Positions 1-64,000 of a stretch of DNA of 64,000 nucleotides are shown piece after piece. This DNA is from Marinilabiliales bacterium (GTDB taxonomy: Bacteria > Bacteroidota > Bacteroidia > Bacteroidales > ML635J-15), in assembly GCA_002869385.1 (NCBI GenBank), contig PKTB01000007.1, positions 80,729 to 144,728 of the forward strand, read 5' to 3'. Both the position numbers and the translations under genes were made by a program. Below the pieces are notes generated by a model that worked only from the letters and a program-made list of their open reading frames with translations, did no database searches and was not told the origin of the DNA. Positions within the stretch are counted from its first letter, which is position 1, and every line of letters begins with the position of its first letter.

Positions 1-1
1 A

Positions 2-652
2 AGCTGGTCAAATAGTATGAGTACAGACAGCATATTTAACTTGAGTAGTGGCACGTATTAGGTTACAGTATCGGAAGCAGGCGGTTGCTTTGCAACAGGG
101 ATATATACTATTACTGAGCCAGATTCATTATCTCTTTCAGAGACAATAACAGATGTGAGCTGTACTGGGAATAATGACGGACAGATATTAATAAATATTG
201 TTGGAGGGACGTTTCCTTATTCATTAGTTTGGAGTACAGATACTGCACAGACAGATACATTGTGTTCAAATCTTGTTGCAGGAGATTATACTCTTACTCT
301 TACTGACGGCTTGGGGTGTGTTAAATCCAAAACATATACAGTATTGGATGGTGTTATTGCCTGTGGTTAAAATGACTTACTAATACCAACAGTATTTACA
401 CCCAATAACGATGGAGTGAATGATAATTGGGAATTGCAAGGAATAGGTGGTTACACAGATGTGCAAATTGCTATATATAATCGCTCAGTGGAACTTGTTT
501 ATGAGTATTCGGGAAGTGGGATTGGTTATGATACTGATAGATGGGACGGCAAATTTAACGGAAAAAAATTGCCAATGAGTTCATACATTTTTGCTGTTGA
601 CCTGAAAGATAATACGGAAATTATTAAGGGGATTGTGTCGATAAAGTATTAA
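2..652 (+). CDS. 3' end of a large T9SS adhesin with SprB-type repeats and a type-B (CHU_C / gliding-motility) C-terminal sorting domain. The frame is interrupted by TAG 59-61 and TAA 368-370.
   Basis: Frame 2 is open from the window edge to TAA 650-652 except for the two stops. It shows SprB-repeat signatures (GTY*VTVSEAGGC, ITDVSCTGNNDGQI...LVAGDYTLTLTDGLGC). These are followed by the type-B CTD signature PTVFTPNNDGVNDNWEL...IYNRSVELVY...RWDGKFNGKKLPMSSYIF. The gene continues upstream of the window. Confidence 0.75.
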
Positions 653-840
653 GGTACCACGGTACCACACGATGAAATCGTGCGGTAGCTGGGAAATCGC
701 GCGGTAGCGGTGTCCTTCGGCCCTTCGACCCTTCGACTTCGCTCAGGGACCGAAAGCTCAGGGACCGAAAGCTCAGGAACCTAAAGACGCGCGGTAGCGA
801 GGACGTGGGCACCACACGATGAAATCGTGCGGTAGCATCA
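652..840. repeat. Composite GC-rich intergenic element. Two near-identical 29-bp hairpin units flank short tandem repeats.
   Basis: GGTACCACACGATGAAATCGTGCGGTAGC at 661-689 recurs at 808-836 with one change. Between them lie CCCTTCGA-type 8-mers and CTCAGGGACCGAAAG x3 (15-bp period). GC content is far above the flanking DNA. Confidence 0.9.
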
Positions 841-869
841 AGAGTTAAAAAAGTTTAAAAACGAAAAAT

Positions 870-1778
870 ATGAAAAAAATATTTACATGTCTTGTTTTGT
901 TGATTGTTGCACAGCAGTATGTTGTTTGCCAACAGACGCCATTATATAGTCAATATATGATGAATGAGTATTTAATAAATCCTGGCATAACCGGGAGTTT
1001 AAATGCAATTCCAATAAGACTGCAAGCTCGTCAACAATGGACTGGTGTGAAAGGAGCTCCTTCAACACAAATAATCAGTGCACATAGTTTGCTTAATCCT
1101 GAAATGGGTGTTGGCGGATATATTTTTAAAGATAAATTTGGGCCAATAAGTAGTACTGGTGTCCAAGCAACATATGCATATCATCTGAAAATCAATCAAA
1201 ATGTTAAACTTGGTCTTGGTGTTGGATTCGCTTTGTTTCAGTTTCAATTTGACGAGAGAGATCTTATTTCGATTGAGGAAAACGATAATGTTTTGACAGG
1301 TGGAGTGGAAAGCAGATTGGTTCCTGACGCAAATATTGGAGCTTATTTGTATTCTGAGAAATACTTTGCAGGGTTATCTATACTTCAAATACTTCAGAAC
1401 TCGATTGGTTTTGAAAATCAGACAGACGGGGCAATAACACTATCGCGTCAATATTATTTGTATGGTGGATATAAGTTTGAACTAAATGCCAATTTTTATC
1501 TCCAAGCTTCAATTCTGCTAAAAGTGGTAGCAGAATCTCCTTTTGAACCGGATATCAATTTAAAGGCTTTTTACAAAAAAAACTATTGGCTTGGATTAAG
1601 TTATCGTTCGGATGACTCATTTGTAACAATGTTGGGGATAAAATATCAGAAATATTATTTTGGTTATTCTGTTGGTTTTTCTTTCAGTACACTTAAGAAT
1701 TATACACATGGATGCCATGAAATTGTAATTGGAATCGACATTCCAAATAAAGTTCTAAAGAGTAAGAGTAGTTATTAG
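870..1778 (+). CDS. PorP/SprF-family type IX secretion system outer-membrane protein
   Basis: It has a signal peptide and then the QQTPLYSQYMMNEYLINPGITGS motif typical of PorP/SprF. The rest is beta-barrel-like alternating sequence. It lies directly downstream of a type-B CTD adhesin, which is the usual pairing. Confidence 0.8.
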   Translation: MKKIFTCLVLLIVAQQYVVCQQTPLYSQYMMNEYLINPGITGSLNAIPIRLQARQQWTGVKGAPSTQIISAHSLLNPEMGVGGYIFKDKFGPISSTGVQATYAYHLKINQNVKLGLGVGFALFQFQFDERDLISIEENDNVLTGGVESRLVPDANIGAYLYSEKYFAGLSILQILQNSIGFENQTDGAITLSRQYYLYGGYKFELNANFYLQASILLKVVAESPFEPDINLKAFYKKNYWLGLSYRSDDSFVTMLGIKYQKYYFGYSVGFSFSTLKNYTHGCHEIVIGIDIPNKVLKSKSSY

Positions 1779-1809
1779 TCAAATTAAGTGTAATTAAGAA
1801 TCAAGACCA

Positions 1810-2388
1810 TTGATTAATATGAATCAAAAGAAAGAAAGTATTTCATGGCTAATAAATTTCTTACTGTCTGGGTTAGGGTTGTATTTGTTTGATAAATTCA
1901 TAGGTTCTCGAATAGACTGGACTGAGATTGACTTTTTATCCTTTCTTAGCTATCCTGTTACATTAACAGTGGTTGATATATTTGTATTTATTTTATTATT
2001 CCTTGCAGGATATCTGATAATAAAATCGGCTTACATTCGGCAACAATCATATTACACGAAAGATCAAAAGAAATTAAAGGAGAGGAATTGTGAATATAAT
2101 GCAGAATTAGGTGTGTTATTTAAATGGCATGTTCTTTTTGATTATAATGATAAGCATTTTATAGGAGATTTAACTCCATATTGTATGAAGCATGGGAATC
2201 CTCCATTGCGAATGATAAAACGGCAAAGTCATTATTTAATTCGATGCTTTGAATGTTCAATTCCAGGATGTAAGAATGAAGTAAATTTAGCAACATATCA
2301 ATTTGTGAAAAATTATATTGAATCTGGGTTGATACAGGAATATAGTCAGATGAAAGCCAAGAAAACGAAAAAAAAAGTGAAGGAATAA
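1810..2388 (+). CDS. Hypothetical membrane protein with a Cys/His-rich zinc-ribbon-like C-terminal half
   Basis: Two hydrophobic helices are followed by CEYN...CMKHG...CFECSIPGC and a Lys-rich tail. The true start is probably ATG 1819. Confidence 0.4.
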   Translation: MINMNQKKESISWLINFLLSGLGLYLFDKFIGSRIDWTEIDFLSFLSYPVTLTVVDIFVFILLFLAGYLIIKSAYIRQQSYYTKDQKKLKERNCEYNAELGVLFKWHVLFDYNDKHFIGDLTPYCMKHGNPPLRMIKRQSHYLIRCFECSIPGCKNEVNLATYQFVKNYIESGLIQEYSQMKAKKTKKKVKE

Positions 2389-2398
2389 AGAAGAAGGT

Positions 2399-3241
2399 AT
2401 GAAAAAGTTAATAATTCTAGTAGCAATTATTTTATTATAAATTGTTTCATTTAGTCAGGAAAATGCATCTTTACATTTTGATAAAAAAAGCATTGATTTG
2501 TCTGGTGGTTTATGTTTAGGAGTAATGCGTGACCTAGGGGTTTCGCCTCTTTATTATAGTAACATAATTCCTGTATTTGAGGCGAGATATAATAAGATCA
2601 CAGAAAAAAGATTTTTCGATGTTGATTTTAGTAGTTTAAATGGGATGCAATTTAAAATAATTAATGACCAATTTTATAATAATACAATAAATGCTATAAA
2701 TTTAAAATTTGAATATGCTTGGTATTCTGGCTTCTATAGTTTGGAAGGAATTAGTGATTATGTAGGGATGTCTGTATCCAACTTTGCAGATATGCGAGTA
2801 AATGAAAGCTTTTCTAATGCAGCACTTTCTTTTGATAATTTAAGCAATATTGCTTTAACGTACACATTGTTTAAAAAGCTAAACAGACCTCAAAAAACAA
2901 AAAAGTTTTTAGGGCTAATTAAATTCGATCGTAAAGAAAAAAACTATTTGTTTGCTTTTAAAGTTGGGATTCCATTATATACATTGATCTATAGGCAGGG
3001 TTATACTAATCCAGGCAACTCAACTGCCAATATTGAAATCCTTTTTCCAGGATATGAATTAGTTGGGAAATTCCTGACAGGTTTGGACACAGATATCTCG
3101 TTAACAAGACTTTTAAAGAACGGGAACGGAATAAAAATCAATTATAATTGGATGGCTTTCAGTTCTGGCAAGAACGAAATTAACAGCTTAAATTTTTCAC
3201 AGCATTCAATAATGCTTGGACTTAGTTTTAAATTAAATTAG
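2399..3241 (+). CDS. Hypothetical secreted/outer-membrane protein. Its signal peptide is interrupted by an in-frame TAA at 2438-2440.
   Basis: ATG 2399 gives MKKLIILVAIILL*IVSFSQENASLHFDKKSIDL. This runs in the same frame into ORF 2498-3241. Confidence 0.45.
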
Positions 3242-3249
3242 TAAAACAA

Positions 3250-4290
3250 ATGATGAAGCAAATAATTAAACATATTAGGGTGTTAACAACAATAATAATA
3301 ATGCTTTTGAATTTGGCATTTTTAGTAAGTTGTGAAAAAATGGTTTTTGAAGAAGAGACTGATAATAATCCTAAAAACAATTTCGATTTTCTTTGGAATG
3401 AAGTAGATGGGAAATACGCATTTTTACAATATAAAAATGTTAACTGGGATAGTATTTATGAAATTTATAGCGCGAAAATTTATGAAGATATACCAGAAGA
3501 TAGTTTGTTCCTAGTACTAGGTCAAATGTTAAATGAATTACGTGATGGACATGTGAATTTGTTTTCAGAATTTAATATCTCAAGATATGATATTAGTTTG
3601 CTTGGTCCAGTAAATATTGATGAACGCATAGTAAAGGAATTTTACCTTGGAACAAATTATTATATTACTTGTTGCTTTGAGCACAACTTTATTAAGGGCA
3701 ATCAGATAGGATATATTCAAATTTCGTCTTTTTATTATTCTGAAATAACAGAAGAAGAAATAGATTATTTGTTAAATCGTTATAAGGATACAAAAGGACT
3801 GATTATAGACATTAGGCAAAACGGTGGTGGTTATGTTACTAATGTGTTTTATTTATTATCATTGTTTAGCAATGATAGTCGTTTACTTTATTCTACTCAA
3901 ATAAAAACTGGACCCGATGCGGAGGATTTTAGCACATTGTCAGAAGTTTATTCGACTCCAAGAGACGGTGAAACATATGATGGTAAGATTGCTATATTAA
4001 CAGACAGAGGCTCGTACAGTGCTTCTTCCTTTTTTTCTGTCTGCACTTATGCATACGACAATGTGTTTTTAGTTGGTGATACAACAGGAGGAGGTCTGGG
4101 ATTACCGAATGGTGGTCAGCTTCCAAACGGATGGACATACAGGTTTTCGATTACCAGGACAATAGCTGTTGATGGTGGAAATTATGAAAGTGGAGTGCCT
4201 CCTGATTATACTGTGATACTCGATGAAGATGCATCACAGACTGGAATTGATAATGTTATAGAATTTGCCAGTATTAGGATTTTAGAATAA
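3250..4290 (+). CDS. S41-family (C-terminal processing / tail-specific type) serine peptidase, lipoprotein
   Basis: It has a lipobox (LVSC). S41-like motifs are GLIIDIRQNGGGYV and ILTDRGSYSASSFF. Confidence 0.7.
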   Translation: MMKQIIKHIRVLTTIIIMLLNLAFLVSCEKMVFEEETDNNPKNNFDFLWNEVDGKYAFLQYKNVNWDSIYEIYSAKIYEDIPEDSLFLVLGQMLNELRDGHVNLFSEFNISRYDISLLGPVNIDERIVKEFYLGTNYYITCCFEHNFIKGNQIGYIQISSFYYSEITEEEIDYLLNRYKDTKGLIIDIRQNGGGYVTNVFYLLSLFSNDSRLLYSTQIKTGPDAEDFSTLSEVYSTPRDGETYDGKIAILTDRGSYSASSFFSVCTYAYDNVFLVGDTTGGGLGLPNGGQLPNGWTYRFSITRTIAVDGGNYESGVPPDYTVILDEDASQTGIDNVIEFASIRILE

Positions 4291-4386
4291 GGTTAGGAAC
4301 CAGTGTGAGTTGTGCGTGTATATTATATACTCAACGGGATACTATGAGAATGAATGAAATGTGGTTGTGAGTAATAATTTATAGTT

Positions 4387-4848
4387 ATGGCTGAAGATGG
4401 TGTTGTTTTGATTATTAATGGGGATATTACAATTAAGAATAATTTAAATGAGATACAAATAAATGGAGAAATTAAAATTGACTTAGACAATTTGGATAGC
4501 ATTACCAAATCAAAGATTTTAGGTTCTGGAGCTTTATCTATATCAGGATTGTTAATTGAAAAAGGATTAAAAGAGGAGATTGAGGATAAAATAAAAATAA
4601 AACCTGAGATTTATCCCAAGCAAGTTACAGATCATATTAATATTATCTGTGCAAATTGTGAAGCAAATACATTCGAAATTGCTATTTTAAGCACGAATGA
4701 AGAAATAATTCACAAAGAAACATTTAATTTACTCCAGAAACAGATTAAAATAATTATGCCATTAGACGAATTGCCAATAGGAGCATATGTCCTTAAAGTA
4801 AAGGTGAAAGATACTTGCATAACTAATAAATTTGTGAAGATTGGATAG
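4387..4848 (+). CDS. Hypothetical protein with a T9SS-CTD-like C-terminal beta-sandwich
   Basis: The C-terminus (EIYPKQVTDHINI...GAYVLKVKVKDTCITNKFVKIG) resembles Por secretion tails. No other motif was recognised. Confidence 0.35.
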   Translation: MAEDGVVLIINGDITIKNNLNEIQINGEIKIDLDNLDSITKSKILGSGALSISGLLIEKGLKEEIEDKIKIKPEIYPKQVTDHINIICANCEANTFEIAILSTNEEIIHKETFNLLQKQIKIIMPLDELPIGAYVLKVKVKDTCITNKFVKIG

Positions 4849-4977
4849 GTGAATGTGAACTAAAAATTCATGGGTTTGGAAAGGCGCGATATTTATCTTT
4901 CGTGTACCACTTTGTGCTTGAGTGTGTTTATAAAGCCATACGTTTGTATTTCGACAAAGAGAGCGAACAACAAGTTT

Positions 4978-7602
4978 TTATTTTTGAATAATCAGCTTTT
5001 TATTAATCACAAATTTATCACTGATGATATCAATAAAATACAAACCATTTGAATATTCAGAAGTTGATAACGGATATATAGTACCTGAGAATTCTGATAA
5101 ACTATAGCTATTTATTTCTTTCCCAATATTGTAAAATATTTTGATTGTATTTACTTTTTCAATACAATTATTGATGTCAATATTAACAATGTTATTTGCC
5201 GGGTTTGGAAAAAGTGAGATAGAATTTGAAATGTCTTCAATTTCATTAATTCCGACATTTCTGGTTACAGATATATCAAGTAGGTATGATCCAGTTTCTC
5301 CTGTAAAATATGGCGCTACATTAAAAATAACAGTGCCCCCGTTTATGACACTAATATTTGAAGTCATAATGTCATCAAAGTTATCAGACCACCCAGAATT
5401 ATTTTTATAAGAAAACATAACGTCTGCAGTATATGTCTGACCATTTCCACTGTTATAACTGTCGTGAATTCTTGCGTTGATTGAGTAATTATAGCCTGCA
5501 GGCAGGATAATCTTATAGTAGTCTAAATCTGAATTTATATGAATATTTGAACCTATTGTTGTTTTTGTAGCTGTTCCCCCTGAAAAAGATAATGGTAAAT
5601 TGTATGCAGAACCTTCATTATTATTATCTTCATAGATGTCGGGAGATAAAGAGGGGGAAACAACCGTAATATTAATGGGGTTGGAATAATATTGGCCGCC
5701 AACCAAATACCAATTTGAAGAACCATTTTGTAATTCTTCAATTGTTAAAATGTAAGTGCCAGGAGTTGCGATAACAGATGGTGTACTAACTGTTATAAAA
5801 GGGGAAGAATAAATATAACCTTCAGGCAAACCATTTGTTTCATTGATGGTTCCAATTGTTTGAACAAAGTTACCCTCCAAATCATATAAATTTGCCCTAT
5901 AAGAACCATAATATGTGGTGGTGCTGCCATTAATCAAATTAAAATTTACGGATGCTGATTGTCCTTGAACAAAAGTACTCGGATCAATAGCCGAATAAAG
6001 TTGAATATTGTTTGCAGGTGAATTAATGGTGACGTTTATTGGATTTGTATATGATGAGTTCCCAGCTAGAGTCCAATTTTCATTAGGATCCCGATAAAAT
6101 ATTCCCACCTTATAATTATCAGGTACCGTCAGAATGCCTGAATTTGAAAATGTTAACCCATTGGTATAATGGTAGCCCGGCTGTAAAGGGGAACTACCTG
6201 CAGATAGAATTTGAATATAATCGATAAAGTTGCCTGATGCTGTAAACAGGGCAGCACAATAATCACCACTAAAATTATTGGTGCCAGCATTTGTCACATC
6301 CACGTTTACAGTAAATGATTGAGCAAAGTTTACAGGGTTTGGAGAAATTGATATTGAGGAGAACAAGTTGATTGTTGATATAACGCTTCCGGGAACAGGT
6401 TGAATACCGATTAAAGCCTGCTGCCCTTCATTATATGTCCCAGCACCAGCACCAGTCCCGCCAGTACCCGGATTCAAAGCATCAAGGGTGAAAAATCCGT
6501 CACAATATCCTCCCCAGCCCCAATTCATGTGAAAATAATCATTATTATCATATCCATCACAGACAAAAGTATGGCCACCTTGACCAAAACCAGCATATTG
6601 AATTGGCCTTCTGGCATTTAAGTCTGTTTTTAAAATATTTATCCAGTTAGAGTCAGAATAATTATCCCGTTTTAATCCTTGTAGAGTCGTTGGATCATAG
6701 CCAAAATATGTTTTAAATGCATATTCAGAACATTGTTCAGGTGTTGGAGATCCTGAAATAATAACATAAGACCCACTTGAAGTTGGTCCATATCCCATTT
6801 CGACAGCAACTCCACAATGATACATTATTGTTGCAACAGCCGTGTTTGCACCATTAATATTGTTTGGCATTGAGCTCCAATCATATGTTGTAGCGGCAAA
6901 ATTTGCGGATAATGTCCCATATTGATCATGATTATATGAATGAAATCCTGTGCCAGTTGTCGGATAGTTCCAGAATTTCATAATTTGAGCCATGGCAGTT
7001 GCCGGACATCCGGCAACACAATGATATCAATTTGCAGAACCAGCATCAACGTCGTAAGGGCATAAGGCATTTACATAAGGTGATTGTGACCAAGTTGTCG
7101 TAAGCAGAGGATATACACTCATTGTTTCTTTGTCAGTATTAATAGGATACCCGCCCTCTAAGGATTTCCATTCATTTTCAATAAACAGATCGGCTTTATA
7201 GCCATTTATTAATACATCAGTTATTTCCTTTTTGTATTTTTCGATTAGTTTTATGAATGCGGGGGGCAAATTAGAGTCAAAATAACTGCCAGAAAGAGAA
7301 TAACCTAAAATGGGGGTAATATTATCATCTGCCGAAATAATCACAAAACCATCGCTTTGCTCAACATTAAAAATATATAGCAAAGCCGTTTCCTTAATTG
7401 TCTCTTTTTGATTTGCGATTTCATTCGACTTAGCAATATAAGCAAGCGAAAATGAAACTTCGGACAAACTTTTGTCTTTGGCTTTCTGTATGTAGAAATT
7501 TTTAGCAATTTTTAATGCCAATACCGGGTTTACCGGGTTAGTGAAAATATTTAATGTAAATGCACAACCCAATAATAAGAGCAATATTTTTTTTATAAAC
7601 AT
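4978..7602 (-). CDS. C10-family (streptopain/SpeB-like) cysteine peptidase with N-terminal prodomain, pre-peptidase C-terminal (PPC) domain and T9SS CTD. It is interrupted by an in-frame TGA at 7027-7029.
   Basis: This is one 875-codon frame. The sequence ...DAGSAN*YHCVAGCPATAMAQIMKFW carries the C10 catalytic-Cys motif just after the stop. The PPC-like part is DIYEDNNNEGSAYNL...DLDYYKI. The tail is LFPNPANNIVNIDI...GLYFIDII. Confidence 0.8.
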
Positions 7603-7654
7603 TTTGTTTTTGACGATGTTATTAATTCGTTAGAAAAGCGATGTTGTATATAGT

Positions 7655-7707
7655 GCCGGAAACCCACGCGTTCAGGGAAACCCACGCGTTTGGAAACGCG
7701 CGGGAAC
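7655..7707. repeat. GC-rich hairpin element of the same family as 652-840
   Basis: GGAAACCCACGCGTT occurs twice in tandem. It is followed by the hairpin CCCACGCGTTT-GG-AAACGCGCGGG (7681-7704). The element lies just upstream of the C10 peptidase start. Confidence 0.8.
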
Positions 7708-7753
7708 GGTGAGGTAAATAGCTCCTGGTTACACAATTGTGATTTTTCATTTA

Positions 7754-9169
7754 CTATAATTTTATTATTGGTTGAGTTTTTAAAATGGTTCCATTATTTT
7801 CAATAACAATGAATATCAATCCAGAACTAAGCTGAGACAAGTCTATCATTTGCTCCCCAGTAGTGTGTGGATTAATTTTCAAGTCCATATATAATAATCC
7901 TATATTGTTGAATATTTTTATATTTAAAGTTTCATATGAATTGTCATTGAATTTAATGAAGAGTTTATCATTTGTAGGATTTGGGAATATTTCAATATTG
8001 TAATACTCATTGTCAGTAACAGAGATAATCTTTGATAAATAGAATTCACCATCATAATCAACATTTCTAAGCCTGTAATACAGATAATTATTTGCAGGAA
8101 AAACAGGAGAATAATCTGTAAGAGAATAGAATTGAGTTGTTATTGAATTTCCTTTAGAGTCAACAATGCCAACCACATCAAAATCAATAGAATTATAAGA
8201 TCTCTGAACTTCAAAATAATCAGTATTTAACTCTGATGCAGTTATCCAGGAAAGCAACACATTGTCGTTTTTGTATATTCCGTTAAAATCGAGTAGTGTA
8301 ACCTGTAATGGTGAAGATTCATCTGAAATAGTCCATTTGCTGAAATGTGTTGTGTTTACACTAATTGTTCGAGGATCTGAAGATGAAACATCTTGGGTCG
8401 AACCAATTTGTTCCCAGACGGAATAAGGAGATTCGCTACTCCATATAACAGCGCTGACTGGGTCTTTAGCATTATCAAATTCTGAGAGCCATGAGAATTG
8501 CAAACTACGTCCATTATCAGGAGAAAAATCACTTTCGATTATCCAAGATGCAGATATGGAAGTGTTACTTCCACTTGTAATAATACCTTCTGTTCCATTG
8601 ATTCTAGTAATGGTAAGATTGCCGATGTCATCAGTTCCGCTACTTATCATGCAACCTAAAAAGTCGATTGAATTTGTTCCTATATAACGGCTAGTCATTA
8701 ATGCTTTACCAACTATATAGCTTGTAGATGTTTCTGAAGGAGTTGAAGCTCCAGTATTGAAATATAGAGTATTTAATGTTTCGGGTGTTGAGGAATTATG
8801 TGTGTGTACAATACCGTCTGAAAAAACGAATGAGTTATTAATAGTAATGTCATTAGATAAATATATTCCGGACGGATTATTTATTTCGGCATCATAAAAG
8901 GTAAAAGGACAGGTAGAACTTAGTATGTCCTGGGAGCTACTCCCGTTAAATAATATTTTGGAATTGTTTCTTGATGTAAAAATATTATTATTAATCAGAT
9001 TGTCTTTTATTTTTAAAATGCCTGAAACGTCAATTGTGCCATTATTCTCTATGATACCAGTACTCTGGATAGCGCTGTTTTGCAGAAGGGTTAAATTAGT
9101 TGAAGGAGTAATGAGTATTTGTCCAGATACAGATAAAGAAATGTAAAGAAAAATTAATACTGTGCTCAC
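7754..9169 (-). CDS. T9SS-sorted surface protein of unknown function, paralog of 57049-58317
   Basis: It shares blocks with the paralog (LNTLYFNTGAS, SSRY(I/L)GTN, FSKWT(I/V)SD). Its CTD is IEIFPNPTNDKLFIKF...GLIFIVIE. Confidence 0.6.
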   Translation of the reverse strand: MSTVLIFLYISLSVSGQILITPSTNLTLLQNSAIQSTGIIENNGTIDVSGILKIKDNLINNNIFTSRNNSKILFNGSSSQDILSSTCPFTFYDAEINNPSGIYLSNDITINNSFVFSDGIVHTHNSSTPETLNTLYFNTGASTPSETSTSYIVGKALMTSRYIGTNSIDFLGCMISSGTDDIGNLTITRINGTEGIITSGSNTSISASWIIESDFSPDNGRSLQFSWLSEFDNAKDPVSAVIWSSESPYSVWEQIGSTQDVSSSDPRTISVNTTHFSKWTISDESSPLQVTLLDFNGIYKNDNVLLSWITASELNTDYFEVQRSYNSIDFDVVGIVDSKGNSITTQFYSLTDYSPVFPANNYLYYRLRNVDYDGEFYLSKIISVTDNEYYNIEIFPNPTNDKLFIKFNDNSYETLNIKIFNNIGLLYMDLKINPHTTGEQMIDLSQLSSGLIFIVIENNGTILKTQPIIKL

Positions 9170-9272
9170 GCGAGTAACTCGCGCGCGAGTTTTCGCCTTG
9201 GTCCTTTGACTACCCTCTTCGACTACCCCTTCGACTACCCCTTCGACTACCCCTTCGACTACGCTCAGGACT
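9165..9272. repeat. GC-rich element: palindrome CGCGAGTAACTCGCG plus a 12-13-bp tandem repeat
   Basis: The palindrome lies at 9169-9183. GACTACCCCTTC-type units occur x4 (9208-9260) and end in GACTACGCTCAGGAC. The TTCGAC..GCTCAGG core is the same as at 721-750, 52084 and 62843. Confidence 0.85.
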
Positions 9273-9512
9273 ATATGCTAAAAACGCAATCGAAAGCAAT
9301 GCCTTGATATTGCATGATGATAGAAATTTGCATTAACAATAATTGGTGCACAAATAGTACTTTTAATGCAATAGAGAGGTTGTACTAAGGGTGGCATAAA
9401 ATAAATTGATAAAAAGCCACCACACTTGGTTCCTTTTCGCTGATTTGCAGCTCTTTACATTTTATTTTTTGAACCATAATTACTAATTTTAATATTAAAG
9501 AAAATTTGAATT

Positions 9513-10736
9513 ATGGAAAAAAGAACAACACTAAATTTATTGTTTTATGTTAGAAAAACAAGATTGCTAAAAAATGGGGAAGCTCCTGTTTATATGCGAA
9601 TTACAGTTAACGGAGTTAGAAAAGATTTAGCACTAAATCAAGGGATTAATCCAAAATTGTGGGATTCTGTTAAAGGAAAAGCAAGTGGTAATTCAAAAAA
9701 CGCTCGTTCATTAAATTTGTATTTTGAAAGCATTAGAGTGCAGTTGCGTCAACACATGATAAATATGAGAGAGGAAAACATTCCAATTACTGCATTGACA
9801 TTAAAAAATAGATTTCAGGGAAAATCAACAAACGCAAAATACCTTATTGAAATGTTTAAAGAACATAATGAGAATATTCAAAAGCTTTCAGGAATTGATT
9901 TTGCACCCAATACAATAAGTAAATACAAAACAACACTGTTTTACACACAACTTTTTCTAAAATTGAAGTACAAATGTGATGATATAAATATAAAAGATGT
10001 AAATCATACATTTTTAACCAACTATGAATATTATCTCAAAACTGAAAGAAAATGTTCCCACAATACCGCAATGCGATATATCAAAGATCTTAGAAAGATT
10101 GTTAGAATTGCTCTTTCAAATGGATGGATTGGTAAAGACCCATTTGCAAATTATAAAATAAAATTTCATAAGGTTGACAGAGGTTTTCTAACTGAAGATG
10201 AATTACATGCTATTATAAATAAAACATTTACCATAAATCGATTAGAACAAGTTAAAGATTGTTTTTTATTTTCTTGTTTTACCGGATTGGCACATATAGA
10301 TTTAAAAAGATTAACACCTCAACATATTTTTAAAGATTCAAATAATAAATTATGGCTAAAAGTAAATCGTAAGAAAACAAACAGCTTATGCAGTGTTCCA
10401 TTATTACCAGTTGCTTTACAATTGATAGAGAAATATGAAAACAATCCATATTGTGTTGAAAATAATTTGTTATTACCTGTTCTTTCCAATCAATCGATGA
10501 ACGCATATCTAAAAGAGATTGCAGATATTTGCGGAATAACAAAAAGGCTTTCAAGCCACTTGGCAAGACACACATTTGCCACAACTATTACTCTTAATAA
10601 TGATGTCCCAATAGAAACTGTTAGCAAAATGCTTGGGCATTCTTCAATTAGTGTCACAAAAATATATGCCAGACTCCTAGACAAAAAAGTTGGTCGGGAT
10701 ATGCAACATCTTAATGATAAATTTACTTTATCTTAA
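9513..10736 (+). CDS. Tyrosine site-specific integrase of the Bacteroidota mobile-element type, with an N-terminal arm-binding domain
   Basis: The protein is 407 aa. The N-terminus LNLLFYVRKTRLLKNGEAPVYMRITVNG is typical of Bacteroidota integrases. Catalytic motifs are HLARHTFATT and LGHSSISVTKIYARL. Confidence 0.85.
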   Translation: MEKRTTLNLLFYVRKTRLLKNGEAPVYMRITVNGVRKDLALNQGINPKLWDSVKGKASGNSKNARSLNLYFESIRVQLRQHMINMREENIPITALTLKNRFQGKSTNAKYLIEMFKEHNENIQKLSGIDFAPNTISKYKTTLFYTQLFLKLKYKCDDINIKDVNHTFLTNYEYYLKTERKCSHNTAMRYIKDLRKIVRIALSNGWIGKDPFANYKIKFHKVDRGFLTEDELHAIINKTFTINRLEQVKDCFLFSCFTGLAHIDLKRLTPQHIFKDSNNKLWLKVNRKKTNSLCSVPLLPVALQLIEKYENNPYCVENNLLLPVLSNQSMNAYLKEIADICGITKRLSSHLARHTFATTITLNNDVPIETVSKMLGHSSISVTKIYARLLDKKVGRDMQHLNDKFTLS

Positions 10737-10765
10737 AACTTGCTAACTATCTATTCAATATTGTA

Positions 10766-10786
10766 GGGACTTTATGTCCCTTTTAT
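10766..10786 (+). terminator. Hairpin plus T-tract after the integrase gene
   Basis: GGGAC-TTTAT-GTCCC is followed by TTTTATT. The 10-mer ACTTTATGTC recurs at 11664-11673 in the first array spacer. Confidence 0.5.
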
Positions 10787-10994
10787 TATAAAACTTTTTG
10801 TTAAGTTTAGTAGAACAAGATGTGTGTAATCGTTAGAACTATGCAAAGTCTTCATTTTGAAGACTTCTTAAGAGTCATGGCTACAACCTTTGTGCAAATT
10901 ACTACCGTTTCAAATGGTTATATAATATGCTATTGTGGGTACTTTGAAACCAGAATTATTTATGTCTGTATTCCTTGGCTATTATATCAATATT

Positions 10995-11462
10995 TTACTG
11001 AAGTGCAATTCCCATTTTCATTTTTTCCTCATTAGAAAAACTTATTTCTTTTTCACATTTATAATATGCAACTAGATAGCTAATTGAAGGATGGTAATAT
11101 GTCTTATCAATAGTCTTGTCATTGTTTTTAGTTTCTGCATAAATCAATTTTCCATTATTAATGTAATAGTTAGTCGTTTCATTTTTATTTTCGTCCCTTA
11201 ACTGTACAATTTTAATTTCTTTTTCTTTTTTAAATACACATTGATTTATATTGCTAGTTTGAATTTTACTATTTATCAAGTTATCTGTTTCACATATTAT
11301 TTTGCGATAAGTATACCTTTCATTTTGTATTTCTAACACAATGTTATCTATCAAATCTATCAACTGTTCTTTACTTTGACTTTGCAATTCTGTATTTTGC
11401 CCAAATACACTTGTTATTGGTGATACAAATATTACAAATGCAAATAAAAATAGCTTTTTCAT
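10995..11462 (-). CDS. Hypothetical secreted protein (array block 1)
   Basis: It has a signal peptide (MKKLFLFAFVIFVSPITSVFGQ). No family was recognised. Confidence 0.45.
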   Translation of the reverse strand: MKKLFLFAFVIFVSPITSVFGQNTELQSQSKEQLIDLIDNIVLEIQNERYTYRKIICETDNLINSKIQTSNINQCVFKKEKEIKIVQLRDENKNETTNYYINNGKLIYAETKNNDKTIDKTYYHPSISYLVAYYKCEKEISFSNEEKMKMGIALQ

Positions 11463-11761
11463 AGTTTATATAGTTTGGTCTTAGTATAATTAACGCAATT
11501 TTAGTTATATTATTATCTAGGAACGTAGATGCAATATATCACTTGTAATAGAAATTCAAACTCACTAGATTCTAATCACATTTTTATTTAACGATGAACG
11601 AAAGTTAGACGACTAAACGTTACGATCTTTCTCAAATGGTAAATAGGTGTTGTTCCTACTGGACACTTTATGTCTCAGTAAAAAATGAACTATCATTGGA
11701 ATTTTTTTGCTGATAATTGAATTGAGTCTAAATTGTCAAACTTCAAACTAAATAAATATTG

Positions 11762-12229
11762 CTATAAAGACTTTGGCCTATATTTTTTCAAATATTCATC
11801 TAGCTTTAAGATTAACTTTAAATTAAGTCTCTTAAGTTTTTTTTCGTTTTTCTCATTCTGTATTTTTTTTGAAATCGTGTGTATCTTATAAATTTCATTA
11901 TAAATTTCAGGATAATTTGTTCCACCAATATCGTAAGTTGTGTATGAATATGTGGAAGCATCATAAATTGCCATTTCTTGTCCAACGTACTCTGCATTAG
12001 AATGGATAAACCATAAAATGTTTGAACATTCCTTCTCAAGTTCTGAAAGGTGCTCAACGTCCTCAATATCAATAGTCTTATAATTATTATAATTCTCTGA
12101 TAAGAAAACATAAAATTTATTTAAATCTGTTTTAGAAATGAGAGTATCTTGATTAAGTGATTTTGCGTCATTTTGAGCAAAAAGACACAATGTTGACATT
12201 GTAAATAGTAGTGTTATTACATGTTTCAT
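11762..12229 (-). CDS. Hypothetical secreted protein (array block 2)
   Basis: It has a signal peptide (MKHVITLLFTMSTLCLFAQ). No family was recognised. Confidence 0.45.
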   Translation of the reverse strand: MKHVITLLFTMSTLCLFAQNDAKSLNQDTLISKTDLNKFYVFLSENYNNYKTIDIEDVEHLSELEKECSNILWFIHSNAEYVGQEMAIYDASTYSYTTYDIGGTNYPEIYNEIYKIHTISKKIQNEKNEKKLKRLNLKLILKLDEYLKKYRPKSL

Positions 12230-12359
12230 AATATATGTTTTTAGTTTTTTTATCTCTAATAAGGGTCTTCAATTTTCTTTACGTATTTTATTATTTATTG
12301 TTGGGTAGTTTCAAAGAAATAACATTTGGAATTGCAAAGCTTTTCAGCCGGGCTGTTTT

Positions 12360-12923
12360 TTATTCTTCCTGTTCTCTACTATCGAATAAGCTAATTGCTT
12401 TCAAATATTTTTCACCACCAGTTTTGGTCATATCGTATATGAATCCTTCTAGATCTGGGTGCTCAACATTTATCCACTCGACAAGAGAATCCCTTTTATT
12501 AACCCACACATTCCAGTCAACATTAACACTTTCTAATATTTCGATTTCATAAATTCTATTCTCTTTATAGAAAACCTTTTGTTTAGTTATCATTGGATTG
12601 TTACCAAGGAATTCGAAACGTTTTGAATAAGTTGATATAGTTAACAAAACATTATTTTCACTTGAAGATATTTCTAATATTTTTATTTCTGGATTAAATA
12701 CGGAATCCCATTGATAGTATTGATGGAACTCTTCTAAGGAATATGTTTTTTTATAGTCGCCATCAACGATTGAAATGCTATCAGAAAGGTATGGTATAAT
12801 ATATTCATATTTCTTTTTTGCATAGTCATTAAAATAATTTTCTGTAATTCTTATATAATCGCTTTGTTTACATGATATGAAGAATATTATTAGAATTATT
12901 AATATTTTATGATTTTTAATCAT
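12360..12923 (-). CDS. Hypothetical lipoprotein (array block 3)
   Basis: It has a signal peptide with a lipobox (FFISC). No family was recognised. Confidence 0.45.
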   Translation of the reverse strand: MIKNHKILIILIIFFISCKQSDYIRITENYFNDYAKKKYEYIIPYLSDSISIVDGDYKKTYSLEEFHQYYQWDSVFNPEIKILEISSSENNVLLTISTYSKRFEFLGNNPMITKQKVFYKENRIYEIEILESVNVDWNVWVNKRDSLVEWINVEHPDLEGFIYDMTKTGGEKYLKAISLFDSREQEE

Positions 12924-13145
12924 ACTATATGTGTTAGTTAGGTATTTGAAATCTGTTTTAGCGTCTATTTTAAATTCTGACTAATGGTAAAGTTAAGTCG
13001 CTGTATTATAATATTTTATTGTTTTCATAAAATGATGTAATTATTAATGTTTTTTCGCCCTTTTTCGTAAGCAAAAGAATTTAATAAGATTCGGATAAAT
13101 AGATAAATTAATTCACATCTATTGGGGAGAATCTTATGCGTTGAA

Positions 13146-13330
13146 TTGCCCATTACGGTTCGCTCACCTTTGCGATGTTTTGGTAAAGATAAATGAAATT
13201 TATCTTTTATCCAAAATTACGTAAAGGCGCCTGCCGTACTCCGTCCCTCTGAGACTACATACAACAGGCGCCGTAAGGTGAGCGAACCGTTGCTCCGCAG
13301 AGCGTAGGGCTTGCGGAGCAACGGTTTTGC
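13146..13330. repeat. Structured repeat, family A copy 1: nested long inverted repeats
   Basis: There are 15-bp perfect arms, CGGTTCGCTCACCTT (13156-13170) and AAGGTGAGCGAACCG (13275-13289). A 13-bp perfect hairpin has arms at 13287-13299 and 13312-13324. The inner IR is GGCGCCTG/CAGGCGCC. The core is about 85-90% identical to 15331-15490. Confidence 0.85.
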
Positions 13331-13414
13331 AATATGGAAAGTTGGGAATTTTAGAACGCGTTTGTATCCACAGATAGCTAAGCTAATTTGGAAACAAAAG
13401 TTGACGTAACCTAC

Positions 13415-14434
13415 TCAGCCCCAATTTTTTATATTGCATGTTAGCGGCTGGGTTTCATTCAATTTAACAATTGGGTCAACCTTATCCTTTGTTCCCTCAA
13501 TTTGCTCTGCTGCTGCTTTACAACCACCTTTACACTTATCATATTTTTCACAATCATTACAATAATCAGGAATACTTGAAATCCAGCTTAATGAATAGTC
13601 TGAATACAACATATCCTCAAATGAATCATTATAAATATTGCCTAAATTTATCATAGAATGATTGCATAACCTAAAATTACCTTTATAATCTACTGTAAGA
13701 GGTTTCATTTTGGAATCATCTGGACACAGTCCAAAGTGAATGTTTGAATAATCACTTGGATTTATAATACAATGTGGAGTACAAACATTTGAAGTAATTA
13801 TCAATCCATATTTTGCTGCAAGATTATCAATAATATTATATCCTTTTCGTAACTCATTGTGGTTTAAAGTTAACTCTTTATAATGTGGATTATTACTCAA
13901 GTTATATCTATTGACAATTATGGTATTAAGATTATTCTCTTTAAGGAATAAAAATGTGTCCTGTATGGTTGATAGGTTATATTTTGTAAGTATTACTGTT
14001 GGTATAATTCTTCCATTATTTGCTAGAATTAATTTAATATTCTTTAATACATTTTTAAGGTATCCCTCTTTGCCTGACAGGAAATCATAGACTTTTTGAT
14101 TTATTGAATTTAATGTTATTTGAAAATCAACTCCAAAATTTATTAACTCCTTGTATTTATTGTCATTATTGATTGTAGCATTCGTTATTACAGCAACCTT
14201 TGAACCATTTATTTTTGCATGTAATATACATTCAATTAATAAATCTGAAAGCAAAGGTTCGCCACCAGAAATTGTAAGCTGTTTAATTTTAGCTTTGCTA
14301 TACAATTTTTTAATTGTATTAATTGACCGAGAAGAATCTGAATTACCTAGAATAGTTGAATTATAACAATACTTGCATTTTAAATTGCAACTATGGGTAA
14401 TCTCAAAGTTTATATTAAAAAACTGGCTTTTCAT
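13415..14434 (-). CDS. Radical SAM enzyme with a C-terminal SPASM-type Cys cluster
   Basis: The CX3CX2C motif lies in ITHSCNLKCKYCYN. The C-terminal cluster is CNDCEKYDKCKGGCKAAA. Confidence 0.8.
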   Translation of the reverse strand: MKSQFFNINFEITHSCNLKCKYCYNSTILGNSDSSRSINTIKKLYSKAKIKQLTISGGEPLLSDLLIECILHAKINGSKVAVITNATINNDNKYKELINFGVDFQITLNSINQKVYDFLSGKEGYLKNVLKNIKLILANNGRIIPTVILTKYNLSTIQDTFLFLKENNLNTIIVNRYNLSNNPHYKELTLNHNELRKGYNIIDNLAAKYGLIITSNVCTPHCIINPSDYSNIHFGLCPDDSKMKPLTVDYKGNFRLCNHSMINLGNIYNDSFEDMLYSDYSLSWISSIPDYCNDCEKYDKCKGGCKAAAEQIEGTKDKVDPIVKLNETQPLTCNIKNWG

Positions 14435-15003
14435 TCTTTCGGGAGCCTAAAGTGAATTACAATAGTTTTATTCATAATTGTCTTCTTAAAATTTTTGCGG
14501 CCAGGTTTAAATGGTGGCATTAAACTAACTAATCTTAAAGCTTCTTCATCTAAACCGTATCCTTTGCTTTTAAGAATACTTGATTCCATAATATTCCCAT
14601 CCTCATCTATTGTTAAGTTTATAGCAACATTTCCAGATATTTTATTCTCTAAAGCAGATTCTGGATATATAATGTTTTCACGTACAAACTTATTTAGAGC
14701 AATCTGACCTCCTTTAAATCTTGGGTTTTTTTCCCAATTATCATTATCAACAATAACTACTTCATAACACATAGTTACTAAATCCTCTTCCATTTCAACA
14801 TCAATAGTCAGTGTGTAAATTTTACTTGAATCATTTGGGAAATCAACCTTTTGTGCATGTAATGTTTTATTACTTAGAAGTCCAATACCAACTATTATTT
14901 TGAGTTTTACAAGAAAAGGAATTCTAATTCTATCAGTAAGGCTGAATAAAATAGAATACACTAATGAATATATTGATATCTTAATGTTTCTTAGTTTTCT
15001 CAT
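14431..15003 (-). CDS. TonB C-terminal-domain protein (membrane anchored)
   Basis: An N-terminal hydrophobic segment is followed by a TonB_C-like region: PRFKGGQIALNKFVRENIIYPESALENKISGNVAINLTIDEDGNI...LMPPFKPG. An ATGA overlap couples it to the radical SAM gene. Confidence 0.65.
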   Translation of the reverse strand: MRKLRNIKISIYSLVYSILFSLTDRIRIPFLVKLKIIVGIGLLSNKTLHAQKVDFPNDSSKIYTLTIDVEMEEDLVTMCYEVVIVDNDNWEKNPRFKGGQIALNKFVRENIIYPESALENKISGNVAINLTIDEDGNIMESSILKSKGYGLDEEALRLVSLMPPFKPGRKNFKKTIMNKTIVIHFRLPKE

Positions 15004-15289
15004 TTTTCTTGTTTTCTCTAGTAATAAATATTTCTTTTTTCTTTAATCCAATAAGTGAAAATTCTAATTTAAATTCAACTAAAGAATCTGGAATAGAAAT
15101 CTCATAATATCCATTTTTATCTGAGATTGTCCCACCGATATATTTATCATTGTGAACGATTACTACATTTACTCCAATTAAACTTTCTCCGTAAACATCA
15201 TTAACATTTCCTTTTATAATATCCTTCTTGTTTTGACAGTATAAATTACCACAAATCAAAAGAATAAATATAATCAAAATCGTTTTCAT
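14981..15289 (-). CDS. Small secreted CarboxypepD_reg-like domain protein
   Basis: It has a signal peptide and then IKGNVNDVYGESLIGVNVVI...GTISDKNGYYEISIP. It overlaps the next gene by 23 nt. Confidence 0.5.
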   Translation of the reverse strand: MKTILIIFILLICGNLYCQNKKDIIKGNVNDVYGESLIGVNVVIVHNDKYIGGTISDKNGYYEISIPDSLVEFKLEFSLIGLKKKEIFITRENKKNEKTKKH

Positions 15290-15330
15290 TATCAGCTAAA
15301 TTTTTGGTATATTGGTGTTGTCATAACCTT

Positions 15331-15490
15331 GCCGCTAACTGTTCGCTCGCCTTGGCGATGTTTTGGTAAAGATAAATGAAATTTATCTTCTATCCAAAAT
15401 GTGGTAAAGGCGGCTGTTGTACGTAGTCCCAGAGGGACGGATTACGGCAGGCATCGTAAGGATTGCGGAGCAACGGTCTGCGGCATGAAA
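15331..15490. repeat. Structured repeat, family A copy 2
   Basis: It shares GTTCGCTC.CCTT.GCGATGTTTTGGTAAAGATAAATGAAATTTATCTT.TATCCAAAAT...GTAAAGGCG and TTGCGGAGCAACGG with copy 1. The 37-bp middle segment (15414-15450) is the reverse complement of 13231-13267. Confidence 0.85.
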
Positions 15491-15612
15491 CGTTGCGCAT
15501 TACAAAGCACAAACCTATCAAGCCAAGAAGCCGTTGATTAATTGCTATGTCGTTTAGATTTAGCACTATCTGCGCAATGTTTTATGACAGCTTGTTGTGC
15601 CCAGTATTTCAC

Positions 15613-16332
15613 TCAGAATCTGTAGTTTAATCCAATTCCTAGATTCAAATAGCTATAAGGTAAATTTCTGTCTGTATTCGTAAATTTATACATTAAAGTT
15701 CCTCCAAGTTTTACAATAATTTTTAATCTATGTCCTCCAAATCGTATAAATCCAACTGGCTCAAGCAAAATACTTTCGTCATGATAAGTCTTAAATGGTC
15801 CCGTTTCCGAAGTCCAGCCATAATAATTCCTGTCTGTTAGATTTGAATGAAGGTAACCAGCTTTTATTACAAATCCAGTCTCAAAGTTTGAAGAATTACT
15901 TGAAATCTTCCCGAAATTTGCTTGTCCAAAATATAGTTGATAATCACCTAATAGATTTCCTGGATTCACATCTTTGTAGGCGTTTCCGTATCCATAGCCA
16001 AATCCACCATAAAGTTCAAAAACCTTGCTGTATTCTTTATTCTTGTATAATCCAGTCGCTGCTTGAAAATAATATCTATCATCTGCTCCAATACTCCCAA
16101 ATCCTTGAATTGCTAACTTATCAGTCAGTCCGTATGAAACGGTCGCATTAGCAGAAGGAACAAGCGAAATTCCTGCATCAATTCTCAAATCGTTTTTTTC
16201 GCTAATCAACGGAATATCAGTTGTCATAGGATGATAAACTATACAACTTGACATCATAAACGAAATCAAGAGTCCAAAGATTATTAATCTATTTTTCATA
16301 GTTCGAAGGGTTTTTCTCATATTGCGCACCAT
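15613..16332 (-). CDS. Outer-membrane beta-barrel protein (array block 5)
   Basis: It has a signal peptide/lipobox and alternating aromatic/Gly-rich strands. It ends in the canonical OMP terminus ...GIGLNYRF, followed by TGA. Confidence 0.6.
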   Translation of the reverse strand: MVRNMRKTLRTMKNRLIIFGLLISFMMSSCIVYHPMTTDIPLISEKNDLRIDAGISLVPSANATVSYGLTDKLAIQGFGSIGADDRYYFQAATGLYKNKEYSKVFELYGGFGYGYGNAYKDVNPGNLLGDYQLYFGQANFGKISSNSSNFETGFVIKAGYLHSNLTDRNYYGWTSETGPFKTYHDESILLEPVGFIRFGGHRLKIIVKLGGTLMYKFTNTDRNLPYSYLNLGIGLNYRF

Positions 16333-16392
16333 CGATCTGCAGAGCGTAGGGATTGTCTTGTCCTGAAATATGACTGCAGGTTAAACATATGA

Positions 16393-16566
16393 TTAAGCTC
16401 TGTATTTAAACACCATATTTGGGGTTTTATACTTCAAAGATAAGTAAAATCTTTTATTATATATGTTGATAGCATTTTTTAAGCTAAAGAAGCATTGGTC
16501 AAAATATAATTCATCTTTCAATATACCGTTAACACGTTCATCAATATCATTTTCACAACTATGTTT
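16393..16566 (-). mobile_element. Remnant of the 3' end of an IS3-family (rve/DDE) transposase gene
   Basis: The translation is KHSCENDIDERVNGILKDELYFDQCFFSLKNAINIYNKRFYLSLKYKTPNMVFKYRA*. This matches the characteristic C-terminal ERxNGxLKxE...YNxxRxHxSLxYxTP region. No upstream part of the transposase is present. Confidence 0.55.
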
Positions 16567-16605
16567 CATCTGTCATACCTATTTTAATATCGCTTGTTAA
16601 TTCAT

Positions 16606-18051
16606 TTACAATTTCACTACTCTATAAATAGCTCTACTATTATTAGATAAAAGCTCCATAAAATAGACTCCTTTACTACCTACAATGTCAAGTATAATTG
16701 TGCTGTTATCAATAGAATATATGCTTTTAAATAATTTACCTGTAATGTCGCGCACATTAATTTTAATTATATTATTATCTGATTTTGATGTTATTGTTAT
16801 TTTTCCAGTAGTAGGATTAGGATAAAACTCTATGTTTTGACTAAATTTATAGTCTGCATAATTCTCAATTACTTTCATATCTGATAGATTCGGACGATAA
16901 TAATGCAATACATATTGCATTACTGCTGCTTTACCAACCGTGAAAGAGTTTTGACAATTCCCACTAGAATAATCCATATAGTTTTCAACCATATCTGGTA
17001 AGTCTATTCCGTAAATATCATCTAAGCAAGTGTTTCGAGTTTTATTGCAGTTGTACTGACTTGCAGCATCACTGCCAGGCGTATCATACACAAAATCATC
17101 AAAGCTACAATCCCCATCACCCCACGTATGGCGTAAACCTAAAAAATGTCCTATTTCATGCACAAGCATTTTCCCAGTTGTCACAAGTCAATTGTATACA
17201 TTATACGGTGAAGGAAACGAATTTGGATTATTGGCGCCGATATTTATGTAATGCAGTAATACCCCTTGCTCATATATGTTAACAACATCTAATAATGAAT
17301 CTGGCCAATTGTGATGGTCCATCGGAGGTGTTGATAATCCGAAATATACTAATTCTTTAAAATTGTCAAAGTTAGGCTCTAAGATTCTTAAATCTCCTAT
17401 CCAAACATTTAAGTAATTTTCAGTATCCCAAGGACTAATACCTCCAGAAGTATCTTGGGTAATACGGAATAGATTATAGAATAAACTATCATTAACCCAA
17501 TCAGTGATTTCTTGATCTTGACCAGATGAATAAGGCAAAATGCCACCGAAAAACTCAACATCTGAATATGTTCTCGTTATTCCTGTTGTTGGATTTCCAA
17601 ATGGATCAGTTTCTGCAAGTGCAAACTCTATTTTAGTATCACTGACAATGTTTTGAAATAAAGTTCTGGTGTTTGTTGTGTCAGTATTTGTTCGCCTATA
17701 ACAATCGTTTAAAACTTCAATTTGATTATGAATTACTGAGTCTGGAATATTTTCATCACTATTGTTATAAACTATGTGAAATACTACGGGAATGACATTT
17801 ATGCTATCAGTTGTTTTTGTAATATTTTGAATAGACAAAAGATTTTCAATATATTGCATTGATTGGTTTGATAAGTCTAAATACCCAGATTTCTTACTAT
17901 CTAAGTACTTCATGAAATCGTAGCTACCACAACCTATTGTGAAATTAGTTGATGGTTGTATATTATGCTTACTTTGCATAACTAATCCTTGAGCCTGGGC
18001 TTGGGTAAACAGTATCGTAAGAATAACAATTAAGAATCCATTATATTTCAT
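16606..18051 (-). CDS. M43-family (pappalysin/cytophagalysin-like) zinc metallopeptidase with T9SS CTD. It is interrupted by an in-frame TGA at 17188-17190.
   Basis: This is one 482-codon frame. The sequence ...SPYNVYN*LVTTGKMLVHEIGHFLGLRHTWGDGDC carries the HExxHxxGxxH motif. The tail is IEFYPNPTTGKITITS...GVYFMELL. Confidence 0.75.
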
Positions 18052-18342
18052 AAATAAGTATATTTTAAAGTTTTAAGAATGATACTTTGATTTTGTTATA
18101 CGTAATTTATTTTATATTGTTATGAAGCTTTAGCAATTGTTTGTTGAGTTGCTATCTGTTAGCCTGTTTGCCAACGATAAATTGTATATTTTCAGGGCGA
18201 TGGTACTTTCCTGTTAGACTGGGAGACCGCCAGGGCAGACAACAAACCTTAAAATAAGCACTTTCGACCGCCCTGAAATATGCAAAATGTTGTGCACTGG
18301 CTTTCATTATAATTTTATTACATCAATACTTTTGTCAATTAA

Positions 18343-19086
18343 TTACCTAAGCCTTTCAAGTTTCTGTGTGTTTTTAATCTCGTAATGCACTGGGATTACT
18401 ATTCGAGGTTTTATTTGTTGATTATTTGAGCGGCTTCATCTTCATTCAATGTCAGATTATCTCCACCGATTGCTATCAAAGTTAAATAAATGTCTGATAT
18501 TTTATCTATTTCGGGGATGTAATCTGTATCTCCTGTATGATAAATATTAAGTGAGTGGTTTACTGTTAAAGTAAAGCCAGTATTTTCTTTCCTCTTCGGG
18601 TGAGCTTTTAGTCAAAGGAATAAGCTTTTTGTATTGTAAGCAGGTACAGCCTCTATTTGAAAATCATTGAACGATAATGTGTCGTTTGGTTTTGCAACTA
18701 TTATTTCTGTTCCTGTTTTTTTTAGTGTTTTTAAGGCTCCTTTGGAACATTTAATCTTTGTGTCTAACTTTTTAAGCTTGGTAATATCATTCATTGAAAG
18801 GTGTTCAGGATGACTGTAGGTTATCAGGATATAGTCAGCTTTATCAGCATTTGTGCCCACTTCAACGGGATCAATGTATACAACCAAGCTGTCTGTTTTT
18901 AGCTGAAAACTTGACGGAATAAAACCAGATTTACTAATTCTTATTGCCCCCCCAAGTTTTTAAAATAACATTGTTTTCAAGTTCGACTGTCATATGAAGC
19001 GGACTTCTTTTCTCACTAATTGATAATTTAATCATATTACAACTTTGAATTATTAAATAAACTATTGCAATTAAGATGTTTTTCAT
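18343..19086 (-). pseudogene. MBL-fold metallo-hydrolase lipoprotein gene with two frameshifts and one in-frame TGA
   Basis: The signal peptide MKNILIAIVYLIIQSC is followed by a frame change at the C7/G7 run (18947-18953). The middle segment contains YIDPVEV...ILITYSHPEHL. TGA lies at 18612-18614, and the same frame then continues with LKAHPKRKENTGF...IYHTGDTDY...LIAIGG. A second frame change near 18410-18416 precedes ...KPRIVIPVHYEI. Confidence 0.6.
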
Positions 19087-19104
19087 TGTTATTTCGACTT
19101 GTTT

Positions 19105-19262
19105 TGCCTGTGTACGGTCGCAGCTATGTACCGTGCGGGACAGTAGTCCCGAAACCACGGTCGTATTAGCTGCGATACCAAATTTTTTTATTTTTTTTTA
19201 TTTTCTCATTTTACTAAAGCCAAAGTATAAAACTTGGCGGTGATTCGGAAAAGCGACTGCCT
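19105..19262. repeat. Structured repeat, family B copy 1
   Basis: A nested hairpin spans 19116-19175: GGTCGCAGCTA..ACCGTG-CGGGAC-AGTA-GTCCCG-AAAC-CACGGT..TAGCTGCGA. It is followed by an AT-rich linker and then TAAAGCCAAAGTATAAAACTTGGCGGTGATTCGGAAAAGCGACTGCC (19215-19261). Confidence 0.7.
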
Positions 19263-19336
19263 TGATTTAACTTAAATCCCTCGAATGGTATAAAGGTGTC
19301 ATGAAGTGCTTGCTTTGTATTATTTATAACTTAGTA

Positions 19337-19663
19337 TTAATCCTTGCTAATCTCCAAAAAATTAAAATAATCTTTAAAGTGAACCATTAATACTTCTACA
19401 AATCGCCCTAAAATATATCCTTGAATCTCTTCAGCTGGTTCTTCGTTCTTTTTCCACCATTTTACTACAAATGACACATAATCATCGTAAACAAATGGCT
19501 TAAGCATTGATTTTTCATCCCATTGCTCTGGTATATGTGAATACAAAACTTCTTTTTTATCATTATGTACTATACGCCAAGTTTTTAAATTGTCATCTTT
19601 AATAGCTTTATTAATAGCATTAACCAATTTTTGAGGATTTTTTGAGTTTGCTTTTATTTTCAT
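19337..19663 (-). CDS. Hypothetical small cytoplasmic protein (array block 8)
   Basis: The ORF is 108 aa with no signal peptide. No family was recognised. Confidence 0.4.
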   Translation of the reverse strand: MKIKANSKNPQKLVNAINKAIKDDNLKTWRIVHNDKKEVLYSHIPEQWDEKSMLKPFVYDDYVSFVVKWWKKNEEPAEEIQGYILGRFVEVLMVHFKDYFNFLEISKD

Positions 19664-19863
19664 AATTATTTATTTTTATTCTATAAATACCAAATTATTA
19701 ATTTGGTGAGGCAGAGTTTTATTGTATTAATATTTTTTCAGTACTATCTTTACAATATCTATCACTTTTTAAAATATCATTTTCCCAAACAGTGATGAGA
19801 TTCGACCTGTCGAATCCGCACAAACCCAGCCATGTCTTATACCTATGTTAGAGTTTCTTTTTT

Positions 19864-20868
19864 TTATCTTGTTGATATAAAATCATATAAAAAAGTTGAA
19901 GTCCTTCTTAGTAATTCTAATTGTTCTTTTGATATCTTGTCTGGATGAAAATGCATTACTCCATTTCTGATTTCTCTAATGCAATGTAAATTTTTCGTAA
20001 AATCAGTTTTGTCAAATGGCAGTTTTAACAACTTCCACATTTCAGGATTTTCAATTACAATTAAATATTCCCCAAAGGTTAAATCACTTAATGAAGAAAT
20101 CTCTCTATCATAATTGTCAATCGTAACTAACTTTAGTAAGTCTTCTAATATAATTTTGTTATCTAAAATTAACCGAATAAAATTCTCTATCTGTTCAAGT
20201 AAGATAAAGGGTTCAACTTGTTCAATAAATTCTTCGTTTAAATCGAAAGGTGTTACTGGTCCTTTTATTAAATTGTTTTTGTCTTTTACGAAAACTATTC
20301 CAAAATTAATTACTTCTTTAATGGCATCGAATAGAGGAGTATTTTCACTTAATACTTTATAGCTTCTGGAAATGAAATCTTTCACAGTATCCGATTCTTT
20401 GTTAGCAATTAGTCCTTTTGCTATTGATTGCCATGTAATTATCCCAATTATTTCACGTTCATTATTCATAATGGGCAATTGTGAAAAATCATTTTGCCAC
20501 ATAAGATGATAAGCTTTTTCCAACTTTGCATCTCTCTTTACTGAAACTGGAGTTTTCGAGGCTGCTTCTAGTAGTGAGAGTCTACTTATTGGATCAAATG
20601 TTTCTAACTCTTCGTCGCAGGTTCCTTTTGCAATTTTGGCTTTGTCTTTTTCCTTAAGTTCAATTTGTTCATCTATCCAACCACTTTGATAATTTGGGAC
20701 AACTATCATTTTTTCTCTTTGAAGATATTCATTAATTCTCCAAACATTTCCACTTGTTCTTTTTTCATACCAATCAAATAACCAAATAAAATCTCGTTTA
20801 GACATTTTCTTTGATTTTCCTGATTTTTTAATCTCTTTTACTAGTTCTATAAATTCTTTTCTAGGCAT
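19864..20868 (-). CDS. CBS-domain protein with a C-terminal HEPN (Swt1-like, Rx4H) domain
   Basis: The central part is a CBS-pair-like region (AYHLMWQNDFSQLPIMNNEREIIGIITWQSI...LFDAIKEVINFGIVFVKDKNNLIKGPVTPFDL). The C-terminal motif is IREIRNGVMHFH (R-x4-H). Confidence 0.6.
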   Translation of the reverse strand: MPRKEFIELVKEIKKSGKSKKMSKRDFIWLFDWYEKRTSGNVWRINEYLQREKMIVVPNYQSGWIDEQIELKEKDKAKIAKGTCDEELETFDPISRLSLLEAASKTPVSVKRDAKLEKAYHLMWQNDFSQLPIMNNEREIIGIITWQSIAKGLIANKESDTVKDFISRSYKVLSENTPLFDAIKEVINFGIVFVKDKNNLIKGPVTPFDLNEEFIEQVEPFILLEQIENFIRLILDNKIILEDLLKLVTIDNYDREISSLSDLTFGEYLIVIENPEMWKLLKLPFDKTDFTKNLHCIREIRNGVMHFHPDKISKEQLELLRRTSTFLYDFISTR

Positions 20869-20887
20869 TTTAGTTTTTTTTTAATGA

Positions 20888-20990
20888 ACGCTCACGGTCG
20901 CAACTAATTTACTATTTTGATTTTAATTTATTCATTCGTAAAAGCCAAATTGTGAATTTGGCGGTGGTTCGGAAATGCGACTGCCGAACT
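20888..20990. repeat. Structured repeat, family B copy 2
   Basis: CTCACGGTCGCAACTA is followed by an AT-rich linker and then TAAAAGCCAAATTGTGAATTTGGCGGTGGTTCGGAAATGCGACTGCCGAAC (20939-20988). This matches 19215-19261. Confidence 0.7.
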
Positions 20991-21025
20991 TTTACCTATA
21001 TACCCCGCATTGTATATAGGTGTTG

Positions 21026-22408
21026 TTATAGCCAGTTCTTTTTTATATTCTTATACATATCCCAGATTATCCATTCTAATAATATTTTATTATGCGTACA
21101 CATTCTTTTATCTAATGACCATAAAGAATCACTTGAAATTTTAGCTTGATAAGCACAACCTCCACCACAAATTGCAATAGCTTCGCAATTTGTGCATTCT
21201 GGCATATTTAAAGGATAACGTTTAGACCACTCTTTAAACGATGAGTCAATTGAGATTTTTTCAGCATCCCATAATTCACTCTAATAGTATTCCTTATTGT
21301 AAAGAAATCCTTGACACGGGCCAATTAGACCATCAGGAGTAATAACGATTTGATTACCAATGGCACCACAATCTTTTTGATACAATTTCTTCTCAACAAA
21401 TGGTTTTAATTTGCGCATAATACGGTCTTCATACAAACCATTCTTTCTTAGAAATTCAAAGGTTTCAAGTAAACTTTTAGTTGCAATTGCAATATCAACA
21501 GATTGAGGATTAACAGTTTTAGGAAAGTCTATTAAGAAGTTGAAACCAAAACTATTAAAATTGAACTCAGTCATTAAATGTTTTGTTTGATCTTTTAGTG
21601 TTCTATAATTGTGTTTTCAAATAGTAACTGAAGCACTAATGTTTGAGATGCCTGCATCTCTTAGATTCTTAACACTTTTCTGAATTGATGAATAAGTACC
21701 TTTACCGCTAATGAATGGTCTAACAGAATCAGTAATGTCTTTGTTACCATCAATTGAAATTGATATTTGAACATTATGCTTCTCTAGAAAACTTGCATCT
21801 TCTTTTGTAATATCGGATGCATTCGTAATTATTGATAATTCAACATCATTTTTTAAAATTTCTCTCGCATAGGATATTCCTTTTTTTAAAGTTTTTTTAT
21901 TAAGAAATGGTTCACCTCCATAAAAGATTATCCTTCTATTTTTTTTTGAAATTTTTGAGAAAAGGTCAATAGATTTAGAAACTAAGTCTTCAGTCATAAA
22001 AACTTTTTTCGCATCTTCAGGAATAGAATTCTCAATATAACAATACTTACATTTCAAATTACAACTATCTGTAACAATTAGATACATAATCTGAATATCA
22101 ATGTTGGAGTGATTTTTAATATAAGCAGAATCTATCCGTTCGCGATTATTATACGTCGTAATAATTCCATTCTGAAAGAGAGACTCAAATAGTGATAGAA
22201 TTTTATTCTTATTTAAATCTGGGTTAACATGACAGAAATCTTCAAGAGTTTTATGCTTTTTTAAATTATTGAAAGTCGCAAATGATGATTTGTTTAAATA
22301 AACGACATTCATGTAATATGCATGATAAAGTGCATAAATATTTTCATTTTCATAAACGTGAAGGTATTTAGACTCCTTAATTTCTGTTGTAAAAGTTAAT
22401 TTATTCAT
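21026..22408 (-). CDS. Radical SAM/SPASM peptide-maturase-like enzyme with an N-terminal extension that may be an RRE. It is interrupted by TGA 21617-21619 and TAG 21281-21283.
   Basis: This is one 461-codon frame. The rSAM motif is VTDSCNLKCKYCYI. After the TGA the frame continues (KHNYRTLKDQTKHLMTEFNF...PDGLIGPCQGF). After the TAG it continues with the SPASM motif PECTNCEAIAICGGGCAYQA. Confidence 0.8.
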
Positions 22409-22643
22409 TTATTTTAATTATAATATCAGAAGACTCGACTTCTTTCTGTGGAATATAACAAGTACAAACATTCCCAGGACAGAAACATGCTGTTGTACAA
22501 ACACATGAAGGTTTCACGCAAACATTACCAGCACAAACACCTATACATGTTCCTACTGAATTATCACTTGAACCAATTGAATCAATAGATTGTTTTCGAT
22601 CAGAATCTGTAGGTGCATTAAATTTAATTTCTTGGTTTTTCAT
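22401..22643 (-). CDS. Cys-rich RiPP precursor-like peptide (80 aa)
   Basis: A polar leader is followed by GTCIGVCAGNVCVKPSCVCTTACFCPGNVCTCY, which has 9 Cys in about 30 residues. Its 3' end overlaps the maturase start by 8 nt. Confidence 0.6.
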   Translation of the reverse strand: MKNQEIKFNAPTDSDRKQSIDSIGSSDNSVGTCIGVCAGNVCVKPSCVCTTACFCPGNVCTCYIPQKEVESSDIIIKINE

Positions 22644-22649
22644 AATTTA

Positions 22650-23177
22650 TTATTTTATTGGAACAATTTCATTTTTCCATCGATTATATAATTTTTCAAA
22701 ATTTGACGCTATCTCTATATTAAGTTCTTTTCTTCTTAATTCAATGTATGGCTTTAAAGTTACAAAAGTATCTGTTGCAACCACAATTAGTGAATCAGAA
22801 GCAATTTGGTTATCATAGTATTTATTATTAATTCCTAGGGAAAGATTATCAAAGTATGCAACAATTCTTAAAATATTGGCTCTGAAAGTTGGGTTTTCTA
22901 AAAGCTTTTTAAGTTTCTGTTCAGAAATTGAATCTGTTCCAGAGCCTTTAGGAACTAGTTCACTTAATACTTTTCTATTGATTCCTTTCAATTCAGTTGT
23001 ATATATATCTATATATTGAAAAGTTGCATTTTTTCGATTCCAATCTGTTTGTTCAGCCATTTGTACTGTAGAAAACTTTAATTGTTTTATTAATAAGTAA
23101 ACTTGGTAAAACGCAAAAGGTATTCCGACTAGAAGTGCGACAACTTCAATATATGTTTTAATACATTCAATATTCAT
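22650..23177 (-). CDS. Hypothetical protein with an N-terminal transmembrane helix. It is the first gene of the RiPP block.
   Basis: The TM segment is VVALLVGIPFAFYQVYLLI. The remainder is a helical soluble domain. No family was recognised. Confidence 0.4.
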   Translation of the reverse strand: MNIECIKTYIEVVALLVGIPFAFYQVYLLIKQLKFSTVQMAEQTDWNRKNATFQYIDIYTTELKGINRKVLSELVPKGSGTDSISEQKLKKLLENPTFRANILRIVAYFDNLSLGINNKYYDNQIASDSLIVVATDTFVTLKPYIELRRKELNIEIASNFEKLYNRWKNEIVPIK

Positions 23178-23510
23178 ATTTTGATGATTTTATTACGTCT
23201 TTGTTTGAATTACAACTAACCGTAAAGTTAATTGTTAATTTATAGTTTCTTAACATTTTTAAATTATATCCACTTTTTCCTCAATTTACCATATCGTTAG
23301 CGAAAATATTCATCGATATTTGGGTCGAAGTGGGATTGGCTATAACTGTCTCGTGTATGAGCAGTAGCAGATTTCAATCCACTAAACTGTCAGATAGCAC
23401 CGAACTTTGATTTATAGTATTTTATTTCAAAATAGCACTGAACCCGCTATTGCTTATACACATTGTTGTATGCCCGTGCTTTTTCATTTTCTTTTCTGTC
23501 AGCGTTGGGG

Positions 23511-23577
23511 CAGCCATACTCTTTGGCAAGTTTTGGCTTGTGAGGCTGCTTTGAGCGACTTGCCAATGAGTATGGAT
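23511..23577. repeat. Long imperfect palindrome directly 3' of the TIR/caspase block
   Basis: CCATACTCTTTGGCAAGT and ACTTGCCAATGAGTATGG pair at 17 of 18 positions around a 26-nt loop. The palindrome lies about 15 nt after the stop of 23593-23964. Confidence 0.8.
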
Positions 23578-23592
23578 GCGAAGGGTTGGGAA

Positions 23593-23964
23593 TTAAAGTG
23601 AATCAATAAATTCCTTGATATTATCCCAAGTCCAAACTCTTGTGTAAACTCCTTCTAAGTCAGTTCTGTCATCATAATAAGCCCAAATTCCTCTAACTTT
23701 TTTTCCTTCTTCTCTTGCACATTGAATTTCCCATTTCTGACCGCTTGAAGTCAATGAATTCTTACTCACCAAAGCAATAACTCCATCAGAGCGCTTAATT
23801 CTAGTCCTTACTCGTTCTTTCCATTCTTTGTCATACGGTTGTTTTACTGACATGTCAATGTACTCGAATGGTGATTTCGTGTTTAAAGATTGACCTTTTA
23901 AAAGGTCTCTTTGTTTCTCATCTTCAATTGCAAATGCAATAAAAACTACTTTTTTATCTGCCAT
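23593..23964 (-). CDS. TIR-like (DUF1863 / ThsB-like) domain protein, soluble
   Basis: Motifs are KVVFIAFAIEDEKQRDLL...YIDMSVKQPYD...IALVSKNSLTSSGQKWEIQCAREEG. It is a paralog of 24956-25474. Confidence 0.7.
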   Translation of the reverse strand: MADKKVVFIAFAIEDEKQRDLLKGQSLNTKSPFEYIDMSVKQPYDKEWKERVRTRIKRSDGVIALVSKNSLTSSGQKWEIQCAREEGKKVRGIWAYYDDRTDLEGVYTRVWTWDNIKEFIDSL

Positions 23965-23982
23965 GATATTTTTATTTATGGT

Positions 23983-24954
23983 TTAAATTCTTTTGTCTTT
24001 TACTAGTCGCCAATAATGATAACCCAATGCTGTAAGTCTGCAAGTTTTTGAATGCATTGCTGCGAAATACATATGTTGTTCATCAACTGGAACAACTAAA
24101 CCCACACTTGCTAACTTTTGTAAATCCTTGAAGACCGAAACATTTTTCTCATTTGCATAAGGTTCTGTAAACTCATGCTCAATTGCTGGATCATTTGTGA
24201 ACTCAAAGGATGGGTCAAGTTGAAACTGTTCTTCAGGTGATGTAAAGTATTGATTTAATCGTCTAAGAATTTCAGGCGAAACCTGTGGTGAAACTGTCCT
24301 TAATGATGTAAAGCGAGTAATGTTTGTTTTAAATACTGGTCTTTGATCCCATGGACCAAGAGCTTGGTCAATGTAGGAATAAATGCTGCCTGGTGTAATA
24401 TGACCTCTCAAATCTGCTGCTCCGCCTTGCAATGCATCCAGCAAAAGATTCGTAAAAACACCATGTCCGTTAACTTCCATAGAAGCTTCGTCTTCCTTAC
24501 TCGCTGTTAGAATCGAGACGCCTTCTCCGATTTGAGCGTTTTGATTACCACCTAATTTCGGTGTACCAAATGCACCTGAATGGCAACAATCAAGTATGAT
24601 TACACGGTTTTTGGCTTTTGATTCATTTGCAATGTTCAAGATTTCATCCATTGAAATACCTTCATCATTCGCTTTGAAGTCTGGAGTAACGATTATTCCT
24701 CCTCCAGTATCATCAAAAAAGCCATGACCAGAGAAATAGAATAAAGCAGTTTCACAATCTCCAGCGAATAATTCTTTGATGTGTCCTTTTAATTCTCCTT
24801 TTGTTGGAACATCTGTTAGTAAACGAACGTCAAAATTTGGAGAACCATCTCCATTAGTTTCTAATGTATTTCCAAAAGCAGAAGCATCATTGATGCAGCC
24901 AAATAATTCTGATTTTGGGTAATTATTGATACCGACAACAAGTGCTTTTCTCAT
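23983..24954 (-). CDS. Caspase/metacaspase-fold (C14) cysteine peptidase with a C-terminal extension
   Basis: Motifs are KALVVGINNY...LINDA-type CINDASAF, the catalytic His in FYFSGHG, and the catalytic Cys in VIILDCCHSGAFG. The C-terminal domain of about 150 aa was not recognised. Confidence 0.85.
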   Translation of the reverse strand: MRKALVVGINNYPKSELFGCINDASAFGNTLETNGDGSPNFDVRLLTDVPTKGELKGHIKELFAGDCETALFYFSGHGFFDDTGGGIIVTPDFKANDEGISMDEILNIANESKAKNRVIILDCCHSGAFGTPKLGGNQNAQIGEGVSILTASKEDEASMEVNGHGVFTNLLLDALQGGAADLRGHITPGSIYSYIDQALGPWDQRPVFKTNITRFTSLRTVSPQVSPEILRRLNQYFTSPEEQFQLDPSFEFTNDPAIEHEFTEPYANEKNVSVFKDLQKLASVGLVVPVDEQHMYFAAMHSKTCRLTALGYHYWRLVKDKRI

Positions 24955-24955
24955 A

Positions 24956-25474
24956 TTATATTTTTTTAATGACCTTAGATAAATTATCCCAAGACCAAGT
25001 GATTACTTTTTTGCCTCTCAATTCTGGCGGAATTGCTCCTTTATTATTCTTTTTGATATGCATTCCGATTACTGGCAATCCTTCTTCCTTAGCACATTTT
25101 ATTTCCCATCTTGCACCGCTTGAATGCCAAGTGTTTTTGCTCAAAAGGACTATCATCCCGTCACAGGATTTGATTTTGGTACGGCATTTCTGTTTCCAAA
25201 TTTTCTCGTCCCATGGCTGTTTTACTGACATATCTACAAATGAGAAAGGCGACCGTTCATTTTTGGCTTGTTGCACCAAATAATCTCTGTATTGCTCATC
25301 TTCAATAGCAAAGCTGATAAAGATGCGTTTCTTTATTTCCTTACCTGAATCTTCTTCATCTTCAAAAAGAGCTTTCAAAAGAAGAGCAACTGCACCCGCA
25401 CCAATTATTACTGGCCACATATTCGACTTTTTTTTATTGTACTCATTCATATTAATTCTTTTCAGCGTTGGCAA
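24956..25474 (-). CDS. TIR-like (DUF1863 / ThsB-like) domain protein with an N-terminal transmembrane helix
   Basis: The TM segment is MWPVIIGAGAVALLLKALF. It is followed by RIFISFAIEDEQYRDYL...FVDMSVKQPWD...IVLLSKNTWHSSGARWEIKCAKEEG. The start may be the internal ATG near 25450. Confidence 0.7.
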   Translation of the reverse strand: MPTLKRINMNEYNKKKSNMWPVIIGAGAVALLLKALFEDEEDSGKEIKKRIFISFAIEDEQYRDYLVQQAKNERSPFSFVDMSVKQPWDEKIWKQKCRTKIKSCDGMIVLLSKNTWHSSGARWEIKCAKEEGLPVIGMHIKKNNKGAIPPELRGKKVITWSWDNLSKVIKKI

Positions 25475-26387
25475 AAAATAGCTCTTTTGGTTTTTTAGCG
25501 TTTGCCTTTGTGTCGGCAGAAACCAAATGTGCTATTTGTGCGGTCGTCTTTTTCAGCATGGCATACAACTAGTTTATGCCCGGATTTTAATTCTCCATAA
25601 TTATTAATAAATAACTTCACCTTAATTCTTGGTTATATCTATTCATTAAATAAAAACTCTGATTTCACACAAATCTGTTAAATCATTATAAATCCTATTT
25701 TTCTGCATCATTTTTTTGTAAATAAATAGAAATTATAACATTCACTTTCTTTCGCTCGAATTTACATTTTTTATTTCTGATAGAAGAATAAATCTTATAC
25801 AAAATTAACGTGGAATTGAAAAATCATAGTTTTATCCAGTTGAAATAAGGGTAAACCCTTAGCTTTTTTATAAAGAATTTGAAATTTAACAATAAAGTAG
25901 ACTAGAATTTATTTATTGTGTACTTAAATTTTAAACATCTAAAGAGACTTTCCAAACCACCAATTCCCAAAAGTTCTAATCAAATAAGATTACTGCTTAT
26001 TGTATCTGCGAAGCTGTAAAGCAAAAACAACTGCTACAACAGAAGATATCCCGAATTTTCAATTCGAGGATGAAAATAGATATTCCTAAGAGTTCAGAAA
26101 TGTTTTTTTTTATCCCTCCGGGAAGGTTGTGGTATTTCTGAACACTAAGGACTATCTCTGTTGAATAGCCGCTGTTTATGGCTTTAAGTTCAGCTGCAGA
26201 ACAAACGCAGAAAACTAATTAGATGTATAAACTTAAAAATAAATATTATGTGTAAAAACTGGAAAATATCAGAATTGAAAAGAAACGAACACCGCTTCAA
26301 ATCTATTATCTGTATAAACCATTTTGCAAGTTTTAACACATCTAAAATAGAAAATCAATTATTTATTAATCTTTAAATTTTATTATT

Positions 26388-26825
26388 ATGGCAACAGCAA
26401 TTGCAAAAAATGCGAATGAGAAAGTTTCAACTAAAGAAACAAATGTAAATTCAATTAGTATTAAAGCTATTGAAAAGAATGTTACTGCAAACAAAAAAGC
26501 AGAACAGGTAAAATCAATTGAGAAAAAGGTTGAAGAACCTGTTCAGAAAGTTGTTGAACCTGTTTTAACTCTCGAACAGAAAATCGAGAAAGTAGAAAAT
26601 CTCAAAACCTTAGTTGACAAAAGAGAAAAACTTGAAATGAGTCGTAAGAAATTACAATCTTTTGTTGTTGGAGCTAATCAATTTAGTGAAAACATTGTAT
26701 TAACAGATGAAAACGGCAACACTTTTAAAACTTCAAATACTGAAGTATTTACAAAAGTTGTTGAGGCTATCAATACTACTTTGGTTGGCAAAATCAGTGA
26801 GATTGAACAACAAATCCAGTTTTAA
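26388..26825 (+). CDS. Hypothetical Lys/Glu-rich protein (mobile-element context)
   Basis: The ORF is 145 aa with a low-complexity charged N-terminal half. No family was recognised. Confidence 0.4.
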   Translation: MATAIAKNANEKVSTKETNVNSISIKAIEKNVTANKKAEQVKSIEKKVEEPVQKVVEPVLTLEQKIEKVENLKTLVDKREKLEMSRKKLQSFVVGANQFSENIVLTDENGNTFKTSNTEVFTKVVEAINTTLVGKISEIEQQIQF

Positions 26826-26831
26826 ATTTTT

Positions 26832-26853
26832 GAGGTCTGTTCCGGCAGACCTC
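26832..26853 (+). terminator. Hairpin after 26388-26825
   Basis: GAGGTCTG-TTCCGG-CAGACCTC is followed by a T-rich stretch. Confidence 0.5.
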
Positions 26854-27022
26854 ATTTAATCTTTTCAATTATGAACACTTTAAAGACTAAAACAAATAAA
26901 ATCGGTAAAACGTCTAAAAGAAAGAAACAGAAAGAAGTTTTAAAATCAATGATTAGCGAAAATCCGAACATTGACAAGCTTATTAAAAGTTTAAACATTG
27001 TATTAACTAAAGCATAATAATC

Positions 27023-27961
27023 ATGAACACAAACAAAATATACGAGCGTATAACAGCTACGATAATCGAAATGTTAGAATAACATAAAAACAATAATTTT
27101 TCTGAGTCATGGTACAGTTTAACTGGAGAAGTATTTGCACGTAATATTGTAACAAATCATGTTTACAATGGGATTAACCAATTATTGTTGGGCTATCTTA
27201 AACGCAAAAGAAATTACACTCTAAACCGTTGGTTAACTTTCAAACAAATTCAAAATTATAATGCCCGAATAATCAAAGGCAGTAAAACTGCAATGGTAGT
27301 TTACACCTCTACTTTGTATATTGATGAAGAAACAGGACAAAATATTACACGAAAAGTTGAAGAACTAATTAGAAAAAAACAATCAATAGATCATTTAAAT
27401 ATTAAGAAAATCGGATATTTAAAAGATTACAAAGTCTTTAATGTAAATTGTGTTGAAGGATTACCAGCGGAGTTTTACGAGCAATCAGAACTTGATAATT
27501 TGATAGAAATTGAAAGAGACGAAAGAGCAGAAAAGCTTGTACATAATCTTGAAGTTAATATTTGTTATGAGGCTCAAAATGAGGCTTATTACAGACCTTC
27601 TGATGATACGATATTTATGCCATTGCCAAAACAATTTGTTTCAAAAGAAGCGTTCTTATCAGTTTTGATGCATGAAGCATCACATTCGACAGGGCATCCT
27701 TCAAGATTAAACCGACCTTTAAACAATGTTTTTGCTTCACCTGCGTATGGATTTGAAGAGCTCATAAGTGAGTTGTCATCAGCCTTTATTATGGCTTATT
27801 TAGGTTATGAAAGTAGAATTACAGACAATGTTGCATATATTGAAAGTTGGTTACAAGCAATGAAGAATGATAAAAAGTTTATTGTTTCAGCAGCATCCCA
27901 AGCACAAAAAGCAGCAGACTATATTTTACAATCTGAAAATGCTAATGAAGTAGCAGCTTAA
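27023..27961 (+). CDS. ArdC-like antirestriction protein, with an N-terminal ssDNA-binding DUF1738-type domain and a zincin metallopeptidase domain. It is interrupted by an in-frame TAA at 27080-27082.
   Basis: The N-terminus reads MNTNKIYERITATIIEMLE*HKNNNFSESWYSL...VYNGINQLLLGY...WLTFKQIQNYNARIIKGSKTAMVVY. The metallopeptidase motif is LMHEASHSTGH. Confidence 0.7.
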
Positions 27962-28497
27962 ATTTTTATTGAGTTTTCTTTTCTATGAGTGAGAAGAAAA
28001 TTCGTTTCACCCTGACCTAAGCCCAAATTGATAGTTGAGTGCTGCACCCGCACCTAAAAGAATTATCTTCATCATCGATTATGTAGAATGTAAAGATTTT
28101 GCCTACTCACGGCTATTCACACATAATCAAAACTACTTACAAATAGCAAAAATACTCATAATACAAGTAAGGTGGGCACTGCTATGAGTTTACCCAAAAT
28201 TATTAATGTTATTTATTTGTCAATTTTTCACATGTTTTTTAATGATTATTTTTATTTATTTTTAACACTAAAAACCTTTGATAATAGCAGTGTTTATCAC
28301 TGTTTTACATTTCTCAGTTCAAACCCGATTCTTACCTTTTTCTTACCGGATTGTTCCTTTACTTTTACTGGACTATTTCCGGATGATTATCCGATCATTA
28401 CCTGATCTGAGAATTTAACAACATTTAAAGGCGTTTTATGTGATTTTGCAGAAAATCAATATTTTAAAGTTTTTAGATTTTAAATAAACACTTATTT

Positions 28498-28839
28498 ATG
28501 GCTAAATCAAAGATCTTATCAAAAGAGGAAATGTACCAGGACAATATCATTGGAGTTAAATATGTAAATGGTACACGCAAATATGAATCCTGTGGTGGAC
28601 TTGCCGGAGTACAAGACTATATTACCAAAGAAATAAAGCGAATACAATATCTCAAGATCTGCTGGAATTGTGGATCGCCATACGAAAGCAACAGGTACAA
28701 TTCATTTGCCTGTAGTAATAAGTGCAAACAAAATCTTATTCATAAATATAATAAAGGATTAAAGCCTCCTGTCAGGATGGAACTCCAGACCAAAGCAAAA
28801 AAGATAGAAAAGCTAAAAGATAAATTCGGGTATCTTTAA
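28498..28839 (+). CDS. Hypothetical zinc-ribbon protein
   Basis: It has the pattern CWNCGSPY...FACSNKCKQ. No family was recognised. Confidence 0.4.
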   Translation: MAKSKILSKEEMYQDNIIGVKYVNGTRKYESCGGLAGVQDYITKEIKRIQYLKICWNCGSPYESNRYNSFACSNKCKQNLIHKYNKGLKPPVRMELQTKAKKIEKLKDKFGYL

Positions 28840-28849
28840 TTCTCAAATT

Positions 28850-29158
28850 TTATTTGTTAAAAAAATAAGGAGGTAAATATAATGGCTCACCTATATATTC
28901 CGAATCATTAACAAATTTAATAATCATATATTTTTTGCTTGTATTAAGCATTACGGTAGGATAGTTCTTTTCTCCGTTGGCAATTACTAATAGTAAATCA
29001 GGAGTATCATTCTTTTCTGAGTAATTTGAAATAAATTGCGAAAACTTTTCAATTTCAGCACATTTGCCGGAAACGAATTCATGTCGTTGATTTTTATAAG
29101 ATCTGAGGCTCCAAAGATCATAACAGGGGAAAATCTCATACTTGATTTTTTCTAGCAA
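28850..29158 (-). CDS. Hypothetical protein
   Basis: This is an ORF only. The start is non-ATG in the track. Confidence 0.3.
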   Translation of the reverse strand: MLEKIKYEIFPCYDLWSLRSYKNQRHEFVSGKCAEIEKFSQFISNYSEKNDTPDLLLVIANGEKNYPTVMLNTSKKYMIIKFVNDSEYIGEPLYLPPYFFNK

Positions 29159-29410
29159 ATACTCGTTATAAACTTGTGCATTGTGTATGTTTTTAATAAT
29201 CCTATCATTAAATAATTCTGATAATACAAAGATAGATAAAATCTCTTTGAACTCTTATATACCAAAAGCTGCAAATGAGTGAATAAAAGAGCAATATTGT
29301 TATTTATCTATTTATAATAATCAAAACACTTATTTTAAACTTCTCCAAGTGCTTTCAAATAGAATAATCAACAAATTAAGGTTATTAAATAATCCAAATA
29401 AATGCAAAAA

Positions 29411-29436
29411 AAAGCTGTTTCGGGCGAAACAGCTTT
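29411..29436 (-). terminator. Rho-independent terminator of the FISUMP-domain gene
   Basis: The stem is AGCTGTTTCG/CGAAACAGCT. On the minus strand it is followed by a T8 run. Confidence 0.6.
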
Positions 29437-29566
29437 TCAACTTTTATAAGCATTAGTTTGCAACTAAACAAACATTGCAAAAATGTACAGGGATTGTACA
29501 TTTGTTTTTCAAATATAATAGATTATGTAATTGTATCAATAATATTGTTGAAAAATGATATGCATT

Positions 29567-31114
29567 TTACCAATCTCTTATACAACGTATAGAATAGCCA
29601 TTGTATTCATTTGGACCACCTCTCCATAGGTATGGATACAAATAATCAATATGGCGACACCACACACCTGTTGATGAATAATATGTAGTTGACCACCATC
29701 TGCAAACTTCATGTATGCCATTAAATTCACCATCAAAGTATCGACCTCCACTTGTATAAGCAGAAAAATAGCTTGTGTTAGTAGCAGCGTCATTAGGAGG
29801 TAGCCAATAATCTGTACCTTGAATTTTCATTTTGCCACCTGCAACAAATTGACCACCCAAATAATCATTTAACACAGTCCACTCTGCATCACTTGGGACG
29901 TGCCACCCTTCCGGACAAACATTACGCTCATCAAAAACTGCATTGATGTTATACAGTTTACCGTAAGGTATATTGTTGTTCGGGTCATTATCATAATACA
30001 CCCAAGCGTCTGTTTCCAGTAAATACCAGGATTCATCCGGCAAATGTGTGATATCATCTCCATTTGCATATTTAGAAGACCTCAAATTTTCCTTCATCCA
30101 GCACTGATTACCTATTAAAACCGTGTTATATTTCTCACTATTTATAGTATCATCAAATTGATATTCAATAAATCCTTCGTATCTAGTTTGAGATGAATGA
30201 TGACAATCGTTATAAGACCAAATATAAGTGTCTAATATAATTCCACATTCAACATCTGTTGAAAATTCTCTTGTTAAACCATAGGTTAAACCAATATCAA
30301 TTGCTGAGTAGAAATCATTAACAGTATTATATTTAAAGCCACTGGCACCTATAACATCATCCCAAGTAAGTTCCAAAGTTCCCTCTCCAATAATTGAAGA
30401 TGTAACTGTAGGTCTTGCCGGGCGTTCAACAAATAAATTAAAAGTATACAATTTATCCCCTTCAGGAATATCTATTATTTCTTCACTTTCGCCATTGATA
30501 TACACTGTATATTTCAATTGATCTCCAATTGCAAAAACAAAATTTGATTTTGTACTCCTGGTGAGTAAATTTGATTGGTATGAATAGTCATTATAGATCA
30601 ATTTAAAACCAGAGTTCTGCGAAACTTCTCCACATATCACCAATATTCTTTGAGCGTATTTTTCTGAATTTACAGATATAATATAACTACCACTCTGACC
30701 TGAAACAAAAGTAAACTCATGCACACCTCTTTTTAAATATTTATTGGTCTTTGCAACTTGTTTTCCGGTAAGATCAATTACTTGAAAAGAATAATGGTTA
30801 TCTTCAATTACATTTACCTCAAATTTAGTCTCATTTGCAAATGGATTAGGATAGTTTTGTGAAATATAAAACCCTTGTTTACTCAACAAATGCTCCTCAA
30901 TACCAGATAAGTTAATTGTTAAAACAGTGTCAGGGTAATACAAAACTGTATCTCCACCTTGTGTTAAATTCTCTACCTTTACACTATCTAAACCTTCGTA
31001 TGCACATGCATAGGTTGATTTGAAAGTGAGATTGATTTCTTGCGAATAAGATAATGTCACAAAAGTAGTAATTGTGACTAAAAGCATTACAATTGTTTTA
31101 TAGCTCAAACACAT
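29567..31114 (-). CDS. Secreted protein with a C-terminal FISUMP (Fibrobacter succinogenes major paralogous) domain
   Basis: The C-terminal domain reads YNTVLIGNQCWMKENL...YGKLYN...CPEGWHVPSDAEW...GGKMK...NTSYFSA...GYSIRCIRD. A Por-tail-like module (QNYPNPFANETKFEV...GSYIISV) sits near the N-terminus rather than at the C-terminus. Confidence 0.7.
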   Translation of the reverse strand: MCLSYKTIVMLLVTITTFVTLSYSQEINLTFKSTYACAYEGLDSVKVENLTQGGDTVLYYPDTVLTINLSGIEEHLLSKQGFYISQNYPNPFANETKFEVNVIEDNHYSFQVIDLTGKQVAKTNKYLKRGVHEFTFVSGQSGSYIISVNSEKYAQRILVICGEVSQNSGFKLIYNDYSYQSNLLTRSTKSNFVFAIGDQLKYTVYINGESEEIIDIPEGDKLYTFNLFVERPARPTVTSSIIGEGTLELTWDDVIGASGFKYNTVNDFYSAIDIGLTYGLTREFSTDVECGIILDTYIWSYNDCHHSSQTRYEGFIEYQFDDTINSEKYNTVLIGNQCWMKENLRSSKYANGDDITHLPDESWYLLETDAWVYYDNDPNNNIPYGKLYNINAVFDERNVCPEGWHVPSDAEWTVLNDYLGGQFVAGGKMKIQGTDYWLPPNDAATNTSYFSAYTSGGRYFDGEFNGIHEVCRWWSTTYYSSTGVWCRHIDYLYPYLWRGGPNEYNGYSIRCIRDW

Positions 31115-31205
31115 TCTATTTTTAATTAGATCATTGTAATTTTATTTAAAATAACAAAATTTACAATATTATTATGGTTTTATCTTATTCTATTTTAAAA
31201 TTTAA

Positions 31206-31580
31206 TTAGCCATATATCAAAAATAATGAAAAAAGGACAAAAGCAACACAAGCAATACTATAAATCACATCAAATATAGATGTTTTACTATTAAAATAAA
31301 TAAATAAATACTTCACATTTAAAAGTGTAACATTTCTTTTGTATTTATTAAAAGAAATCTTAGCAAATAAACCTACTAACATACAACATATCAAAATTGA
31401 AGTTAATATCTTAATATATTTATATTCACTTCCAAAATAATATAGCACTAAAATAAATCAAATTATACACAAAAACAATAAAAATAAATATAATATCCAA
31501 AAGAGTCTAGTATTTTTAACTAAAGTCAATAGTTGTATAATAATGATAACACAAATGTAAAATAGCTCTTCGTAGTACAT
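31206..31580 (-). CDS. Small polytopic membrane protein downstream of the RHS toxin (possible immunity protein). It has an in-frame TGA at 31458-31460.
   Basis: ATG 31580 opens a 125-codon hydrophobic frame (MYYEELFYICVIIIIQLL...LFLCII*FILVLYYFG...). Only composition and position support this call. Confidence 0.3.
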
Positions 31581-31589
31581 ACAGAAAAT

Positions 31590-33896
31590 TTATTTTTCTT
31601 CTTCCTCCTTAATATCATGATATATGTTGTAGGTGCTATTTATTGCGTCTACCACATCTATTAATTTAGAACCAAAAAACATATTAAAAGCACCAGTAGT
31701 CGATATTACTGGGTTGATAACTCTTTGATATACTCCTTTTTTTTCTATCCCACGATAATCACTGCCTGTGATAATTGTTTTAAAAGAATTTACAACAACT
31801 GTTGGAGGTAGAAAATAAATAGGAACTATTGGTGCTATGTATTTATTAGCAATTTCATAAGATGTTTCTCCTACTTGTTCAATAATGCTTCTTCCTCCTC
31901 TTAAATAATTCTTTTTAATACTATTATATATAGCATCGTTGGACACAACTCCAGATGGTTTATCTGCTCCAATAGTATGTTCTGTTTTTGTGTAACTATT
32001 TTTAGGTTCTTTACTTCTTCCTTCACAATAAACTTGAAATACCCAATCCTCATCTTTACCAGTACCTGCGTTACGATTATAAACCTCTCCAATCCTTGAA
32101 ATATCTTTGCCATGACGTTCCATTTTGCGGACCAATCTTCTTTGCTTCCTTTCAGCCTTGTTCCTACTTTCATATAATCCGTAATTATCAATATACTTTA
32201 CAGGATTTTGAAATCCATATCTGTATGGTGTCCAACTAGGTGCAATATCTAGGATTGGGTCAACACTTATCCAGTTACTTAAATCTGAATCATAATACCT
32301 TGACCCAAAGTAAGTATAATCAGTTTCTGTATCAAGCTCTTTTGCAGTAAATTTATATCTACTATCAAAACTCTTTGTACGTTGTTGTACAAATATCTCT
32401 CCATAAGGAAGATATTGAATATGTTCTTCAGTTTTCCCATCAATATTTGTAATAAAACTACTACTTCCAAGATGATCTGGATGGTAAAAATATCGCATGT
32501 TTTCAGGATTATCCATTAAGTCATATGCAGGAATTAACTCATCATCTATTCTGAATCTGCCGCTAAACACTGAACACGCTATACTACTACGAACCATTTT
32601 TCTCAGATCATTTGCTATACTATTTGCATTACCAAAGATGAAGTCTATAGGTAACTCAGTGGGTGCAAAATCAGCTGATCCAAAACAGCCTCCAATTTTA
32701 CTGCAAATCCTTTCACCTTCAATAAAATAGTGTTTTGTATAATCAGTTTCTGTCATTACCATAAATGGGCTAGCGTATAGAGTTTTTTGTAAAATTGCGC
32801 TTGAATGTACTACATGAGCATTTAATTGCATTAATACTTCCGGACCACTAAACTTCCAAGTTCTTTCTCCTCCGGCATCGTAAAGATACGAAGAAATATG
32901 ATTCAACTCACCACTATCATGTACAGAAAGTAATCTATTCTCTTCATCCCAGCACAAATTTCTTTCATTATTAGCAGTTAATGGAGTACTTCTTCTAATC
33001 ATATTCCCATTTAAATCCCACTCAAATACTTTACCTGTAATTGAACTTACATTATGAGGCCGATCTTCATAAGCATATTTTCTACTATAGCTAATAGTAT
33101 TTGTTACTCCATTAATTAAATTTTGAGAAACAAGACGTTTAGTCCTAATATTCCCAGATGAAGAATATGTCATTTGTAGAGCATAGTCCATTGTTCCGTT
33201 ACCATACGATGAAAAATCACCATAAGATTCCTCTAATCTGTTCAAATCATCGTATTTGAAGCTATAATGAAATACTCCTCCAAAATTCACGTTAACATAA
33301 TCTCCTGTATTATCAATCTGCTTAATATTACCAACAAAATCATATAAATAGTCTAAATTTTGCATTAACAAACCTGTACTTTCTTTACTTATAAGATTGT
33401 CTAACCTTAAAGTCAAATCATTATATGAATAATCACTCATTGTTCCATTACCATATTCGATGTGAGTTTTTCTTCCATACTTATCGTATTCAGTTTTATC
33501 AATATACTTAAATGTTTCCCCGGCTTTAAGTCCTTTCATAGAATATAAATCTCCACCTTTATCGTATTTATATGCTACTGTTTCTCCGTCAGGATATTTC
33601 ATTGCTAATAACCTGTTCCAACTATCGTAAGCCCATTGCATTTTAAAAGTGTATGCTTCACCACCAGGGACAACATAAGTGTGGATATTTTCAATAATCT
33701 CGCCCATATTACCATAAGTAAATGTTTGAACGCCCGATGCATCCTGTTGTTTAACTAAACGTCCACTTTTATTTCCCGTTCCTGCAGTACCATATTCATA
33801 ATAGACATTCATTTCAGGATTTAAAGGATAAGAAATTTGTTTTAAACGACAATCTTCATATTCATAATGTATCAATTCTCCTACTGCATTTAGATT
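31590..33896 (-). CDS. Giant toxin frame, segment 4 of 4: YD/RHS repeats, RHS core end and a 194-aa C-terminal polymorphic toxin domain
   Basis: YD repeats (YEYGTAGTGNKSGRL, YKYDKGGDLY, etc.) are present. The core-end motif is HPDHLGSSSF...YLPYGE...RYKFTAKELDTETDYTYFGSRYYDSDLSNWISVDP...YRYGFQNPVKYIDNYGL. It is in-frame with the upstream segment across TAA 33897-33899. Confidence 0.8.
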   Translation of the reverse strand, partial: NLNAVGELIHYEYEDCRLKQISYPLNPEMNVYYEYGTAGTGNKSGRLVKQQDASGVQTFTYGNMGEIIENIHTYVVPGGEAYTFKMQWAYDSWNRLLAMKYPDGETVAYKYDKGGDLYSMKGLKAGETFKYIDKTEYDKYGRKTHIEYGNGTMSDYSYNDLTLRLDNLISKESTGLLMQNLDYLYDFVGNIKQIDNTGDYVNVNFGGVFHYSFKYDDLNRLEESYGDFSSYGNGTMDYALQMTYSSSGNIRTKRLVSQNLINGVTNTISYSRKYAYEDRPHNVSSITGKVFEWDLNGNMIRRSTPLTANNERNLCWDEENRLLSVHDSGELNHISSYLYDAGGERTWKFSGPEVLMQLNAHVVHSSAILQKTLYASPFMVMTETDYTKHYFIEGERICSKIGGCFGSADFAPTELPIDFIFGNANSIANDLRKMVRSSIACSVFSGRFRIDDELIPAYDLMDNPENMRYFYHPDHLGSSSFITNIDGKTEEHIQYLPYGEIFVQQRTKSFDSRYKFTAKELDTETDYTYFGSRYYDSDLSNWISVDPILDIAPSWTPYRYGFQNPVKYIDNYGLYESRNKAERKQRRLVRKMERHGKDISRIGEVYNRNAGTGKDEDWVFQVYCEGRSKEPKNSYTKTEHTIGADKPSGVVSNDAIYNSIKKNYLRGGRSIIEQVGETSYEIANKYIAPIVPIYFLPPTVVVNSFKTIITGSDYRGIEKKGVYQRVINPVISTTGAFNMFFGSKLIDVVDAINSTYNIYHDIKEEEEK

Positions 33897-36800
33897 TTAT
33901 GTCTGGACAGTAATAATGTTTCCTGCAGGATCATAAGTGTAATTGGTACTATTTGCATCAGGATGTACTCTTCTGGTTAACCTCCCAAGCATGTCATATT
34001 CATATAATGTTGAATTGTTCTCAGGATCTGTGGAAACTAATAATTCACCAAGAGGAGAATATTCAAAAGTTGTTTGTACATCTAATGGTTGTAAAATGGT
34101 TGTTTGTAGGTTGTTAGCATTATTAAAAACCTTTGTTGCATGACCATTTTTATCTGTAATTTCAGTAATAAAACTTGGTAATCCAAACGCATCTGTTCCA
34201 ATCTGATAGTTGTATGAAACACTTGTCCCATCAGGAGCTGTGACGGATAATAGTCTGTCTAAGACATCATATACAGTAATTGTAGGATTTAAATCACCAA
34301 ACACCGAATATTGTATAATTCCAGATTGATCATAATTTTCAGTAGATGGTTGCGATGAAGAAATAAGCCTGTTATAATTATCATACTTTAGATTCCCAGA
34401 GACAACAACTTTGTAGTTCCCATTAATTTCAGAAGTTTTTTTACTTTGAACAATTCTTCCAAAACCATCTGAAATATTTACTGTGATAAATTCATTACCT
34501 TGAATATGAGAGTCATAATGCTTTGTCATTGCCCAAAAATTTCTATTAGAAGTCACTTCGTCCCAATATTCGTATTTAATTGTGTAAGGGATATTATTAA
34601 TTACTTCATTTGGCCCGGTAATGGTCTCTATACGACCATCCGTAAGATATGTATACAGTAATGTGGTTCCGGTATGACTTTCTACCACTAAAGGCACACC
34701 TAATGCATAGTCATATGTCGTATGCATCTCATTACCCCAGTAATCATAAATAATTACAGGATAAGAATGTACAACTTCATCATAAGTGTAATGATATGTC
34801 ATTCTTTCTAAATTTGCATCTACAGGATTTTCAATTCTTTCAATATTACCGTATTGATCATAATATAAGCTTGTTTGAGCATGTGTGTCACCATAAAAGT
34901 TTGTGATTCCAATTAAATTTCCATATTCATCGTAATCTCCTTTGGATTTTCTTAATAATGTAGACTGATTATCATATACATGCAGTTCATCAACCAAATT
35001 CATCAAGTATAAATCAGTATTCGGAAGATAAGTAATAATAGCTATTACGTCATCATCAGAAGTCCCATAAAGATTTAAATTGTCATATCTGATAATATTT
35101 CCATACGAACCATGAGTATAAATCTTTTCTGTAGTAACAGTGTTAGCACTTGTTGCATCATAATACCAATTAATTACAGAATCTAACGCTGGATAGAATG
35201 CTCCAAAACATACTGCTTCATCTTCAGGAACAATGACACCTGTTAAAATATCCTTTTTCTTCCAGATGTATATGTTTTCAATTAATGGGTGATTATTTGC
35301 ATCAAATGTGACCTCTCTTGTCTTTATCCCATTAAAAATATAGTTTTCATTATTATATTCTTCAAGAGTAGTACGATATACATTTTCATCCTCAAAACTA
35401 TCCAGTTGATTTGTGTAAACCTGCGCAAATCCATAAGATTCTCTTTCAAGTCTATGATATTTTCCATTTTCGTAATTAAATGTGTAATATAGTTTTTGTG
35501 GATCATCGCCCATATCATCAAATCCATTATTTAGAATTAAAGAAGTCAGTAGCCATTTTGATTCAGGATTTTCAATATCTGGATAAGATTTTTTATAATC
35601 TAATGTGTAAGTGCCTAACCCAGGAGTTGTAATATTCCTTAGAATATTTGCTTTTTGAGGAATTGCAAATTTTGCTTTAATATCAGCACCTTCAATCCAT
35701 AATTTATCTATAGCTCCGTCAGCATTTATATCCATAAATGAGCTTCTTTCCCTACTAATAGAATTCCCAATGTCTGCATAGCCTGTAATTGTCATTTTGT
35801 ATAATCCTATTGTAAAACCTAATGTGCCAGCAAAATTAGATACAATATTTGATGATTTGGATTCTGCTAATTTATTATCAAAGTCCTCATATAATACCAA
35901 AGGTATGAAATCAGACCCGGTATTTATTAAAGCTTTTAAATCATTTATTCCAGCTTCTGCTGGCACAAAAATGAAATCCACAAGACCATCATTATTGATG
36001 TCATCGATTGAAAATTTCAAATTACTCGTACTTCCATTTGCACCTAAGCCAAATGCAAGACTATAATGTTCTTTATTAAGAAATTCTGCATTTATTGTTA
36101 AGCTCCCAGCATTTGTATTTGTTTTAGAGATTTTAGCATCGCTGTCTGAAATTATAATAGTTCTAGGTTGAGAGAATCCATATCCAAGATTATATTCAAT
36201 TGTTAAATTAAAATCACTCTGAGTATTTATTACATCTGTTGATTCAGTGACACGATCAGGCAAACCATCACCATTCATATCTACATAGAGTACTTTTGAT
36301 TTTGAAGTACTAAAATTTGCTCCAACTCCAAATGAGCAATCCAGGTTGTCAAGATGGCAATTCCCCTGCGCAGAAGTACCTGTGTTTTCTAGTAAAGTCG
36401 CTTTAACACCAGCTGATGCACCATGAGTATATCCATTTGCCTTTGAAACAAGCTTTTCTTCAAATTCTAACATATCATCTGAGATTCCACCCATTGCATT
36501 TGAATATTGAATTGATTTTGTTGTTACGATGTCAGGGTATCTATCTCCATTCATGTCTCTAAAATCAGATAGCCCTTTTGTGTTTGTATATGTAAATGTA
36601 TAGCCTAGATTAGCCAAAGGCATTGAGCCAATACAAATGGAATTATTAATTACTTTGTTCATCTTATTTATAACAGGTGCTTCAAAATAATCTGGAGATA
36701 ATGTGAGGCTTGCTTCCGTAATAGTCTCATCAGAACCAAAAACTTCAGTTTGACCTTTTTCAGCACCGACTCCTGAACAAATTCTATCAATACTCACCTC

Positions 36801-38417
36801 TGCACTTAATGCATAATCAATCCATCTATTATTTTGACAATCTGCTGTCATTATTGCAAAAGGATTAATATTGTCTAAATCTATACCATTTGAGTTTAAA
36901 TCACTTTCTGCGTCTTCATATGTAGACTCATCTGTATATTCATTAAAATCAATATTTTCAAAGAATCCTTCTGCCGTTGCAGTTTCATTAACATGCAATA
37001 ATGATTCGTCTATTGGATATACTTCACCATTATTACTTCCATCAAGATAAGAAAACTGGCCCCAACCTCTACAGAAGTTACCAAATTTCGAATATTCATC
37101 AGATAATCGTGAATAAAATCCTGCTCTATATAAATAAGTGTTATAAGCATAAATATGTTTTACATCTGCTGCAATAATCATATCAGGAGTAATATCTTCT
37201 ATATTCGTATGATAATCAAAAAATACTTCTGTACCATCACTAGGGATATTAAAGCTTATTGAATACCAACTCATATCTGCAGGCAGTGTTCCATTTACAA
37301 TTGGAATTTCTTTACTTACAAGCAATTTTCTATTTGTTTTCGCTGTTAATACAATTACACCTGTCGCGTCAAAATCTTCTATAAAGCTTAATGATGGAAT
37401 AACAGTATGATCATCAGCTTGAAATACAACAGGATTTGATAGTTTAACTACATTCGGATATATAGACATATCTAATGATGGGTAAAACTTAGAATCCTCC
37501 AATGGTGGTTTATTAGTTGGATCATCATAAGAAGTGTACTCTATCGAGGCGAAGAAATCAATATTACTCCATTTGATATTTGATTGTGTTTCAAGTTTAA
37601 ACTTTATCATTTCACCTTCTTTAACAACAAGTTGTAGTTCTGGCTCAATAGGTGAATCATAAGTAATATTGCAAATATTAGGGCTTTCTACTACAATTTC
37701 ATCTTCATATTCATCTCCCTCTTCATCCAATAAAGCAATTGGTATCAAAGTGACTATTAGTGGAAACTCTTTGTAATGAAAAATTGTATAATGCATATCA
37801 TCACTTTGTGCTAAACCACTTGAATTTAGATTTGAATTTATAATAACAGTACCATCATAAGGAACTGTAAAATAGTTTCCATCTTGAATAACTACTTCAT
37901 CTTTATATGTATAGCTGTAAATAAAGTCTTCATTTGCATCAATCATTGCATAATTATGATCATATTCTTCCATTGTAATATTTGGTCCTTTAATATCAAT
38001 ATCCCAATCAATATCATCAAAACCATAGTTCTTTTCTGCATGTAATCTAAAATAAACCACATCTCCATACGACAACCTTAAAGAACTTTCTATGGGATGA
38101 ATATCAAAATTATCAGCTTCTATAACTCCCACGATCCTATCATCTTCAGAAAATGAACCATTTTTATATACATCAATAGTATAAAATACTATACCATTAT
38201 TTACTTGATCTCCTTCAATTCTTTTTATTTCGCATGTTAAAGTATATGTATCTATGCGATTAGGTATAGGGCCAGGTGCTTTAAACATTATTACCGGGTC
38301 TCTTCTCGTTTTGGTTTCTTCATCATCAGTAATCTCGACATCAACCACGCTCCCATTGTATGAAATACTATAACAAGGATCTATTCCCATTTCTTGTTGA
38401 TCTTCAGAACCCATTAT
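33897..38417 (-). CDS. Giant toxin frame, segment 3 of 4: TcB-like middle region with FG-GAP/VCBS-type motifs followed by YD/RHS repeats
   Basis: FG-GAP/VCBS-type motifs are DMNGDRYPDIV, DMNGDGLPDRV, DINNDGLVDFI and DINADGAIDKL. These are followed by many YD repeats (YDEYGNLIGITNFYGD, YYDQYGNIERIENP, YTYDPAGNII). Confidence 0.8.
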   Translation of the reverse strand: MMGSEDQQEMGIDPCYSISYNGSVVDVEITDDEETKTRRDPVIMFKAPGPIPNRIDTYTLTCEIKRIEGDQVNNGIVFYTIDVYKNGSFSEDDRIVGVIEADNFDIHPIESSLRLSYGDVVYFRLHAEKNYGFDDIDWDIDIKGPNITMEEYDHNYAMIDANEDFIYSYTYKDEVVIQDGNYFTVPYDGTVIINSNLNSSGLAQSDDMHYTIFHYKEFPLIVTLIPIALLDEEGDEYEDEIVVESPNICNITYDSPIEPELQLVVKEGEMIKFKLETQSNIKWSNIDFFASIEYTSYDDPTNKPPLEDSKFYPSLDMSIYPNVVKLSNPVVFQADDHTVIPSLSFIEDFDATGVIVLTAKTNRKLLVSKEIPIVNGTLPADMSWYSISFNIPSDGTEVFFDYHTNIEDITPDMIIAADVKHIYAYNTYLYRAGFYSRLSDEYSKFGNFCRGWGQFSYLDGSNNGEVYPIDESLLHVNETATAEGFFENIDFNEYTDESTYEDAESDLNSNGIDLDNINPFAIMTADCQNNRWIDYALSAEVSIDRICSGVGAEKGQTEVFGSDETITEASLTLSPDYFEAPVINKMNKVINNSICIGSMPLANLGYTFTYTNTKGLSDFRDMNGDRYPDIVTTKSIQYSNAMGGISDDMLEFEEKLVSKANGYTHGASAGVKATLLENTGTSAQGNCHLDNLDCSFGVGANFSTSKSKVLYVDMNGDGLPDRVTESTDVINTQSDFNLTIEYNLGYGFSQPRTIIISDSDAKISKTNTNAGSLTINAEFLNKEHYSLAFGLGANGSTSNLKFSIDDINNDGLVDFIFVPAEAGINDLKALINTGSDFIPLVLYEDFDNKLAESKSSNIVSNFAGTLGFTIGLYKMTITGYADIGNSISRERSSFMDINADGAIDKLWIEGADIKAKFAIPQKANILRNITTPGLGTYTLDYKKSYPDIENPESKWLLTSLILNNGFDDMGDDPQKLYYTFNYENGKYHRLERESYGFAQVYTNQLDSFEDENVYRTTLEEYNNENYIFNGIKTREVTFDANNHPLIENIYIWKKKDILTGVIVPEDEAVCFGAFYPALDSVINWYYDATSANTVTTEKIYTHGSYGNIIRYDNLNLYGTSDDDVIAIITYLPNTDLYLMNLVDELHVYDNQSTLLRKSKGDYDEYGNLIGITNFYGDTHAQTSLYYDQYGNIERIENPVDANLERMTYHYTYDEVVHSYPVIIYDYWGNEMHTTYDYALGVPLVVESHTGTTLLYTYLTDGRIETITGPNEVINNIPYTIKYEYWDEVTSNRNFWAMTKHYDSHIQGNEFITVNISDGFGRIVQSKKTSEINGNYKVVVSGNLKYDNYNRLISSSQPSTENYDQSGIIQYSVFGDLNPTITVYDVLDRLLSVTAPDGTSVSYNYQIGTDAFGLPSFITEITDKNGHATKVFNNANNLQTTILQPLDVQTTFEYSPLGELLVSTDPENNSTLYEYDMLGRLTRRVHPDANSTNYTYDPAGNIITVQT

Positions 38418-39008
38418 TTAAAATACTGGGTTTCCATCTTGGTCTGGAGTATTAAAGAATACCGTACCATTATTAACATAGTCAATAAATCCATCAGAAT
38501 TAATATCTTCAAAATATTTGTTTGTTGATTCTGTATTACTATTACGATTGTAACTAGCAAAAACAGCAGGCAATGCATCACCTCCATTAACTTCACCTCC
38601 AAAGCTATGAGCTTTTGAAGATGATTCTCCAAGTGATTGCAAGCCATCAATTATATGCATTTCATTATTGAAAAGTAATTGATTATTTTCGTTAAGGTAT
38701 CCTTTATATAGTTCAACTTGTCCATTAAACAAAAGTAGTTTGTCCAGTAAACCATCACCATTGATATCCATTATACTAACCTGTTCTACATTATTTCCAG
38801 TAGTATAGGTATATGTTCCTCCAATAGTTTGAGCTTTAGAAAATATATCTGCTCCTAAACCAAATCCAATTGTTCCACCAAAAGAATAAGACTTGCTGTG
38901 GTTTCTTCCCAAGCTTTGCTCATCACCTTCAAGATCAATACCAAAAATATTGTTACTAAAACTATTAGGTTCCTCTACAGATGAGATTATTACATCTTCT
39001 GTTTCAAA
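38418..39008 (-). CDS. Giant toxin frame, segment 2 of 4: FG-GAP/VCBS-type repeats
   Basis: Motifs are DINGDGLLD and DINSDGFIDYV. The segment is bounded by in-frame TAA 39009-39011 and TAA 38418-38420. Confidence 0.7.
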   Translation of the reverse strand, partial: FETEDVIISSVEEPNSFSNNIFGIDLEGDEQSLGRNHSKSYSFGGTIGFGLGADIFSKAQTIGGTYTYTTGNNVEQVSIMDINGDGLLDKLLLFNGQVELYKGYLNENNQLLFNNEMHIIDGLQSLGESSSKAHSFGGEVNGGDALPAVFASYNRNSNTESTNKYFEDINSDGFIDYVNNGTVFFNTPDQDGNPVF

Positions 39009-48566: not shown

Positions 48567-49976
48567 TTAATTTATTTCTATTAATGGCTTTAGTGGTAAA
48601 TTTTTCTGAGGGATTCTTTTTATTGATGAGTCATATTCGGAAGGCAAAAATGAGAACTTGTGCCCAACACAATTTGAATTGTATTGTTTCTTTTCTGGGA
48701 AAGCAAATCTCAACAGGTTAATTACTTCCATTGATATTGCATTCAGAAAGTCGCTTTCTTCTGTTTCAAATTTATCATCTACTATATCAAGTAAGTAATG
48801 AAAACTTATATCATCTTCATGTTTTTCAATGCAAATAATATTATACTTTTCAGATAATTTGTGAAGGAAGATATTTTCAACTAAATCTACATAACTATAA
48901 GATTGATTGTTATATTTTTTAATACCATATAAAGTGTGAGAAATAGAATCTAATGAATGGAGGCTTAAATCCTTTTCAAACTCAAATTTGCTCAAGTTTA
49001 ATTCAATTGAATTATATCCAAAATAATCTAACCAAAAGAGAAATAGGCCAAAGGAATTCCATTCGACATTTCCTATTGGGATAATTTCAATAGTATTTAT
49101 TCTAGAAAGCCAATCTTTACAATATGAAAAAATCTCTACCTTATCTGAGAACTTTTTATTTATTGACTTAGCATATTGTTTTTGCTCATCTGTGAATATG
49201 TCTACATTTTGCATCATGCTTCCACCATCAATATTATTGGCAAAATCAAAATTTACAACAGTTATCCAACTTTTACCATAATCTGAATAGACTTCATTGA
49301 GGATACCGATATTCTTTTCTGTATAGTCAAAAATCCCCTTCCATAACAGCCCTCTAAATATTTGAAGATACATTTGCCATGTCTGTGGTTTAAAAAACTT
49401 CAATCTTTCAATTAATTTGTCAGGCAAAAGCCCGCCATAAAAGAAAGCATTTCGCAAAAAATTAAGTACTGTATTATCATTTATAAATGATAACGCATCT
49501 AAAACGAAGTCGGACTCTTTATTAATTTCATTATCAAAGAGTAAATATTTTATTATTTTTGATCGCACAGGATGAAGGCCAATGATATGAGAATTATCTC
49601 CTGAAATTTTAATCAAATATTCCTTTTGCAATAAGCTAATTAGAAAAACAATATCATTTTTCAATTGTAAAAACTGATTAAGTTCTTTTAGTTTTACTTT
49701 TGAACCATAGCTGTCTGCAAGTACGGTATAGCGCAACAATCTTATTTTTTCTTTCCCAACATCTGATGAATCAATCAATATCTTTTTAATTTGATAACTT
49801 AACTTTGCAGTTATACTTTCATTTTGTGTAATTAAATAAACGAACTCCATTAAAGGACCTTTACCTCCGAAGTTATCCCATGCATTTTGAAAATTGACAA
49901 ATTTTAAATCTTTATTATAATAATCTAACGATTTATAAATAGACTCTGCCTCTCCTTGTTCAAAACTTAGTTCCAA
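48567..49976 (-). CDS. STAND-like giant frame, segment 2 of 4 (helical region following the NTPase)
   Basis: It starts directly after TAA 49977-49979 (...KFNFS*LELSFEQGE...) and continues in the same frame. Confidence 0.5.
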   Translation of the reverse strand: MELSFEQGEAESIYKSLDYYNKDLKFVNFQNAWDNFGGKGPLMEFVYLITQNESITAKLSYQIKKILIDSSDVGKEKIRLLRYTVLADSYGSKVKLKELNQFLQLKNDIVFLISLLQKEYLIKISGDNSHIIGLHPVRSKIIKYLLFDNEINKESDFVLDALSFINDNTVLNFLRNAFFYGGLLPDKLIERLKFFKPQTWQMYLQIFRGLLWKGIFDYTEKNIGILNEVYSDYGKSWITVVNFDFANNIDGGSMMQNVDIFTDEQKQYAKSINKKFSDKVEIFSYCKDWLSRINTIEIIPIGNVEWNSFGLFLFWLDYFGYNSIELNLSKFEFEKDLSLHSLDSISHTLYGIKKYNNQSYSYVDLVENIFLHKLSEKYNIICIEKHEDDISFHYLLDIVDDKFETEESDFLNAISMEVINLLRFAFPEKKQYNSNCVGHKFSFLPSEYDSSIKRIPQKNLPLKPLIEIN

Positions 49977-51131
49977 TTACGAAAAATTAAATTTATCTCC
50001 GACTTCTATTGAATTCCAATCTTCTTCTCTTATTGTAACTAAAAAGTTAAAATTCTTTTTTGATGATAATTCCATTAGAATATTTATCCATTCTTTATTC
50101 CCAGGCTCCACATCAATATAGATAGTTATTGGAAATCTAATTCCTTTTGAAATTCCTTCGAGTGAATTTATTACATTATAAATTGTTGTTATGTTTTCTG
50201 GTAAATGTTTTAATTCATAAACAGTTGTTTCTGAGCAATTTTCTTTTAAAAATCTATATGCCAAAGTACTTTTACCTTGCCCAGAAGCACCATGAATAAA
50301 AACTATATTAGAACTGTTAAATTTCTTTCTTATTAAATTCAATTTATCAATTCTGACAACATCAACATCTGCTAATATATGTTTGTAGGTAGCTGAAATA
50401 CCTTTATAAAAATCTTGTTTTAAAAGATCAATATTTTCTTCCTGTATGTTATTGTCTAACAATTGAATAAGATAATTAAATGTTTTGCTGAAGCTAATTC
50501 TTTCCCTTTGATATTTACATATTTTTTCGAATTGCCCCTTAAAGTCTTTGGGTAATATTTGTATTTGTCTTTCTGCTGAATAATAAATCCAATAAATAAG
50601 AAGATCAAAGGTCATTTCAAAATCTACTAAGCACCCCCATTTATCAAGGCTTAAAAGGATTTCTTTTTTTATTTCTTGTTCGCTAACAATTTCATATTTA
50701 AAATGTCCTTTTATGACTTCTATTTCTTTTTTATTAAGTCCTTGCTTTTTTAATTTGTCAATGAGCCCTGCAGAATAATTCGAATTTGTAAGGTTTTTAA
50801 CATCATCATTAATTTCTCCAAATGATACTAACTTAATAATTGGGTTATATCCTTCATTGTATGCTTCTATTGCCCTTCTAAGAAAGGTGTTCTCTTTTCT
50901 TGTAGTTACAACATCCGATAAAGTAATTACTTTTCCTAGATGCTTAACTTGAATTATTTCTTCAACATCATTGTTGTGGTTATATATATCTATATCTTCA
51001 AATCTACCTTCTGGATGAAACTTATATTCAGACTCATTGTAAGTAAGTATTCGATATAGTGTATACAGAAATTGTACTCTATATCCTTTCAAAGCACTGA
51101 TTGCACCAAGATTATTTGATAGATTAGTCAT
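49977..51131 (-). CDS. STAND-like giant frame, segment 1 of 4: DUF4297/Cap4-type nuclease domain plus P-loop NTPase
   Basis: The N-terminal region is ALKGYRVQFLYTLYRIL...HPEGRFEDIDIYNHNNDVEEIIQVKH, a PD-(D/E)xK-like E-D...Q-x-K pattern seen in DUF4297. The Walker A motif is FIHGASGQGKSTLAYRFL. Confidence 0.7.
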   Translation of the reverse strand: MTNLSNNLGAISALKGYRVQFLYTLYRILTYNESEYKFHPEGRFEDIDIYNHNNDVEEIIQVKHLGKVITLSDVVTTRKENTFLRRAIEAYNEGYNPIIKLVSFGEINDDVKNLTNSNYSAGLIDKLKKQGLNKKEIEVIKGHFKYEIVSEQEIKKEILLSLDKWGCLVDFEMTFDLLIYWIYYSAERQIQILPKDFKGQFEKICKYQRERISFSKTFNYLIQLLDNNIQEENIDLLKQDFYKGISATYKHILADVDVVRIDKLNLIRKKFNSSNIVFIHGASGQGKSTLAYRFLKENCSETTVYELKHLPENITTIYNVINSLEGISKGIRFPITIYIDVEPGNKEWINILMELSSKKNFNFLVTIREEDWNSIEVGDKFNFS

Positions 51132-51303
51132 ATAGCATTATTTTTCAAGCATTGCATTTTCAATAAAGTATGATTACATGAAATAGGTTCACCACCCATT
51201 TAAAATTTATTGTTTTTAAGTAAATATGTCATTTTCAAATCTAAATAAAAAGTATTTCGCACAAAAAGAATAAACTTTTTATTAACCACATTTATCTTAA
51301 ACA

Positions 51304-51486
51304 CTATTTAATTCTTTTTACCTGTATTAAAAGCTGTATCCTCAGCCTCTTTTTGCCAGGGTTCATGGCAAGTAATTCATCACGTATTAGGGCATTCATG
51401 TGTAAACCTTAAGTGTTAGTCTCACAATAATCGGCTTGTTTCTGAAGAGTATATTTTGACAATATATGTATAAAATAATAACACAT
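51304..51486 (-). pseudogene. Second DUF4248-like HTH gene with an in-frame TAA at 51409-51411
   Basis: The translation is MCYYFIHILSKYTLQKQADYCETNT*GLHMNALIRDELLAMNPGKKRLRIQLLIQVKRIK. It aligns along its length with the 43666-43848 product. It is too short for the ORF track. Confidence 0.45.
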
Positions 51487-51561
51487 TTAATACGATCAAT
51501 ACACAAATAAACTTTATTTGGAATAATGTAGATGCTTAGGTAAAGTATGATAAAAAAAATC

Positions 51562-51812
51562 TAATAAAAACTTTTTTTTCGAAAATCCACCTACTACTTA
51601 CTATCTTCAAGTTAATGTGTTGTTATTCAATGATGTAAGTTCTGTAGTAAGTCAAAATTATTCTTACTCATCTTACTATTTTTCGTTTTTTTTTATTTTG
51701 TTGTAACTTGTAGTAGAATAAAAATATTAAGTTACTACACAAATATTCTTTATTTTCAATACTTATAGAGGTTTGTAGTAATGTAGTAAGTGGATTTAGT
51801 GTTTTTTGCAAA
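51562..51812. repeat. About 250-bp direct repeat, copy B
   Basis: It has the same termini and order of conserved blocks as 43963-44216: AATAAAAACTTTTTTTTCGAAAATCCACCTACTACTTACT ... TTTTGTTGTAACTTGTAGTAG ... TATTTTCAATACTTATAG ... TGTAGTAATGTAGTAAGTGGATTTAGTGTTTTTTGCAAAA. Confidence 0.85.
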
Positions 51813-52083
51813 AAAATAAAAGAAAATACATCATATATTGAATTCATTAAAATCAAATTCCAAAAACCTTCAACAAAAGCACATAAAATATTATATAAAT
51901 ATTCATGTCAGAATTCTTGTATTTATTTGCTCTATTTTGTACATTTGTAATGTAATTGCAAAGTGATGCAATTAGGTTCATTTATATCATGTAAAGTATT
52001 GTACATCGCAAGTTGCCAATTCGGTGGCATTGTAAATTTAGAGTTCTATAAGTATTGCAGTAGAGGAGCTTTAAAATTATTTT

Positions 52084-52238
52084 CGACTACGCTCAGGGAC
52101 CGGCTCAGGGACCGGCTCAGGGACCGGCTCAGGGATTGGCTCAGAGACCAGCTCAGTGTGGTAGGGCAAGTAGAGGTACCACACGATAGAATTCCCGATA
52201 AAACGGGATAGACTGTGCGGTAGCGGCGGTAGCGGTGA
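52084..52238. repeat. GC-rich element: 12-bp tandem repeat plus a hairpin unit
   Basis: CGACTACGCTCAGGGACC is followed by GGCTCAGGGACC x3 and degenerate copies. After that comes GGTACCACACGATAG...CTGTGCGGTAGCGGCGGTAGCGG. Confidence 0.85.
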
Positions 52239-52461
52239 TAGAGATAAACAAAATAGTTTATAGAAATAGAGTATATGTTATTTGAAAAAGAGGCTAGTAT
52301 ATTTATCTTTTTTACAAAATGTTTTGTAATGAATCTTGCCAGATGATATAGAATGGCAAGTATTATCATTAGGATTATTTTAATTATAAAGCTCTTATCC
52401 ATAGTGTTTAAGTTTTTATTTGTTTCGAAAATATCATCTATTGTGAAGCAAAGTTTTTGAA

Positions 52462-54705
52462 TTATTCAATCATTATTTTACTTCTGTAAGTTTTGTCTTT
52501 GCTTTTTAATTCAATAAAATAGATACCTGAATTCAAATTTTTCTTCAATAAAAGAATTTCATTATTATTGATTTTATCTATCTTTCTAACAACCGAACCT
52601 TTTAAATCAGCCAGAATAAATGTGAATTGAGAATTATCAGGATTGTATAATTGTATTGTTGCACTTTCTGAGAAAGGATTAGGATAAATAGTCAATTCGT
52701 TGTCTGTATCACTATTAATAACAACTGAAGAGTTATTAAAGAAAGCGCAATTATCAATGATATTACTAAATGACATGTTTCCGTTAAAGTTTTCAGGATT
52801 GTTGGTGTAAACTCCAATCATGTAATAATAAACTGAATCTACATTGAAATCATTATAAGTATTGATGAAACCCCAAACAGAATCATGTAGAATCATGTTA
52901 GACTGAGAAGTTCCTCTATATATGTAGTATTGTTGTGGAGAGAAGGTATCACTTTCATCAACGTACTCATCCCATGCTAAACCCATTATTGAATTAAAAG
53001 CATCAAGTGAAAGGTGTATGGTTTTGTGATAATAGCTTGTTTCCGATTCGTTACCACAAGTGTCAATCACTGTTATTTTGTATTTGGAGCTTTGTTGATC
53101 TGGGTGTGAAAAGATATCAATAAATTCTCCGAGAGAATAAAAAGAAACGTTACCTACCTGTTCATAATCGTAAGGTACTGTTTCCTTGTAAATGATATAT
53201 AGCATAGTCCCTGCATCGTTTGTTTTTTGCCAGTAAATTTTGTTTTTCATGATGGATGTGTCAACAGTAACAAGGCAGACCTGCTCATTTTGATACGGCT
53301 GCTGTACAAATATATTTATCTGATCGGAGGCAGTACATCCTAACTGGTCTGTTACCGTTACAGAATAATTTGTCGTAATCGAAGGAGTGGCAGTAGTTGT
53401 ACTTATATTTGTGTCGGAAAGGCCTGAAGAAGGAGACCATAAGTAACCGAAAGCCCCGGACTCTACAGGATAATTACTTGTACAGTAAGCCATAAGTTTG
53501 GCAGACTCCCCTGGACAGAGGTTATCTGCCGTGCAGGCATCAGCATCAAGCTGTATAACTTTTAATTTGGCAGTATCGCTGGTAACTGAACGGCATAGGT
53601 TTGTTACTTCGCAAGTGAAATTTCCCTGATCTGTTAAGTTCAAATTGTTTATCGCATAGATGCTATCTGTAGCCCCCGGGATATCAATACCGTTTTTTTG
53701 CCACTGGTAAATTATGGGGGATGTGCCTTCGGCTGTTACTGAAAATGTAACATTACTGTTTAAGCATGTATTTTGTGCATCGGGGGGTGTGGTAATGCTT
53801 ACTGCTAATGGATTTTGTAATACAGATGAATATAAATATATTTTCATACTTAATTCATCAGATGTAAACGAACGAATACAATGCACACAACGATTTGTAT
53901 TTTTTTGTTAACCAGAAATTAAACACATATTTGCTTCTGCTGATGAATGTAGACAACATATAGCGCTTAGCTCACTACCACTTGATGAGCTTGTCCAATA
54001 ATAACCAGCCCCTATATTAAGTATTGAATTTAAAGAACAGACGTATGTCATTTGATACATAGCAGGTAAAAACCAATCATTATAATCGTTAAGTGAAAGT
54101 TCATCGCAAATACTGGCTGCAATAGGACGATCTGCACAATTCGCAATAATTAATCCGGTGTTTTCTTCTCCATCATAAAAATCATCTGTGCCTGAAATAT
54201 TGATTCCATTACAACCCCATTGAATTCCTGTACTTTGACTGGCGAGAGGAGATATTAGACCATTACCTACGCTATCAATAAAATAGACAATCCCACCTTG
54301 AAACAAATCACCAATAATAAGGTTTGCGGTAGTTGTTATTATTTTTACCTTAATTAAACTACTATACCAATAAGCGTTTTCACAGATAGTGGCATTTGAA
54401 ATTTCTGCCCTGTAAAACCATTTGCCTGTCGGGCTAAGCGTGGTTAAAAATTCATAAGGTGTTTAGGTCGCACTTTCGATGTTTATCCAATTAATACTGT
54501 CGGAGCTTTGCTGCCACTGTATTGTGCCATTTTGTCCACTTACATTTAAAACTATAGTGTCGCCAGCAAAACTTGCATACCATCCTGTTTGGGCAATTGT
54601 ATTTAGGCTAATAATAAGTACAAAAATAAGAAATAGAAAGTTTTTTAATGGAATCACATGATGCACTACGTACGGGAGTGAGTGTAATTGGTTGAAGTGT
54701 TTCAT
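52462..54705 (-). CDS. T9SS-sorted surface protein with a DUF1566-like lectin-type region, an Ig-like domain and a CTD. It is the tandem paralog of 54722-57043 and has in-frame TAA codons at 54463-54465 and 53908-53910.
   Basis: This is one 748-codon frame. The paralog reads through both equivalent positions. The Ig-like part is VTFSVTAEGTSPIIYQWQKNGIDIPGATDSIYAINNLNLTDQGNFTCEV. The CTD is LTIYPNPFSESATIQL...GIYFIELK. Confidence 0.7.
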
Positions 54706-54721
54706 AGTAAATGTTTAAATG

Positions 54722-57043
54722 TTATTTTATCATTATTTTTCCTGTGTAAACAAGGTCATCGCTGATCAATTTTAACAGATATATTCCGTGGTTAATTTGC
54801 TGTTTTTCAATTTGTATCTCATTTCCAGTAACATTAAATGTTTTTCTTATGATAGTCCCTTTTATATCACTTAAAGTTAGTATAAAGCTTTTGTTTTCAG
54901 GGTTGTAGAACTTTACGGTAGTAGTTTCATTAAAAGGATTAGGGTAAATAAATAATTTATGCTCTGTATTATTTTCAGATACATTAGAGGAATTATTAAT
55001 AAAACAACTGTTGTTAACGATGTTACTAAAAGACATATTACCGTTAAAATTATCAGGATTGTTTTTGCGGATACCAATCATGTAAAAATAAACAGAATCT
55101 ACATTATAATCATTAAAAGTGTTGATGAAACCCCAAACAGAATCATGCAGAACCATAGTTTCCGGTGATGCCCCTCTGTAGATGTAATATTTTGTAGGGG
55201 AGTAAACACCTGTCTGGTCAATGTACTCTTCCCAGCCTAGACACATAATGTCATCAAATGCATCCATGTTCAATTTTATAGTTTTATGGAAATCGGACAA
55301 TCCTGATTCATTACCACAAGAGTCCACTACTGTAATTTTATATTTATCACTATGTAAATTGGGGTGGGAAATAAGATCTGTGAATTCACCCGGATGTGAG
55401 GGACTGACATTGCCTGCTTGTATGTATATGTCAGGCTCTGCTTCCTTATAAATTATATATAGCATTGTACCAACATCATTTGTTTTTTTCCAATAAATTT
55501 TGTTTTTCATAATGGAAGTATCAACAGTTACGAGGCATACCTGCTCATTTTGATAAGGCTGTTGTACGAAAACGTTTACCTGATCTGATGATGTGCAGCC
55601 TAATTGGTCGGTTACCGTTACCGTGTAATTTGTTGTTACCGAAGGATTTGCAATAGTGTTAGCCTGAATTGTGGTTGAAAGACTTGTTGGGGGAGACCAT
55701 AAATAGCTAAAACTTCCTGATTCGACAGTGTAATTGCTTATGCAGCTAGCATTTAGTTTAGCAGTTTGACCTGGGCATAAGTTATCTACAGAACCTATGT
55801 TTGCATCGAGCTGAATAACTTTTAATTTAGCAGTATCGCTGGTGACAGAACGGCAAAGGTTGGTTACTTCGCAGGTGAAATTTCCCTGGTCTGTTAAGTT
55901 CAGGTTGTCTATTGTATAGATGCTATCTGTAGCCCCCGGGATATCAATACCGTTTTTTTGCCACTGGTAAATTACGGGGGATGTGCCTTCGGTTGTTACT
56001 GAAAATGTAACATCATTTCCCGAACATTTATTTTGAGTATTTGACTGTATAATTATATTTACTGAAATAGGATTATTTACAACAGTTGAGTACAAATATG
56101 TTTTAGCACTAAAATCATATGGAGTAAATGACCTCATACAGCGAACTCTTGAATTGGAATATCTTGGTGTGTTAGCAATCAAGGTCTGATAATATATGTT
56201 ACTTGTCGCAACAATCGCACGTTGGGGGTTATTGCAGGATGCGCTATTAGTGGAAGAAGTCCAGTAAAGTTTTGACATATCAGTATATCCTCCTTCATAA
56301 TCTGTTGAATGTATTTCTGTAAGATGGGAAGTGGGGTCGTTAAGTATAGGTATGTATTGAGCGATTGACGGTAAATACCAGTCGCTATATCCATTTAAGA
56401 TAAGATCATCACAAATACTTGCTGCAATTGGTCTTGTGTTGCAATTTGTTAATATTGTTGAAGTATTAACAGCCCCGTCAGTATCAGTTACATAAAACAC
56501 GAGATTGTCGCAGCCCCATTCCATGCTATCGCTTTGATCGTTTAATGGGATTACTTCTCCATAACCAGTACTGTCGGATATTGTTGTTAGACCACCATGA
56601 AACCAATCGCCTACAGACACTTGTGTTGTGTTTGTAATTATTTTTTGTTTCAAAACGCTACCATACCAGGAAGAATTTTCACAAAGAGCAGTATTTGTAA
56701 TTTCAGCCCTGTAGAACCATTTACCTGTAGGACTATCAGGGGTTAAAAACTCGTAAGTTGTAGCTGTCGCGTCATCAATATTAATCCAATTAATACTGTC
56801 GGAACTTTGTTGCCATTGGATCGTTCCATTTTGTCCACTTACATTTAAGACTATTGTGTCGCCAGCAAAACTTGCATACCATCCTGTTTGGGCAATTGTA
56901 TTTAGGCTAATAATCAGTACAAAAATAAGAAGTAGAAAGTTTTTTAATGGAACCACACAATTAAATCGTGCGGTAGCATTGAGGAGTTCGTAGTTCGAAT
57001 CTGCTGATGCAGAAAATTTTGATATTTTAGTCATATTTTTCAT
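54722..57043 (-). CDS. T9SS-sorted surface protein with a DUF1566-like region, an Ig-like domain and a CTD
   Basis: The DUF1566-like part is MEWGCDN...SICDDLILNGYSDWYLPSIAQ...LYWTSS...RVRCMRSF. It also has an Ig-like domain, and the CTD is LFIYPNPFNETTTVKF...GIYLLKLI. The start is uncertain: an in-frame GTG at 56956-56958 directly precedes the signal peptide. Confidence 0.7.
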   Translation of the reverse strand: MKNMTKISKFSASADSNYELLNATARFNCVVPLKNFLLLIFVLIISLNTIAQTGWYASFAGDTIVLNVSGQNGTIQWQQSSDSINWINIDDATATTYEFLTPDSPTGKWFYRAEITNTALCENSSWYGSVLKQKIITNTTQVSVGDWFHGGLTTISDSTGYGEVIPLNDQSDSMEWGCDNLVFYVTDTDGAVNTSTILTNCNTRPIAASICDDLILNGYSDWYLPSIAQYIPILNDPTSHLTEIHSTDYEGGYTDMSKLYWTSSTNSASCNNPQRAIVATSNIYYQTLIANTPRYSNSRVRCMRSFTPYDFSAKTYLYSTVVNNPISVNIIIQSNTQNKCSGNDVTFSVTTEGTSPVIYQWQKNGIDIPGATDSIYTIDNLNLTDQGNFTCEVTNLCRSVTSDTAKLKVIQLDANIGSVDNLCPGQTAKLNASCISNYTVESGSFSYLWSPPTSLSTTIQANTIANPSVTTNYTVTVTDQLGCTSSDQVNVFVQQPYQNEQVCLVTVDTSIMKNKIYWKKTNDVGTMLYIIYKEAEPDIYIQAGNVSPSHPGEFTDLISHPNLHSDKYKITVVDSCGNESGLSDFHKTIKLNMDAFDDIMCLGWEEYIDQTGVYSPTKYYIYRGASPETMVLHDSVWGFINTFNDYNVDSVYFYMIGIRKNNPDNFNGNMSFSNIVNNSCFINNSSNVSENNTEHKLFIYPNPFNETTTVKFYNPENKSFILTLSDIKGTIIRKTFNVTGNEIQIEKQQINHGIYLLKLISDDLVYTGKIMIK

Positions 57044-57048
57044 TACAG

Positions 57049-58317
57049 TTAATAGGTTTTAATTATTTTTTTTATTGAAATAGGATTGTTATCCTTGATA
57101 ATACTTAGAAAATAAACTGAAGGGTTGTAAAACTTCATGTCTATCAAAGTTTCATTGTTCTTTATAAAGCCACTGTCAATAATTTTTAAATTGGCATCAG
57201 TTAATATGTATTTATAGTAAACATTGCTTTTGTTGTTGTCTATTTTTATTATTAAATAATTAGTAACAGGATTAGGGAAAACTGAGATATTGTTGTTATC
57301 AAAAGTTGAAAGTTGTAATGGGATAGAATTATCAGACACCGTCCATTTGCCAAATAATGTGGTATTTACAGCAATGTTTCTAGGATTAGAGGCAGAAACA
57401 TCCTGAATTTCACCGATTTCGCTCCATGTTTCATAAGGGGCTGTACTTGTCCAGGCAATGGCATTTGTTACATCAATTTCATTATCAAGACCGGCAAACC
57501 ATGAAAATTGTATCTCGCGTCCGCTTAAAGGTTCATTGTTGCTTGTTATTGTCCAATTTGAAGCAATAGAAGAGTTTTCTACGGTAATAATGCTTTCGGG
57601 GCCGGTAATACGGGTAATTTCGATATTACCTATATCATCTGACCCATTACTGATATTACATCCAAGAAAGGCGAGAGCATTCGTTCCCAAGTAACGGCTG
57701 CTCATTACAGTTTCCCCGAGAATATAAGCAGAGGATATTTCTGTAGGGTCGGATGCCCCGGTATTAAAATACAGCGTGTTAAGAATTTGAGGAGAAGCCG
57801 AATTAAAAGTATTAACATTGCCATTAGATAATGCAAACGAATTGTTAATATAAACATCCGATGATAAATAAACGCCAAAAGGATTATTTAGTTCTGCATC
57901 GTAAAACAAAAGCGGGTCAGTATTACTCTCAAGGCTTTGCGGCGTATTACGGCTGAAAATGATTTTTGAATTGTTATTAGATGTAAAATCTGAAGTATTA
58001 AGCAAATCGCCTTTTGTAATTATTGTGCCGTGGTTGTTTATAGCACCATTATTATTAATAAAATCAGAGCTTACTAGTTGTGCGTTTTGTAATATGTCAA
58101 ACGTGGTAGATGGGCTAATGCTTAGTTGAGCTTGTACGGAAAAGTTAAGTAAAGCGAAAAGAAGTAATAGGATTAAACTGTGTGCCCACGCAAGTAACTC
58201 GCGCGGGAGAGCTGAGCTGACAATGGTACCACACGATACAATCGTGCGGTAGCGATAATGGTACCACACGATACAATCGTGCGGTAGCGATGATGGAATA
58301 TTAAAAAGTTTTTTCAT
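57049..58317 (-). CDS. T9SS-sorted surface protein, paralog of 7754-9169. GC-rich repeat elements are embedded in-frame in its signal-peptide region.
   Basis: It shares blocks with 7754-9169. The CTD is ISVFPNPVTNYLIIKI...SVYFLSII. The N-terminus reads MKKLFNI-[40 repeat-encoded codons]-LILLLLFALLNFSVQAQ. Confidence 0.6.
   Translation of the reverse strand: MKKLFNIPSSLPHDCIVWYHYRYRTIVSCGTIVSSALPRELLAWAHSLILLLLFALLNFSVQAQLSISPSTTFDILQNAQLVSSDFINNNGAINNHGTIITKGDLLNTSDFTSNNNSKIIFSRNTPQSLESNTDPLLFYDAELNNPFGVYLSSDVYINNSFALSNGNVNTFNSASPQILNTLYFNTGASDPTEISSAYILGETVMSSRYLGTNALAFLGCNISNGSDDIGNIEITRITGPESIITVENSSIASNWTITSNNEPLSGREIQFSWFAGLDNEIDVTNAIAWTSTAPYETWSEIGEIQDVSASNPRNIAVNTTLFGKWTVSDNSIPLQLSTFDNNNISVFPNPVTNYLIIKIDNNKSNVYYKYILTDANLKIIDSGFIKNNETLIDMKFYNPSVYFLSIIKDNNPISIKKIIKTY
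58177..58296. repeat. GC-rich hairpin elements lying inside the 5' end of ORF 57049-58317
   Basis: The hairpin CCCACGCAAG-TAA-CTCGCGCGGG lies at 58185-58207. Two tandem 35-bp copies of AATGGTACCACACGATACAATCGTGCGGTAGCGAT span 58222-58291. Confidence 0.85.
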
Positions 58318-59236
58318 AAGATTTTTTTTGTATTATTTGAGTCCACCAAAGTTGACTGTATTTTTGACTGATAATTGTGCGCAGATTGTTCTCAATTATA
58401 ATTAAACTGAGGTTTTTTGCTTCATCAATAAACCAAGTGTTGAAATCCACTTTTTTTATAGTGTATTTTTCGAAAATAAGATTGGTATTGTTTTTTTTTA
58501 TTAGTTTTAGTAGAATAAATGCGTTTTCGATTTCGATAACTGAAGTTACTTGGCCAGGTTTAATGCTGTTAAGGCTCAATCTGATTTGTGACTCTGGATT
58601 GGTGCAGTTGTAAGATTGTTTTTGATTGTATATTTTTGAGAAATCCTGTTTTAGCGTGTCGGTTGTGAATGAAAACTTTTCTTTTGGGAGAGGCTTTCCA
58701 TTGGAGAGTGCCTTGAATAAATCTTCGGCATTAAGTATGCTTTTGATGTGAAATTAGGGAGTGTACCAATAGTAGTTTCTTAGTTTTTGATTAATAATTT
58801 TAGGGGTAATGAATAAACGATAAAATGAAGCTGTGTCAGCACCAAAGATAGATTTAATTTTTTTTAAAATCTCAGGAGCGATTGTTGTAGAATCATAGTG
58901 ATTGATAAAACTAATAACTTCTGCATTAGTTGGGAGAATCCCATATTTTTGAGCGATTAGCTCTTCAAAAGTATCATTAACTAACATAATGAATGCCAAG
59001 GGAGCATCAACCTCAACATTACCGTATACTTTTTCAATATTTATTTTATATTGCACATCCTGAAACGAGATGTTAATATTATCTATCTGTGCAAGTATCT
59101 TTTGGTTAGGATTTAAAACGATATCTGTTTTTTCTGCAGTACCGATTTCGAACTTTTGGAACAAAAAATACAGTAAAAAAATTAAAACGCATCCTAGAGC
59201 CATTAAAAGAAATACTATTTTAGTTAGCTTATCCAT
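58301..59236 (-). CDS. Membrane-anchored protein with a weak parvulin/SurA-like PPIase resemblance. It has an in-frame TAA at 58754-58756.
   Basis: This is one 312-codon frame with an N-terminal TM segment. The sequence ...NYYWYTP*FHIKSILNAEDLF...LNSIKPGQVTSVIEIENAFILLKLI resembles the parvulin C-terminal strand pattern. The assignment is weak. Confidence 0.35.
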
Positions 59237-59241
59237 TTTTA

Positions 59242-61074
59242 TTAGTCTGTAATTATTAGTTTTTGTTTTTTTACTAATTTGGAATCTTTAGACACTAACA
59301 GAAAATATGTTCCTGAAGAAATATCTTTATTAAAAGTCAATTTTGTTTTACCTTCGGGGATATTACCGACAAACAAGGTTCTAATTTTTTGTCCATTGAT
59401 GTTATATAAAGTAATTTCAAAGCTTGCAAGTTGATCGTTTTGAATATTGACAAACCAAGAATCGTTACAAGGGTTTGGGAAAACACTTATATTATTATCA
59501 GCATTATTATTTAAATCGATTGAAACTGTGGCATAATTTATTTCTGCAATCCAAGTATCGAGACAGTGGTGAGTAGAACCTGAAAATAGTTTTTCATTTC
59601 CAAAGCAACCTGCAAGCCAGACCGTTGGGGATTCTGCATTATGCTTTCTTGCAATGCCAGTATATGCACCCCAAGGAGCAAGTCCATCAGATTCACCAAA
59701 ATCAACGTAAGAGTTCCAAGATTTTACTGTTACAGGATTTGACCAATTGAGTTGGTCATCACAGGATACTGCCATTAGTTCTGGTAAAATGTCGGGACTG
59801 GATCTTAAAAATGAAATAGCGACAGTTTTGTCATTAGAAGAAGATGTGAAAGAAGCAAGAGAGGGATAGGAACAGCTAGAATTCTCCAAACTAAAAACGG
59901 AAGATATATTTGTGAGAGTAGCTAAATTAAGGCGATTATAATTAATAGAGTTATTCCCTGAATCATCCTGATCAGAACTGAAAACATAATGGATAAACCC
60001 ATCAAGAAAAAATGCACTTAAGATTCTACAATCTCCATTGTTAAGGTAAACATCAGATTGAGCCTGAGAAACGCTGTCGGCTATGAAGAATTCAGGAACC
60101 TCAATTGAATTGATTTCAAAAGAAGGATTATTAAGCATATTATCAGTGAGGTGGTATAAGCTAACGGTAAAATTATTTAATACATGAGCTACGAAAAACA
60201 TACCAGGGCCATAATTACCTAACGCGCCATAAGAAGCGGGAACAATTGTAAAAGGTTTGTCGTCAATGTAATAGTAATAATTAAGGATAATATCGTCTCC
60301 ACTGTAACCATTTATTTTAAGGATTTGTAAAATTATTGATTGGTCAAAATTTCCTGAATCTTTATGCAAATTACCTGTTATAAAAATCTCATCAGTTGAA
60401 ACACCAATTCTAGGGAAAAGTAATCTTGTGTTGTTTTCCAAAAGATCACCAGGTATGACATAAACATTCCATTCGTCTAAAGGGTTGTTTGTGGTTGAGA
60501 AACAAATGACAATTTTTGCATTTTCGGCAACATAGCCATGAATAGCGGTAAAAACAAATCTGTCAGAACCGGAATCATATAAAACAACTGGGTCGTGCAG
60601 AGTAGAAGTTATATCGGGGTGATCAATAAAACTATTTAAAGATGTTGACAAAAAACAATTCCCAAAACTGTTATAAATGCAAATATTAGAATTTGCGAGA
60701 CTTACTATATATCCATCATTAGAAATAGCTAAAGAATTTTGAGCTGGAGAGTAGCCGTTGAAATAATTAGCTTCGAAGTTAGCACCTACAGTTAAAGATG
60801 TAGATGATTCTTTGGTGCCAATGGAGCCACGCGTCTGAAGACGCGCGGCAGAGAGAGATTTGTCAGAGGTGTTATAGTTATGTTGAATACTATTAAAATT
60901 TTCTTCAAATTTTGCAGTTTTGCCAATAGAGCAAAAAGATAAAACACCTGATTTTATTGCTGCATTGTGTTTTGATGGAGCTGTAAGATTTACTTTAGTT
61001 TCTTGTGCATTTGAAATAAGTATAGAAATAAAACATGAGGTAAAAAGAATAGATTTTAGAATTTTAGTTTTCAT
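59242..61074 (-). CDS. T9SS-sorted protein of unknown function
   Basis: It has a signal peptide. The CTD is ISVFPNPCNDSWFVNI...GTYFLLVS. A copy of the GC-rich hairpin motif lies in-frame at 60836-60859. Confidence 0.5.
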   Translation of the reverse strand: MKTKILKSILFTSCFISILISNAQETKVNLTAPSKHNAAIKSGVLSFCSIGKTAKFEENFNSIQHNYNTSDKSLSAARLQTRGSIGTKESSTSLTVGANFEANYFNGYSPAQNSLAISNDGYIVSLANSNICIYNSFGNCFLSTSLNSFIDHPDITSTLHDPVVLYDSGSDRFVFTAIHGYVAENAKIVICFSTTNNPLDEWNVYVIPGDLLENNTRLLFPRIGVSTDEIFITGNLHKDSGNFDQSIILQILKINGYSGDDIILNYYYYIDDKPFTIVPASYGALGNYGPGMFFVAHVLNNFTVSLYHLTDNMLNNPSFEINSIEVPEFFIADSVSQAQSDVYLNNGDCRILSAFFLDGFIHYVFSSDQDDSGNNSINYNRLNLATLTNISSVFSLENSSCSYPSLASFTSSSNDKTVAISFLRSSPDILPELMAVSCDDQLNWSNPVTVKSWNSYVDFGESDGLAPWGAYTGIARKHNAESPTVWLAGCFGNEKLFSGSTHHCLDTWIAEINYATVSIDLNNNADNNISVFPNPCNDSWFVNIQNDQLASFEITLYNINGQKIRTLFVGNIPEGKTKLTFNKDISSGTYFLLVSKDSKLVKKQKLIITD

Positions 61075-61106
61075 TTTAATGATTTTTAAGTTATTATCAA
61101 ATTATT

Positions 61107-62741
61107 TTAATCTTTACAATGTATGTAATAAAATGTAATAGGTGAATACTCCTTAATTTCTGACAACTGAACACTACCATAGCCCCCTATTGAATAAATT
61201 TTATTATTACAACGAACAACGCCATGTCGATATCTCGCAGTAATCTTTGCTAGATTCGGGAAGCCAACATACCATGTGTTTGTTTCGGGGGAATAAGCAT
61301 CGTTTAACTCAACTGATGTTGAACCACCTATAAGGAATATGAGCCCATTAACTTCAGCAGCTCCGAAACGTGTTCGTGAAGAAGGGATGCTTGCTTTAGT
61401 AGTCCATGTGTCTGTAGCGGGGTCATATTCTTCGTTGGACGTATTATTAAAAACATAAATTTTATTATTATATGCAACGGCAGCCCCATATTGCATTGAT
61501 GCTAAAGAACTTGATTTTATATTCCAAGTGTTTGAGACAGGGTCATATTCATAACAAGCCTTTCCATCTGTACCTGCTCCGAAAACGTAAATTTTATCAT
61601 TTACTACAGCAGAGCAAATCCCCATCTTTGCTCCAGGCATGGGTTGTTTTGTAGTCCAAGTGTCTGTAGCGGGGTCATATTCTTCATTGACTGCAGATTC
61701 AGTGTAAACATAAGTATAGGTATAAGTGACTATGCAGCCTCCAATAGCATATATTTTTCCATTTGCTGACGATGAGGTAAGTTTTATTCTTGCTGTTGGC
61801 ATAGTTGTTTTACTCTGCCAATTGTCTGAAGAAGGGTCATATTTGCGATTCAGATTGCTTGCATATTGAGAACCATTAAAACAACCCCCAACAAGGTATA
61901 TGTTCCCATTTAGCTCTGCGACCGCATGGTCATAAACAGTTCCAGACATTGAAGCTTTTGTTGTCCAATAATTATTAATTGTTGAATAATCGCCAGAATA
62001 GGAATATCCTGCAGGTGGCGTTATTGAGTTGCTAGTGATACAGGTGTTTGTAGGAATGCCAAAATTGCCAAGTTGTCCAAGTATTTGAAAGTTAGAGCCA
62101 TCAAAAATAATTGAAACGTACTGACCGTTTAAGATATAGTTTGTTTCAAGAGCATAACTATAATTCTTTTTAATAGCAATGTTTCCTAAAGAATTTATAT
62201 TTATTGAAGCAGACCCTGAGTTTGAAAAAGTTGCTTTGAAATGAATAATCATGCCGGGAGTATATTCTGTAAGGGCAGGATCCAGATTTACGACATAAGC
62301 ATTGTCAGAACCAGATGCGACAGAATAAATCAAAGAGTTTTTTTGAATTGTGGCAGCATTTACGGCATCTGCTGATGCTGTGGGTGCAGCAAGGTTGTTA
62401 ATTTTAAAGCTATACATATTGAGATTCATTTGAGCAATATGAGAACCGAGATTATCAGAAACGCATTTCCAATCAGGAGAAGTAGGCAAGCCGTAGTTGT
62501 AATAAAATCCTTTTTCTACATCTGTTTGAAAAACCATTAGCCCGTGAGCAGGATTGCTAATTGCATTTCGTTCTGTCTCAGACATTCTTGGGATAAGAAT
62601 ACCTTTGTCTGTGGATTTAACATCAAGCATTGATGAAGGGTCGGGGGTTTCGCCAGAAGTGCTAATTCCAACCTGAGGATACAAATTGTTATAAGTAAAA
62701 AGAATTAATAACAATAATGAAATAAAGCTAATTTTTTTCAT
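61107..62741 (-). CDS. Secreted Kelch-repeat (beta-propeller) protein
   Basis: It has repeated blades (NGNIYLVGG, NGKIYAIGG, NDKIYVFG, NNKIYVF, NGLIFLIGG, NNKIYSIGG) with W/Y spacing typical of Kelch motifs. Confidence 0.6.
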   Translation of the reverse strand: MKKISFISLLLLILFTYNNLYPQVGISTSGETPDPSSMLDVKSTDKGILIPRMSETERNAISNPAHGLMVFQTDVEKGFYYNYGLPTSPDWKCVSDNLGSHIAQMNLNMYSFKINNLAAPTASADAVNAATIQKNSLIYSVASGSDNAYVVNLDPALTEYTPGMIIHFKATFSNSGSASININSLGNIAIKKNYSYALETNYILNGQYVSIIFDGSNFQILGQLGNFGIPTNTCITSNSITPPAGYSYSGDYSTINNYWTTKASMSGTVYDHAVAELNGNIYLVGGCFNGSQYASNLNRKYDPSSDNWQSKTTMPTARIKLTSSSANGKIYAIGGCIVTYTYTYVYTESAVNEEYDPATDTWTTKQPMPGAKMGICSAVVNDKIYVFGAGTDGKACYEYDPVSNTWNIKSSSLASMQYGAAVAYNNKIYVFNNTSNEEYDPATDTWTTKASIPSSRTRFGAAEVNGLIFLIGGSTSVELNDAYSPETNTWYVGFPNLAKITARYRHGVVRCNNKIYSIGGYGSVQLSEIKEYSPITFYYIHCKD

Positions 62742-62842
62742 AGTTAAAAGTTTTAAATTATATTTTAATGTAAAGGTATGTCAGAAAAGAAGGATAGAGC
62801 AAGGGGAGTATGTATAAGTTGATAAATTGAACCACAATACAT

Positions 62843-62983
62843 GCTTCGACAAGCTCAGCAACCGTGCTTCGACAAGCTCAGCAACCGTGCTTCGACAAGC
62901 TCAGCAACCGTGCTTCGACAAGCCAGCAACCGTGTTTCGACCCTTCGATCCTTCGACAAGCCAGGAACTGAAGCTCAGGGATC
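62843..62983. repeat. 23-bp tandem repeat plus degenerate TTCGAC units (GC-rich element family)
   Basis: GCTTCGACAAGCTCAGCAACCGT occurs x3 perfectly (62843-62911), followed by a 22-bp copy. The array then continues GTTTCGACCCTTCGATCCTTCGACAAGCC...GCTCAGGGATC. Confidence 0.9.
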
Positions 62984-63239
62984 AATAGTACACCTTAGGT
63001 TCGTAGGTTTGCTTATGAGGATTAATACCACGAAGGCACGAAGGCAGTACTGTATATGAAGGAAAAGGAAGCAGCTTAGAAATAATGAATACTGAGAAAC
63101 GCAGAGCTGAGAAATGTCACGCAAAGACGAAGAGAAGAAAAATGTCACGCAAAGGCGCAAAGATGCAAAGAGGAAATGTGAGGACTGGCTTGTTCCACTT
63201 CATCAAATCGTGTTGAAACAATGAGTCGCATTGATGGGA

Positions 63240-64000
63240 TTATGATGATTTAATTTCTTTTTGAAATTCAGATGGAGATACTCCGGTGTGCTTTCTAAAA
63301 GCTCTATTAAAAGAACTTTTTGAGTTGAATCCAACAGATAAAGCGATGCCTTCGATTGAGTAATAATCGTATTTTGAATCAGAAAGTAATAAGCGGGCCT
63401 CTTTAACACGAAGCTCATTTATAAAATTATTGAAACTTTTATTGTAGTAATCGTTTATAATCTGAGAAAGATAAGATCTATTAGTTTCTAAAATCGCTGC
63501 AAATTTTTCAATGGTGAGGTCTTGATGCAAAAAAACTTTATCTTCTTCTATTTGAGTAATAATCTTTTTCGCTAGAATTTCGCGAGTTTCATCAGTAAGA
63601 TTGTATGATGTGTATTTGTTAGCATTATTATTTAAAGTGTCTGTTTTTGCATCATTTTCCAGAAAATTCAGTTTTACATTTATATTATTACCAAGAGAAT
63701 TTACTAATTCTTTAGATTTAATTAATTCCTTTTCGGTTTTGGTAATTTCGATATTTTGCTTAAGTAACAGTTTGGATGCTTTTGTCTTAGAAATGTAGAT
63801 ATAAATGAAAATGGCAATAAATAAGATTAATAGAATGATACCTGCAAGATAAATGTTTTTTAGTAGAGTTTGTTTACGTATTTCGAGTTCTTTTATTGTG
63901 TTGTTTTTGTGAAGAATTTGATTTTCTTTTTCTTTTTTATCGGTGTTATATTTTACCTGCATATCTGCGAGTTGCTTTGTTTTATCTTCGCTAAAAATGC
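63240..64000 (-). CDS. AraC-family HTH transcriptional regulator with a coiled-coil and TM segment. It is partial, and its N-terminus lies beyond the window.
   Basis: The C-terminal HTH_AraC region is LSQIINDYYNKSFNNFINELRVKEARLLL...IEGIALSVGFNSKSSFNRAFRKHTGVSPSEF. The TM segment is IYLAGIILLILFIAIFIYIYI. The frame stays open upstream of the first Met to the window edge. Confidence 0.7.
   Translation of the reverse strand, partial: IFSEDKTKQLADMQVKYNTDKKEKENQILHKNNTIKELEIRKQTLLKNIYLAGIILLILFIAIFIYIYISKTKASKLLLKQNIEITKTEKELIKSKELVNSLGNNINVKLNFLENDAKTDTLNNNANKYTSYNLTDETREILAKKIITQIEEDKVFLHQDLTIEKFAAILETNRSYLSQIINDYYNKSFNNFINELRVKEARLLLSDSKYDYYSIEGIALSVGFNSKSSFNRAFRKHTGVSPSEFQKEIKSS

Follow-up and report, generated by a model that had tools for sequence, protein, structure and literature searches.

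Most in-frame stop codons in a 64-kb stretch of a Marinilabiliales metagenome-assembled genome very probably belong to an oxidized-guanine error layer of one assembly

Introduction

The GenBank metagenome-assembled genome (MAG) 'Marinilabiliales bacterium' (locus tags C0596_) includes a 280,100-bp contig on which a stretch of 64,000 bases, referred to here as the window, contains many neighbouring open reading frames resembling pieces of single genes. A sequence-only reading listed 21 in-frame stop codons splitting genes described as otherwise intact, with almost no frameshifts, and offered substitution-type sequence error or editing, a recent mutational burst or suppression/readthrough as possible causes. 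The question raised by this locus is whether the stops are part of the organism's genome at all. The window sequence matches the deposited record, and exact look-ups traced its gene fragments to the GenBank entries PLX08475-PLX08531.

Results

All 21 stop triplets were present at the listed positions and on the expected strands, and at every gene concerned long open segments in the same frame flank the stop, confirming that neighbouring open reading frames represent one frame split by a single stop. Continuity of domains across the stops, also proposed from the sequence alone, was borne out by Pfam domains spanning them, with Peptidase_C10 (residues 171-371) spanning X192, Radical_SAM (residues 111-271) spanning X264 and Lactamase_B_3 spanning X116. 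Homologues are single open reading frames of the merged length (approximately 3200 aa for the toxin, 1386-1390 aa for the NTPase and 534-548 aa for the DUF8202 protein) and in homologue alignments each stop occupies one column with no gaps. The near absence of frameshifts also held: the MBL gene, with two, was the sole place where indel-type lesions were found.

Three further independent assemblies of this strain exist, namely ENA ERZ794999 (63x), ENA ERZ794998 (6x) and JGI 3300007102, and a Logan contig provided an additional comparison sequence. Ungapped alignments to NODE_51 of ENA ERZ794999 cover the whole 64,000-base window. In overlapping regions ENA ERZ794998, JGI and Logan agree with ENA ERZ794999 against the window, the exceptions being JGI at 19591, 29755 and 41434-41438 together with changes private to JGI, and the 63x and 6x ENA assemblies do not differ from one another at any window-private site. 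Protein clusters containing window fragments also hold intact ENA, JGI and Logan versions, namely radical-SAM (rSAM) of 460 aa, C10 of 874 aa, NTPase of 1386 aa and toxin of 3279 aa. At 19 of the 21 stops every other assembly covering the site has a sense codon, the outcome which the sequence-only reading had set as the mark of an artefact. These 19 private stops revert to GAA (GAA>TAA, nine), TCA (TCA>TAA, four), GGA (GGA>TGA, four) and TCG (TCG>TAG, two), each through a single class of change, G>T/C>A.

On the forward strand, the SprB/CHU_C adhesin gene carries probable artefactual stops at 59..61 (TAG, for TCG encoding Ser in the other assembly, by C>A at 60) and 368..370 (TAA, for GAA encoding Glu, by G>T at 368). 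The TAA at 2438..2440 within the signal peptide of a 280-aa outer-membrane protein corresponds to TCA (Ser) in the other assembly, changed by C>A at 2439, and the TAA at 27080..27082 in the ArdC-like gene is GAA (Glu) in three assemblies, with an intact 312-aa gene in ENA. All other stops lie on the reverse strand. Those in the C10 peptidase (TGA at 7027..7029; GGA, Gly, in the others, with an intact gene of 874 aa in ENA, JGI and Logan) and the M43 metallopeptidase (TGA at 17188..17190; GGA, Gly, and an intact 481-aa gene in ENA) are likewise probably artefactual, as are two in the radical-SAM/SPASM gene, where TAG at 21281..21283 is TCG (Ser) in three assemblies and TGA at 21617..21619 is GGA (Gly) in the others, the gene elsewhere encoding an intact 460 aa. 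Three TAA codons in the SpvB/RHS toxin gene (33897..33899, 38418..38420 and 39009..39011) are all GAA (Glu) in the other assemblies, both ENA assemblies having the toxin intact at 3279 aa, whilst the TGA at 31458..31460 in a 124-aa membrane protein gene downstream of the toxin is GGA (Gly) in three assemblies. The DUF8202/T9SS-tail gene is interrupted by TAA at 42613..42615 (TCA, Ser, in three assemblies) and the nSTAND-like NTPase gene by TAA at 47511..47513, 48567..48569 and 49977..49979 (GAA, TCA and GAA in ENA, encoding Glu, Ser and Glu, respectively), with an intact NTPase of 1386 aa in ENA and Logan. The Ig/T9SS surface-protein gene contains TAA at 53908..53910 and 54463..54465, which in ENA are GAA (Glu) and TCA (Ser), respectively, within an intact 747-aa gene. 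The last stop in this group, TAA at 58754..58756, is GAA (Glu) in ENA; the gene, named 'PPIase-like' in the sequence-only reading, encodes a 311-aa membrane-anchored protein with no Pfam hit.

The remaining two stops are genuine old lesions. The TGA at 18612..18614 (reverse strand), which lies in an MBL-fold pseudogene with two frameshifts, is the same in ENA 63x and JGI, and the TAA at 51409..51411 (reverse strand) is common to ENA 63x. The latter interrupts a short paralogue, already degenerate, of the HTH gene (60 aa) at 43666-43848, and the description of the split genes as otherwise intact, which applies generally, does not extend to this one.

Nucleotide alignment of the window (1..64000) to the other assemblies identified 112 private substitutions, comprising 58 C>A, 53 G>T and a single C>G at 57951. 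Across all 64,000 aligned bases there was no indel relative to the other assemblies, and no transition among the 112 changes. The private changes affect 0.175% of bases, or 0.55% if G:C sites alone are counted, and 19 of the 21 gene-splitting stops belong to them. The changed G was followed by A or G (NGR) in 106 of the 111 G>T/C>A changes; rates per 1000 sites were highest in the context CGG (23), followed by GGG (14.5) and TGA (14), with NGT/NGC at about 0-3.6. G>T and C>A are randomly interspersed along the window (runs test z = -1.2), a result uninformative on read orientation, for which 8-oxoguanine typically gives G>T in read 1 and C>A in read 2. The same picture was obtained at the protein level, where comparison of window with ENA/Logan proteins gave 31 amino-acid differences in 7382 codons, nine of them stops, each accounted for by a single G>T or C>A in the window, without recourse to any other type of change.

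The private changes are blind to function. By class there were 55 missense, 19 synonymous, 18 nonsense and 18 intergenic changes, the 19th private stop (21282) lying outside the stretch compared for classes, and this split matches a context-weighted neutral expectation of 59.5, 12.5, 21.7 and 16.3, respectively. The rate was the same for intergenic and coding sites.

Of the 112 window changes, 110 are absent from the JGI assembly, which instead carries 15 changes private to itself. All 15 are G>T/C>A, and inspection places 14 in NGR context. Nonsense codons arise from four of them, at sites other than those of the window (27486, 36197, 37199 and 38714), and as a result JGI breaks the ArdC and toxin genes differently. 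Window and JGI have in common two G>T changes (19591 and 29755) and a three-base variant at 41434-41438. This variant, together with a JGI contig nearly as long, suggests that JGI likely derives from the same data or population as the window.

Discussion

These data indicate that 19 of the 21 stops are very probably absent from the organism's genome and instead belong to an oxidized-guanine (8-oxoguanine, 8-oxoG) G>T/C>A error layer of one assembly. In the most likely mechanism, guanine in the DNA that was sequenced would have been converted to 8-oxoguanine, which would pair with A on copying and be read as T, and enough miscopies would have reached the consensus to alter approximately 0.55% of G:C positions. 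Oxidation-prone G preceding A or G would coincide with GAA, GGA and TCA codons, which are abundant in a genome of 32% G+C, so that about one in five coding errors would make a stop, yielding a pattern that looks nonsense-only, at one stop per 3 kb. Frameshifts would be lacking because oxidation error substitutes bases only. The lesion is probably 8-oxoG, and it probably arose in vitro or within the sample rather than by inheritance. The errors presumably became the majority call by one of a few routes; carrying them into the consensus across a 280-kb contig would take very low effective template complexity or coverage, a library oxidized to an unusual degree, or assembly by a rule other than the commonest base. 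Errors at the consensus level sit in some tension with the low allelic fraction of published 8-oxoG artefacts, and the changes common to window and JGI form a tree-like pattern that would also be expected from a real diverging lineage.

Unrepaired 8-oxoG in vivo gives rise to G:C>T:A changes in mutM/mutY mutators. The changes could thus be real, having arisen in a sub-lineage with defective 8-oxoG repair (the MutM/MutY 'GO' system) or under strong oxidant exposure, with dispensable genes lost by nonsense mutation. Such a lineage would also give pure G:C>T:A change in NGR context, and would account for differences in which ENA looks ancestral and window and JGI share two G>T and the 41434-41438 variant before acquiring private changes each. 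Neither mutM nor mutY lies within the window. We consider such a lineage unlikely, as purifying selection is not seen (18 nonsense changes against 21.7 expected, with equal intergenic and coding rates), the 112 changes include neither transitions nor indels, the 63x and 6x assemblies agree with each other at all these sites, and JGI, despite likely coming from the same data or population, lacks all but two of the changes and carries others. The stops would truncate 14 or more of some 45 genes, which extrapolates to about one third genome-wide and is hard to square with a viable, abundant population. A real mutational burst, one of the causes originally offered, is improbable. Reactive chlorine species occur in perchlorate-reducing cultures. 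Oxidant exposure is made more plausible by the accession neighbourhood of the MAG, which indicates that it probably came from perchlorate-reducing enrichments (PMC6797604). A specific version of this idea, in which reactive chlorine or oxygen species, or loss of the GO system, hypermutated a Marinilabiliales bystander of such an enrichment and a sub-population with thousands of G:C>T:A changes grew abundant enough for assembly, seems to us quite improbable; if true, it would represent natural, oxidant-driven, nonsense-rich genome erosion without indels.

Ordinary pseudogenization under relaxed selection predicts frameshifts, transitions and deletions, none of which occurs among the 112 private changes. 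The premise that ordinary decay yields comparable numbers of frameshifts is sound, and explains the true MBL pseudogene with its two frameshifts and one stop; this gene and the second HTH gene (TAA 51409), both with lesions common to other assemblies, are what decay can account for. As a general explanation it is very unlikely, and for the 19 private stops, which are missing from three other assemblies of the strain and arise by substitution only, it is refuted. Decoding of the stops by reassignment, suppressor tRNAs or efficient readthrough, with nonsense tolerated and frameshifts purged, would fit genes that are otherwise intact and frameshift-free, yet otherwise identical independent assemblies read sense codons at 19 of the 21 sites, and synonymous, missense and intergenic positions bear the same type of change at the same rate. 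Simple reassignment had already been rejected from the sequence and this is upheld, as TAA would stand for Glu at nine sites and Ser at four, TGA for Gly and TAG for Ser, and all three stop types, though used inside genes, also terminate genes normally. No tRNA genes or Rfam elements were found in the 64-kb window. The probability of decoding is close to nil, and recoding or suppression is refuted in that the in-frame stops are not a heritable feature of the genome, the strain's other assemblies lacking 19 of the 21. A technical source other than guanine oxidation, such as abasic sites with A-rule insertion, Illumina G/T channel cross-talk or an assembly or polishing bug, might be invoked given that the lesion is known by its footprint and its chemistry deduced from it. 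Depurination would add A>T, and cross-talk would also produce the reverse changes T>G and A>C; none of these was seen among the 112 changes, whilst the NGR preference and CGG maximum fit guanine oxidation potential and a published artefact (PMC3616734); such a source is highly improbable.

Oxidized-guanine error in a single assembly thus remains the preferred reading, and the original observation was correct whilst its interpretation is supported in part: of the causes offered, substitution-type sequence error is the one favoured by these data. The stops are a data-quality problem, not biology, and the organism's genes are intact, with no recoding, suppression or unusual decay. The deposited MAG carries approximately 0.17% G>T/C>A errors, which truncate roughly one third of the genes in the 64-kb stretch, and the resulting fragment proteins are now in public databases, with the toxin present as 806+164+1505+761 aa and the rSAM protein as 263+97+59 aa. 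In AT-rich assemblies, interruption of genes by nonsense alone, free of frameshifts and with the stops falling at GAA (Glu), GGA (Gly) and TCA/TCG (Ser), is a simple diagnostic for oxidized-guanine error and deserves checking before claims of pseudogenes or recoding are made.

The window resembles code 4/25 bacteria and recoded phages in having in-frame stops within conserved domains and frames otherwise kept. In those systems one stop type has one, heritable meaning, whereas the three stop types of the window replace codons for Glu, Ser and Gly, and other assemblies of the strain lack them. GO-system (mutM/mutY) mutators share with the window near-exclusive G:C>T:A change with frequent GAA>TAA and GGA>TGA nonsense, but unlike a living mutator lineage the window gives no sign of selection against nonsense and its changes are not reproducible across assemblies. 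Costello et al. (2013, Nucleic Acids Res 41:e67; PMC3616734), working with deep human exome data, described library artefacts of the C>A/G>T type arising from 8-oxoG (OxoG). Their allelic fraction in reads is low, they are commonest at CCG>CAG (CGG on the G strand), and low DNA input makes them worse, with oxidizing contaminants likewise expected to aggravate them. The window differs in that its errors are fixed in a metagenome-assembled bacterial consensus at 0.55% of G:C sites. In common with the OxoG artefact, all but one of its changes are C>A/G>T, the strongest context is CGG, coding and non-coding sequence are equally affected, and the changes are not reproduced in independent assemblies.

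In-frame stops and ancestral codons

Each of the 21 stop triplets that a sequence-only reading had described as splitting genes of the window was found at the position assigned to it, and a mechanical scan for long open segments recovered the same pairs and chains of neighbouring ORFs as single frames cut by single stops. These include the toxin chain of same-frame segments at 39009-41447, 38418-39008, 33897-38417 and 31590-33896. Domains also continue over the stops as had been claimed, with Pfam Peptidase_C10, Lactamase_B_3 and Radical_SAM crossing the stop residues X192, X116 and X264 of the respective merged proteins. Homologues of the SpvB/TcdB/RHS toxin are single proteins of ~3200 aa, equal to the merged length, those of the nSTAND-like NTPase are single proteins of 1386-1390 aa (identity up to 71%) and those of the DUF8202/T9SS-tail protein are single proteins of 534-548 aa, their genes in relatives lying 5' of the toxin gene. 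In alignments with homologues each stop occupies one column with zero gaps. The near absence of frameshifts and the confinement of indels to the MBL gene were likewise borne out, the sole frameshifts found being two in this MBL-fold gene. The stop pattern of the window, which has a G+C content of 31.7%, was confirmed to be far above chance. No tRNA or Rfam family was detected in the window, and inspection revealed no common motif at the stops of the type produced by methylation-type systematic error.

Ortholog alignment recovered the lost sense codon as Glu, Ser or Gly where close homologues are invariant. The three stops in the NTPase gene correspond to Glu, Ser and Glu (18/18, 18/18 and 17/18 homologues), the stop in the C10 peptidase gene to Gly and that in the DUF8202 gene to Ser. 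For these residues the sole one-step routes to a stop are GAA>TAA, TCA>TAA and GGA>TGA, each a G:C>T:A transversion, ruling out a transition-only (deamination) spectrum, as direct assembly comparison later did also. Under a G:C>T:A-only process the codon usage of the window predicts TAA, TGA and TAG at 67:20:13%, and the merged genes show 13:4:2. PDB alignments of the C10 and rSAM proteins showed continuous domains, with homologues too distant for ancestral residues; the Ser/Thr that they hinted at for 21617 was rejected, the true residue being Gly. The tandem paralogue at 54722-57043 was also discarded as an ancestor for the stops in 52462-54714, these regions being too diverged. A protein search with a ten-segment concatenated query returned nearly only C10 peptidases and was informative for one stop, and a toxin-fragment scan of GTDB representatives and metagenome contigs found relatives at ~40% identity only.

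Comparison with other assemblies

The gene fragments of the window match GenBank proteins PLX08475-PLX08531 (locus tags C0596_06355-06645, 280,100-bp contig) in exact look-ups, indicating that the window copies the public record faithfully, and when the N-terminal rSAM fragment (263 aa) was searched exhaustively against proteins, a 100% identical protein of the same length was found. Intact proteins were present in the same 90% clusters for rSAM (460 aa; JGI, ENA, Logan and NCBI), C10 (874 aa; JGI, ENA and Logan), the NTPase (1386 aa; ENA and Logan) and the toxin (3279 aa; ENA). At the DNA level the window was compared with assemblies of the same strain, namely ENA ERZ794999 (NODE_51, 155,984 bp, coverage 62.9), ENA ERZ794998 (coverage 6.2), JGI 3300007102 (Ga0102541_1052169, 278,204 bp) and a Logan contig of SRR5894289.

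Proteins of the window differ from the ENA and Logan versions at 31 of 7382 codons, 9 of these being stops, and a single G>T or C>A on the window side accounts for each of the 31. All 64,000 bases align gap-free to the ENA 63x contig. The window differs privately at 112 positions, by C>A at 58, by G>T at 53 and by C>G at 1; none of these is a transition or indel. Wherever they overlap, the 6x ENA, JGI and Logan sequences support the 63x reading rather than that of the window. The C>G change, at 57951, is the one exception to G>T or C>A, with G in the window and C in ENA. At the listed stops the independent assemblies have sense codons in 19 of 21 cases and the same stop in the other 2. Substitution-type sequence error, one of the options offered by the sequence-only reading, is thus supported by 19 of the 21 stops, which are private G>T or C>A changes comprising GAA>TAA (9), TCA>TAA (4), GGA>TGA (4) and TCG>TAG (2). 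With the 112 bases restored all genes on the analysed list are unbroken; TGA 18612 and TAA 51409 belong to unlisted genes.

Two further candidate splits recur unchanged in the other assemblies and therefore fall outside the stop phenomenon. At 14431-15289 on the minus strand a CarboxypepD_reg-like ORF of 102 aa (14981-15289) overlaps a TonB_C ORF of 190 aa (14431-15003) by 23 nt in a different frame. This had suggested an extra frameshift, and ENA calls separate genes of 92 aa and 190 aa here. The caspase-TIR split at 23983 has the same arrangement elsewhere, again called as separate genes.

Spectrum, context and effect of the private changes

The private changes affect 0.55% of G:C sites, both strands equally, and are evenly scattered, one every 578 bases on average; G>T and C>A changes did not segregate into strand-specific clusters, not even over distances of up to 150 bases. 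A purine lies 3' of the affected G in 106 of 111 changes, with rates per 1000 sites of 23 at CGG, 14.5 at GGG, 14 at TGA and about 0-3.6 at NGT/NGC. The 5' G of GG and GA is known to be susceptible to oxidation. Against a context-weighted neutral expectation there were 55 missense (59.5 expected), 19 synonymous (12.5), 18 nonsense (21.7) and 18 intergenic changes (16.3), a fit indicating that the changes are unfiltered. In this AT-rich genome 13.6% of possible coding G:C>T:A changes yield a stop, and with the observed context bias stops make up ~1/4 of coding changes, or 1/5 when intergenic sites are included. This share is raised because the favoured target, a G with A or G after it, opens the codons GAA, GAG and GGA and also occurs in the complement of TCA/TCG. 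For the ~92 coding changes, 19 stops are as expected, and frameshifts are absent because the process only substitutes.

The JGI contig, at the equivalent of window 18393-42699, carries 15 changes found in no other assembly compared, each G>T or C>A and 14 of them in NGR context. Four are nonsense, at 27486 (ArdC) and at 36197, 37199 and 38714 (toxin), so its gene fragments differ from those of the window; the public IMG proteins of this contig are also fragmented at other sites, the toxin and NTPase being broken elsewhere than in the window. G>T changes at 19591 and 29755 are common to the window and JGI and absent from the ENA assemblies, and represent either errors from common reads or real variants. 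In the 13-nt spacer between the DUF8202 stop and the toxin ATG, positions 41431-41441 read TTTTCACGTTT in the window and JGI and TTTCCTCTTTT in both ENA assemblies. The difference comprises three changes in 5 nt (41434-41438), not of G>T type; it probably reflects true variation between samples or strains, and it alters an AGAGGA-like purine run immediately 5' of the toxin start.

Genuine lesions and other features of the window

The MBL-fold (Lactamase_B_3) gene at 18400-19100 on the minus strand has its signal peptide and C-terminal 'IKPRIVIPVHYE' segment in other frames owing to two frameshifts. These and TGA 18612 are identical in ENA 63x and JGI, and the gene is a genuine pseudogene. HTH2, a short degenerate paralogue of the 60-aa HTH gene at 43666-43848 (minus strand), lies upstream of the NTPase gene (51304-51486, minus strand) and has an already diverged HTH motif. 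Its TAA 51409 is present in both the window and ENA, indicating a real lesion. Farther along the window than the likely island described below, the nSTAND-like NTPase (1386 aa) and an AAA_15/DUF3696 ATPase (45336-51131) each have a small HTH gene nearby. A short tandem repeat at 52046-52402, flanked by the surface-protein gene and the NTPase region, is read as LSRS/DRLR-type repeats by overlapping ORFs of the two strands.

Positions 31206-43086 (minus strand) form a conserved three-part module, also seen in loci L001-L003, L005 and L006, comprising a DUF8202 and Por_Secre_tail protein, a SpvB/TcdB/RHS polymorphic toxin of ~3200-3280 aa and small variable downstream genes, in the window a 124-aa membrane protein. 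Its synteny is preserved in relatives of only ~40% identity, and the C-terminal toxin tips and downstream genes vary among loci, for example with Toxin-JAB1 in L005 and L006. The region 9513-29200 is likely an integrated island starting with a tyrosine recombinase (9513-10736) and containing a TIR-caspase(C14)-TIR trio (23593-25474), two radical-SAM/SPASM genes, TonB_C, an M43 peptidase, DUF4760 and ArdC.

Discussion

The stop pattern is real in the public record, whereas the organism itself does not have 19 of these 21 stops. Sense codons in other assemblies refute suppression or readthrough, which the sequence-only reading had also entertained, and recoding of any kind for these 19 stops; ordinary pseudogenisation is refuted for them too. 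The changes are private to one assembly, with a pure G:C>T:A spectrum in NGR context and no sign of selection, and in a second assembly errors of this type occur at other sites. The changes are very probably best explained as a layer of oxidised-guanine errors confined to this assembly, an artefact rather than a property of the organism. Depurination with A-rule insertion fits less well, as A>T is also predicted and none was seen, as does channel cross-talk, which also predicts T>G and A>C, again not seen. Spectrum and context are equally compatible with a real mutator sub-lineage, GO-repair-deficient or oxidant-exposed, and the sharing of 19591, 29755 and the three-base variant at 41434-41438 by the window and JGI is tree-like. 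Such a lineage is nevertheless improbable given that selection is wholly absent, that about one-third of genes would be truncated and that the 63x and 6x assemblies agree at every site both cover; moreover JGI lacks 110 of the 112 changes, yet has the marker variant and a contig of near-equal length (278,204 vs 280,100 bp).

We infer that the lesion behind the error layer was 8-oxoG and that it originated outside heredity. Miscopied bases must presumably then have reached the consensus. This is where the account is weak, since the artefact as published shows a low allelic fraction; entry would need a heavily oxidised or low-complexity library, low sample coverage or an assembly step not governed by the majority base. 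'Marinilabiliales bacterium' proteins from the accession block to which the window proteins belong, among them PLX02242 and PLX09622, are attributed in a published table to Barnum et al. 2018, a study of perchlorate-reducing enrichments from marine sediment (PMC6797604). The window MAG thus appears to come from those enrichments. If so, one may speculate that oxidising chlorine species in cultures or extracts could promote guanine oxidation.

In practice, nonsense-only, frameshift-free stops at Glu, Gly and Ser codons diagnose G>T error in an assembly. The 8-oxoG artefact of library preparation consists of C>A/G>T changes only, is commonest at CCG>CAG and is aggravated by oxidising contaminants and low input (Costello et al. 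2013; PMC3616734). The changes in the window agree with this artefact in both spectrum and context.

Follow-up and report, generated by a model that had tools for sequence, protein, structure and literature searches.

What are the GC-rich islands that are embedded in this genome of ~32% GC, and do they represent one repeat family or several? The original prediction for the window (the whole 64,000-nucleotide stretch analysed here, part of contig C5) described a single dispersed family of composite elements at eight loci, made up of a hairpin (Module 1) and short tandem repeats (Module 2). All eight loci are present in the sequence, and a motif search of the whole genome located further copies at C5:44.6-147.6 kb and at a RAYT locus on contig C18. 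Nearly all copies are confined to these two places, so that "dispersed" is not an apt description. The islands are very probably mosaics of two unrelated nuclease-associated repeat families: REP hairpins, with a RAYT partner, and Module 2 repeats, which are linked to GIY-YIG genes.

Composition of the repeat islands

Neither module is attributable to chance. The hairpin pattern CCACRCG-N7-8-CGYGCGG and the Module 2 pattern TTCGAC-N2-3-GCTCAG each have six matches in the window, all on the plus strand, with an expectation of 0.00 by shuffling (100 shuffles for the former). The element at 652-840 is no assembly artefact, because the identical sequence occurs in a JGI contig and an independent Logan contig agrees with it from within the Module 2 array onward. 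The Module 2 periods, said to differ by locus, were recovered by TRF as 8 bp (714-737, 62936-62957), 15 bp (741-786), 12 bp (9203-9262, 52091-52156) and 23 bp (62842-62941), while a period of 35 bp at 58222-58296 is a REP doublet.

Complete REP copies were called with the covariance model R1 (window 660..693 = C5:81388-81421), Module 2 arrays by TRF and pattern matching, and the half REPs and the variant hairpin at 9164..9189 by reading the sequence; all lie on the plus strand. The first island begins with a partial 5' duplication (GGTACCAC, 653-668; sequence and TRF) ahead of a REP-1 copy at 660..693 (hairpin core 665-685, foot TAGC 686-689; E 2.4e-10; also TRF). It continues with a half REP at 690..709, which has the 3' arm and foot (AAATCGCGCGGTAGCG) without the 5' arm, and a Module 2 array at 714..785 consisting of three units of CCTTCGAC (period 8) and then three of GCTCAGGGACCGAAA (period 15), with a pattern match at 732-746. 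The array is closed by another half REP (786..799; 3' arm and foot, GACGCGCGGTAGCG) and is followed by a REP-1 copy at 807..840 (E 7.1e-10) with the same hairpin core (812-832) as at 665-685. A PorP/SprF gene (870-1778; Pfam PorP_SprF, 2.3e-74) starts 30 nt downstream. The REP-1 copy at 7663..7711 (core 7682-7703; R1 match C5:88405-88439, E 1e-7) has a duplicated 5' arm (GGAAACCCACGCGTT x2).

Next comes the variant REP-1 hairpin GCTCACGCGAGTAACTCGCGCGCGAG (9164..9189), which keeps the A.C mismatch of the family and adds a second mismatch, and whose sister copy (58181-58214) is matched only weakly by R1. The Module 2 array beside it, CCTTCGACTACC x4.9 (9203..9273, period 12), is terminated by TTCGACTACGCTCAGG (9254-9269), which is the left-hand copy of a 16-bp direct repeat that marks the junction of an integrated island. 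This 42.8-kb island (9270..52081), identified by Pfam and repeat comparison, splits one composite element. On its far side, Module 2 resumes at 52082..52156 with the right copy of the direct repeat (52082-52097) and GCTCAGGGACCG x5.5 (period 12), and a REP-1 copy follows at 52174..52235 (R1 match C5:132902-132956, E 0.003). The long loop of this copy is itself a small hairpin (tcccgataaaacggga), and its foot is duplicated (GCGGTAGCG x2.1 at 52217-52235; TRF).

Further REP-1 copies were found at 56948..56981 (E 3.8e-6), inside mechanical ORF 54722-57043 (minus strand), at its 5' end; at 58181..58292, where the variant at 58181-58214 is joined by a 35-bp tandem of two copies (58224-57 and 58259-92; E 7.6e-11 and 8.2e-11; R1 and TRF); and at 60822..60856 (E 2.5e-7), within the coding part of 59242-61074 (minus strand), a T9SS cargo gene. 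The last Module 2 array (62842..62980) comprises TGCTTCGACAAGCTCAGCAACCG x4.4 (period 23), TTCGACCC x2.8 and a last unit GCCAGGAAC/GCTCAGGGA, and lies upstream of a Kelch-repeat gene (61107-62741, minus strand; Pfam). Directly before it, the bases at 62829..62841 (GAACCACAATACA) bear a weak resemblance, on sequence grounds, to a REP-1 5' arm and loop and may be a decayed copy.

The hairpin module and its RAYT gene

Module 1 is a hairpin of ~30 nt, CCAC(A/G)CG-stem-loop-stem-CG(T/C)GCGG-N-AGC, with a foot (G-N-A-G-C) on its 3' side. The A.C mismatch that had been seen in every copy is shared by all 14 copies in the alignment and, across the phylum, by 125 of 126 distinct copies, and one stem pair covaries (A-U 68, G-C 57), a signal that collapses in slid controls. 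The suggestion that the minus-strand G.T pair marks the active strand is not supported: it is the mismatch that is conserved, not the wobble pair, and the plus strand of C5 is the probable lagging-strand template.

The prediction had correctly noted the absence of a RAYT-type gene from the window and proposed a search of the genome. A Y1/HUH gene encoding 184 aa occurs once, at C18:669359-669913, flanked by the same hairpins. Its product matches NCBIfam REP_Tyr_transpos (86.7 bits, cut-off 80) and Pfam Y1_Tnp (1.4e-10), and a profile of 13 orthologues found E. coli TnpA-REP (PDB 4ER8) as its best match (4e-6), with HUH and Tyr motifs aligned. Nine R1 matches bracket the gene in inverted orientation, on the minus strand to the left and the plus strand to the right, and a 65-bp x7 array lies beside it. 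Across Bacteroidota, 80 orthologous RAYT loci hold 242 R1 matches, typically upstream on the minus and downstream on the plus strand. The REP-richest relatives, G017 (32 matches) and G001 (20), are the only ones with a RAYT orthologue of at least 71% identity, and more distant RAYTs are accompanied by different hairpins. Module 1 is a REP, and the RAYT gene with its bracketing hairpins is a REPtron. Judged by its length and motifs (NHVH, WQ, YVHNNP and SS, with a HuH-Y spacing of 85), the protein is a predicted member of TnpA-Y1 subclass 2.6 (Quentin et al. 2018, PMC6006769), equivalent to RAYT group 5 (Bertels et al. 2017, PMC5581495). Subclass 2.6 has NH[LIV]H, WQ, YIH[QN]NP and SS motifs and ~179 aa, and is found mostly in Bacteroidetes (PMC6006769, Table 1).

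As in known REPtrons, a single-copy Y1 HUH gene stands between its cognate hairpins, the hairpin recurs elsewhere in the genome, and gene and hairpin co-vary between lineages; in-frame insertion of REPs into genes has likewise been reported (PMC6006769). The present arrangement differs in the invariant A.C mismatch and in loops that carry a foreign motif. Three further differences count against our explanation. The foot is 3' G-N-A-G-C rather than the canonical 5' GT[AG]G, although subclass 2.6 REPs have been described as "atypical secondary structures" without that motif (PMC6006769). Copy number is low, with only ~21 dispersed copies, and these are not truly scattered: 19 of the 21 lie in 97 kb of C5, all on one strand. 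Lastly, the REPIN is regarded as the mobile unit, and all REPs of this genome are in direct orientation, with no inverted doublets among them. A ~250-bp repeat unit, repeated at least four times over 6.5 kb, includes eight of the 19 copies on C5, and segmental duplication therefore explains part of the REP count.

By analogy with IS200/IS605 and E. coli TnpA-REP biochemistry, we infer that the RAYT would bind the folded single strand and cut and rejoin it at the foot. This would seed new REP copies. If, as is probable, these arise on the lagging-strand template, each replichore would come to have a single REP orientation. The sequence analysis showed neither a mobility event nor an empty site, nor any enzyme activity. 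GC skew is slightly negative at the two dispersed copies outside C5. The replication-strand idea rests on one region only.

Module 2 and GIY-YIG nuclease genes

Module 2 has the conserved core CTTCGAC-N2-4-GCTCAG(S)(R)AC and no fold of its own (z -0.3 to +1.7). In this genome its arrays lie within REP loops or between REP halves, and complete REP arms enclose it at C5:72510-72580 and C5:147549-147612, so the pair behaves as one composite. This nesting, together with the shared region and strand, would fit a single BIME-like family in which Module 2 is linker or filler between REPs, co-amplified by RAYT or slippage and without a tie to GIY-YIG genes, its presence near them reflecting only a shared intergenic "vocabulary" of the lineage. 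It would also fit the short tandem arrays that a second gene, RAYT-2 on C18, has beside its own hairpins, and the location of Module 2 solos in relatives within runs of other short tandem words. We nevertheless consider a single family unlikely. Module 2 occurs in 14 of 41 relatives, with or without REP-1 (reversed control 0), including three genomes lacking any REP-1 match (five units in G011, three in G012 and four in G031), and long-loop REP-1 copies of other genomes hold other inserts, never Module 2.

The distribution of Module 2 points instead to another gene. In sister genomes, where solo copies also occur, small UPF0213-type GIY-YIG genes are flanked by Module 2 on both sides and on the same strand at 8 of 14 loci. 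Order-wide, Module 2 is found at 26 of 41 GIY-YIG loci (84 matches in 122 kb). RAYT loci yielded 2 matches in 258 kb and integrase loci 1 in 70 kb, so that Module 2 is ~90-fold enriched at GIY-YIG genes relative to RAYT loci. Variants of Module 2 form clusters on the tree of the nucleases (15 changes, where shuffling gave 22 on average and 0/200 shuffles were as low). The resolution of this tree is poor (92 columns, with 21 of its 35 inner branches open). Module 2 is a repeat family separate from the REP, flanking small GIY-YIG nuclease genes, and the notion of one composite family is not supported. This assembly has no GIY-YIG partner gene of the exact (GAC) Module 2 type, which survives here as orphan units. 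Replication slippage would have expanded different sub-segments of the unit, which would account for the locus-specific periods.

The reading of these elements as REP/BIME-like hairpins with a RAYT partner was borne out for Module 1, the pairing of gene and hairpin recurring at ~80 orthologous loci, but Module 2 is outside that system and the islands are not strict BIMEs. Like E. coli BIMEs (REP Y/Z plus linkers; BIME-2), they are mosaics of REPs and short non-palindromic motifs, and they show the tandem reiteration of REP and flanking DNA known from REP clusters (Di Nocera et al. 2013, PMC3733652), as in the 35-bp doublet and the 65-bp array by the RAYT gene. Unlike BIMEs, which alternate REP orientation, all copies here are head-to-tail, an arrangement rare or absent in most families surveyed (Di Nocera et al. 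2013, PMC3733652), and the "linker" is an independent repeat family. Module 2 and its GIY-YIG genes appear to parallel the Ssn nucleases (GIY-YIG, cd10448) with their NTS/SRM repeats (Chenal et al. 2025, PMC11893778): in both, a small GIY-YIG gene with a single domain has its own oriented repeat on both sides, with solo copies elsewhere and lineage-specific variants. However, the published SRM search pattern has no match in the 41 GIY-YIG loci; SRM is CGTC-hairpin-CYRG, whereas here CTTCGAS...SCTCAG is conserved, enclosing a middle that is minimal or carries a hairpin, and the closest solved structures to the nuclease are the UPF0213 proteins 1ZG2 and 1YWL.

The 42.8-kb island raises the question of whether Module 2 is primarily an att-like recombination site of tyrosine integrases, its arrays having been left behind or generated by recurrent integration and excision. 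The island encodes a tyrosine integrase (9513-10736, plus strand; Pfam Arm-DNA-bind_5, SAM_5 and Phage_integrase), and no exact repeat shared by the attL window and the next 120 kb is longer than the direct repeat bounding the island. Most integrase relatives examined lie ~245 nt after a tRNA or tmRNA 3' end, and the repeat is placed exactly where the family otherwise has the tRNA 3' end. This is a single instance, however, the sole Module 2 match in the integrase loci being that of this island, and no integrase lies near the other arrays, making a primary att function very unlikely. The island contains no REPs, has reversed GC skew and is outside the repeat family; as a tRNA-type integrase island, it would have inserted later, into one Module 2 unit.

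Neighbouring genes and in-frame copies

Most copies had been placed at the 5' ends of T9SS cargo genes. Within the window, this is true of five of the eight loci, counting T9SS-related genes; outside it, the neighbours are unrelated (aldehyde dehydrogenase, TPR-histidine kinase, methyltransferase and others), and three REP loci do not precede a T9SS cargo ORF (all mechanical ORFs) but form an in-frame part of one. The association with T9SS cargo genes holds only locally. The T9SS cargo ORF 54722-57043 (Por_Secre_tail) has an in-frame GTG within the REP arm that could be its real start, judging from the reading frame. In ORF 57049-58317 (minus strand), ~120 nt of REPs stand in frame between codon 7 and the signal-peptide hydrophobic core (MKKLFNI-[40 aa]-LILLLLFALLNFSVQAQ). 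The REP in gene 59242-61074 encodes AARLQTRGS downstream of an intact signal peptide, in what an alignment with 13 homologues shows to be a variable N-terminal linker. All frames of the REP-1 minus strand are free of stop codons, which leaves its length as the only constraint. Palindromic elements of Rickettsia are reportedly also in-frame insertions in genes, tolerated without breaking them; the present cases differ in being only three, each located in the N-terminal or signal-peptide part of a T9SS cargo ORF.

The 5' positions, and the better-paired G.U hairpin that mRNA of minus-strand genes would carry, could suggest transcribed cis-regulatory RNA (5' leaders, attenuators or terminators) of T9SS cargo genes. 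Element orientation is constant whether the neighbouring gene is on the plus or minus strand, copies lie upstream, downstream and inside coding regions, and beyond the window they adjoin genes with no T9SS connection. Rfam gave no matching family at a threshold as lax as E <= 1, and the same hairpin brackets the RAYT gene in ~80 genomes. Such a reading is hardly credible. The mosaic of REP and Module 2 families is a variant of known repeat systems, unusual in that nearly all copies stand on one strand of one ~100-kb region.

Genome-wide census of the GC-rich hairpin

All eight GC-rich loci that had been described between positions 652 and 63190 were found in place and as described when the sequence was read again. 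Their GC content, estimated by reading, is roughly 55-70%, in a genome of about 32% GC (28 contigs, 4.25 Mb; the window is C5:80729-144728). The hairpin pattern CCACRCG-N7-8-CGYGCGG (Module 1, here REP-1) and the repeat pattern TTCGAC-N2-3-GCTCAG (Module 2) each match six times in the window, always on the plus strand; 100 dinucleotide-preserving shuffles gave an expectation of 0 for the former, and none is expected for the latter. Tandem Repeats Finder reproduced the locus-specific periods of 8, 12, 15 and 23 bp and additionally detected a 35-bp REP doublet. A JGI contig carries an identical copy of the element at 652-840, and an independent Logan assembly agrees from inside its Module 2 array onward, so this element is no assembly artefact. 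Rfam returned no match across the whole window at the gathering score, nor at E <= 1 over 500-9400 and 52000-63300, and a known RNA family was rejected as the identity of the elements. Just downstream of the last array, at 63029-63171, lie more short word repeats (CACGAAGG 2.2 times; AAATGTCACGCAAAG...-type units twice, with ACGCAAAG three times), the longer words of which occur twice each in the genome.

When the hairpin tail GCGGTAGC was counted genome-wide, two clusters emerged, at C5:33-139 kb and C18:669-670 kb. A covariance model built from 14 REP-1 copies (R1, threshold E<1e-3) placed 19 copies on C5 between 44,654 and 141,584, all on the plus strand, nine at a transposase locus on C18 (minus strand to the left of the gene, plus strand to the right) and two elsewhere, at C9:25216 and C24:179105. 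The family had been called dispersed; further copies do exist outside the window, but nearly all are confined to one region of C5 and the C18 locus. Of the 21 copies outside the latter, 19 fall within 97 kb of C5, and three loci lie inside open reading frames. These 19 REP-1 copies, and with them 12 of the 17 strict units of Module 2, fit into ∼100 kb (2.4% of the assembly), and every one is on the plus strand regardless of gene orientation. The REP-1 count is partly inflated, since a ∼250-bp unit (gtgtagaaacagtgttaaaggactttgatttaggctgatatcttgataaagga...) with two direct REP-1 copies occurs at least four times within 6.5 kb at C5:44600-51200 (L012/L013); these repeats are a segmental duplication rather than separate insertions.

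Outside the integrated island described below, the C5 plus strand has positive GC skew and would accordingly be the template of lagging-strand synthesis, on which IS200/IS605 enzymes preferentially act (PMC6006769). C5 is effectively one region, however, and by GC skew the two copies on C9 and C24 disagree with a replication-strand preference; complete chromosomes carry 5-14 REP-1 copies each, mostly at RAYT genes, too few to judge orientation. The idea that the region was recently imported from a relative rich in REPs was rejected: no DNA match to its block of type IX secretion system (T9SS) genes (52462-62741) exists in 30 relatives, which marks the region as accessory. No compositional sign of foreign origin was found.

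The hairpin and its RAYT partner

The hairpin is a short imperfect palindrome, and compensatory change maintains its pairing. The A.C mismatch of the stem is retained in 125 of 126 distinct copies, and across the same 126 the pair 10-50 is A-U in 68 and G-C in 57. Pairing holds in 88% of cells, compared with 17-47% when the partners are slid, and none of 500 shuffles reached the score. The 3' flank is a nearly invariant G-N-A-G-C, while the 5' flank shows no conservation and no 5' GT[AG]G tetranucleotide is found at the REP-1 foot. This foot mirrors the GTAG found 5' in canonical REPs, and the absent tetranucleotide agrees with the 'atypical' REP subclass 2.6 (RAYT group 5), described as 'mostly Bacteroidetes' and as having 'atypical secondary structures' without 5' GT[AG]G (PMC6006769). 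The copies on C5, all on the plus strand, form no REPIN (two inverted REPs in a long hairpin), unlike the sister genomes G017, G001 and G009, in which inverted doublets are present. Nor did the suggested likeness to BIMEs, with alternating orientations and defined linkers, hold up, as only direct orientation occurs.

The original prediction of a RAYT-type Y1 transposase as partner of the hairpin was borne out by a gene flanked on both sides by the same hairpins. This gene, RAYT-1, is a 184-aa ORF on the minus strand at C18:669359-669913, with two minus-strand R1 matches to its left (C18:669079-669300) and seven plus-strand matches in a 65-bp tandem array to its right (C18:670005-670427; L001 6006-6428). 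In this array, directly upstream of the gene, each of the seven 65-bp units comprises REP-1 and a near-identical 38-bp AT-rich spacer. A CRISPR was rejected as its identity: the likeness is in period only, the 'spacers' hardly differ between units, as in a plain tandem repeat, and a RAYT gene adjoins.

RAYT-1 reaches 86.7 bits with the NCBIfam model NF047646 ('REP-associated tyrosine transposase'; cut-off 80) and 1.4e-10 with Pfam Y1_Tnp (PF01797). Residues H60, H62 and Y145 are invariant. A PDB search with the single sequence gave no match, and a profile of 13 orthologues was needed to find 4ER8 (E. coli TnpA-REP) as best match at 4e-6, with the HUH and tyrosine motifs aligned. Subclass 2.6 is characterised by NH[LIV]H, WQ, YIH[QN]NP, a downstream SS, a length of ∼179 aa, a HuH-Y spacing of ∼82 and occurrence in Bacteroidetes. 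RAYT-1, with NHVH, FWQH, YVHNNP (consensus YIHNNP), YSSA, 184 aa and a spacing of 85, fits this subclass by motif comparison with Table 1 of PMC6006769, not by the authors' profiles. The proposed activity of RAYT-1, by analogy, would be the cleavage and rejoining of single-stranded REP-1.

Hairpin and gene also go together across genomes. Among 40 relatives, the REP-richest are G017 (32 R1 hits) and G001 (20), and no others have a RAYT orthologue at 71% identity or more. The hairpins that flank RAYTs at a greater distance (40-47% identity), among them three other RAYT-like genes in this genome, are different ones. At 80 orthologous RAYT loci across Bacteroidota (Kordia, Flavobacterium, Pedobacter, Saccharicrinis and many MAGs), R1 gave 242 hits. 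Most of these loci show inverted flanking of the gene by its hairpin, the usual layout being a minus-strand REP just upstream of the gene and a plus-strand REP just past the stop.

Four more Y1_Tnp genes were observed in this genome, each with its own flanking hairpin type: C18:351957-352508, whose hairpins adjoin short tandem arrays as well (aaacgctccttatc three times, cgcgcttgaacgt four times), C18:688400-688960, which is interrupted by a TAA stop, C18:543348-543935 and C24:51130-51576. Copies of the hairpins of these other genes, about 15 and 14, are scattered over both strands.

Module 2 and a GIY-YIG nuclease gene

Module 2 had been taken as a second part of the same family, and this did not stand: it forms a family of its own, associated with the gene for a small GIY-YIG nuclease. 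It is not a hairpin, as neither strand folds better than shuffled sequence (z -0.3 to +1.7), and it is not a tRNA fragment, since on reading the two share TTCGA and nothing more. Of 41 relatives, 14 contain the strict pattern CTTCGAC-N2-3-GCTCAGSRAC, some of them without any REP-1 hit, and the reversed control had no match. In G014 the exact variant lies on both sides of a 100-codon GIY-YIG gene. The genus has 14 loci of this subfamily at which CTTCGA[CTG]-N2-4-[GCA]CTCAG lies within 300-350 nt and on the strand of the gene (upstream in nine, on both sides in eight; background 7 per Mb). The motif was found at 17 of 27 further GIY-YIG loci in a 200-genome sample of the order, giving 26 of 41 in total. 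All GIY-YIG loci taken together (122 kb) have 84 matches of it, in contrast with two in 258 kb of RAYT loci and one in 70 kb of integrase loci, a ∼90-fold enrichment over control loci; the sole match in integrase loci is the island junction of this window.

The motif variants (GAG..CCTCAG, GAC-NN-, GAC-NNN- and GAC-N4-) cluster on the nuclease tree, itself weakly resolved: they change 15 times on it, where shuffles average 22 and none of 200 is as low. This tree (L130-L172) departs from host taxonomy, the genomes of one genus being scattered over clades that also contain other families, which suggests that the cassette moved horizontally. The nuclease matches Pfam GIY-YIG, and its closest solved relatives are the UPF0213 proteins 1ZG2 and 1YWL. 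At some of the loci an inner hairpin separates the two half-motifs, and a short outer stem closes the whole. On a contig of G014 (C325:3100-3950; L132/L025), a unit of Module 2, inverted-arm array and GIY-YIG gene is tandemly duplicated, the second gene copy beginning at the end of the locus.

The two such nuclease genes of this genome come with the GAG variant, which occurs in 15 dispersed copies, on either strand but never on C5. Module 2 is the GAC variant; it amounts to 17 strict units, of which C5 has 12, and lacks a partner gene. No remnants of RAYT or GIY-YIG genes were found on C5. Solo Module 2 units in G012, G003 and G020 (L026-L028) are flanked by GGCG and CGCC and surrounded by numerous tiny GGCGAAGCC / GCCGAAGGC hairpins and repeats of the word 'gaaac', and look like insertions into the loop of such a hairpin. 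Another solo unit in this genome, at C1:304880-304960, lies between 11-bp direct repeats (CCGATGACGGA), which could be a target duplication or just surrounding tandem words.

The closest published parallel, from 2025, is the Ssn nuclease and its SRM repeat (PMC11893778), which likewise pairs a small single-domain GIY-YIG gene with a cognate oriented repeat 5' and 3' of it and solo copies elsewhere. Unlike that system, the Module 2 motif escapes the published (Chenal) SRM pattern: HGTCWY..RNCYNB has no match in the 41 GIY-YIG loci (122 kb) or the window, and three in the whole genome. By analogy, Module 2 and its nuclease would work like Ssn and SRM without matching them.

Composite elements, an integrated island and REPs inside reading frames

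The two families are physically combined. At C5:72510-72580 and C5:147549-147612 a Module 2 array lies between the two complete arms of a REP-1. The array at 652-840 is capped by the 3' arm of a REP plus its foot, with two full REPs bracketing everything, and at 62829-62980 a possible decayed REP 5' arm stands ahead of the array. Long-loop REP-1 copies in other genomes contain other inserts and no Module 2, which makes the chimera particular to this genome. Each array period corresponds to a segment of a ∼23-nt Module 2 unit (CCTTCGAC; CCTTCGACTACC; GCTCAGGGACCG with or without AAA) or to the whole unit, and slippage of different parts of the unit would yield the locus-specific periods of 8, 12, 15 and 23 bp.

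One composite is split by an integrated island of 42.8 kb (9270-52081), inside which GC skew is reversed and which carries a tyrosine integrase at 9513-10736. Most of 18 paralogues and orthologues of this integrase lie ∼245 nt after the 3' end, or a fragment, of a tRNA or tmRNA, two distant integrases being the clear exceptions; for a paralogue on C18, a tRNA repeat of 19 bp recurs at a distance of 51 kb. The island integrase instead lies ∼241 nt after a Module 2 unit, in place of a tRNA end. The island is bounded by a 16-bp direct repeat, TTCGACTACGCTCAGG, at 9254 and 52082, the longest exact repeat between the 180-nt stretch ahead of the integrase and the next 120 kb. Of the flanking halves, one is a hairpin with a CCTTCGACTACC array and the other a GCTCAGGGACCG array with a REP. 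Joined, they have the architecture of the other composites, and it follows, from this single case, that the island split one element.

The original observation stands, and so does the RAYT idea. What the loci represent is a REPtron of subclass 2.6 whose foot is mirrored and whose distribution, on one strand of one region, is unusual; with it are fused orphan copies of a motif that accompanies GIY-YIG genes. A further reading, which we regard as doubtful when all its parts are taken together, is that of selfish DNA nested three deep, with an undescribed nuclease-repeat system as the middle layer. CTTCGAS-(N2-4 or inner hairpin)-SCTCAG would then be the recognition core of UPF0213-type GIY-YIG nucleases that are a sister to, and not a member of, Ssn/SRM. 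Loops of unrelated hairpins would serve as entry sites for the motif, which is observed between REP-1 arms here and between short GC stems (GGCG...CGCC, GGTGG...CCACC) in relatives. Its TTCGA loop, closed by a short stem, would resemble a tRNA T-arm, which would explain how an island with a tRNA-targeting integrase used it as attB. Local spread by RAYT of a REP with the motif as loop cargo would produce the one-strand, one-region pattern.

Several REPs lie within ORFs. The ORF at 59242-61074 (minus strand) has an intact signal peptide followed by REP-encoded AARLQTRGS, a conserved body and a T9SS sorting domain. Its homologues, only 35-45% identical, have a variable linker at the REP site (60822-60856) and no clean gap that would mark an empty site. 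In the ORF at 57049-58317 (minus strand), 40 codons derived from three REPs stand between MKKLFNI and LILLLLFALLNFSVQAQ, splitting the signal peptide. The ORF at 54722-57043 (minus strand) may, judging from its sequence, start at a GTG within a REP arm. The minus strand of REP-1 reads without a stop codon in every frame, and thus the length of the insert alone must fit.

To our knowledge, REP/RAYT systems are well studied in Proteobacteria and barely described in Bacteroidota. This locus defines the subclass 2.6 REP phylum-wide by its stem, invariant A.C mismatch and 3' G-N-A-G-C foot, and this definition puts the recognition rules of the enzyme within reach of oligonucleotide tests. The UPF0213-type GIY-YIG gene and CTTCGAS...SCTCAG make a second nuclease-repeat pair, and as this pair is missed by the published SRM pattern, the reach of such systems is probably underestimated. 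For annotation, REP-1 hairpins are to be expected inside ORFs and at the start codons of T9SS cargo genes. The layering of island in motif in REP loop, together with the confinement to one strand of an accessory region, bears on how hairpin repeats choose their targets and on the repeat-driven reshaping of the 5' ends of genes for surface and secreted proteins.

Follow-up and report, generated by a model that had tools for sequence, protein, structure and literature searches.

The region at 9513–25620 is probably a cargo hotspot within an integrative genomic island of 42.8 kb (~9254–52097) in a Marinilabiliales bacterium, and its load comprises phage-defence, peptide-modification and secreted-protein genes. 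The window, i.e. the whole 64-kb stretch of DNA analysed, lies on a contig of a Marinilabiliales MAG. The analysis demonstrated the borders and backbone of the island, an interval whose content varies from relative to relative, and a lack of integron features; the locus is of an already known kind, the mobile-element cargo or defence hotspot. The initial annotation had described an array of modular, horizontally acquired and unrelated gene blocks tied to the adjoining integrase, and this part was right. Its further reading as an integron or CALIN-like cassette array did not hold, given an arm-domain integrase at attL that converges on the array, R″/R′ boxes at chance level and blocks that are often operons. 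Coordinates are collected in Table 1.

Table 1. Features of the island, its hotspot and its borders in the 64-kb window
Feature	Position	Strand	Remarks
attL core (candidate)	9254..9269	+	left copy of 16-bp direct repeat TTCGACTACGCTCAGG
Tyrosine integrase (int)	9513..10736	+	Arm-DNA-bind_5, SAM_5, Phage_integrase (Pfam)
Cargo hotspot (array)	10725..25948	-	15.2 kb; missing or different in related elements
Terminator-like hairpin 3′ of int	10765..10781	+	AGGGACTTTATGTCCCT then T-run; z -4.6
Three small genes	10956-11462, 11762-12229, 12360-12923	-	signal-peptide or lipoprotein-like N-termini
Family B, possible degenerate third copy	~11575-11653		
Family A, copy 1	13146..13328	.	16-bp outer stem around two hairpins, then 13-bp GC hairpin (13287-13324)
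CarbopepD_reg-like, TonB_C, radical SAM/SPASM operon	13415..15289	-	ORFs overlap or abut
Family A, copy 2	15329..15477	.	degenerate; 32-nt deletion, internal 44-nt hairpin segment inverted relative to copy 1
OMP-like protein	15613-16227	-	block 15613..18051
58-aa ORF	within 15613..18051	-	
Family A, partial third copy	16324-16355		
M43 peptidase with T9SS sorting domain	16606-18051	-	481 aa, intact in true sequence
Metallo-beta-lactamase-fold (MBL) remnant	18612..19158	-	genuine pseudogene
GC-rich strong hairpin	19110..19180	.	z -5.2; T-run on + strand follows
Family B, copy 1	19189..19299	.	directly 3′ of 108-aa gene; terminates in GGTATAAAGGTGT
108-aa gene (p108)	within 19337..20868	-	shares block with DS-11
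DS-11 single-gene defence system, CBS protein	19864-20868	-	NCBIfam NF053863 (DS11_antiphage)
Family B, copy 2	20913-21023	.	overlaps rSAM stop codon
RiPP-like cluster	21026..23177	-	DUF4760 protein, 80-aa Cys-rich peptide, radical SAM enzyme
Strong imperfect palindrome	23505..23582	.	z -6.1; 11 nt downstream of TIR gene stop codon
TIR, caspase (C14), TIR module	23593..25474	-	
Non-coding 80-nt stretch	25466..25547	.	cargo side of hotspot edge; 82% identity with L009
Conserved non-coding element (CNE)	25949..26387	+	right border of hotspot
p145	26388-26825	+	backbone module 26388..28839
ArdC-like anti-restriction/metallopeptidase	27023-27961	+	backbone; coordinates of true sequence
p113	28498-28839	+	backbone
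Remaining island	29567..51840	-	Fib_succ_major protein, SpvB/RHS Tc-toxin cluster, NsnC/NsnB, STAND NTPase
attR core (candidate)	52082..52097	+	right copy of 16-bp direct repeat; runs on into right half of host composite repeat

Island borders and integrase

The 16-mer TTCGACTACGCTCAGG occurs exactly at 9254 and 52082 and never in shuffles, and between its two copies a dispersed host composite repeat is split into a left half (9150–9269) and a right half (52082–52260), with intact copies of the repeat at 640–860 and 58150–58330. The island would have inserted into this host repeat and duplicated the 16-bp core; in the closest relative, L019, TTCGGCTACGCTCAGG lies at the same 258-bp distance from its own int.

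The integrase is of the IntCTnDOT-type architecture and is the island's own enzyme, located at its left end. It belongs with thousands of homologues in Bacteroidales and Marinilabiliales, and in 11 relatives a tRNA gene lies ~240 bp upstream of a same-family int, as is typical of a classical integrative element; the relatives are located 3′ of genes for tRNA-Ser or tRNA-Arg. Such arm-domain integrases of Bacteroidota ICEs and mobilisable elements, e.g. CTnDOT and NBU1, have been classified as the IntCTnDOT subgroup (PMC8138268). Like those tRNA/att-site islands, the present one carries an integrase with arm-binding, core-binding and catalytic domains at one end, a short flanking direct repeat and accessory cargo inside, and has relatives at the 3′ side of tRNA genes. 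Unlike them, it showed no gene for a relaxase, mating-pair formation or an excisionase within the 64-kb window, which leaves mobility beyond integration putative; the window copy and L019 also differ from tRNA-targeting islands in targeting the dispersed host repeat.

A variable interval between int and the CNE

Homology to the paralogous element L007/L008 ends at 10724 and restarts at 25949, and a backbone of int, CNE, p145, ArdC-like gene and p113 recurs in more than 60 related loci. The int gene abuts the CNE in L003, L011, L013, L017, L019, L021, L023–30, L050 and L064. The terminator-like hairpin 3′ of int is conserved in cargo-free relatives. Different cargo occupies the same position in L007/8 (0.7 kb), L055, L020 and L010 (3.5 kb), i.e. 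0.7–3.5 kb in other cargo-bearing relatives versus 15.2 kb in the window. The cargo of other loci likewise consists of defence or secreted-protein genes, and none of the window's cargo genes was common to them except for a weak partial TonB_C match (L057, 40% over 77 residues). Among int-bounded loci ~30 cargo ORFs run antisense to int, with a single exception, and it is the backbone, not the genome, that their orientation tracks. In the part of the island that could be compared, the one further strain available has an identical sequence; more distantly related elements differ in entire cargo loads at the int–CNE position. Accessory DNA would accumulate in this short interval, almost always transcribed towards int.

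The CNE-side edge of the variable zone is the same nucleotide in at least eight loci with unrelated DNA to its left, which random recombination does not readily explain and which counts against the best explanation. The int-side junction varies: in the window it follows the terminator, in L007 it precedes it, and in L010 it coincides with the stop codon. The duplicated pre-CNE copies have two different end points. In L020 the cargo contains a piece of the CNE joined to the C-terminal part of an int, indicating whole-element tandems and not cassettes, and direct repeats bracket the cargo in L010, L058, L039 and L034. Recombination between related elements would bring cargo in or exchange it, either by tandem integration and then deletion or by crossovers in the conserved flanks. 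Because the array of the window itself showed neither int or CNE scars nor a direct repeat flanking it, this accretion route is extrapolated from the relatives.

The array could also have grown from successive small islands that accreted at the same integrase/att site and whose own integrases later disappeared, each block or group of blocks having once been independent, with repeat families A and B as old attL/attR-like ends; we consider this unlikely. It would fit the tandem-plus-deletion scar of L020, the A and B brackets within the array, the block GC content of 26 to 37%, and a 7.6-kb defence segment in the right part of the island, where NsnC/NsnB and the STAND NTPase sit between 270-nt direct repeats (43964–44243 and 51562–51840); the Fib_succ and Tc part beside it is syntenic with L007/L008. 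However, integrase remnants are absent from the array, no further copies of the 16-bp core appeared even with up to 4 mismatches allowed, in the relatives the 10 kb downstream of int held no tRNA-end repeats, and eleven modules would need many independent scarless deletions.

Cargo modules and spacer structures

All credible ORFs from 10956 to 25474 lie on the minus strand, confirming the single orientation seen in the initial annotation; this is not specific to the array, as the large ORFs at 29.5–64 kb are all on the minus strand too. The gene content noted earlier agrees with Pfam, NCBIfam and PADLOC. The cargo would represent eleven independent modules, among them two anti-phage systems, two radical-SAM peptide clusters and secreted/T9SS proteins, and several blocks are multi-gene operons. 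The three small genes next to int, without a Pfam family, are putatively secreted judging from their N-termini. The CBS protein scored 359 bits against NF053863 (cutoff 260), and its DS-11 homologues are solitary in unrelated contexts, with DNA homology stopping within 8 nt of the ORF. The TIR–caspase–TIR module resembles, at the domain level, the type IV Thoeris system type (bioRxiv 10.1101/2024.10.24.620036).

The M43, C10 and rSAM genes that look split, and the ArdC-like ORF that looks truncated, were rejected as pseudogenes, their stops being artefacts of window-only C>A or G>T changes. Compared with four versions of this contig in public archives (ENA: L001/L074 and L083; Logan: L077 and L002; L084, a JGI copy, was left out), the window differs solely by C>A or G>T, while the JGI copy L075 shows a few additional reverse-direction differences (28 versus 26 mismatches in the same range). 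The radical SAM enzyme of the RiPP-like cluster is an intact 460-aa protein in the true sequence. The only true pseudogene is the MBL remnant, where the public versions have no intact gene called.

Every module would carry its own expression signals, with a stem-loop at the end of many. A sliding fold gave 5 strong windows in the 15.2-kb array versus 4 in the other 48.8 kb. Of six palindromes proposed initially, four clearly beat shuffles, including 13150–13295 (z −9.3) and 13283–13328 (z −9.5), and those at 18191–18277 and 19820–19837 did not (z −1.4 each). The structures are unlike one another in sequence and shape, comprising a three-way junction, simple hairpins and terminator-like stems, and several are followed by a T-run on the plus strand, e.g. 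TTTT after the 13-bp GC hairpin of family A, and so are not simple terminators of the minus-strand genes. Families A and B were recovered as described earlier, at 79% identity for A (13146–13278 versus 15329–15461) and 75–78% for B. Family A brackets the rSAM operon and family B brackets DS-11 and p108; such bracketing is also the expected remnant of site-specific insertion and counts against the best explanation. Neither family had a copy in ~80 related loci. We infer that the stem-loops and both families may serve as 3′-end, terminator, insulator or REP/MITE-like elements rather than as recombination sites.

A seven-site boundary motif claimed for the spacers proved loose and mostly due to chance, and only GGTAWAWWGGTGTTGT recurs above chance, at 4 sites, all on the plus strand, versus 0.44 expected for this post hoc pattern. 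Two of these sites end the clear family B copies, one ends the possible degenerate third copy, and the fourth, at 15306, stands alone as a 16-nt match adjoining family A copy 2. The other shared motifs, 10–12-nt matches like CCTGAAATATG, are by our own estimate expected by chance in 15 kb, and TGTTGT shows a mild enrichment in spacers (7/12).

Comparison with known systems

Integrons and CALIN arrays (PMC4889954) share with the present locus co-oriented unrelated genes next to a tyrosine recombinase and foldable gene-end sequences, and defence systems are stored in chromosomal integrons as well (bioRxiv 10.1101/2024.07.02.601686). The locus differs in having no IntI, attC architecture or attI/Pc arrangement: the integrase reached 38 bits against the NCBIfam integron-integrase model (cutoff 265), as anticipated in the initial annotation, which had likewise found no canonical attC boxes; the R″/R′ scan gave 2 pairs versus 1.6 expected, with inner pairing in 0/2; and the array converges on int instead of starting from attI/Pc beside it. 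Many units are operons with long spacers, and the end structures are not one family.

An integron-like platform without IntI, in which the arm-domain integrase or a recombinase encoded elsewhere puts circular gene blocks at a fixed site on the CNE edge, and families A and B with the block-end hairpins act as attC, appears quite improbable. The almost uniform cargo orientation, the sharp CNE-side junction common to at least eight loci, the A and B direct repeats each around one block, the strong single-strand-foldable structure at most block ends and the direct-repeat-flanked cargo of four relatives would suit it. Against it, the block-end structures have neither a common sequence or shape nor R″/R′-like boxes, the int-side junction shifts among the window, L007 and L010, the pre-CNE duplications stop at two points, and the L020 scar holds an integrase fragment; DS-11 homologues occur elsewhere without family B, no A or B copy was found in ~80 related loci, and integration of islands at tRNA genes is clearly what the integrase serves. 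An ordinary chromosomal segment with replication-strand bias, normal terminators, REP repeats and an unrelated neighbouring integrase is barely credible, since, even though minus-strand genes continue to 64 kb, the cumulative GC skew falls across the span and further GC-rich intergenic repeats occur outside the array, the host repeat is split by a direct repeat, the backbone recurs in other organisms with a varying int–CNE interval, and the backbone sets the cargo direction in relatives.

The cargo hotspot of an integrative island resembles the variable and defence hotspots of mobile elements, such as those of SXT/R391 ICEs (bioRxiv 10.1101/2020.12.16.423150), integrated elements with defence systems (PMC10201445) and pipolins (PMC11551731), in which unrelated modules, many of them anti-phage, are swapped between related elements at a fixed backbone position. 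Unlike in those hotspots, this position lies between the integrase and a palindromic non-coding element, the cargo direction is near-uniform, and defence genes are mixed with RiPP-like and secreted-protein genes.

The CNE contains at 26000–26204 an interrupted palindrome of ~49 bp with a variable apical insert, in which 96.9% of cells are paired versus ~37% in slid controls, with compensatory changes at 23 pairs. It yielded neither a nick site nor a relaxase partner nor promoter boxes. With its integrase, its long conserved palindrome immediately followed by an ArdC-like gene, and no relaxase in the vicinity, the island is like the oriT-only integrative elements ('iOriT') with anti-restriction genes near oriT (bioRxiv 10.64898/2026.01.13.699239), and ssDNA promoters are known from plasmid leading regions (PMC11541004); by analogy, the CNE may act as an oriT or as a promoter of the Frpo type.

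Families A and B are like REP/BIME or MITE sequences in being GC-rich, strongly folding and located at the 3′ ends of transcription units, one of them with an internally flipped hairpin, and are unlike these in that only 2–3 copies were seen, all within the array (window and ~80 related loci).

The island, its integrase and the integron reading

An exact 16-bp repeat, TTCGACTACGCTCAGG, occurs at two sites of the window (table), the left copy being preceded by the left half of a composite host repeat and the right copy followed by the matching right half, and the same composite repeat stands uninterrupted elsewhere in this genome's DNA. This splitting of the halves at the two 16-bp copies indicates that a 42.8-kb segment was inserted into one composite repeat, and the integrase gene (int) lies 243 bp inside its left end. 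L019 (L numbers denote related loci or public versions of this one) is the most similar related element, with 79% identity in the integrase, and has TTCGGCTACGCTCAGG at an equal distance from that gene. In 11 more distant relatives (L005, L007, L008, L013, L017, L020, L026, L028, L050, L055 and L064), int is preceded at ∼240 bp by a tRNA-Ser or tRNA-Arg gene in the same orientation, mostly tRNA-Ser-GCT. No tRNA gene was detected in the window, no further copy of the 16-bp core inside the island with 4 mismatches allowed, no tRNA-end repeat in the DNA examined downstream of int in the relatives, and no relaxase or mating-pair domain in Pfam scans of the window's large ORFs. The integrase is composed of Arm-DNA-bind_5, SAM_5 and Phage_integrase domains and so shares the make-up that PMC8138268 gives for the IntCTnDOT subgroup, to which it would belong by this architecture and its Bacteroidota homologues, not by phylogeny. 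The segment has the layout of a standard integrative genomic island, and the integrase is the island's own integration enzyme.

The composite repeat is dispersed in the host DNA, one copy being the island's insertion site, and consists of a 35-nt hairpin unit (GGTACCACACGAT...ATCGTGCGGTAGC), AGTAACTCGCGCG and GC-rich 12- or 23-bp tandem repeats (CCCCTTCGACTA, GCTCAGGGACCG).

Features of the island and its surroundings (window coordinates; CNE, conserved palindromic non-coding element)
Feature	Coordinates	Strand	Basis or remark
Composite host repeat, uninterrupted	640-860; 58150-58330
Composite host repeat, other sites	9150-9273; 52040-52260; 62800-62960
Exact 16-bp repeat	9254-9269; 52082-52097
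Tyrosine integrase (int), arm-domain	9513-10736	+	profile search
Terminator hairpin of int	10765-10781		at the 3′-end of int
Three small genes, signal-like N-termini		-	next after int
CarbopepD_reg / TonB_C / radical-SAM-SPASM operon		-	profile search
OMP-like protein, then M43 peptidase with T9SS tail, then MBL remnant		-	profile search
108-aa gene (p108) and CBS protein DS-11		-	DS11_antiphage 359 bits, NCBI curated cutoff 260
DUF4760 / 80-aa Cys-rich peptide / radical-SAM cluster		-	profile search
TIR-caspase-TIR module, last block		-	PADLOC: ThsB-like and caspase matches
Family A repeats	13146-13278; 15329-15461
Inverted 44-nt segment of family A	13229-13272; 15409-15452		91% complementary
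GC hairpin	13287-13324
Hairpin element	19110-19180		hairpin 19116-19175
Family B repeats	19189-19299; 20913-21023
Hairpin element	23505-23582
CNE	25949-26387
CNE interrupted palindrome, ∼49 bp	26000-26204		arms ATAGATATTCCTAAGNGTTCAGAA / TCTGAACACTAAGGACTATC
157-nt structured non-coding stretch	29408-29564		upstream of Fib_succ_major
SpvB/RHS (Tc-toxin-like) cluster	31590-42585		inside the island
∼270-nt direct repeat	43964-44243; 51562-51840		72-76% identity

The initial annotation had read the eleven gene blocks 3′ of int as an integron-like, i.e. CALIN-like, cassette array beside a non-IntI integrase converging on it; the observation itself is largely real, and the integron interpretation turned out to be an unsupported false lead. 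Profile searches of the array matched the annotated gene list, and several of its units are operons. Every credible ORF within 10956-25474 lies on the minus strand as claimed, and minus-strand genes run on as far as 64 kb, so orientation does not distinguish the array. The enzyme is indeed not an IntI, as the integron integrase model TIGR02249 scored 38.2 bits against a cutoff of 265 with the match confined to the C-terminal catalytic stretch, NF011946 scored 32 bits against 435, and an arm-binding domain is present. The attC sites of integrons are imperfect R′′-L′′...L′-R′ hairpins of roughly 55-140 nt, placed at cassette ends on one strand. Canonical R′′/R′ boxes had been reported missing, and an approximate scan (not an attC covariance model) for RYYYAAC...GTTRRRY pairs 50-150 nt apart stayed at chance level, with 1 pair per strand versus 1.64 expected and no inner complementarity in the pairs found. 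The strong hairpins of the array have shapes other than that of attC, and the end structures do not make up a single family: in family A a 16-bp outer stem closes a three-way junction and a GC hairpin stands apart from it, family B has a weak terminator-like stem, and the two hairpin elements listed in the table are unrelated hairpins. Convergence was borne out as well, int being encoded on the plus and the cargo on the minus strand, so that there is no attI/Pc-style outward reading, and int ends in a terminator hairpin of its own. By the definitions of PMC4889954, the array is neither an integron, an In0 nor a CALIN. The one other strain compared (L076, L085) is identical over 4978-14848, with unchanged gene order; in more distant related elements the cargo differs as whole loads.

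Cargo between the integrase and the conserved element

Using the CNE and the adjacent 145-aa gene (p145) as anchors, 9 genome loci and 56 metagenome loci were gathered. A paralogous island from the same metagenome (L008/L007) matches the window through int to 10724 and again from 25949, there over a non-coding stretch (86% identity), the 145-aa gene, the ArdC-like gene and a ∼110-aa gene, and on through the Fib_succ_major gene and the Tc/RHS toxin cluster; between the two matching points it holds just 0.8 kb with one minus-strand ORF. The int stop codon lies only 100-320 bp from the CNE in L003, L011, L013, L017, L019, L021, L023-30, L050 and L064, cargo of 1.7-3.5 kb occupies this interval in L055, L020 and L010, and L040, L042, L032, L054 and L058, which lack an integrase within 10 kb, have long minus-strand runs 5′ of the CNE. 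Among the integrase-bounded loci, ∼30 cargo ORFs are directed towards the integrase and 1 is not. No clear homologue of the window's cargo genes was found in the other loci, the sole cargo match being a weak partial TonB_C in L057; their cargo is nonetheless similar in kind, including Ig proteins secreted by T9SS, WG-repeat or Fib_succ proteins, and a WYL regulator with an N6-methylase, the WYL and N6-methylase pair of L042 being only suggestive of defence.

In the window's array, DS11_antiphage exceeds its curated cutoff, and a ThsB-like TIR and a caspase were also matched, TIR plus caspase being the make-up of type IV Thoeris (bioRxiv 10.1101/2024.10.24.620036). Elsewhere the DS-11 gene stands alone in unrelated contexts, with DNA homology ending at most 8 nt from the ORF, and family B, p108 and the hotspot context were all absent around its homologues in L079-L082. 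The region is a cargo or defence hotspot of a classical integrative island, a known kind of system. The comparison delineates a widespread, undescribed family of Bacteroidota integrative elements, mostly beside tRNA-Ser genes, with a backbone of int, the palindromic CNE, p145, the ArdC-like gene and p113 (another backbone gene 3′ of the CNE) and one preferred cargo position, where metagenomes of Bacteroidales and Marinilabiliales can be searched for new defence systems and peptide-modification clusters.

The cargo probably entered by recombination between related elements. In L020 it includes a 120-nt copy of the 5′ part of the CNE joined to the final 47 codons of a second integrase gene, and in L010, L058, L039 and L034 it lies between 53-200-nt direct repeats of backbone sequence; these scars would be products of recombination between whole elements. 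Together with the ∼270-nt repeats around a defence segment of the window (see below), they fit both tandem integration followed by deletion and crossovers within the conserved flanks as possible routes of entry. The window's own array displays no such whole-element scar; tblastn of 120 integrase homologues and the backbone proteins gave noise only, hence no integrase remnants are present in it, and no direct repeat above chance flanks the whole array or is common to the int-upstream region and the CNE edge.

Towards the CNE, the variable zone ends at one and the same nucleotide (window ∼25949) in at least 8 loci whose DNA 5′ of this point is unrelated (L033, L035, L039, L041, L042, L049, L058 and L034; pre-CNE left edge CCCCCAAACTTACCCCC), and the int-side edge is not fixed. 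A fixed CNE-side edge does not fit random recombination well, so we keep a small probability for a directional docking mechanism, in which the int-CNE interval would receive cargo by site-specific insertion at ∼25949 with families A and B and the hairpins as partners, a proposal we regard as very unlikely. If true, it would be a functional analogue of the integron on a CTnDOT-type integrative element in Bacteroidota. The pre-CNE edge as a plain element end was rejected, given that the upstream ORFs are cargo-like rather than core host genes and that the int-CNE interval contains no att core.

Partial second pre-CNE copies in L058 and L034 have one common right junction and a common following sequence. 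Near the right end of the island, a ∼270-nt direct repeat encloses a 7.6-kb defence segment with NsnB/NsnC, a STAND NTPase and unknown genes, and may mark another place for cargo or a former end of an element; its non-coding sequence also occurs in L003 (2999-3238) and L025 (961-1200).

The CNE palindrome and the structured spacers

Across 15 loci, 96.9% of the cells of the CNE palindrome are paired, versus ∼37% with the partners slid; compensatory double changes were found in 23 pairs, and the observed score was reached by 0 of 500 shuffles. G-U intermediates are almost absent, which points to pairing that would act at the DNA rather than the RNA level. The apex accommodates inserts of 37 to 355 nt, and the palindrome has no match in Rfam. 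In the window the CNE stands directly before p145 and the ArdC-like gene, and more than 60 Bacteroidota loci (the L003-L073 set) have the palindrome 5′ of these genes. By analogy, the CNE may serve as an origin of transfer or a single-strand promoter, and we know of no such element described in Bacteroidota. Its setting resembles those of oriT-only islands (bioRxiv 10.64898/2026.01.13.699239) and plasmid leading regions (PMC11541004).

Turning to the spacers, the annotated repeat families A and B, which may be REP/MITE-like elements, are real, with only 2-3 copies each, all within the array; in exact searches, the 33-mer core of family A was absent from the GTDB representatives and JGI metagenome contigs examined and its 27-nt sub-core from viral contigs. 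Of the six palindromes initially named, four fold much more stably than shuffled sequences (z -5 to -9.5) and two do not (z -1.4); a GC-corrected sliding fold gave 5 strong windows in the 15.2-kb array versus 4 in the other 48.8 kb. The short motif proposed to recur at block boundaries is mostly chance: its sole recurring form, GGTAWAWWGGTGTTGT, has 4 sites versus 0.44 expected for a pattern picked post hoc, of which 2 end clear family B copies, 1 ends a possible degenerate third copy, and the fourth, at 15306, is an isolated match adjoining family A copy 2.

Most structured elements lie immediately 3′ of transcription units. Copies of family B begin at a stop codon or at most 40 nt from one and close with a short stem and a run of T's on the strand of the genes, the hairpin element at 23505 begins 11 nt past the TIR stop codon, and the rSAM and OMP-like genes are each followed by family A. 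In contrast, the T-runs of the GC hairpin and of the hairpin at 19116 lie on the strand opposite to the genes, so a role of such elements as terminators or insulators is putative; a simple terminator scan returned few canonical terminators. Only 4 intergenic minus-strand matches to the Bacteroidota -7 promoter motif TAnnTTTG were found, 250-430 nt away from start codons, and they do not show that each block has its own promoter. Rfam returned nothing at gathering score for the whole window, and only chance-level matches at E ≤5 for 9-27 kb.

The two family A copies are co-linear except for a 44-nt hairpin segment that is inverted between them and that uses G-T pairs, so each copy folds well on one strand only. 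Flipping of segments is common in small palindromes. GC-rich palindromic and tandem repeats are also present outside the array in this genome.

Window-only substitutions and neighbouring regions

The window comes from an ENA/JGI/NCBI metagenome contig assigned to a Marinilabiliales MAG. It differs from four public versions of that contig in ENA and Logan (L001/L074, L083, L077 and L002) at ∼1.7-2 sites per kb, and all these differences are C>A or G>T in the window (e.g. 7029, 17190, 21282, 21619 and 27080), a pattern suggestive of oxidative-damage-type error or added noise rather than of evolution. The JGI copy (L075) has 28 mismatches to the window, a few of which run the opposite way (A>C, T>G), showing a slight departure of the JGI sequence from that of ENA. 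The substitutions create false stops in the C10 peptidase, M43 peptidase, rSAM and RHS genes and cut the ArdC-like ORF short; the C10, M43, rSAM and ArdC-like genes are uninterrupted in the public sequence, and recoded stop codons were accordingly dropped as a cause of the split genes. None of the repeats discussed here is hit by these changes.

Just left of the island, the second strain (ERZ794998, L076) is 5.4% diverged from L074 over 2142-4848, covering an S41 peptidase and neighbouring genes, which suggests a putative recombination tract. Inside the island, the 157-nt non-coding stretch recurs in the paralogous islands (L007 14925-15081, L008 12615-12771) at 90% identity, versus only ∼70% for their coding DNA, and is strongly structured (sliding fold z -5.2) with a 28-nt inverted repeat. 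The large SpvB/RHS cluster is syntenic with that of L007/L008 and forms a single 3279-aa ORF in the public sequence.

Follow-up and report, generated by a model that had tools for sequence, protein, structure and literature searches.

The window, by which is meant the whole 64,000-nucleotide stretch of Marinilabiliales DNA that was analysed, contains an island bordered on one side by a plus-strand gene for a tyrosine integrase (9513..10736; Arm-DNA-bind_5, Phage_int_SAM_5 and Phage_integrase domains) and on the other by a plus-strand gene for an ArdC-like anti-restriction protein (27185..27961; ArdcN and MPTase-PolyVal), which marks the island as a transferable element. The minus-strand genes considered here comprise a lipoprotein-like gene of 187 codons (12360..12923), a three-gene block (13415..15289) encoding a radical SAM/SPASM enzyme (13415-14434), a TonB_C protein (14431-15003) and a CarbopepD_reg_2 protein (14981-15289), and a gene for a 239-residue outer-membrane-like protein without a Pfam family (15613..16332). 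Two homologous elements lie on the plus strand to either side of the three-gene block. Copy 1 (13153..13323) has its 5' end towards the start of the lipoprotein-like gene, while copy 2 (15336..15475) has its 5' boundary 47 nt from the start codon at 15289 and its P4 end towards the stop of the 239-residue gene. Both are decaying copies of a discrete GC-rich module of 160-180 nt.

As modelled, the module consists of four helices, with an outer stem (P1) around two long hairpins (P2 and P3) and a further hairpin (P4) directly after. Copy 1, which scores 186 bits against covariance model R1, extends from a TTACG boundary to a CAACG end (13319-13323), and in its predicted fold P1 pairs 13155-13170 with 13275-13290, P2 spans 13167-13227 (tip 13185-13207), P3 spans 13226-13272 and P4 spans 13285-13326. 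Copy 2 (90.5 bits) extends from a TAACT boundary to a CAACG end (15471-15475) and holds the 5' arm of P1, P2 and P3 (15414-15450, orientation B), with a deletion at 15461/15462. An initial reading of the locus from its letters alone, hereafter the sequence-only reading, had recognised that this deletion removed the outer-stem partner and a hairpin arm, as is indeed the case for the 3' arm of the outer stem and the 5' arm of the last hairpin, although the loss amounts to 31 rather than 32 nt. The gap is flanked by an imperfect direct repeat, CGTAAGG on one side and CGTAGGG on the other, and would represent a slippage accident separate from the inversion in copy 1, with neither copy's change being programmed. 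A truncated third copy, placed near 16342 by the same reading, is also present, as a plus-strand remnant of the P4 loop (GCAGAGCGTAGGGATTG, 16339..16355) cut off beside a transposase-like fragment; by our own estimate, matches of this type with no more than one mismatch are expected about 0.03 times per genome. The description of the adjoining fragment as an IS3 remnant is plausible but weak, the 58-residue open reading frame there (16393-16569, minus strand) matching rve_3 with an E-value of 0.007, below the cut-off.

The inverted segment of copy 1

The left flanks of the two copies are homologous, being identical at 73 of 85 positions (86%). Positions 13231-13267 of copy 1, by comparison, match the reverse complement of 15414-15450 at 34 of 37 positions (92%), against 22 of 37 in direct register. 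Since P3 is a hairpin, just 15 positions, namely those that change in copy 2 on reverse complementation, are informative; 13 of these fit inversion, one fits direct homology and one fits neither. CTG opens the segment and CAG closes it, and in copy 1 these ends lengthen to arms of GGCGCCTG (13226-13233) and CAGGCGCC (13265-13272). The left-flank homology, the segment ends with their extended arms and the exact in-place inversion of 37 bp claimed by the sequence-only reading have all therefore held up. The P3 interior of copy 1 is a true in-place inversion, real but fixed at consensus level, and is very probably not an active switch. Segment and flank have diverged to a similar extent, which fits a single old inversion event.

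Copy 2, a third intact copy from the same genome (G000:C7) and the copy in genome G030 match one another directly at 30-34 of 37 positions, and only copy 1 matches better when reverse-complemented; among approximately 18 family copies from six genomes, P3 is flipped in copy 1 only. Judged from these alignments, copy 1 (orientation A) is the derived form and orientation B the ancestral one. At the level of assembly consensus, the orientation of copy 1 is the same in ENA ERZ794999, JGI 3300007102 and Logan SRR5894289 and SRR5894287, that of copy 2 is the same in ENA ERZ794999 and JGI 3300007102, and two further assemblies show the third intact copy without a difference. The active flip-flop contemplated in the sequence-only reading is contradicted by this single consensus orientation per locus and by the occurrence of all other copies in orientation B, whereas the historical inversion survives the tabulation of genomic copies that had been proposed as a check.

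The predicted fold energies of the plus and minus strands are -105 and -85 kcal/mol for the C7 copy, -97 and -82 kcal/mol for G030, and -73 and -51 kcal/mol for copy 2. The corresponding values for copy 1 are -86 and -95 kcal/mol, and become -99 and -83 kcal/mol when P3 is flipped back in silico, the plus strand improving from -85.8 to -98.6 kcal/mol. The flip thus costs the normally better-folding strand approximately 13 kcal/mol and moves wobble pairs to the wrong strand; in the C7 copy, eight G-U pairs are predicted on the plus strand and none on the minus strand. This shift of wobble pairs indicates that one strand of the module is under selection, and on the same ground the P3 flip was probably harmful rather than neutral. 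A second, independent interior inversion affects P4 of the G617 copy, which matches at 18 of 21 positions when reverse-complemented against 14 of 22 directly. Interior flips therefore recur in the family, which favours the general idea behind the sequence-only reading.

Of the two origins offered there, template switching (or recombination) at a hairpin fits the data, whereas site-specific inversion does not. The flip most likely arose when replication switched template between the 8-bp arms of the stem (or by recombination between them), and would have been a one-off intrastrand accident across the P3 arms that was later fixed in copy 1. The inverted block lies exactly between GGCGCCTG and CAGGCGCC, as is the case in hairpin-interior inversions produced by template switching. 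The perfection of the arms over 8 bp in copy 1 points the same way, if weakly, because the position varies in the family: arm position 5 is C-G in copy 1 and G-G, G-A or A-U elsewhere, which may reflect the correction of an imperfect arm. Hairpin interiors inverted through template switching, or else by intramolecular recombination, are documented among the quasipalindrome mutations of bacteria and the small inversions of plastid genomes (PMC5941160, PMC6824564, PMC12928735). As in those cases, a segment between short inverted arms has been reverse-complemented in place without loss of the stem, the flipped copy has perfect arms, and the events recur at stable hairpins. The module differs in that the affected hairpin belongs, as one helix among several, to a conserved unit, and in that the flip shifts wobble pairs to the wrong strand.

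A family of folded modules in Bacteroidota

An intact copy of the module has a predicted fold energy of -105 kcal/mol (z = -13.1 against 200 shuffles), and covariance models matched further copies in genomes G030, G617, G890 (eight copies), G1188 (three copies) and, weakly, G888. In an alignment fitted to the structure of the covariance model, 96.1% of cells are paired and 37 of 67 pairs show compensatory double changes across five lineages, a level reached by none of 500 shuffles, with slid controls giving at most seven. The covariance check for a structured element, suggested at the outset, has accordingly come out in favour of structure. The three close copies alone gave a non-significant result (63 of 500 shuffles were as high), so that covariation became decisive only after the distant members had joined them. 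A G-U pair at one P2 position is conserved in five of five lineages; this is a classic RNA signature, and the G-U/G-T asymmetry and the covariation would suit RNA also, which counts against a function as single-stranded DNA.

The module is a real and previously undescribed family, present in several Bacteroidota (at least five lineages). It has no description in the literature searched and no Rfam family: Rfam gave no match in the whole window at gathering thresholds, and by E-value gave two chance-level matches only (E 1.4 and 5.8) in 13000-16500. A search of 57 family and 400 order genomes with model R1 recovered only G000 and G030. Across all GTDB representatives, a P4 stem pattern found G030 as the sole true member, the other 22 loci, mostly from Planctomycetota, having the hairpin stem alone in common. 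Pattern scans of viral contigs with P4 and P2 motifs and blastn searches of plasmids and phages returned nothing, and a metagenome scan with the P2 tip returned two matches, both by chance. Three candidate identities were rejected. An ATG in the P2 tip opens reading frames of 4-70 codons that are unconserved among copies, which disposes of a coding role; the junction strands are 0-3 nt long and lack a hammerhead core, contrary to a ribozyme; and the open reading frames flanking the scanned copies lie on the opposite strand, none encoding a reverse transcriptase, contrary to a retron msr-msd.

In all copies checked, from six genomes, the module is antisense to the neighbouring genes, and it occupies intergenic spacers of islands with accessory and defence genes. 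Between its 5' end and the start of the next gene there are usually 7-120 nt, and the module as a whole closely follows the stop of the preceding gene. The divergent start codon is 7 nt away in G1188_b, and 28-65 nt away in several further copies, so that a promoter for a module-sense RNA would hardly fit, if at all. In four of five lineages, the neighbouring genes have the better-folding strand as their template; copies in G1188 have a slightly better fold on the opposite strand, an observation that sits awkwardly with function as single-stranded DNA. Six copies occur in one orientation within 20 kb of G890:C7, and the window array has the module in three consecutive spacers. Comparison of the spacers in the window array revealed no core motif common to all of them, and ATGAAGCACAAC, a flank motif of G030 and G890, showed no enrichment in G000.

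In G890, the module is a discrete 160-nt unit that is present or absent at CAACG. Three comparisons of paralogous loci revealed empty sites of the form GG-CAACG-TGTTTG against filled sites of the form GG-CAACG-[160 nt]-CATCAACG-GTTTTG, the cores being 96-98% identical and the flanks 75-90%. Although presence or absence is precise at CAACG, slippage between CAACG repeats could also give empty sites, and a deletion of P4 only, between ACG repeats, shows that slippage occurs in the family. In a search for orthologous empty sites, the flanking OLD-type ATPase and epimerase had no homologues in related genomes.

Proposed action as single-stranded DNA, and the competing readings

Motifs of the type S-C-G-N-A-G-S (GCGAAGC, GCGTAGC, CCGAAGG, GCGGAGC) cap P2, P3 and P4 on the plus strand in every lineage, and the only tip motif on the other strand is that of the flipped P4 of G617. 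Such motifs form extraordinarily stable DNA mini-hairpins, as in the G4 origin, RSF1010 ssiA and the single-strand promoters of N4 (PMC13037366). On balance, we lean towards the module acting via single-stranded DNA in some way. It would then be a mobile or copy-pasted unit bounded by YAAC|G ... CAAC|G and acting as folded single-stranded DNA rather than as an RNA gene. Taken as a whole, the data are probably best explained by an ancient, fixed P3 flip in such a mobile folded module, without a programmed switch. Two routes, about equally likely within the single-stranded DNA reading, may be considered: the module could be a non-autonomous element that relies on a single-strand transposase (HUH/Y1-type) to move, or it could be a Frpo/ssi-like priming or transcription signal on the transferred strand of an integrative element, serving the gene just downstream.

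With regard to the first route, PATEs (non-autonomous derivatives of IS200/IS605) and REP/REPIN elements, which Y1 HUH transposases move, likewise have strand-specific hairpins (PMC3597680, PMC6006769, PMC7290912). Further shared features are a fixed left tetranucleotide, here YAAC, with a similar one at the module end and apparently no variable target duplication, candidate filled and empty sites with precise edges, near-identical copies per genome with patchy phylogenetic spread, and the presence of Y1 transposase genes in all six module hosts. Scans for IS200-like Y1 transposases (PF01797 above cut-off) were positive in all 6 of the genomes that carry the module and in 6 of 14 controls. Unlike PATE and REPIN elements, the module is a compact four-helix fold rather than a pair of subterminal hairpins, it is strongly clustered in islands at a constant place upstream of genes, and an autonomous partner with matching ends was not found. 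Comparison of Y1 element ends with the module in the same genomes gave only chance-level matches of at most 17 nt, and this dissimilarity of the Y1 flanks weakens the case for a HUH-mobilised miniature element; the one resemblance is that the 5-bp stem GTCCC/GGGAC occurs both at the P3 tip and in the IS200 hairpins of G000 and G030.

The second route draws on Frpo and ssi signals, which resemble the module in layout, with no similarity in sequence apparent, in that homologous elements with strong folds, each 100-300 nt long and several in number, stand before co-directional genes (PMC11541004, PMC13037366). Another likeness is that signals of the ssi type hold CCGAAGG/GCGAAAGC mini-hairpins (PMC11541004, PMC13037366). 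As in those systems, the folded strand is the template of the genes just downstream in all copies checked, and the context, judged by the ArdC-like gene, is an integrative element. However, the module is a three-way junction plus hairpin as opposed to one long stem, its stem has no recognisable promoter boxes, and its neighbours are mostly defence or accessory rather than anti-defence genes. By inspection, no Bacteroidetes-type -33/-7 promoter faces the gene in the folded duplex, the -33 TTTG and -7 TAnnTTTG boxes being absent from the non-template arms of P2 and P1, with motif matches only in the double-stranded reading; this weakens the Frpo interpretation. In addition, the ArdC-like gene of the island is opposite in strand to the array, so that a single transferred strand could not serve the two as template, and neither an oriT nor a relaxase was identified.

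More speculatively, and only as a possibility, the module may mark an undescribed Bacteroidota system that handles gene cassettes as single-stranded DNA. A folded template-strand signal heading every accessory or defence cassette of an integrative island could recruit primase or RNA polymerase to the strand that enters, as an Frpo/ssi analogue made of DNA mini-hairpins. Alternatively, YAAC|G could be the crossover site for cassette exchange by a HUH enzyme or by a recombinase other than IntI.

Among the rival explanations, a gene for a structured small RNA, whose plus-strand transcript of approximately 170 nt would comprise a P1-P3 body and a P4 terminator and act in trans or serve as an antisense insulator separating the cassettes, is unlikely. 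The strong strand asymmetry of the wobble pairs, the G-U pair kept in every lineage, the heavy covariation and the U-rich stretch after P4 in some copies speak for it. Nevertheless, Rfam gave no matches, P4 is not a canonical intrinsic terminator, a clear sigma-70-type promoter is absent, and the conserved unit begins at YAACG so near to the divergent start codons that the module would have no promoter of its own. Furthermore, the tips are GNA triloops typical of DNA mini-hairpins, rather than GNRA or UNCG tetraloops, and the adjoining genes are unrelated to one another.

More doubtful still is a role in the gene-sense mRNA, where the module would terminate or stabilise transcripts between cistrons or form a 5' UTR, or else a role as a plain double-stranded promoter in P2. 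The constant place of the module, before a start codon and just after the previous stop in most copies, would suit such an element, as would the sequence TTTG-N20-TATCTTTA found on the gene-sense strand within P2 in three copies; partial copies would be expected to keep P2 as promoter holder, and the decayed copies in C18 and G030:C62 do keep mainly P2. However, the gene-sense strand folds 13-24 kcal/mol worse in four of five lineages and has C-A mismatches opposite the G-U pairs of the other strand, while the promoter-like motif is by inspection unconserved in G890, G617 and G1188 and is common in the genome, at 0.41 per kb per strand.

Equally doubtful is an attC-like role, in which the module would be the folded bottom-strand site of an integron-like Bacteroidota cassette system with exchange at an AAC/GTT core. 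The likeness to the sedentary chromosomal integrons lies in structured repeats between co-directional cassettes, with the folded strand antisense and, in four of five lineages, the better-folding one, as for attC bottom strands, in edges of the AAC/GTT type (YAAC ... GTTR ... CAAC), in near-identical copies within arrays and in toxin-antitoxin cassettes in the array. The layout, at the 3' cassette end of co-directional and unrelated blocks with a bottom-strand fold, was found in the window array and in G890:C7, although not at every junction; the noncoding frames are better conserved than the genes between them, and an XerA/IntI-like recombinase is divergent from the defence array in G890:C14. 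Against this, that recombinase reaches 216 bits where the integron-integrase cut-off is 265, its alignment to the IntI profile being split in two with the middle part missing, and the arrays lack IntI, the window integrase being of the Arm-DNA-bind_5 type, at the array 3' end, with 38 bits on TIGR02249. The fold is also a three-way junction plus a hairpin, with four helices, where attC has a single bulged hairpin with R''/L''-L'/R' boxes (RYYYAAC ... GTTRRRY), the cassettes contain several genes, the other window-array spacers share no core, many junctions have no module, and presence or absence involves the module alone and no gene.

Least probable by far is a programmed flip-flop, in which a recombinase such as the neighbouring integrase would reversibly invert the 37 bp to give two functional states per locus, for although inverted repeats bound the segment, a tyrosine integrase lies 2.4 kb away and P4 of G617 provides a further interior inversion, each locus is fixed at consensus level in all assemblies compared, the remaining copies (approximately 17, in six genomes) share a single orientation, the inversion ruins pairing on the conserved strand, the segment has diverged about as much as its flank and, to our knowledge, known invertases handle sizes far above the 31-nt spacer between 8-bp arms.

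By itself, the inversion is a hairpin mutation of the textbook type, and its value is as a natural marker of the polarity of the module. The covariance model provides annotators with a means to mark cassette junctions in those Bacteroidota genomes that carry the module. If the module does act as single-stranded DNA, it would offer a handle on the priming, entry expression or assembly of Bacteroidota islands, questions that are well studied for proteobacterial plasmids and integrons.

Architecture and distribution of the module

The intact form of the module is best seen in a third copy in the window's own genome, located outside the window (G000:C7:8217-8400), in which an outer stem, P1, of 13-16 bp surrounds two long hairpins, P2 and P3, and is directly followed by a further hairpin, P4. 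The predicted fold has an energy of -105 kcal/mol (z = -13), the opposite strand being 20 kcal/mol worse, and contains eight G-U pairs on the plus strand and none on the minus strand. Conserved primary sequence comprises YAACG before P1, GCGAAGU in P2, CGAAGU(C/U)C in P3 and the P4 loop. The genome's inventory consists of this copy, copies 1 (13153-13323) and 2 (15336-15475) on the plus strand of the window, a decayed copy on contig C18 and a remnant at 16339. Decayed copies at G000:C18:34789-34843 (minus strand) and in the related genome G030 (locus L011, contig C62) retain mainly P2, 50-75 nt ahead of the start of a gene; in gene sense, this P2 reads TTTG-N19/20-TAT(C/T)TT(T/C)A, resembling the Bacteroidetes -33/-7 promoter.

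Close copies are very rare: scans of 57 genomes of the family, 400 of the order and, by pattern, all GTDB representatives yielded them only in G030. More distant members were found with a covariance model: one copy in a genome of another order (G617), eight in a genome of another class (G890), six of which lie within 20 kb of its contig C7, all on the same strand, three shorter copies in a genome of the same genus as G890 (G1188), and weak matches in G888, of the same phylum and of a different family from G890. With one representative per lineage, 96.1% of cells pair and compensatory double changes occur in 37 of 67 pairs, a level reached by none of 500 shuffles and compared with at most 7 in slid controls, in an alignment itself fitted to the model; all five lineages retain one G-U pair in P2. 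The module, which is new, conserved and strand-specific, belongs to Bacteroidota islands, and the two copies in the window are damaged members of it.

Inversions of hairpin interiors

Window positions 13231-13267, within P3 of copy 1, are the reverse complement of 15414-15450 in copy 2 at 34 of 37 positions, and match in direct register at only 22. Since P3 is a hairpin, in which most positions read alike either way, the count was limited to the 15 sites at which copy 2 differs from its own reverse complement; at these, copy 1 is reverse-complemented at 13, direct at one and neither at one, which rules out chance or parallel point mutation as the cause of the difference. The left flanks are identical at 73 of 85 positions, copy 2 has a 31-nt deletion between CGTAAGG and CGTAGGG, and a 17-nt piece of the P4 loop (16339-16355) adjoins a weak transposase-like ORF. 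The 37-bp internal inversion proposed in the sequence-only reading is thus borne out, and the sequence features as it described them were confirmed on the window sequence.

The P3 interiors of copy 2, the C7 copy and the G030 copy match each other directly at 30-34 of 37 positions, and that of copy 1 gives a better match to each of them as its reverse complement. The orientation of copy 2 (B) is also that of all copies later found in other lineages, so that a tabulation over the genomic copies, as the earlier reading had proposed, gives orientation B in all but copy 1, and the orientation of copy 1 (A) is the derived state. The predicted fold energies agree. The plus and minus strands give -105 and -85 kcal/mol for the C7 copy, -97 and -82 for the G030 copy and -73 and -51 for copy 2, as against -86 and -95 for copy 1, which returns to -99 and -83 when P3 is flipped back in silico; the flip shifted the P3 wobble pairs to the other strand, at a cost of ~13 kcal/mol to the strand normally favoured. 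The plus strand of copy 2 still folds 22 kcal/mol better despite the 31-nt deletion, and a substitute outer stem is possible between 15330-15343 (TGCCGC..CTGTT) and 15472-15485 (AACGG..GCGGCA).

Orientation was checked, at consensus level, in independent assemblies that encode an identical radical SAM protein. In ENA ERZ794999, JGI 3300007102 and Logan SRR5894289 and SRR5894287, copy 1 is in orientation A, and copy 2 is in orientation B in both contigs that reach it; the Logan contigs stop within a 35-nt stretch identical in copies 1 and 2, as expected of de Bruijn assembly. The sequence of the C7 copy is unchanged in both ERZ794999 and ERZ794998. With a single orientation at each locus, in the window and in the independent assemblies, active flip-flop is not borne out at this level, and the 31-nt spacer between the 8-bp arms is, to our knowledge, far too short for known invertases. 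We conclude from these consensus-level assemblies that the P3 inversion of copy 1 is a single, old, fixed event. Its origin was probably an accidental template switch across the stem, a process that acts on short inverted repeats in bacteria (PMC5941160). The arms of copy 1 are a perfect 8 bp, fitting the arm-correcting signature of template switching, where other copies are mismatched at arm position 5; however, this argument is weak, as that position varies across the family.

A further inversion was found in P4 of the G617 copy (locus L056, contig C333, 1501-1675, minus strand), the interior of which is the reverse complement of that of G1188 (18 of 21 positions, 15 contiguous; direct, 14 of 22 with gaps). 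Since the GNA tip of P4 lies on the plus strand in G000, G030, G890 and G1188, G617 is the flipped one, and its flip is a second, independent hairpin-interior inversion. Such inversions therefore recur in the family, in line with the general idea of flip-flop loops in the earlier reading; even so, the evidence favours rare mutation over regulation. After P4, the same G617 copy shows a second occurrence of GGTCCGGCGGCT, the sequence of the P1 5' arm, and then another P4-like hairpin, suggesting a partial copy in tandem or nested arrangement.

Between 10415 and 17434, 12 positions are A or T in the window but C or G in four other assemblies of the locus. The difference at 17190 creates a stop that splits an M43 peptidase, intact (481 aa) in the other assemblies, and apparent pseudogenes in the window may be assembly or damage artefacts.

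Genomic setting and filled and empty sites

Every copy checked sits between genes on the opposite strand, with its 5' end toward a start codon and P4 toward the stop of the previous gene. The distance to the start codon is 7 nt in one G1188 copy (G1188_b), 28 and 30 nt in G890 (copies 21930 and 15185), 47 nt in copy 2, 55 nt in G030, 98 nt in the C7 copy and 110 nt in G617, the exceptions being copy 1 (230 nt), the copy on G890:C14 (405 nt) and G890 copy 2076 (>1 kb by ORF list). The neighbouring genes are unrelated and of accessory or defence type: an OLD-type ATPase and Cas2-like, Mrr-like and RES proteins at G000:C7, a NACHT NTPase in G030, and Wadjet-like, PIN and AbiE-like genes in G890 (our reading of translations). 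The window island is bordered by a tyrosine integrase on one side and an ArdC-like gene on the other. On G890:C14, a 278-aa tyrosine recombinase (L074, 4408-5244, minus strand) matches 'XerA / integron integrase' NF040815 with 227 bits, falls below the TIGR02249 cut-off (216 vs 265), lacks the middle of the IntI profile, and is divergent from a plus-strand, defence-type array of OLD-type ATPase, Schlafen/AlbA_2-like, toxin-antitoxin and restriction-modification genes holding one module copy. Other GC-rich intergenic islands of the window, which is 32% GC (628-855, 9150-9293, 52048-52245, 58167-58290 and 62826-63003), are unrelated to the module; among them are 12-nt units arranged in tandem (CTTCGACTACCC, GCTCAGGGACCG and their relatives) and a hairpin that recurs, GGTACCACACGAT-N-ATCGTGCGGTAGC.

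Filled and empty sites were compared among paralogous cassettes within G890. Upstream of one PIN gene the empty site reads GCATTACTGG-CAACG-TGTTTGTGTATG, and upstream of a paralogue the filled site reads GCATTACTGG-CAACG-[160-nt module]-CATCAACG-GTTTTGTATAAG; the same pattern recurs for another gene, of whose three paralogues one is filled and two are empty. The left edge is always YAAC|G, and the right end CAAC|G, TAAC or CATC|G. Identity is 96-98% between module cores, 75-92% between adjacent noncoding flanks and 58-76% between PIN genes, which makes the cores either younger than the sites they occupy or homogenised. Hairpin-driven slippage also occurs, one G890 copy having lost exactly P4 between ACG repeats and copy 2 of the window its 31 nt between 7-nt repeats, so that the empty sites could be secondary deletions.

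In all lineages a semi-conserved AT(G/T)NNNNN lies 8-13 nt before the YAACG boundary, and G030 and G890 share the identical sequence ATGAAGCACAAC; its presence at empty sites as well implies a target site of ~13 nt or an element that extends beyond the 160-nt core. A second intergenic module that is repeated, of ~130 nt (L065/L066 on G890:C7; 3080-3207, 12095-12222 and 21005-21149) lies just after P4 at one locus and stands without the four-helix module at two others. Spacers in this array are built as mosaics of repeated modules, with noncoding frames 86-92% conserved as against 58-76% for the PIN genes between them.

Candidate roles of the module

The wobble asymmetry and covariation fit either RNA or DNA. 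The reading to which we incline, at somewhat better than even chances, is that of a mobile module acting as folded single-stranded DNA. The motif S-C-G-N-A-G-S (GCGAAGC, GCGTAGC, CCGAAGG, GCGGAGC) occupies helix tips in every lineage on the plus strand; its only occurrence at a tip of the other strand is in the flipped P4 of G617. The motif corresponds to the extraordinarily stable DNA mini-hairpins of the G4 origin, RSF1010 ssiA and the N4 single-strand promoters (PMC13037366). Against action as DNA, the other strand folds slightly better in the G1188 copies.

Within the single-stranded DNA reading, two versions are about equally probable. The module may be a Frpo/ssi-like signal: such signals likewise occur as several homologous folded elements placed upstream of co-directional genes, fold on the template strand and contain mini-hairpins (PMC11541004); however, no -33/-7 boxes were found in the stem facing the gene, and the ArdC-like gene is on the other strand. 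Equally, it may be mobilised as a single-strand (HUH/Y1) element, as would fit its fixed tetranucleotide edges, filled and empty sites, near-identical copies and patchy distribution, and the IS200-like transposases encoded in six of six host genomes, although no autonomous partner with matching ends was found in those genomes. In G000 and G030, the P3 tip and the IS200 hairpins have a GTCCC/GGGAC stem in common; this is the sole resemblance to IS200 flanks and may be coincidence or a recognition hairpin. Hairpins built on the stem (A)GTCCC ... GGGAC(G) flank the Y1 genes concerned, both from Bacteroidales (G000:C24:51130-51474 and L078 on G030:C250), and were not seen around Y1 genes in G890, G617 or G1188.

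A structured RNA transcribed in module sense is less favoured, since the conserved unit begins at YAACG, in one copy 7 nt away from a divergent start codon and in several others 28-65 nt away, and such an RNA would lack a promoter of its own; this and the tips of DNA mini-hairpin type favour action at the DNA level. An attC-like recombination site, with which the array layout and AAC/GTT edges agree, falls short on both the integrase and the fold. The function proposed here for the module is inferred; the inversion itself is real, derived and fixed.

Follow-up and report, generated by a model that had tools for sequence, protein, structure and literature searches.

The three minus-strand genes at positions 23593 to 25474 of the window, the whole 64,000-nucleotide stretch of DNA that was analysed, very probably form a type IV Thoeris phage defence cassette with two TIR sensors and a caspase-like protease. 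The three proteins belong to the families expected of such a system, their catalytic residues are intact, the C-terminal domain of the protease is conserved, and the gene order recurs in other genomes. The function proposed for the three genes comes from homology only.

The block comprises three tightly packed open reading frames with intergenic gaps of 1 nt (24955) and 18 nt (23965-23982), an arrangement that an earlier note on this DNA had described and that matches the mechanical ORF list: 24956-25474 (172 aa from TTG), 23983-24954 (323 aa), and 23593-23964 (123 aa). The genes encode thsB paralog A (24956-25420), a ThsB-type TIR protein with an N-terminal hydrophobic helix; a thsE-like effector (23983-24954), which is a caspase-like C14 protease; and thsB paralog B (23593-23964), a soluble ThsB-type TIR protein. 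The motifs named in the earlier note are all present in the translations, namely FYFSGHG, ILDCCHSG, IFISFAIEDE / VFIAFAIEDE, DMSVKQPWD / DMSVKQPYD, and SSGARWEIKCAKEEG / SSGQKWEIQCAREEG. The G+C content of the block is 36-38%, against 27-30% in the flanks. The surroundings contain a tyrosine integrase, an ArdC-like protein, and Menshen NsnB/NsnC, and the cassette is located in a mobile, defence-gene-rich island.

The protease matches Pfam Peptidase_C14 over residues 1-196 (69.9 bits, E 3.4e-19). H77 and C123/C124 are invariant in homolog alignments of 14 and 28 sequences, and in an 81-sequence alignment C123/C124 are again invariant and H77 is nearly so. C124 aligns with the catalytic Cys of the metacaspase SCHSG motif, giving the dyad H77 / C124. 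The AF2 model computed from the 81-sequence alignment has a pLDDT of 89 and a pTM of 0.84, and its best Foldseek matches are MALT1, metacaspases, and caspases. This confident model has a caspase or paracaspase fold, and the earlier reading of a C14 peptidase with an intact His/Cys dyad holds. The N-terminal 200-residue fold (Foldseek E 2e-13 to 1e-10) and the His/Cys dyad are shared with MALT1, metacaspases, and the bacterial orthocaspase GSU0716, whereas identity to these proteins is only 17-22% and the C-terminal domain is unrelated, being Ig-like in MALT1. A PDB sequence search with all three proteins returned only metacaspases at E 1e-5, and no structure of a type IV effector or of a close TIR. 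The NCBIfam model NF047832 (EACC1-associated caspases) scores 111.3 bits against a cut-off of 140 and covers the protease domain only.

The C-terminal domain (residues 200-323; 23986-24357) is presumed to sense the signal. It had been described as an unassigned domain of about 150 aa; it is real and has no Pfam family, and its size is instead about 125 residues. The proposed AlphaFold check finds it confidently folded (pLDDT 87-97) in the 81-sequence model; a previous run with 28 sequences, in which this domain had low confidence, was discarded. Foldseek with the full-length query reports the caspase fold only and nothing for the C-terminal domain. W202, R205, Y314, and W315 are among the invariant residues of the domain. 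Among 1.84 billion representatives the domain is found in 631 clusters, nearly all of them proteins of 310-340 aa that carry it at the C-terminus. Other architectures were considered and rejected, as the matches of odd length look like fragments or chimeric gene calls, and by these sequence matches the domain appears essentially confined to the C14-protease architecture. The suggestion that it is an undescribed feature does not stand, for the type IV effector is already known to carry this domain, to which no function is assigned and for which N7-cADPR binding has been hypothesised (Rousset et al. 2024, bioRxiv 10.1101/2024.10.24.620036).

Both flanking proteins are TIR proteins with ThsB character, as had been proposed. 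Paralog A matches Pfam ThsB_TIR with 55.4 bits (E 8.8e-15) and paralog B with 35.3 bits (E 1.6e-8), where the cut-off is 21.2 bits. In PADLOC, the ThsB models are matched by both TIR proteins and the caspase model by the protease. The HMM check called for in the earlier note thus places the TIR and C14 assignments above the curated Pfam cut-offs and recovers the ThsB and caspase models. The two paralogs share 49% identity. When ten TIR proteins from five classes are aligned, a single Glu column does not vary, and it holds the catalytic Glu, E106 in paralog A and E79 in paralog B.

The true start of paralog A is most likely the ATG at 25420, which gives a protein of 154 aa beginning MWPVIIGAGAVALLLKALF, because an M[W/L]P start is present in 101 of 120 homologous clusters and a hydrophobic helix in 116 of them. 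The public annotation of the contig also gives this gene 154 aa. Codons 2-19 (WPVIIGAGAVALLLKALF; 25364-25417, minus strand) form a helix with a Kyte-Doolittle 17-residue mean of about 2.1, and the corresponding value is at least 1.6 in 116 of the 120 homolog clusters. The helix sequence itself is variable among homologs, despite the retained hydropathy. An acidic patch comes next, with a basic one behind it. The hydropathy predicts a single N-terminal membrane anchor; the helix also carries a conserved Lys, and could alternatively serve in oligomerisation or protein docking. The earlier description of a TM-anchored TIR protein therefore holds for the hydrophobic N-terminal helix, while the anchoring is predicted by hydropathy only and the start moves from the TTG at 25474 to the ATG at 25420.

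About 12 of the 80 species-level loci carry an anchor-type TIR paralog, and proteins of this type fall into more than 100 clusters. The pairing of a membrane-anchor-like and a soluble TIR paralog, which the earlier note did not recognise as described, is real and recurrent. A literature search that was incomplete, and so speaks only weakly for novelty, turned up neither a description of anchored ThsB proteins nor an experimentally tested system with an anchored TIR paralog. Transmembrane helices are discussed for effectors and not for ThsB by Yirmiya et al. 2025 (bioRxiv 10.64898/2025.12.03.692087). An N-terminally anchored ThsB may be a membrane-proximal sensor of phage entry.

The protease is 90% identical, over its full length, to the Algoriphagus faecimaris DSM 23095 protease of Rousset et al. 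Table S1, and the type IV assignment goes through this relative. The A. faecimaris locus has the order TIR-protease-TIR and its entry is marked "additional TIR"; both the detection rule and Table S1 of that study accept additional TIR genes (bioRxiv 10.1101/2024.10.24.620036). The MacSyFinder rule asks for TIR_2 or ThsB_TIR within one gene of the protease, and here two ThsB_TIR genes are directly adjacent to it on the same strand. The earlier note had made its idea depend on co-occurrence in other genomes. Of 80 species-level loci with this protease family, 74 have adjacent TIR genes on the same strand. The order anchored TIR, protease, paralog B is exact in 6 of the 80 and closely varied in about 6 more, and simple TIR-protease pairs account for 24 + 17. 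The protease is 57-60% identical to TIR-adjacent proteases of Gammaproteobacteria. Across phyla its identity is 57-99%, whereas identity to paralog A among the neighbouring TIR classes is just 22-65%. This is in keeping with a single pair of signal and effector that stays fixed while its sensors diversify. One TIR cluster occurs with different effectors (Yirmiya et al., bioRxiv 10.64898/2025.12.03.692087), which indicates that the TIR clade alone does not fix the signal.

The validated type IV systems have one short TIR, and both PsCaspase C129A and PsTIR E79Q abolish defence (Rousset et al., bioRxiv 10.1101/2024.10.24.620036). Like the systems of Pseudomonas sp. 1-7 and E. coli 328, the present cassette places a short ThsB-type TIR next to a C14 protease of about 315-323 aa that has the same C-terminal domain; the His/Cys dyad is intact, and the catalytic Glu of paralog B is numbered 79 as in PsTIR E79Q. 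In contrast, the cassette has two TIR proteins rather than one, one of them with a hydrophobic anchor that is unmentioned by Rousset et al., and its host belongs to the Bacteroidota. Several divergent TIR sensors beside one effector, and enrichment in Bacteroidota, are also features of multi-thsB Thoeris (type I with several ThsB, type III, and Bacteroidota islands with 6-7 ThsB), but the effector here is the caspase-like ThsE and not SIR2-SLOG, Macro, or DUF2270. Thoeris types I, II, and V were rejected, as no SIR2-SLOG, Macro-TM, or DUF2270 domain is present in the block or its neighbours. Homology thus supports the earlier proposal of a type IV-like Thoeris in which a TIR-made nucleotide signal would switch on a caspase-fold protease, with a 90%-identical catalogued protease, the catalytic Glu kept in both paralogs, and TIR genes in 74 of 80 loci. 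The unusual composition that was claimed for it is narrower than proposed: the C-terminal domain and the multiple TIR genes are already on record, because the A. faecimaris relative stands in Table S1 with an "additional TIR", and the anchor-like paralog and the bounding palindromes are what is left.

The mechanism is taken by analogy from the characterised Pseudomonas system. A TIR protein would detect infection and convert NAD+ to a cyclic ADP-ribose isomer, which is N7-cADPR in the studied case. The protease would bind this signal, probably via its C-terminal domain, and the activated enzyme would cut many cellular proteins after arginine, so that the infected cell dies or halts growth before phage release. 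The identity of the signal, the trigger, the phenotype, and activation through the C-terminal domain are all carried over from this analogy. The two TIR paralogs may widen the range of phage cues while both feed the same highly conserved effector, in which case the anchored TIR would act on the inner membrane face and the soluble TIR in the cytoplasm.

TIR domains are known NADases. It is conceivable, with a rather low probability, that a single TIR is the infection sensor and that the other, most likely the anchored paralog A, degrades or buffers the signal against autoimmunity, or is an independent NAD+-depleting membrane effector. The many loci with a single TIR, including the simple TIR-protease pairs, agree with this, as does the position of paralog A in its own clade with a hydrophobic or amphipathic N-terminal extension. 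However, both paralogs have the same catalytic Glu and core motifs, and one locus (L050) has the anchored paralog as its only TIR, so that the anchored paralog presumably can signal alone. The multi-ThsB loci of other Thoeris types are also generally read as multiple sensors (Yirmiya et al., bioRxiv 10.64898/2025.12.03.692087; general knowledge). Far less probable still, to the point of being hardly credible, is a housekeeping or developmental module for cell death or protein processing, with TIR adaptors and a metacaspase-like protease that are not immune. Bacterial orthocaspases do occur outside defence contexts as well, but here close homologs are catalogued, and the family is validated, as phage defence. 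The mobile island with its neighbouring defence genes argues against the non-immune role, and related copies are carried by Tn7-like elements, integrons, and restriction-modification blocks. The type IV Thoeris cassette with two sensors is the preferred reading.

The palindromes that the earlier note placed at 23511-23577, as bounds of the cassette, are real. They belong to structured element D (23490-23592, minus strand), downstream of the cassette, an imperfect hairpin whose 22-nt arms (23510-23531 / 23558-23579) are 91% complementary and enclose a CA-rich 26-nt loop; its folding energy is dG -30 kcal/mol, with z = -5.0 relative to shuffles. A second, related hairpin (25476-25537) is present at the other end, within structured element U (25453-25550, minus strand). 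Its arms lie at 25476-25493 / 25520-25537 and are followed by a T-run, and about 40 nt separate the end of the element from the paralog A start. The 10-mer CCAACGCTGA comes after each hairpin (23499-23508 for D and 25462-25471 for U) and occurs nowhere else in the window. In 11 loci the D element is conserved behind the final TIR gene, with covariation in 11 of 17 pairs. The covariance models score D at 109 and 89 bits (two models) and U at 75 bits (model R2). The consensus of the element family is about 100 nt long and consists of GCCAACGC, an imperfect hairpin with conserved A.A mismatches and a CA-rich loop, and again GCCAACGC. Family-wide, 17 of 17 pairs covary, and 95% of cells are paired compared with 70% in shuffles. 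The hairpin is absent from loci ordered paralog B / paralog A / protease and from gammaproteobacterial loci. Rfam contains no hairpin family for it and gives only a chance miRNA match below threshold, and the literature, in an incomplete search that is weak evidence of novelty, yielded no description of the family. A weak window match at 20882-20970 (E 0.08) was not counted, as it is similar to another short element, which follows the protease gene in locus L010.

In 563 kb of related metagenome contigs, the covariance model detects 125 copies. They lie 0.3-8 kb apart, all on one strand in every locus where strands were compared, and most of them come immediately behind genes for restriction-modification or other defence functions. 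Near-identical copies of the U type also precede other defence operons in these contigs.

The hairpins may be transcription terminators, insulators, or 3'-UTR stabilisers that travel with transferred operons and have no role in DNA mobility, a reading whose probability falls somewhat short of even. A same-strand ORF ends 10-25 nt before most copies, the orientation is always that of the flanking genes, and U-type copies have a six-T run after the stem, 20-100 nt before the next operon start or operator. However, the D copy lacks a U-tract and is followed by CCCCAACGCUGACAG, and a simple terminator scan called neither copy. The conserved stem mismatches, the loop composition, and the two or three GCCAACGC boxes across unrelated operons are unusual for terminators, and often there is no gene upstream of a U-type copy that it could terminate, the window having about 850 nt of non-coding DNA upstream. 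It is possible, if doubtful, that the hairpins are instead recombination sites of an integron-like Bacteroidota cassette system that moves defence operons as hairpin-ended units, possibly via an XerD-like tyrosine recombinase. The same-strand arrays, the strong covariation, and the defence-rich cargo are in line with this. The broader covariance model counts only U and D in the window, both adjoining the cassette, and none at about 50 other genes. In the window and in loci L014 and L091, two copies bracket different cargo in each case, and homology between the window and several loci ends within a few bases of the motif after the hairpin. In four contigs the hairpins are headed by a recombinase of the same orientation, and L136/L172 carry an XerD-like recombinase. 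In E. coli plasmid integrons, a TIR closely related to paralog B (72.5% DNA identity) stands ahead of a caspase gene, and this related pair is a true integron cassette after the attC of aadA1.

Integron cassettes with attC, including the defence cassettes of chromosomal integrons (bioRxiv 10.1101/2024.07.02.601686), likewise form co-oriented arrays of defence-rich units, each closed by an imperfect, structured hairpin (60-100 nt) whose structure is better conserved than its sequence. In contrast, the units here are often whole multi-gene operons with their own regulators, and no IntI-type integrase is seen. The canonical attC was rejected because the boxes are direct and not inverted repeats: the inverted pair RYYYAAC ... 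GTTRRRY is not present, and the boxes read CCCAAC ... CCCAAC in the window and GCCAACGC ... GCCAACGC in the consensus. Further points weigh against recombination sites. The recombinase lacks the integron-integrase insertion, as judged by eye, and no empty site or excised circle was found, a look-up of the DUF4760 neighbour returning the same context only. Locus L151 and others have Thoeris genes and a restriction-modification system in one unit with no hairpin between them, homology with locus L005 continues about 165 nt beyond the hairpin, and co-orientation with genes is equally expected of terminators. The full claim, that the hairpins are an undescribed family of structured elements delimiting co-oriented cassettes (mainly restriction-modification, Abi, and Thoeris) in Bacteroidota-type genomes and acting as recombination sites of integron-like exchange without attC or IntI, is on balance unlikely.

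As the defence system is another member of type IV Thoeris, it does not change current knowledge. It does reveal a large conserved subfamily in which an anchor-like and a soluble TIR stand on one very strongly conserved protease. This subfamily lends itself to the questions of how different TIR sensors come to share a single signal and whether it matters where a sensor is located. If the hairpins are terminators, they are of an unusually conserved, cargo-linked kind. If they are exchange sites, they would explain the assembly of Bacteroidota defence islands and would offer a simple sequence handle for new defence genes.

The Thoeris block consists of three minus-strand genes, TIR paralog A (ORF 24956-25474), a caspase-like protease (23983-24954) and TIR paralog B (23593-23964). 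The ORF listing bears out the tight packing described in the earlier note, the genes being 1 and 18 nt apart, and every motif named there is found in the translations. The flanking genes had been read as TIR-like ThsB proteins and the middle gene as a caspase-fold peptidase, in agreement with Pfam (ThsB_TIR, E 8.8e-15 for paralog A and 1.6e-8 for paralog B; Peptidase_C14, E 3.4e-19, residues 1-196) and with the ThsB and caspase models of PADLOC. The protease scores below the cut-off of the NCBIfam EACC1-type caspase model, and about 125 of its C-terminal residues are without Pfam assignment. The block has a G+C content of 36-38%, compared with 27-30% in its surroundings. Paralog A is a TIR protein with a hydrophobic N-terminus, as had been proposed, with a corrected start. 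The most likely start is the ATG at 25420, which would give 154 aa and the N-terminus MWPVIIGAGAVALLLKALF-EDEED. An M[W/L]P start occurs in 101 of 120 clusters of paralog A homologs (clustered at 90% identity), and the gene is 154 aa long in the public copy of the contig.

In type IV Thoeris, infection is detected by a short TIR protein, which produces N7-cADPR; the signal switches on a caspase-like protease that cuts proteins after arginine, and infection is aborted (Rousset et al., bioRxiv 10.1101/2024.10.24.620036). Table S1 of the same paper includes a column for additional TIR genes, and numbers the TIR, protease and TIR of Algoriphagus faecimaris DSM 23095 consecutively (bioRxiv 10.1101/2024.10.24.620036). 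Scanning a single genome for each species gave 565 relatives of the protease; the closest match, at 99% on the protein level, is from Algoriphagus sp. oki45. On homology, the block is placed in the catalogued type IV family because the protease of locus L008, which is A. faecimaris DSM 23095 itself, is 90% identical to that of the window over its full length and lies between two TIR genes. Homology likewise supports the earlier functional reading, a TIR signal acting on a protease in a type IV-like Thoeris system, and the cassette would be a further instance of a known system. Two of the three features thought to be undescribed, the C-terminal domain and the multiple TIR genes, are already on record.

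The C-terminal domain of the protease is already known from the type IV effector. A search with residues 200-323 against 1.84 billion representatives gave 631 clusters, and in nearly all of these the domain is C-terminal in a protein of 310-340 aa. Other architectures were considered and set aside, as the few matches of odd length look like fragments. Protease length is almost fixed in loci L005-L084, across very distant phyla that include archaeal and Patescibacteria MAGs. The modelling proposed for this domain gave a confident prediction with AlphaFold2 and an 81-sequence alignment (protease pLDDT 89, pTM 0.84). In Foldseek, the N-terminal domain matches MALT1, metacaspases, GSU0716 and caspases; no solved structure of a type IV effector was found in the PDB. 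H77, C123 and C124 are all invariant in alignments of 14 and 28 homologs; among 81 homologs, C123 and C124 remain invariant and H77 nearly so. C124 lines up with the catalytic Cys of metacaspase.

The TIR Glu (E106 in paralog A, E79 in paralog B) is the one acidic residue that five TIR classes share without exception, and E79 has the same number as the residue changed in the E79Q mutant of PsTIR, the TIR of the Pseudomonas type IV system. The classes comprise A, with a hydrophobic or amphipathic N-terminal extension; B, of 123 aa; F, of about 127 aa and mainly from Firmicutes; G, of about 136 aa, from Gammaproteobacteria and others; and C, a canonical TIR_2 of about 195 aa. Their identity to paralog A is just 22-65%, whereas the protease is 57-99% identical over Bacteroidota, Firmicutes, Patescibacteria, Proteobacteria and archaea. 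Judged by these identities, the protease is conserved to an unusual degree for a defence effector, its partner TIRs being far more divergent, a pattern in keeping with sensors that diversify around one fixed pair of signal and effector.

In species-level loci of the best 80 of the 565 relatives, at least one same-strand TIR adjoins the protease in 74, with two or three TIRs in about 25. The order of anchored A, protease and B recurs in other genomes, in six of the 80 loci, and about six more are close variants. The pairing of an anchored with a soluble TIR had been considered new; multiple TIRs are in Table S1, and the anchored paralog is the part for which no description was found, as neither the type IV paper nor the systematic TIR survey (Yirmiya et al. 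2025) was found to mention a ThsB protein with a transmembrane segment. A hydrophobic N-terminal helix of 17-19 residues and variable sequence is kept in 116 of the 120 paralog A clusters. Lys and Arg residues occur after this helix, which is predicted from hydropathy, and not before it, as would be expected if the TIR domain is cytoplasmic.

The cassette sits within an island that holds an integrase, radical-SAM/SPASM peptide clusters, DUF4760, ArdC-like, RHS/SpvB toxin and NsnB/NsnC genes. ENA ERZ794999 NODE_51 is a near-identical match to the window, whose many T9SS-sorted proteins (Por_Secre_tail) mark the host as Bacteroidota. A Bacteroidota-type tyrosine integrase (9513-10736; Arm-DNA-bind_5, SAM_5 and Phage_integrase) and an anti-restriction protein that is ArdC-like and has a zincin domain (27185-27961) suggest an integrated mobile element. 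In locus L091, an integrase of the same type adjoins the Thoeris block. Two neighbouring genes of the window (44429-46532) match the NsnB and NsnC models of PADLOC (E 6e-107 and 3e-93) and are probably a Menshen defence system, and a cluster at 31590-41429 encodes large RHS-repeat and SpvB-like proteins. The genes directly downstream of the cassette, for a membrane protein with DUF4760 (22650-23177), a Cys-rich peptide of 80 aa (22401-22643) and a radical SAM enzyme of 460 aa (21026-22408), resemble a cluster for the maturation of a RiPP-type peptide; another radical SAM/SPASM gene lies at 13415-14434. The 460-aa radical SAM gene is split by stops and otherwise intact. Over 20983-27954, the window has 9 differences in 7 kb from two public copies (L095, L096), and all 9 are G>T or C>A, so that they look like oxidative damage or sequencing error and not true pseudogenisation. 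Those at 21282 and 21619 give the in-frame stops, and the one at 23675 makes residue 97 of paralog B Tyr in place of the Ser of the public copy.

Relatives also occur on other mobile elements. The protease family is found at the ends of Tn7-like elements in Vibrio(-like) and Proteus contigs, and in loci L085-L090 and L221 a TIR (137 aa) and protease (315 aa) form a two-gene cargo beside TnsD / TnsE and a DUF6338 gene. Two E. coli plasmids (L220/L222; NZ_CP041112.1, NZ_AP038229.1) carry a 123-aa TIR with 72.5% DNA identity to paralog B, followed by a caspase gene truncated by ISCR2, and the two genes stand as a cassette immediately behind the aadA1 attC in an estX-aadA1 integron array. Of 5426 complete E. 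coli genomes, 6 have this arrangement on plasmids.

The palindromes said to bound the cassette are real, with hairpins at both ends. Element D (23490-23592), after paralog B, has arms at 23510-23531 and 23558-23579 and a folding energy of -30 kcal/mol (z = -5); element U (25453-25550) contains a related hairpin at 25476-25537, just upstream of the paralog A gene. Both are followed by CCAACGCTGA, found at these two sites only within the 64 kb, and a covariance model detects no further copies in the window. A D-type element is conserved in 11 loci, where it follows the final TIR gene, with compensatory changes in 11 of 17 pairs. DNA homology between the window and these loci is limited to the three genes and the hairpin, and in several it ends within a few bases of the motif after the hairpin. 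By the covariance model, two other loci, L014 and L091, also have an upstream copy, and there the pair encloses a restriction-modification operon and the Thoeris genes. The stretch of about 850 nt upstream of U (25551-26387) has no ORF of at least 50 aa on either strand and includes a further inverted repeat, long and imperfect (26073-26101 / 26134-26162); a comparable 2-kb stretch without genes precedes the U hairpin of L091.

A pattern scan of metagenome contigs, followed by the covariance model on 563 kb from the matches listed, gave at least 125 hairpin copies (contigs L100-L179 included), and at least about 30 contigs among these matches carry two to five. The copies form arrays between operons, which are mostly of restriction-modification and other defence genes, and they are co-stranded and 0.3-8 kb apart in every locus where strands were compared. 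The consensus of about 100 nt is GCCAACGC, an imperfect hairpin and again GCCAACGC; the stem sets CACATTTG against CAAAAGAG, two A.A mismatches included, and the loop is CA-rich. In the model-fitted alignment 95% of cells are paired, against 70% in shuffles and 30-54% with slid partners, and all 17 pairs covary. Rfam has no family for the element.

The candidate readings of this family are travelling terminators or insulators, or else recombination sites. A same-strand ORF ends within 200 nt upstream of 50 copies among the matches listed, and of 47 of the 64 copies with at least 600 nt of upstream sequence; U-type copies lie 20-100 nt ahead of the next operon. The majority of 45 such ORFs encode restriction-modification or other defence proteins. 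Contig L151 begins with type I restriction-modification genes and anchored TIR, protease and TIR, and continues with a hairpin, a HARE-HTH protein, a hairpin, an MmeI-like enzyme and a hairpin; L125 has non-defence cargo, e.g., a TonB receptor and a cation efflux protein. As to recombination, a co-oriented XerD-like tyrosine recombinase (Phage_integrase and Phage_int_SAM_4) lies just upstream of the first hairpin in four contigs (L136 8531-9388; L172 1936-3555; L171 733-1611; L131 13358-14458), and by eye the insertion typical of integron integrases is missing from all four. In L172, the stretch from the recombinase gene to the hairpin contains a perfect 22-bp palindrome. A canonical attC was rejected because the flanking boxes are direct repeats, and a search for an empty site by way of the DUF4760 neighbour found none. 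The interest that remains is in the anchored sensor paralog and, above all, in the family of hairpins on either side of this block and of many other defence blocks.
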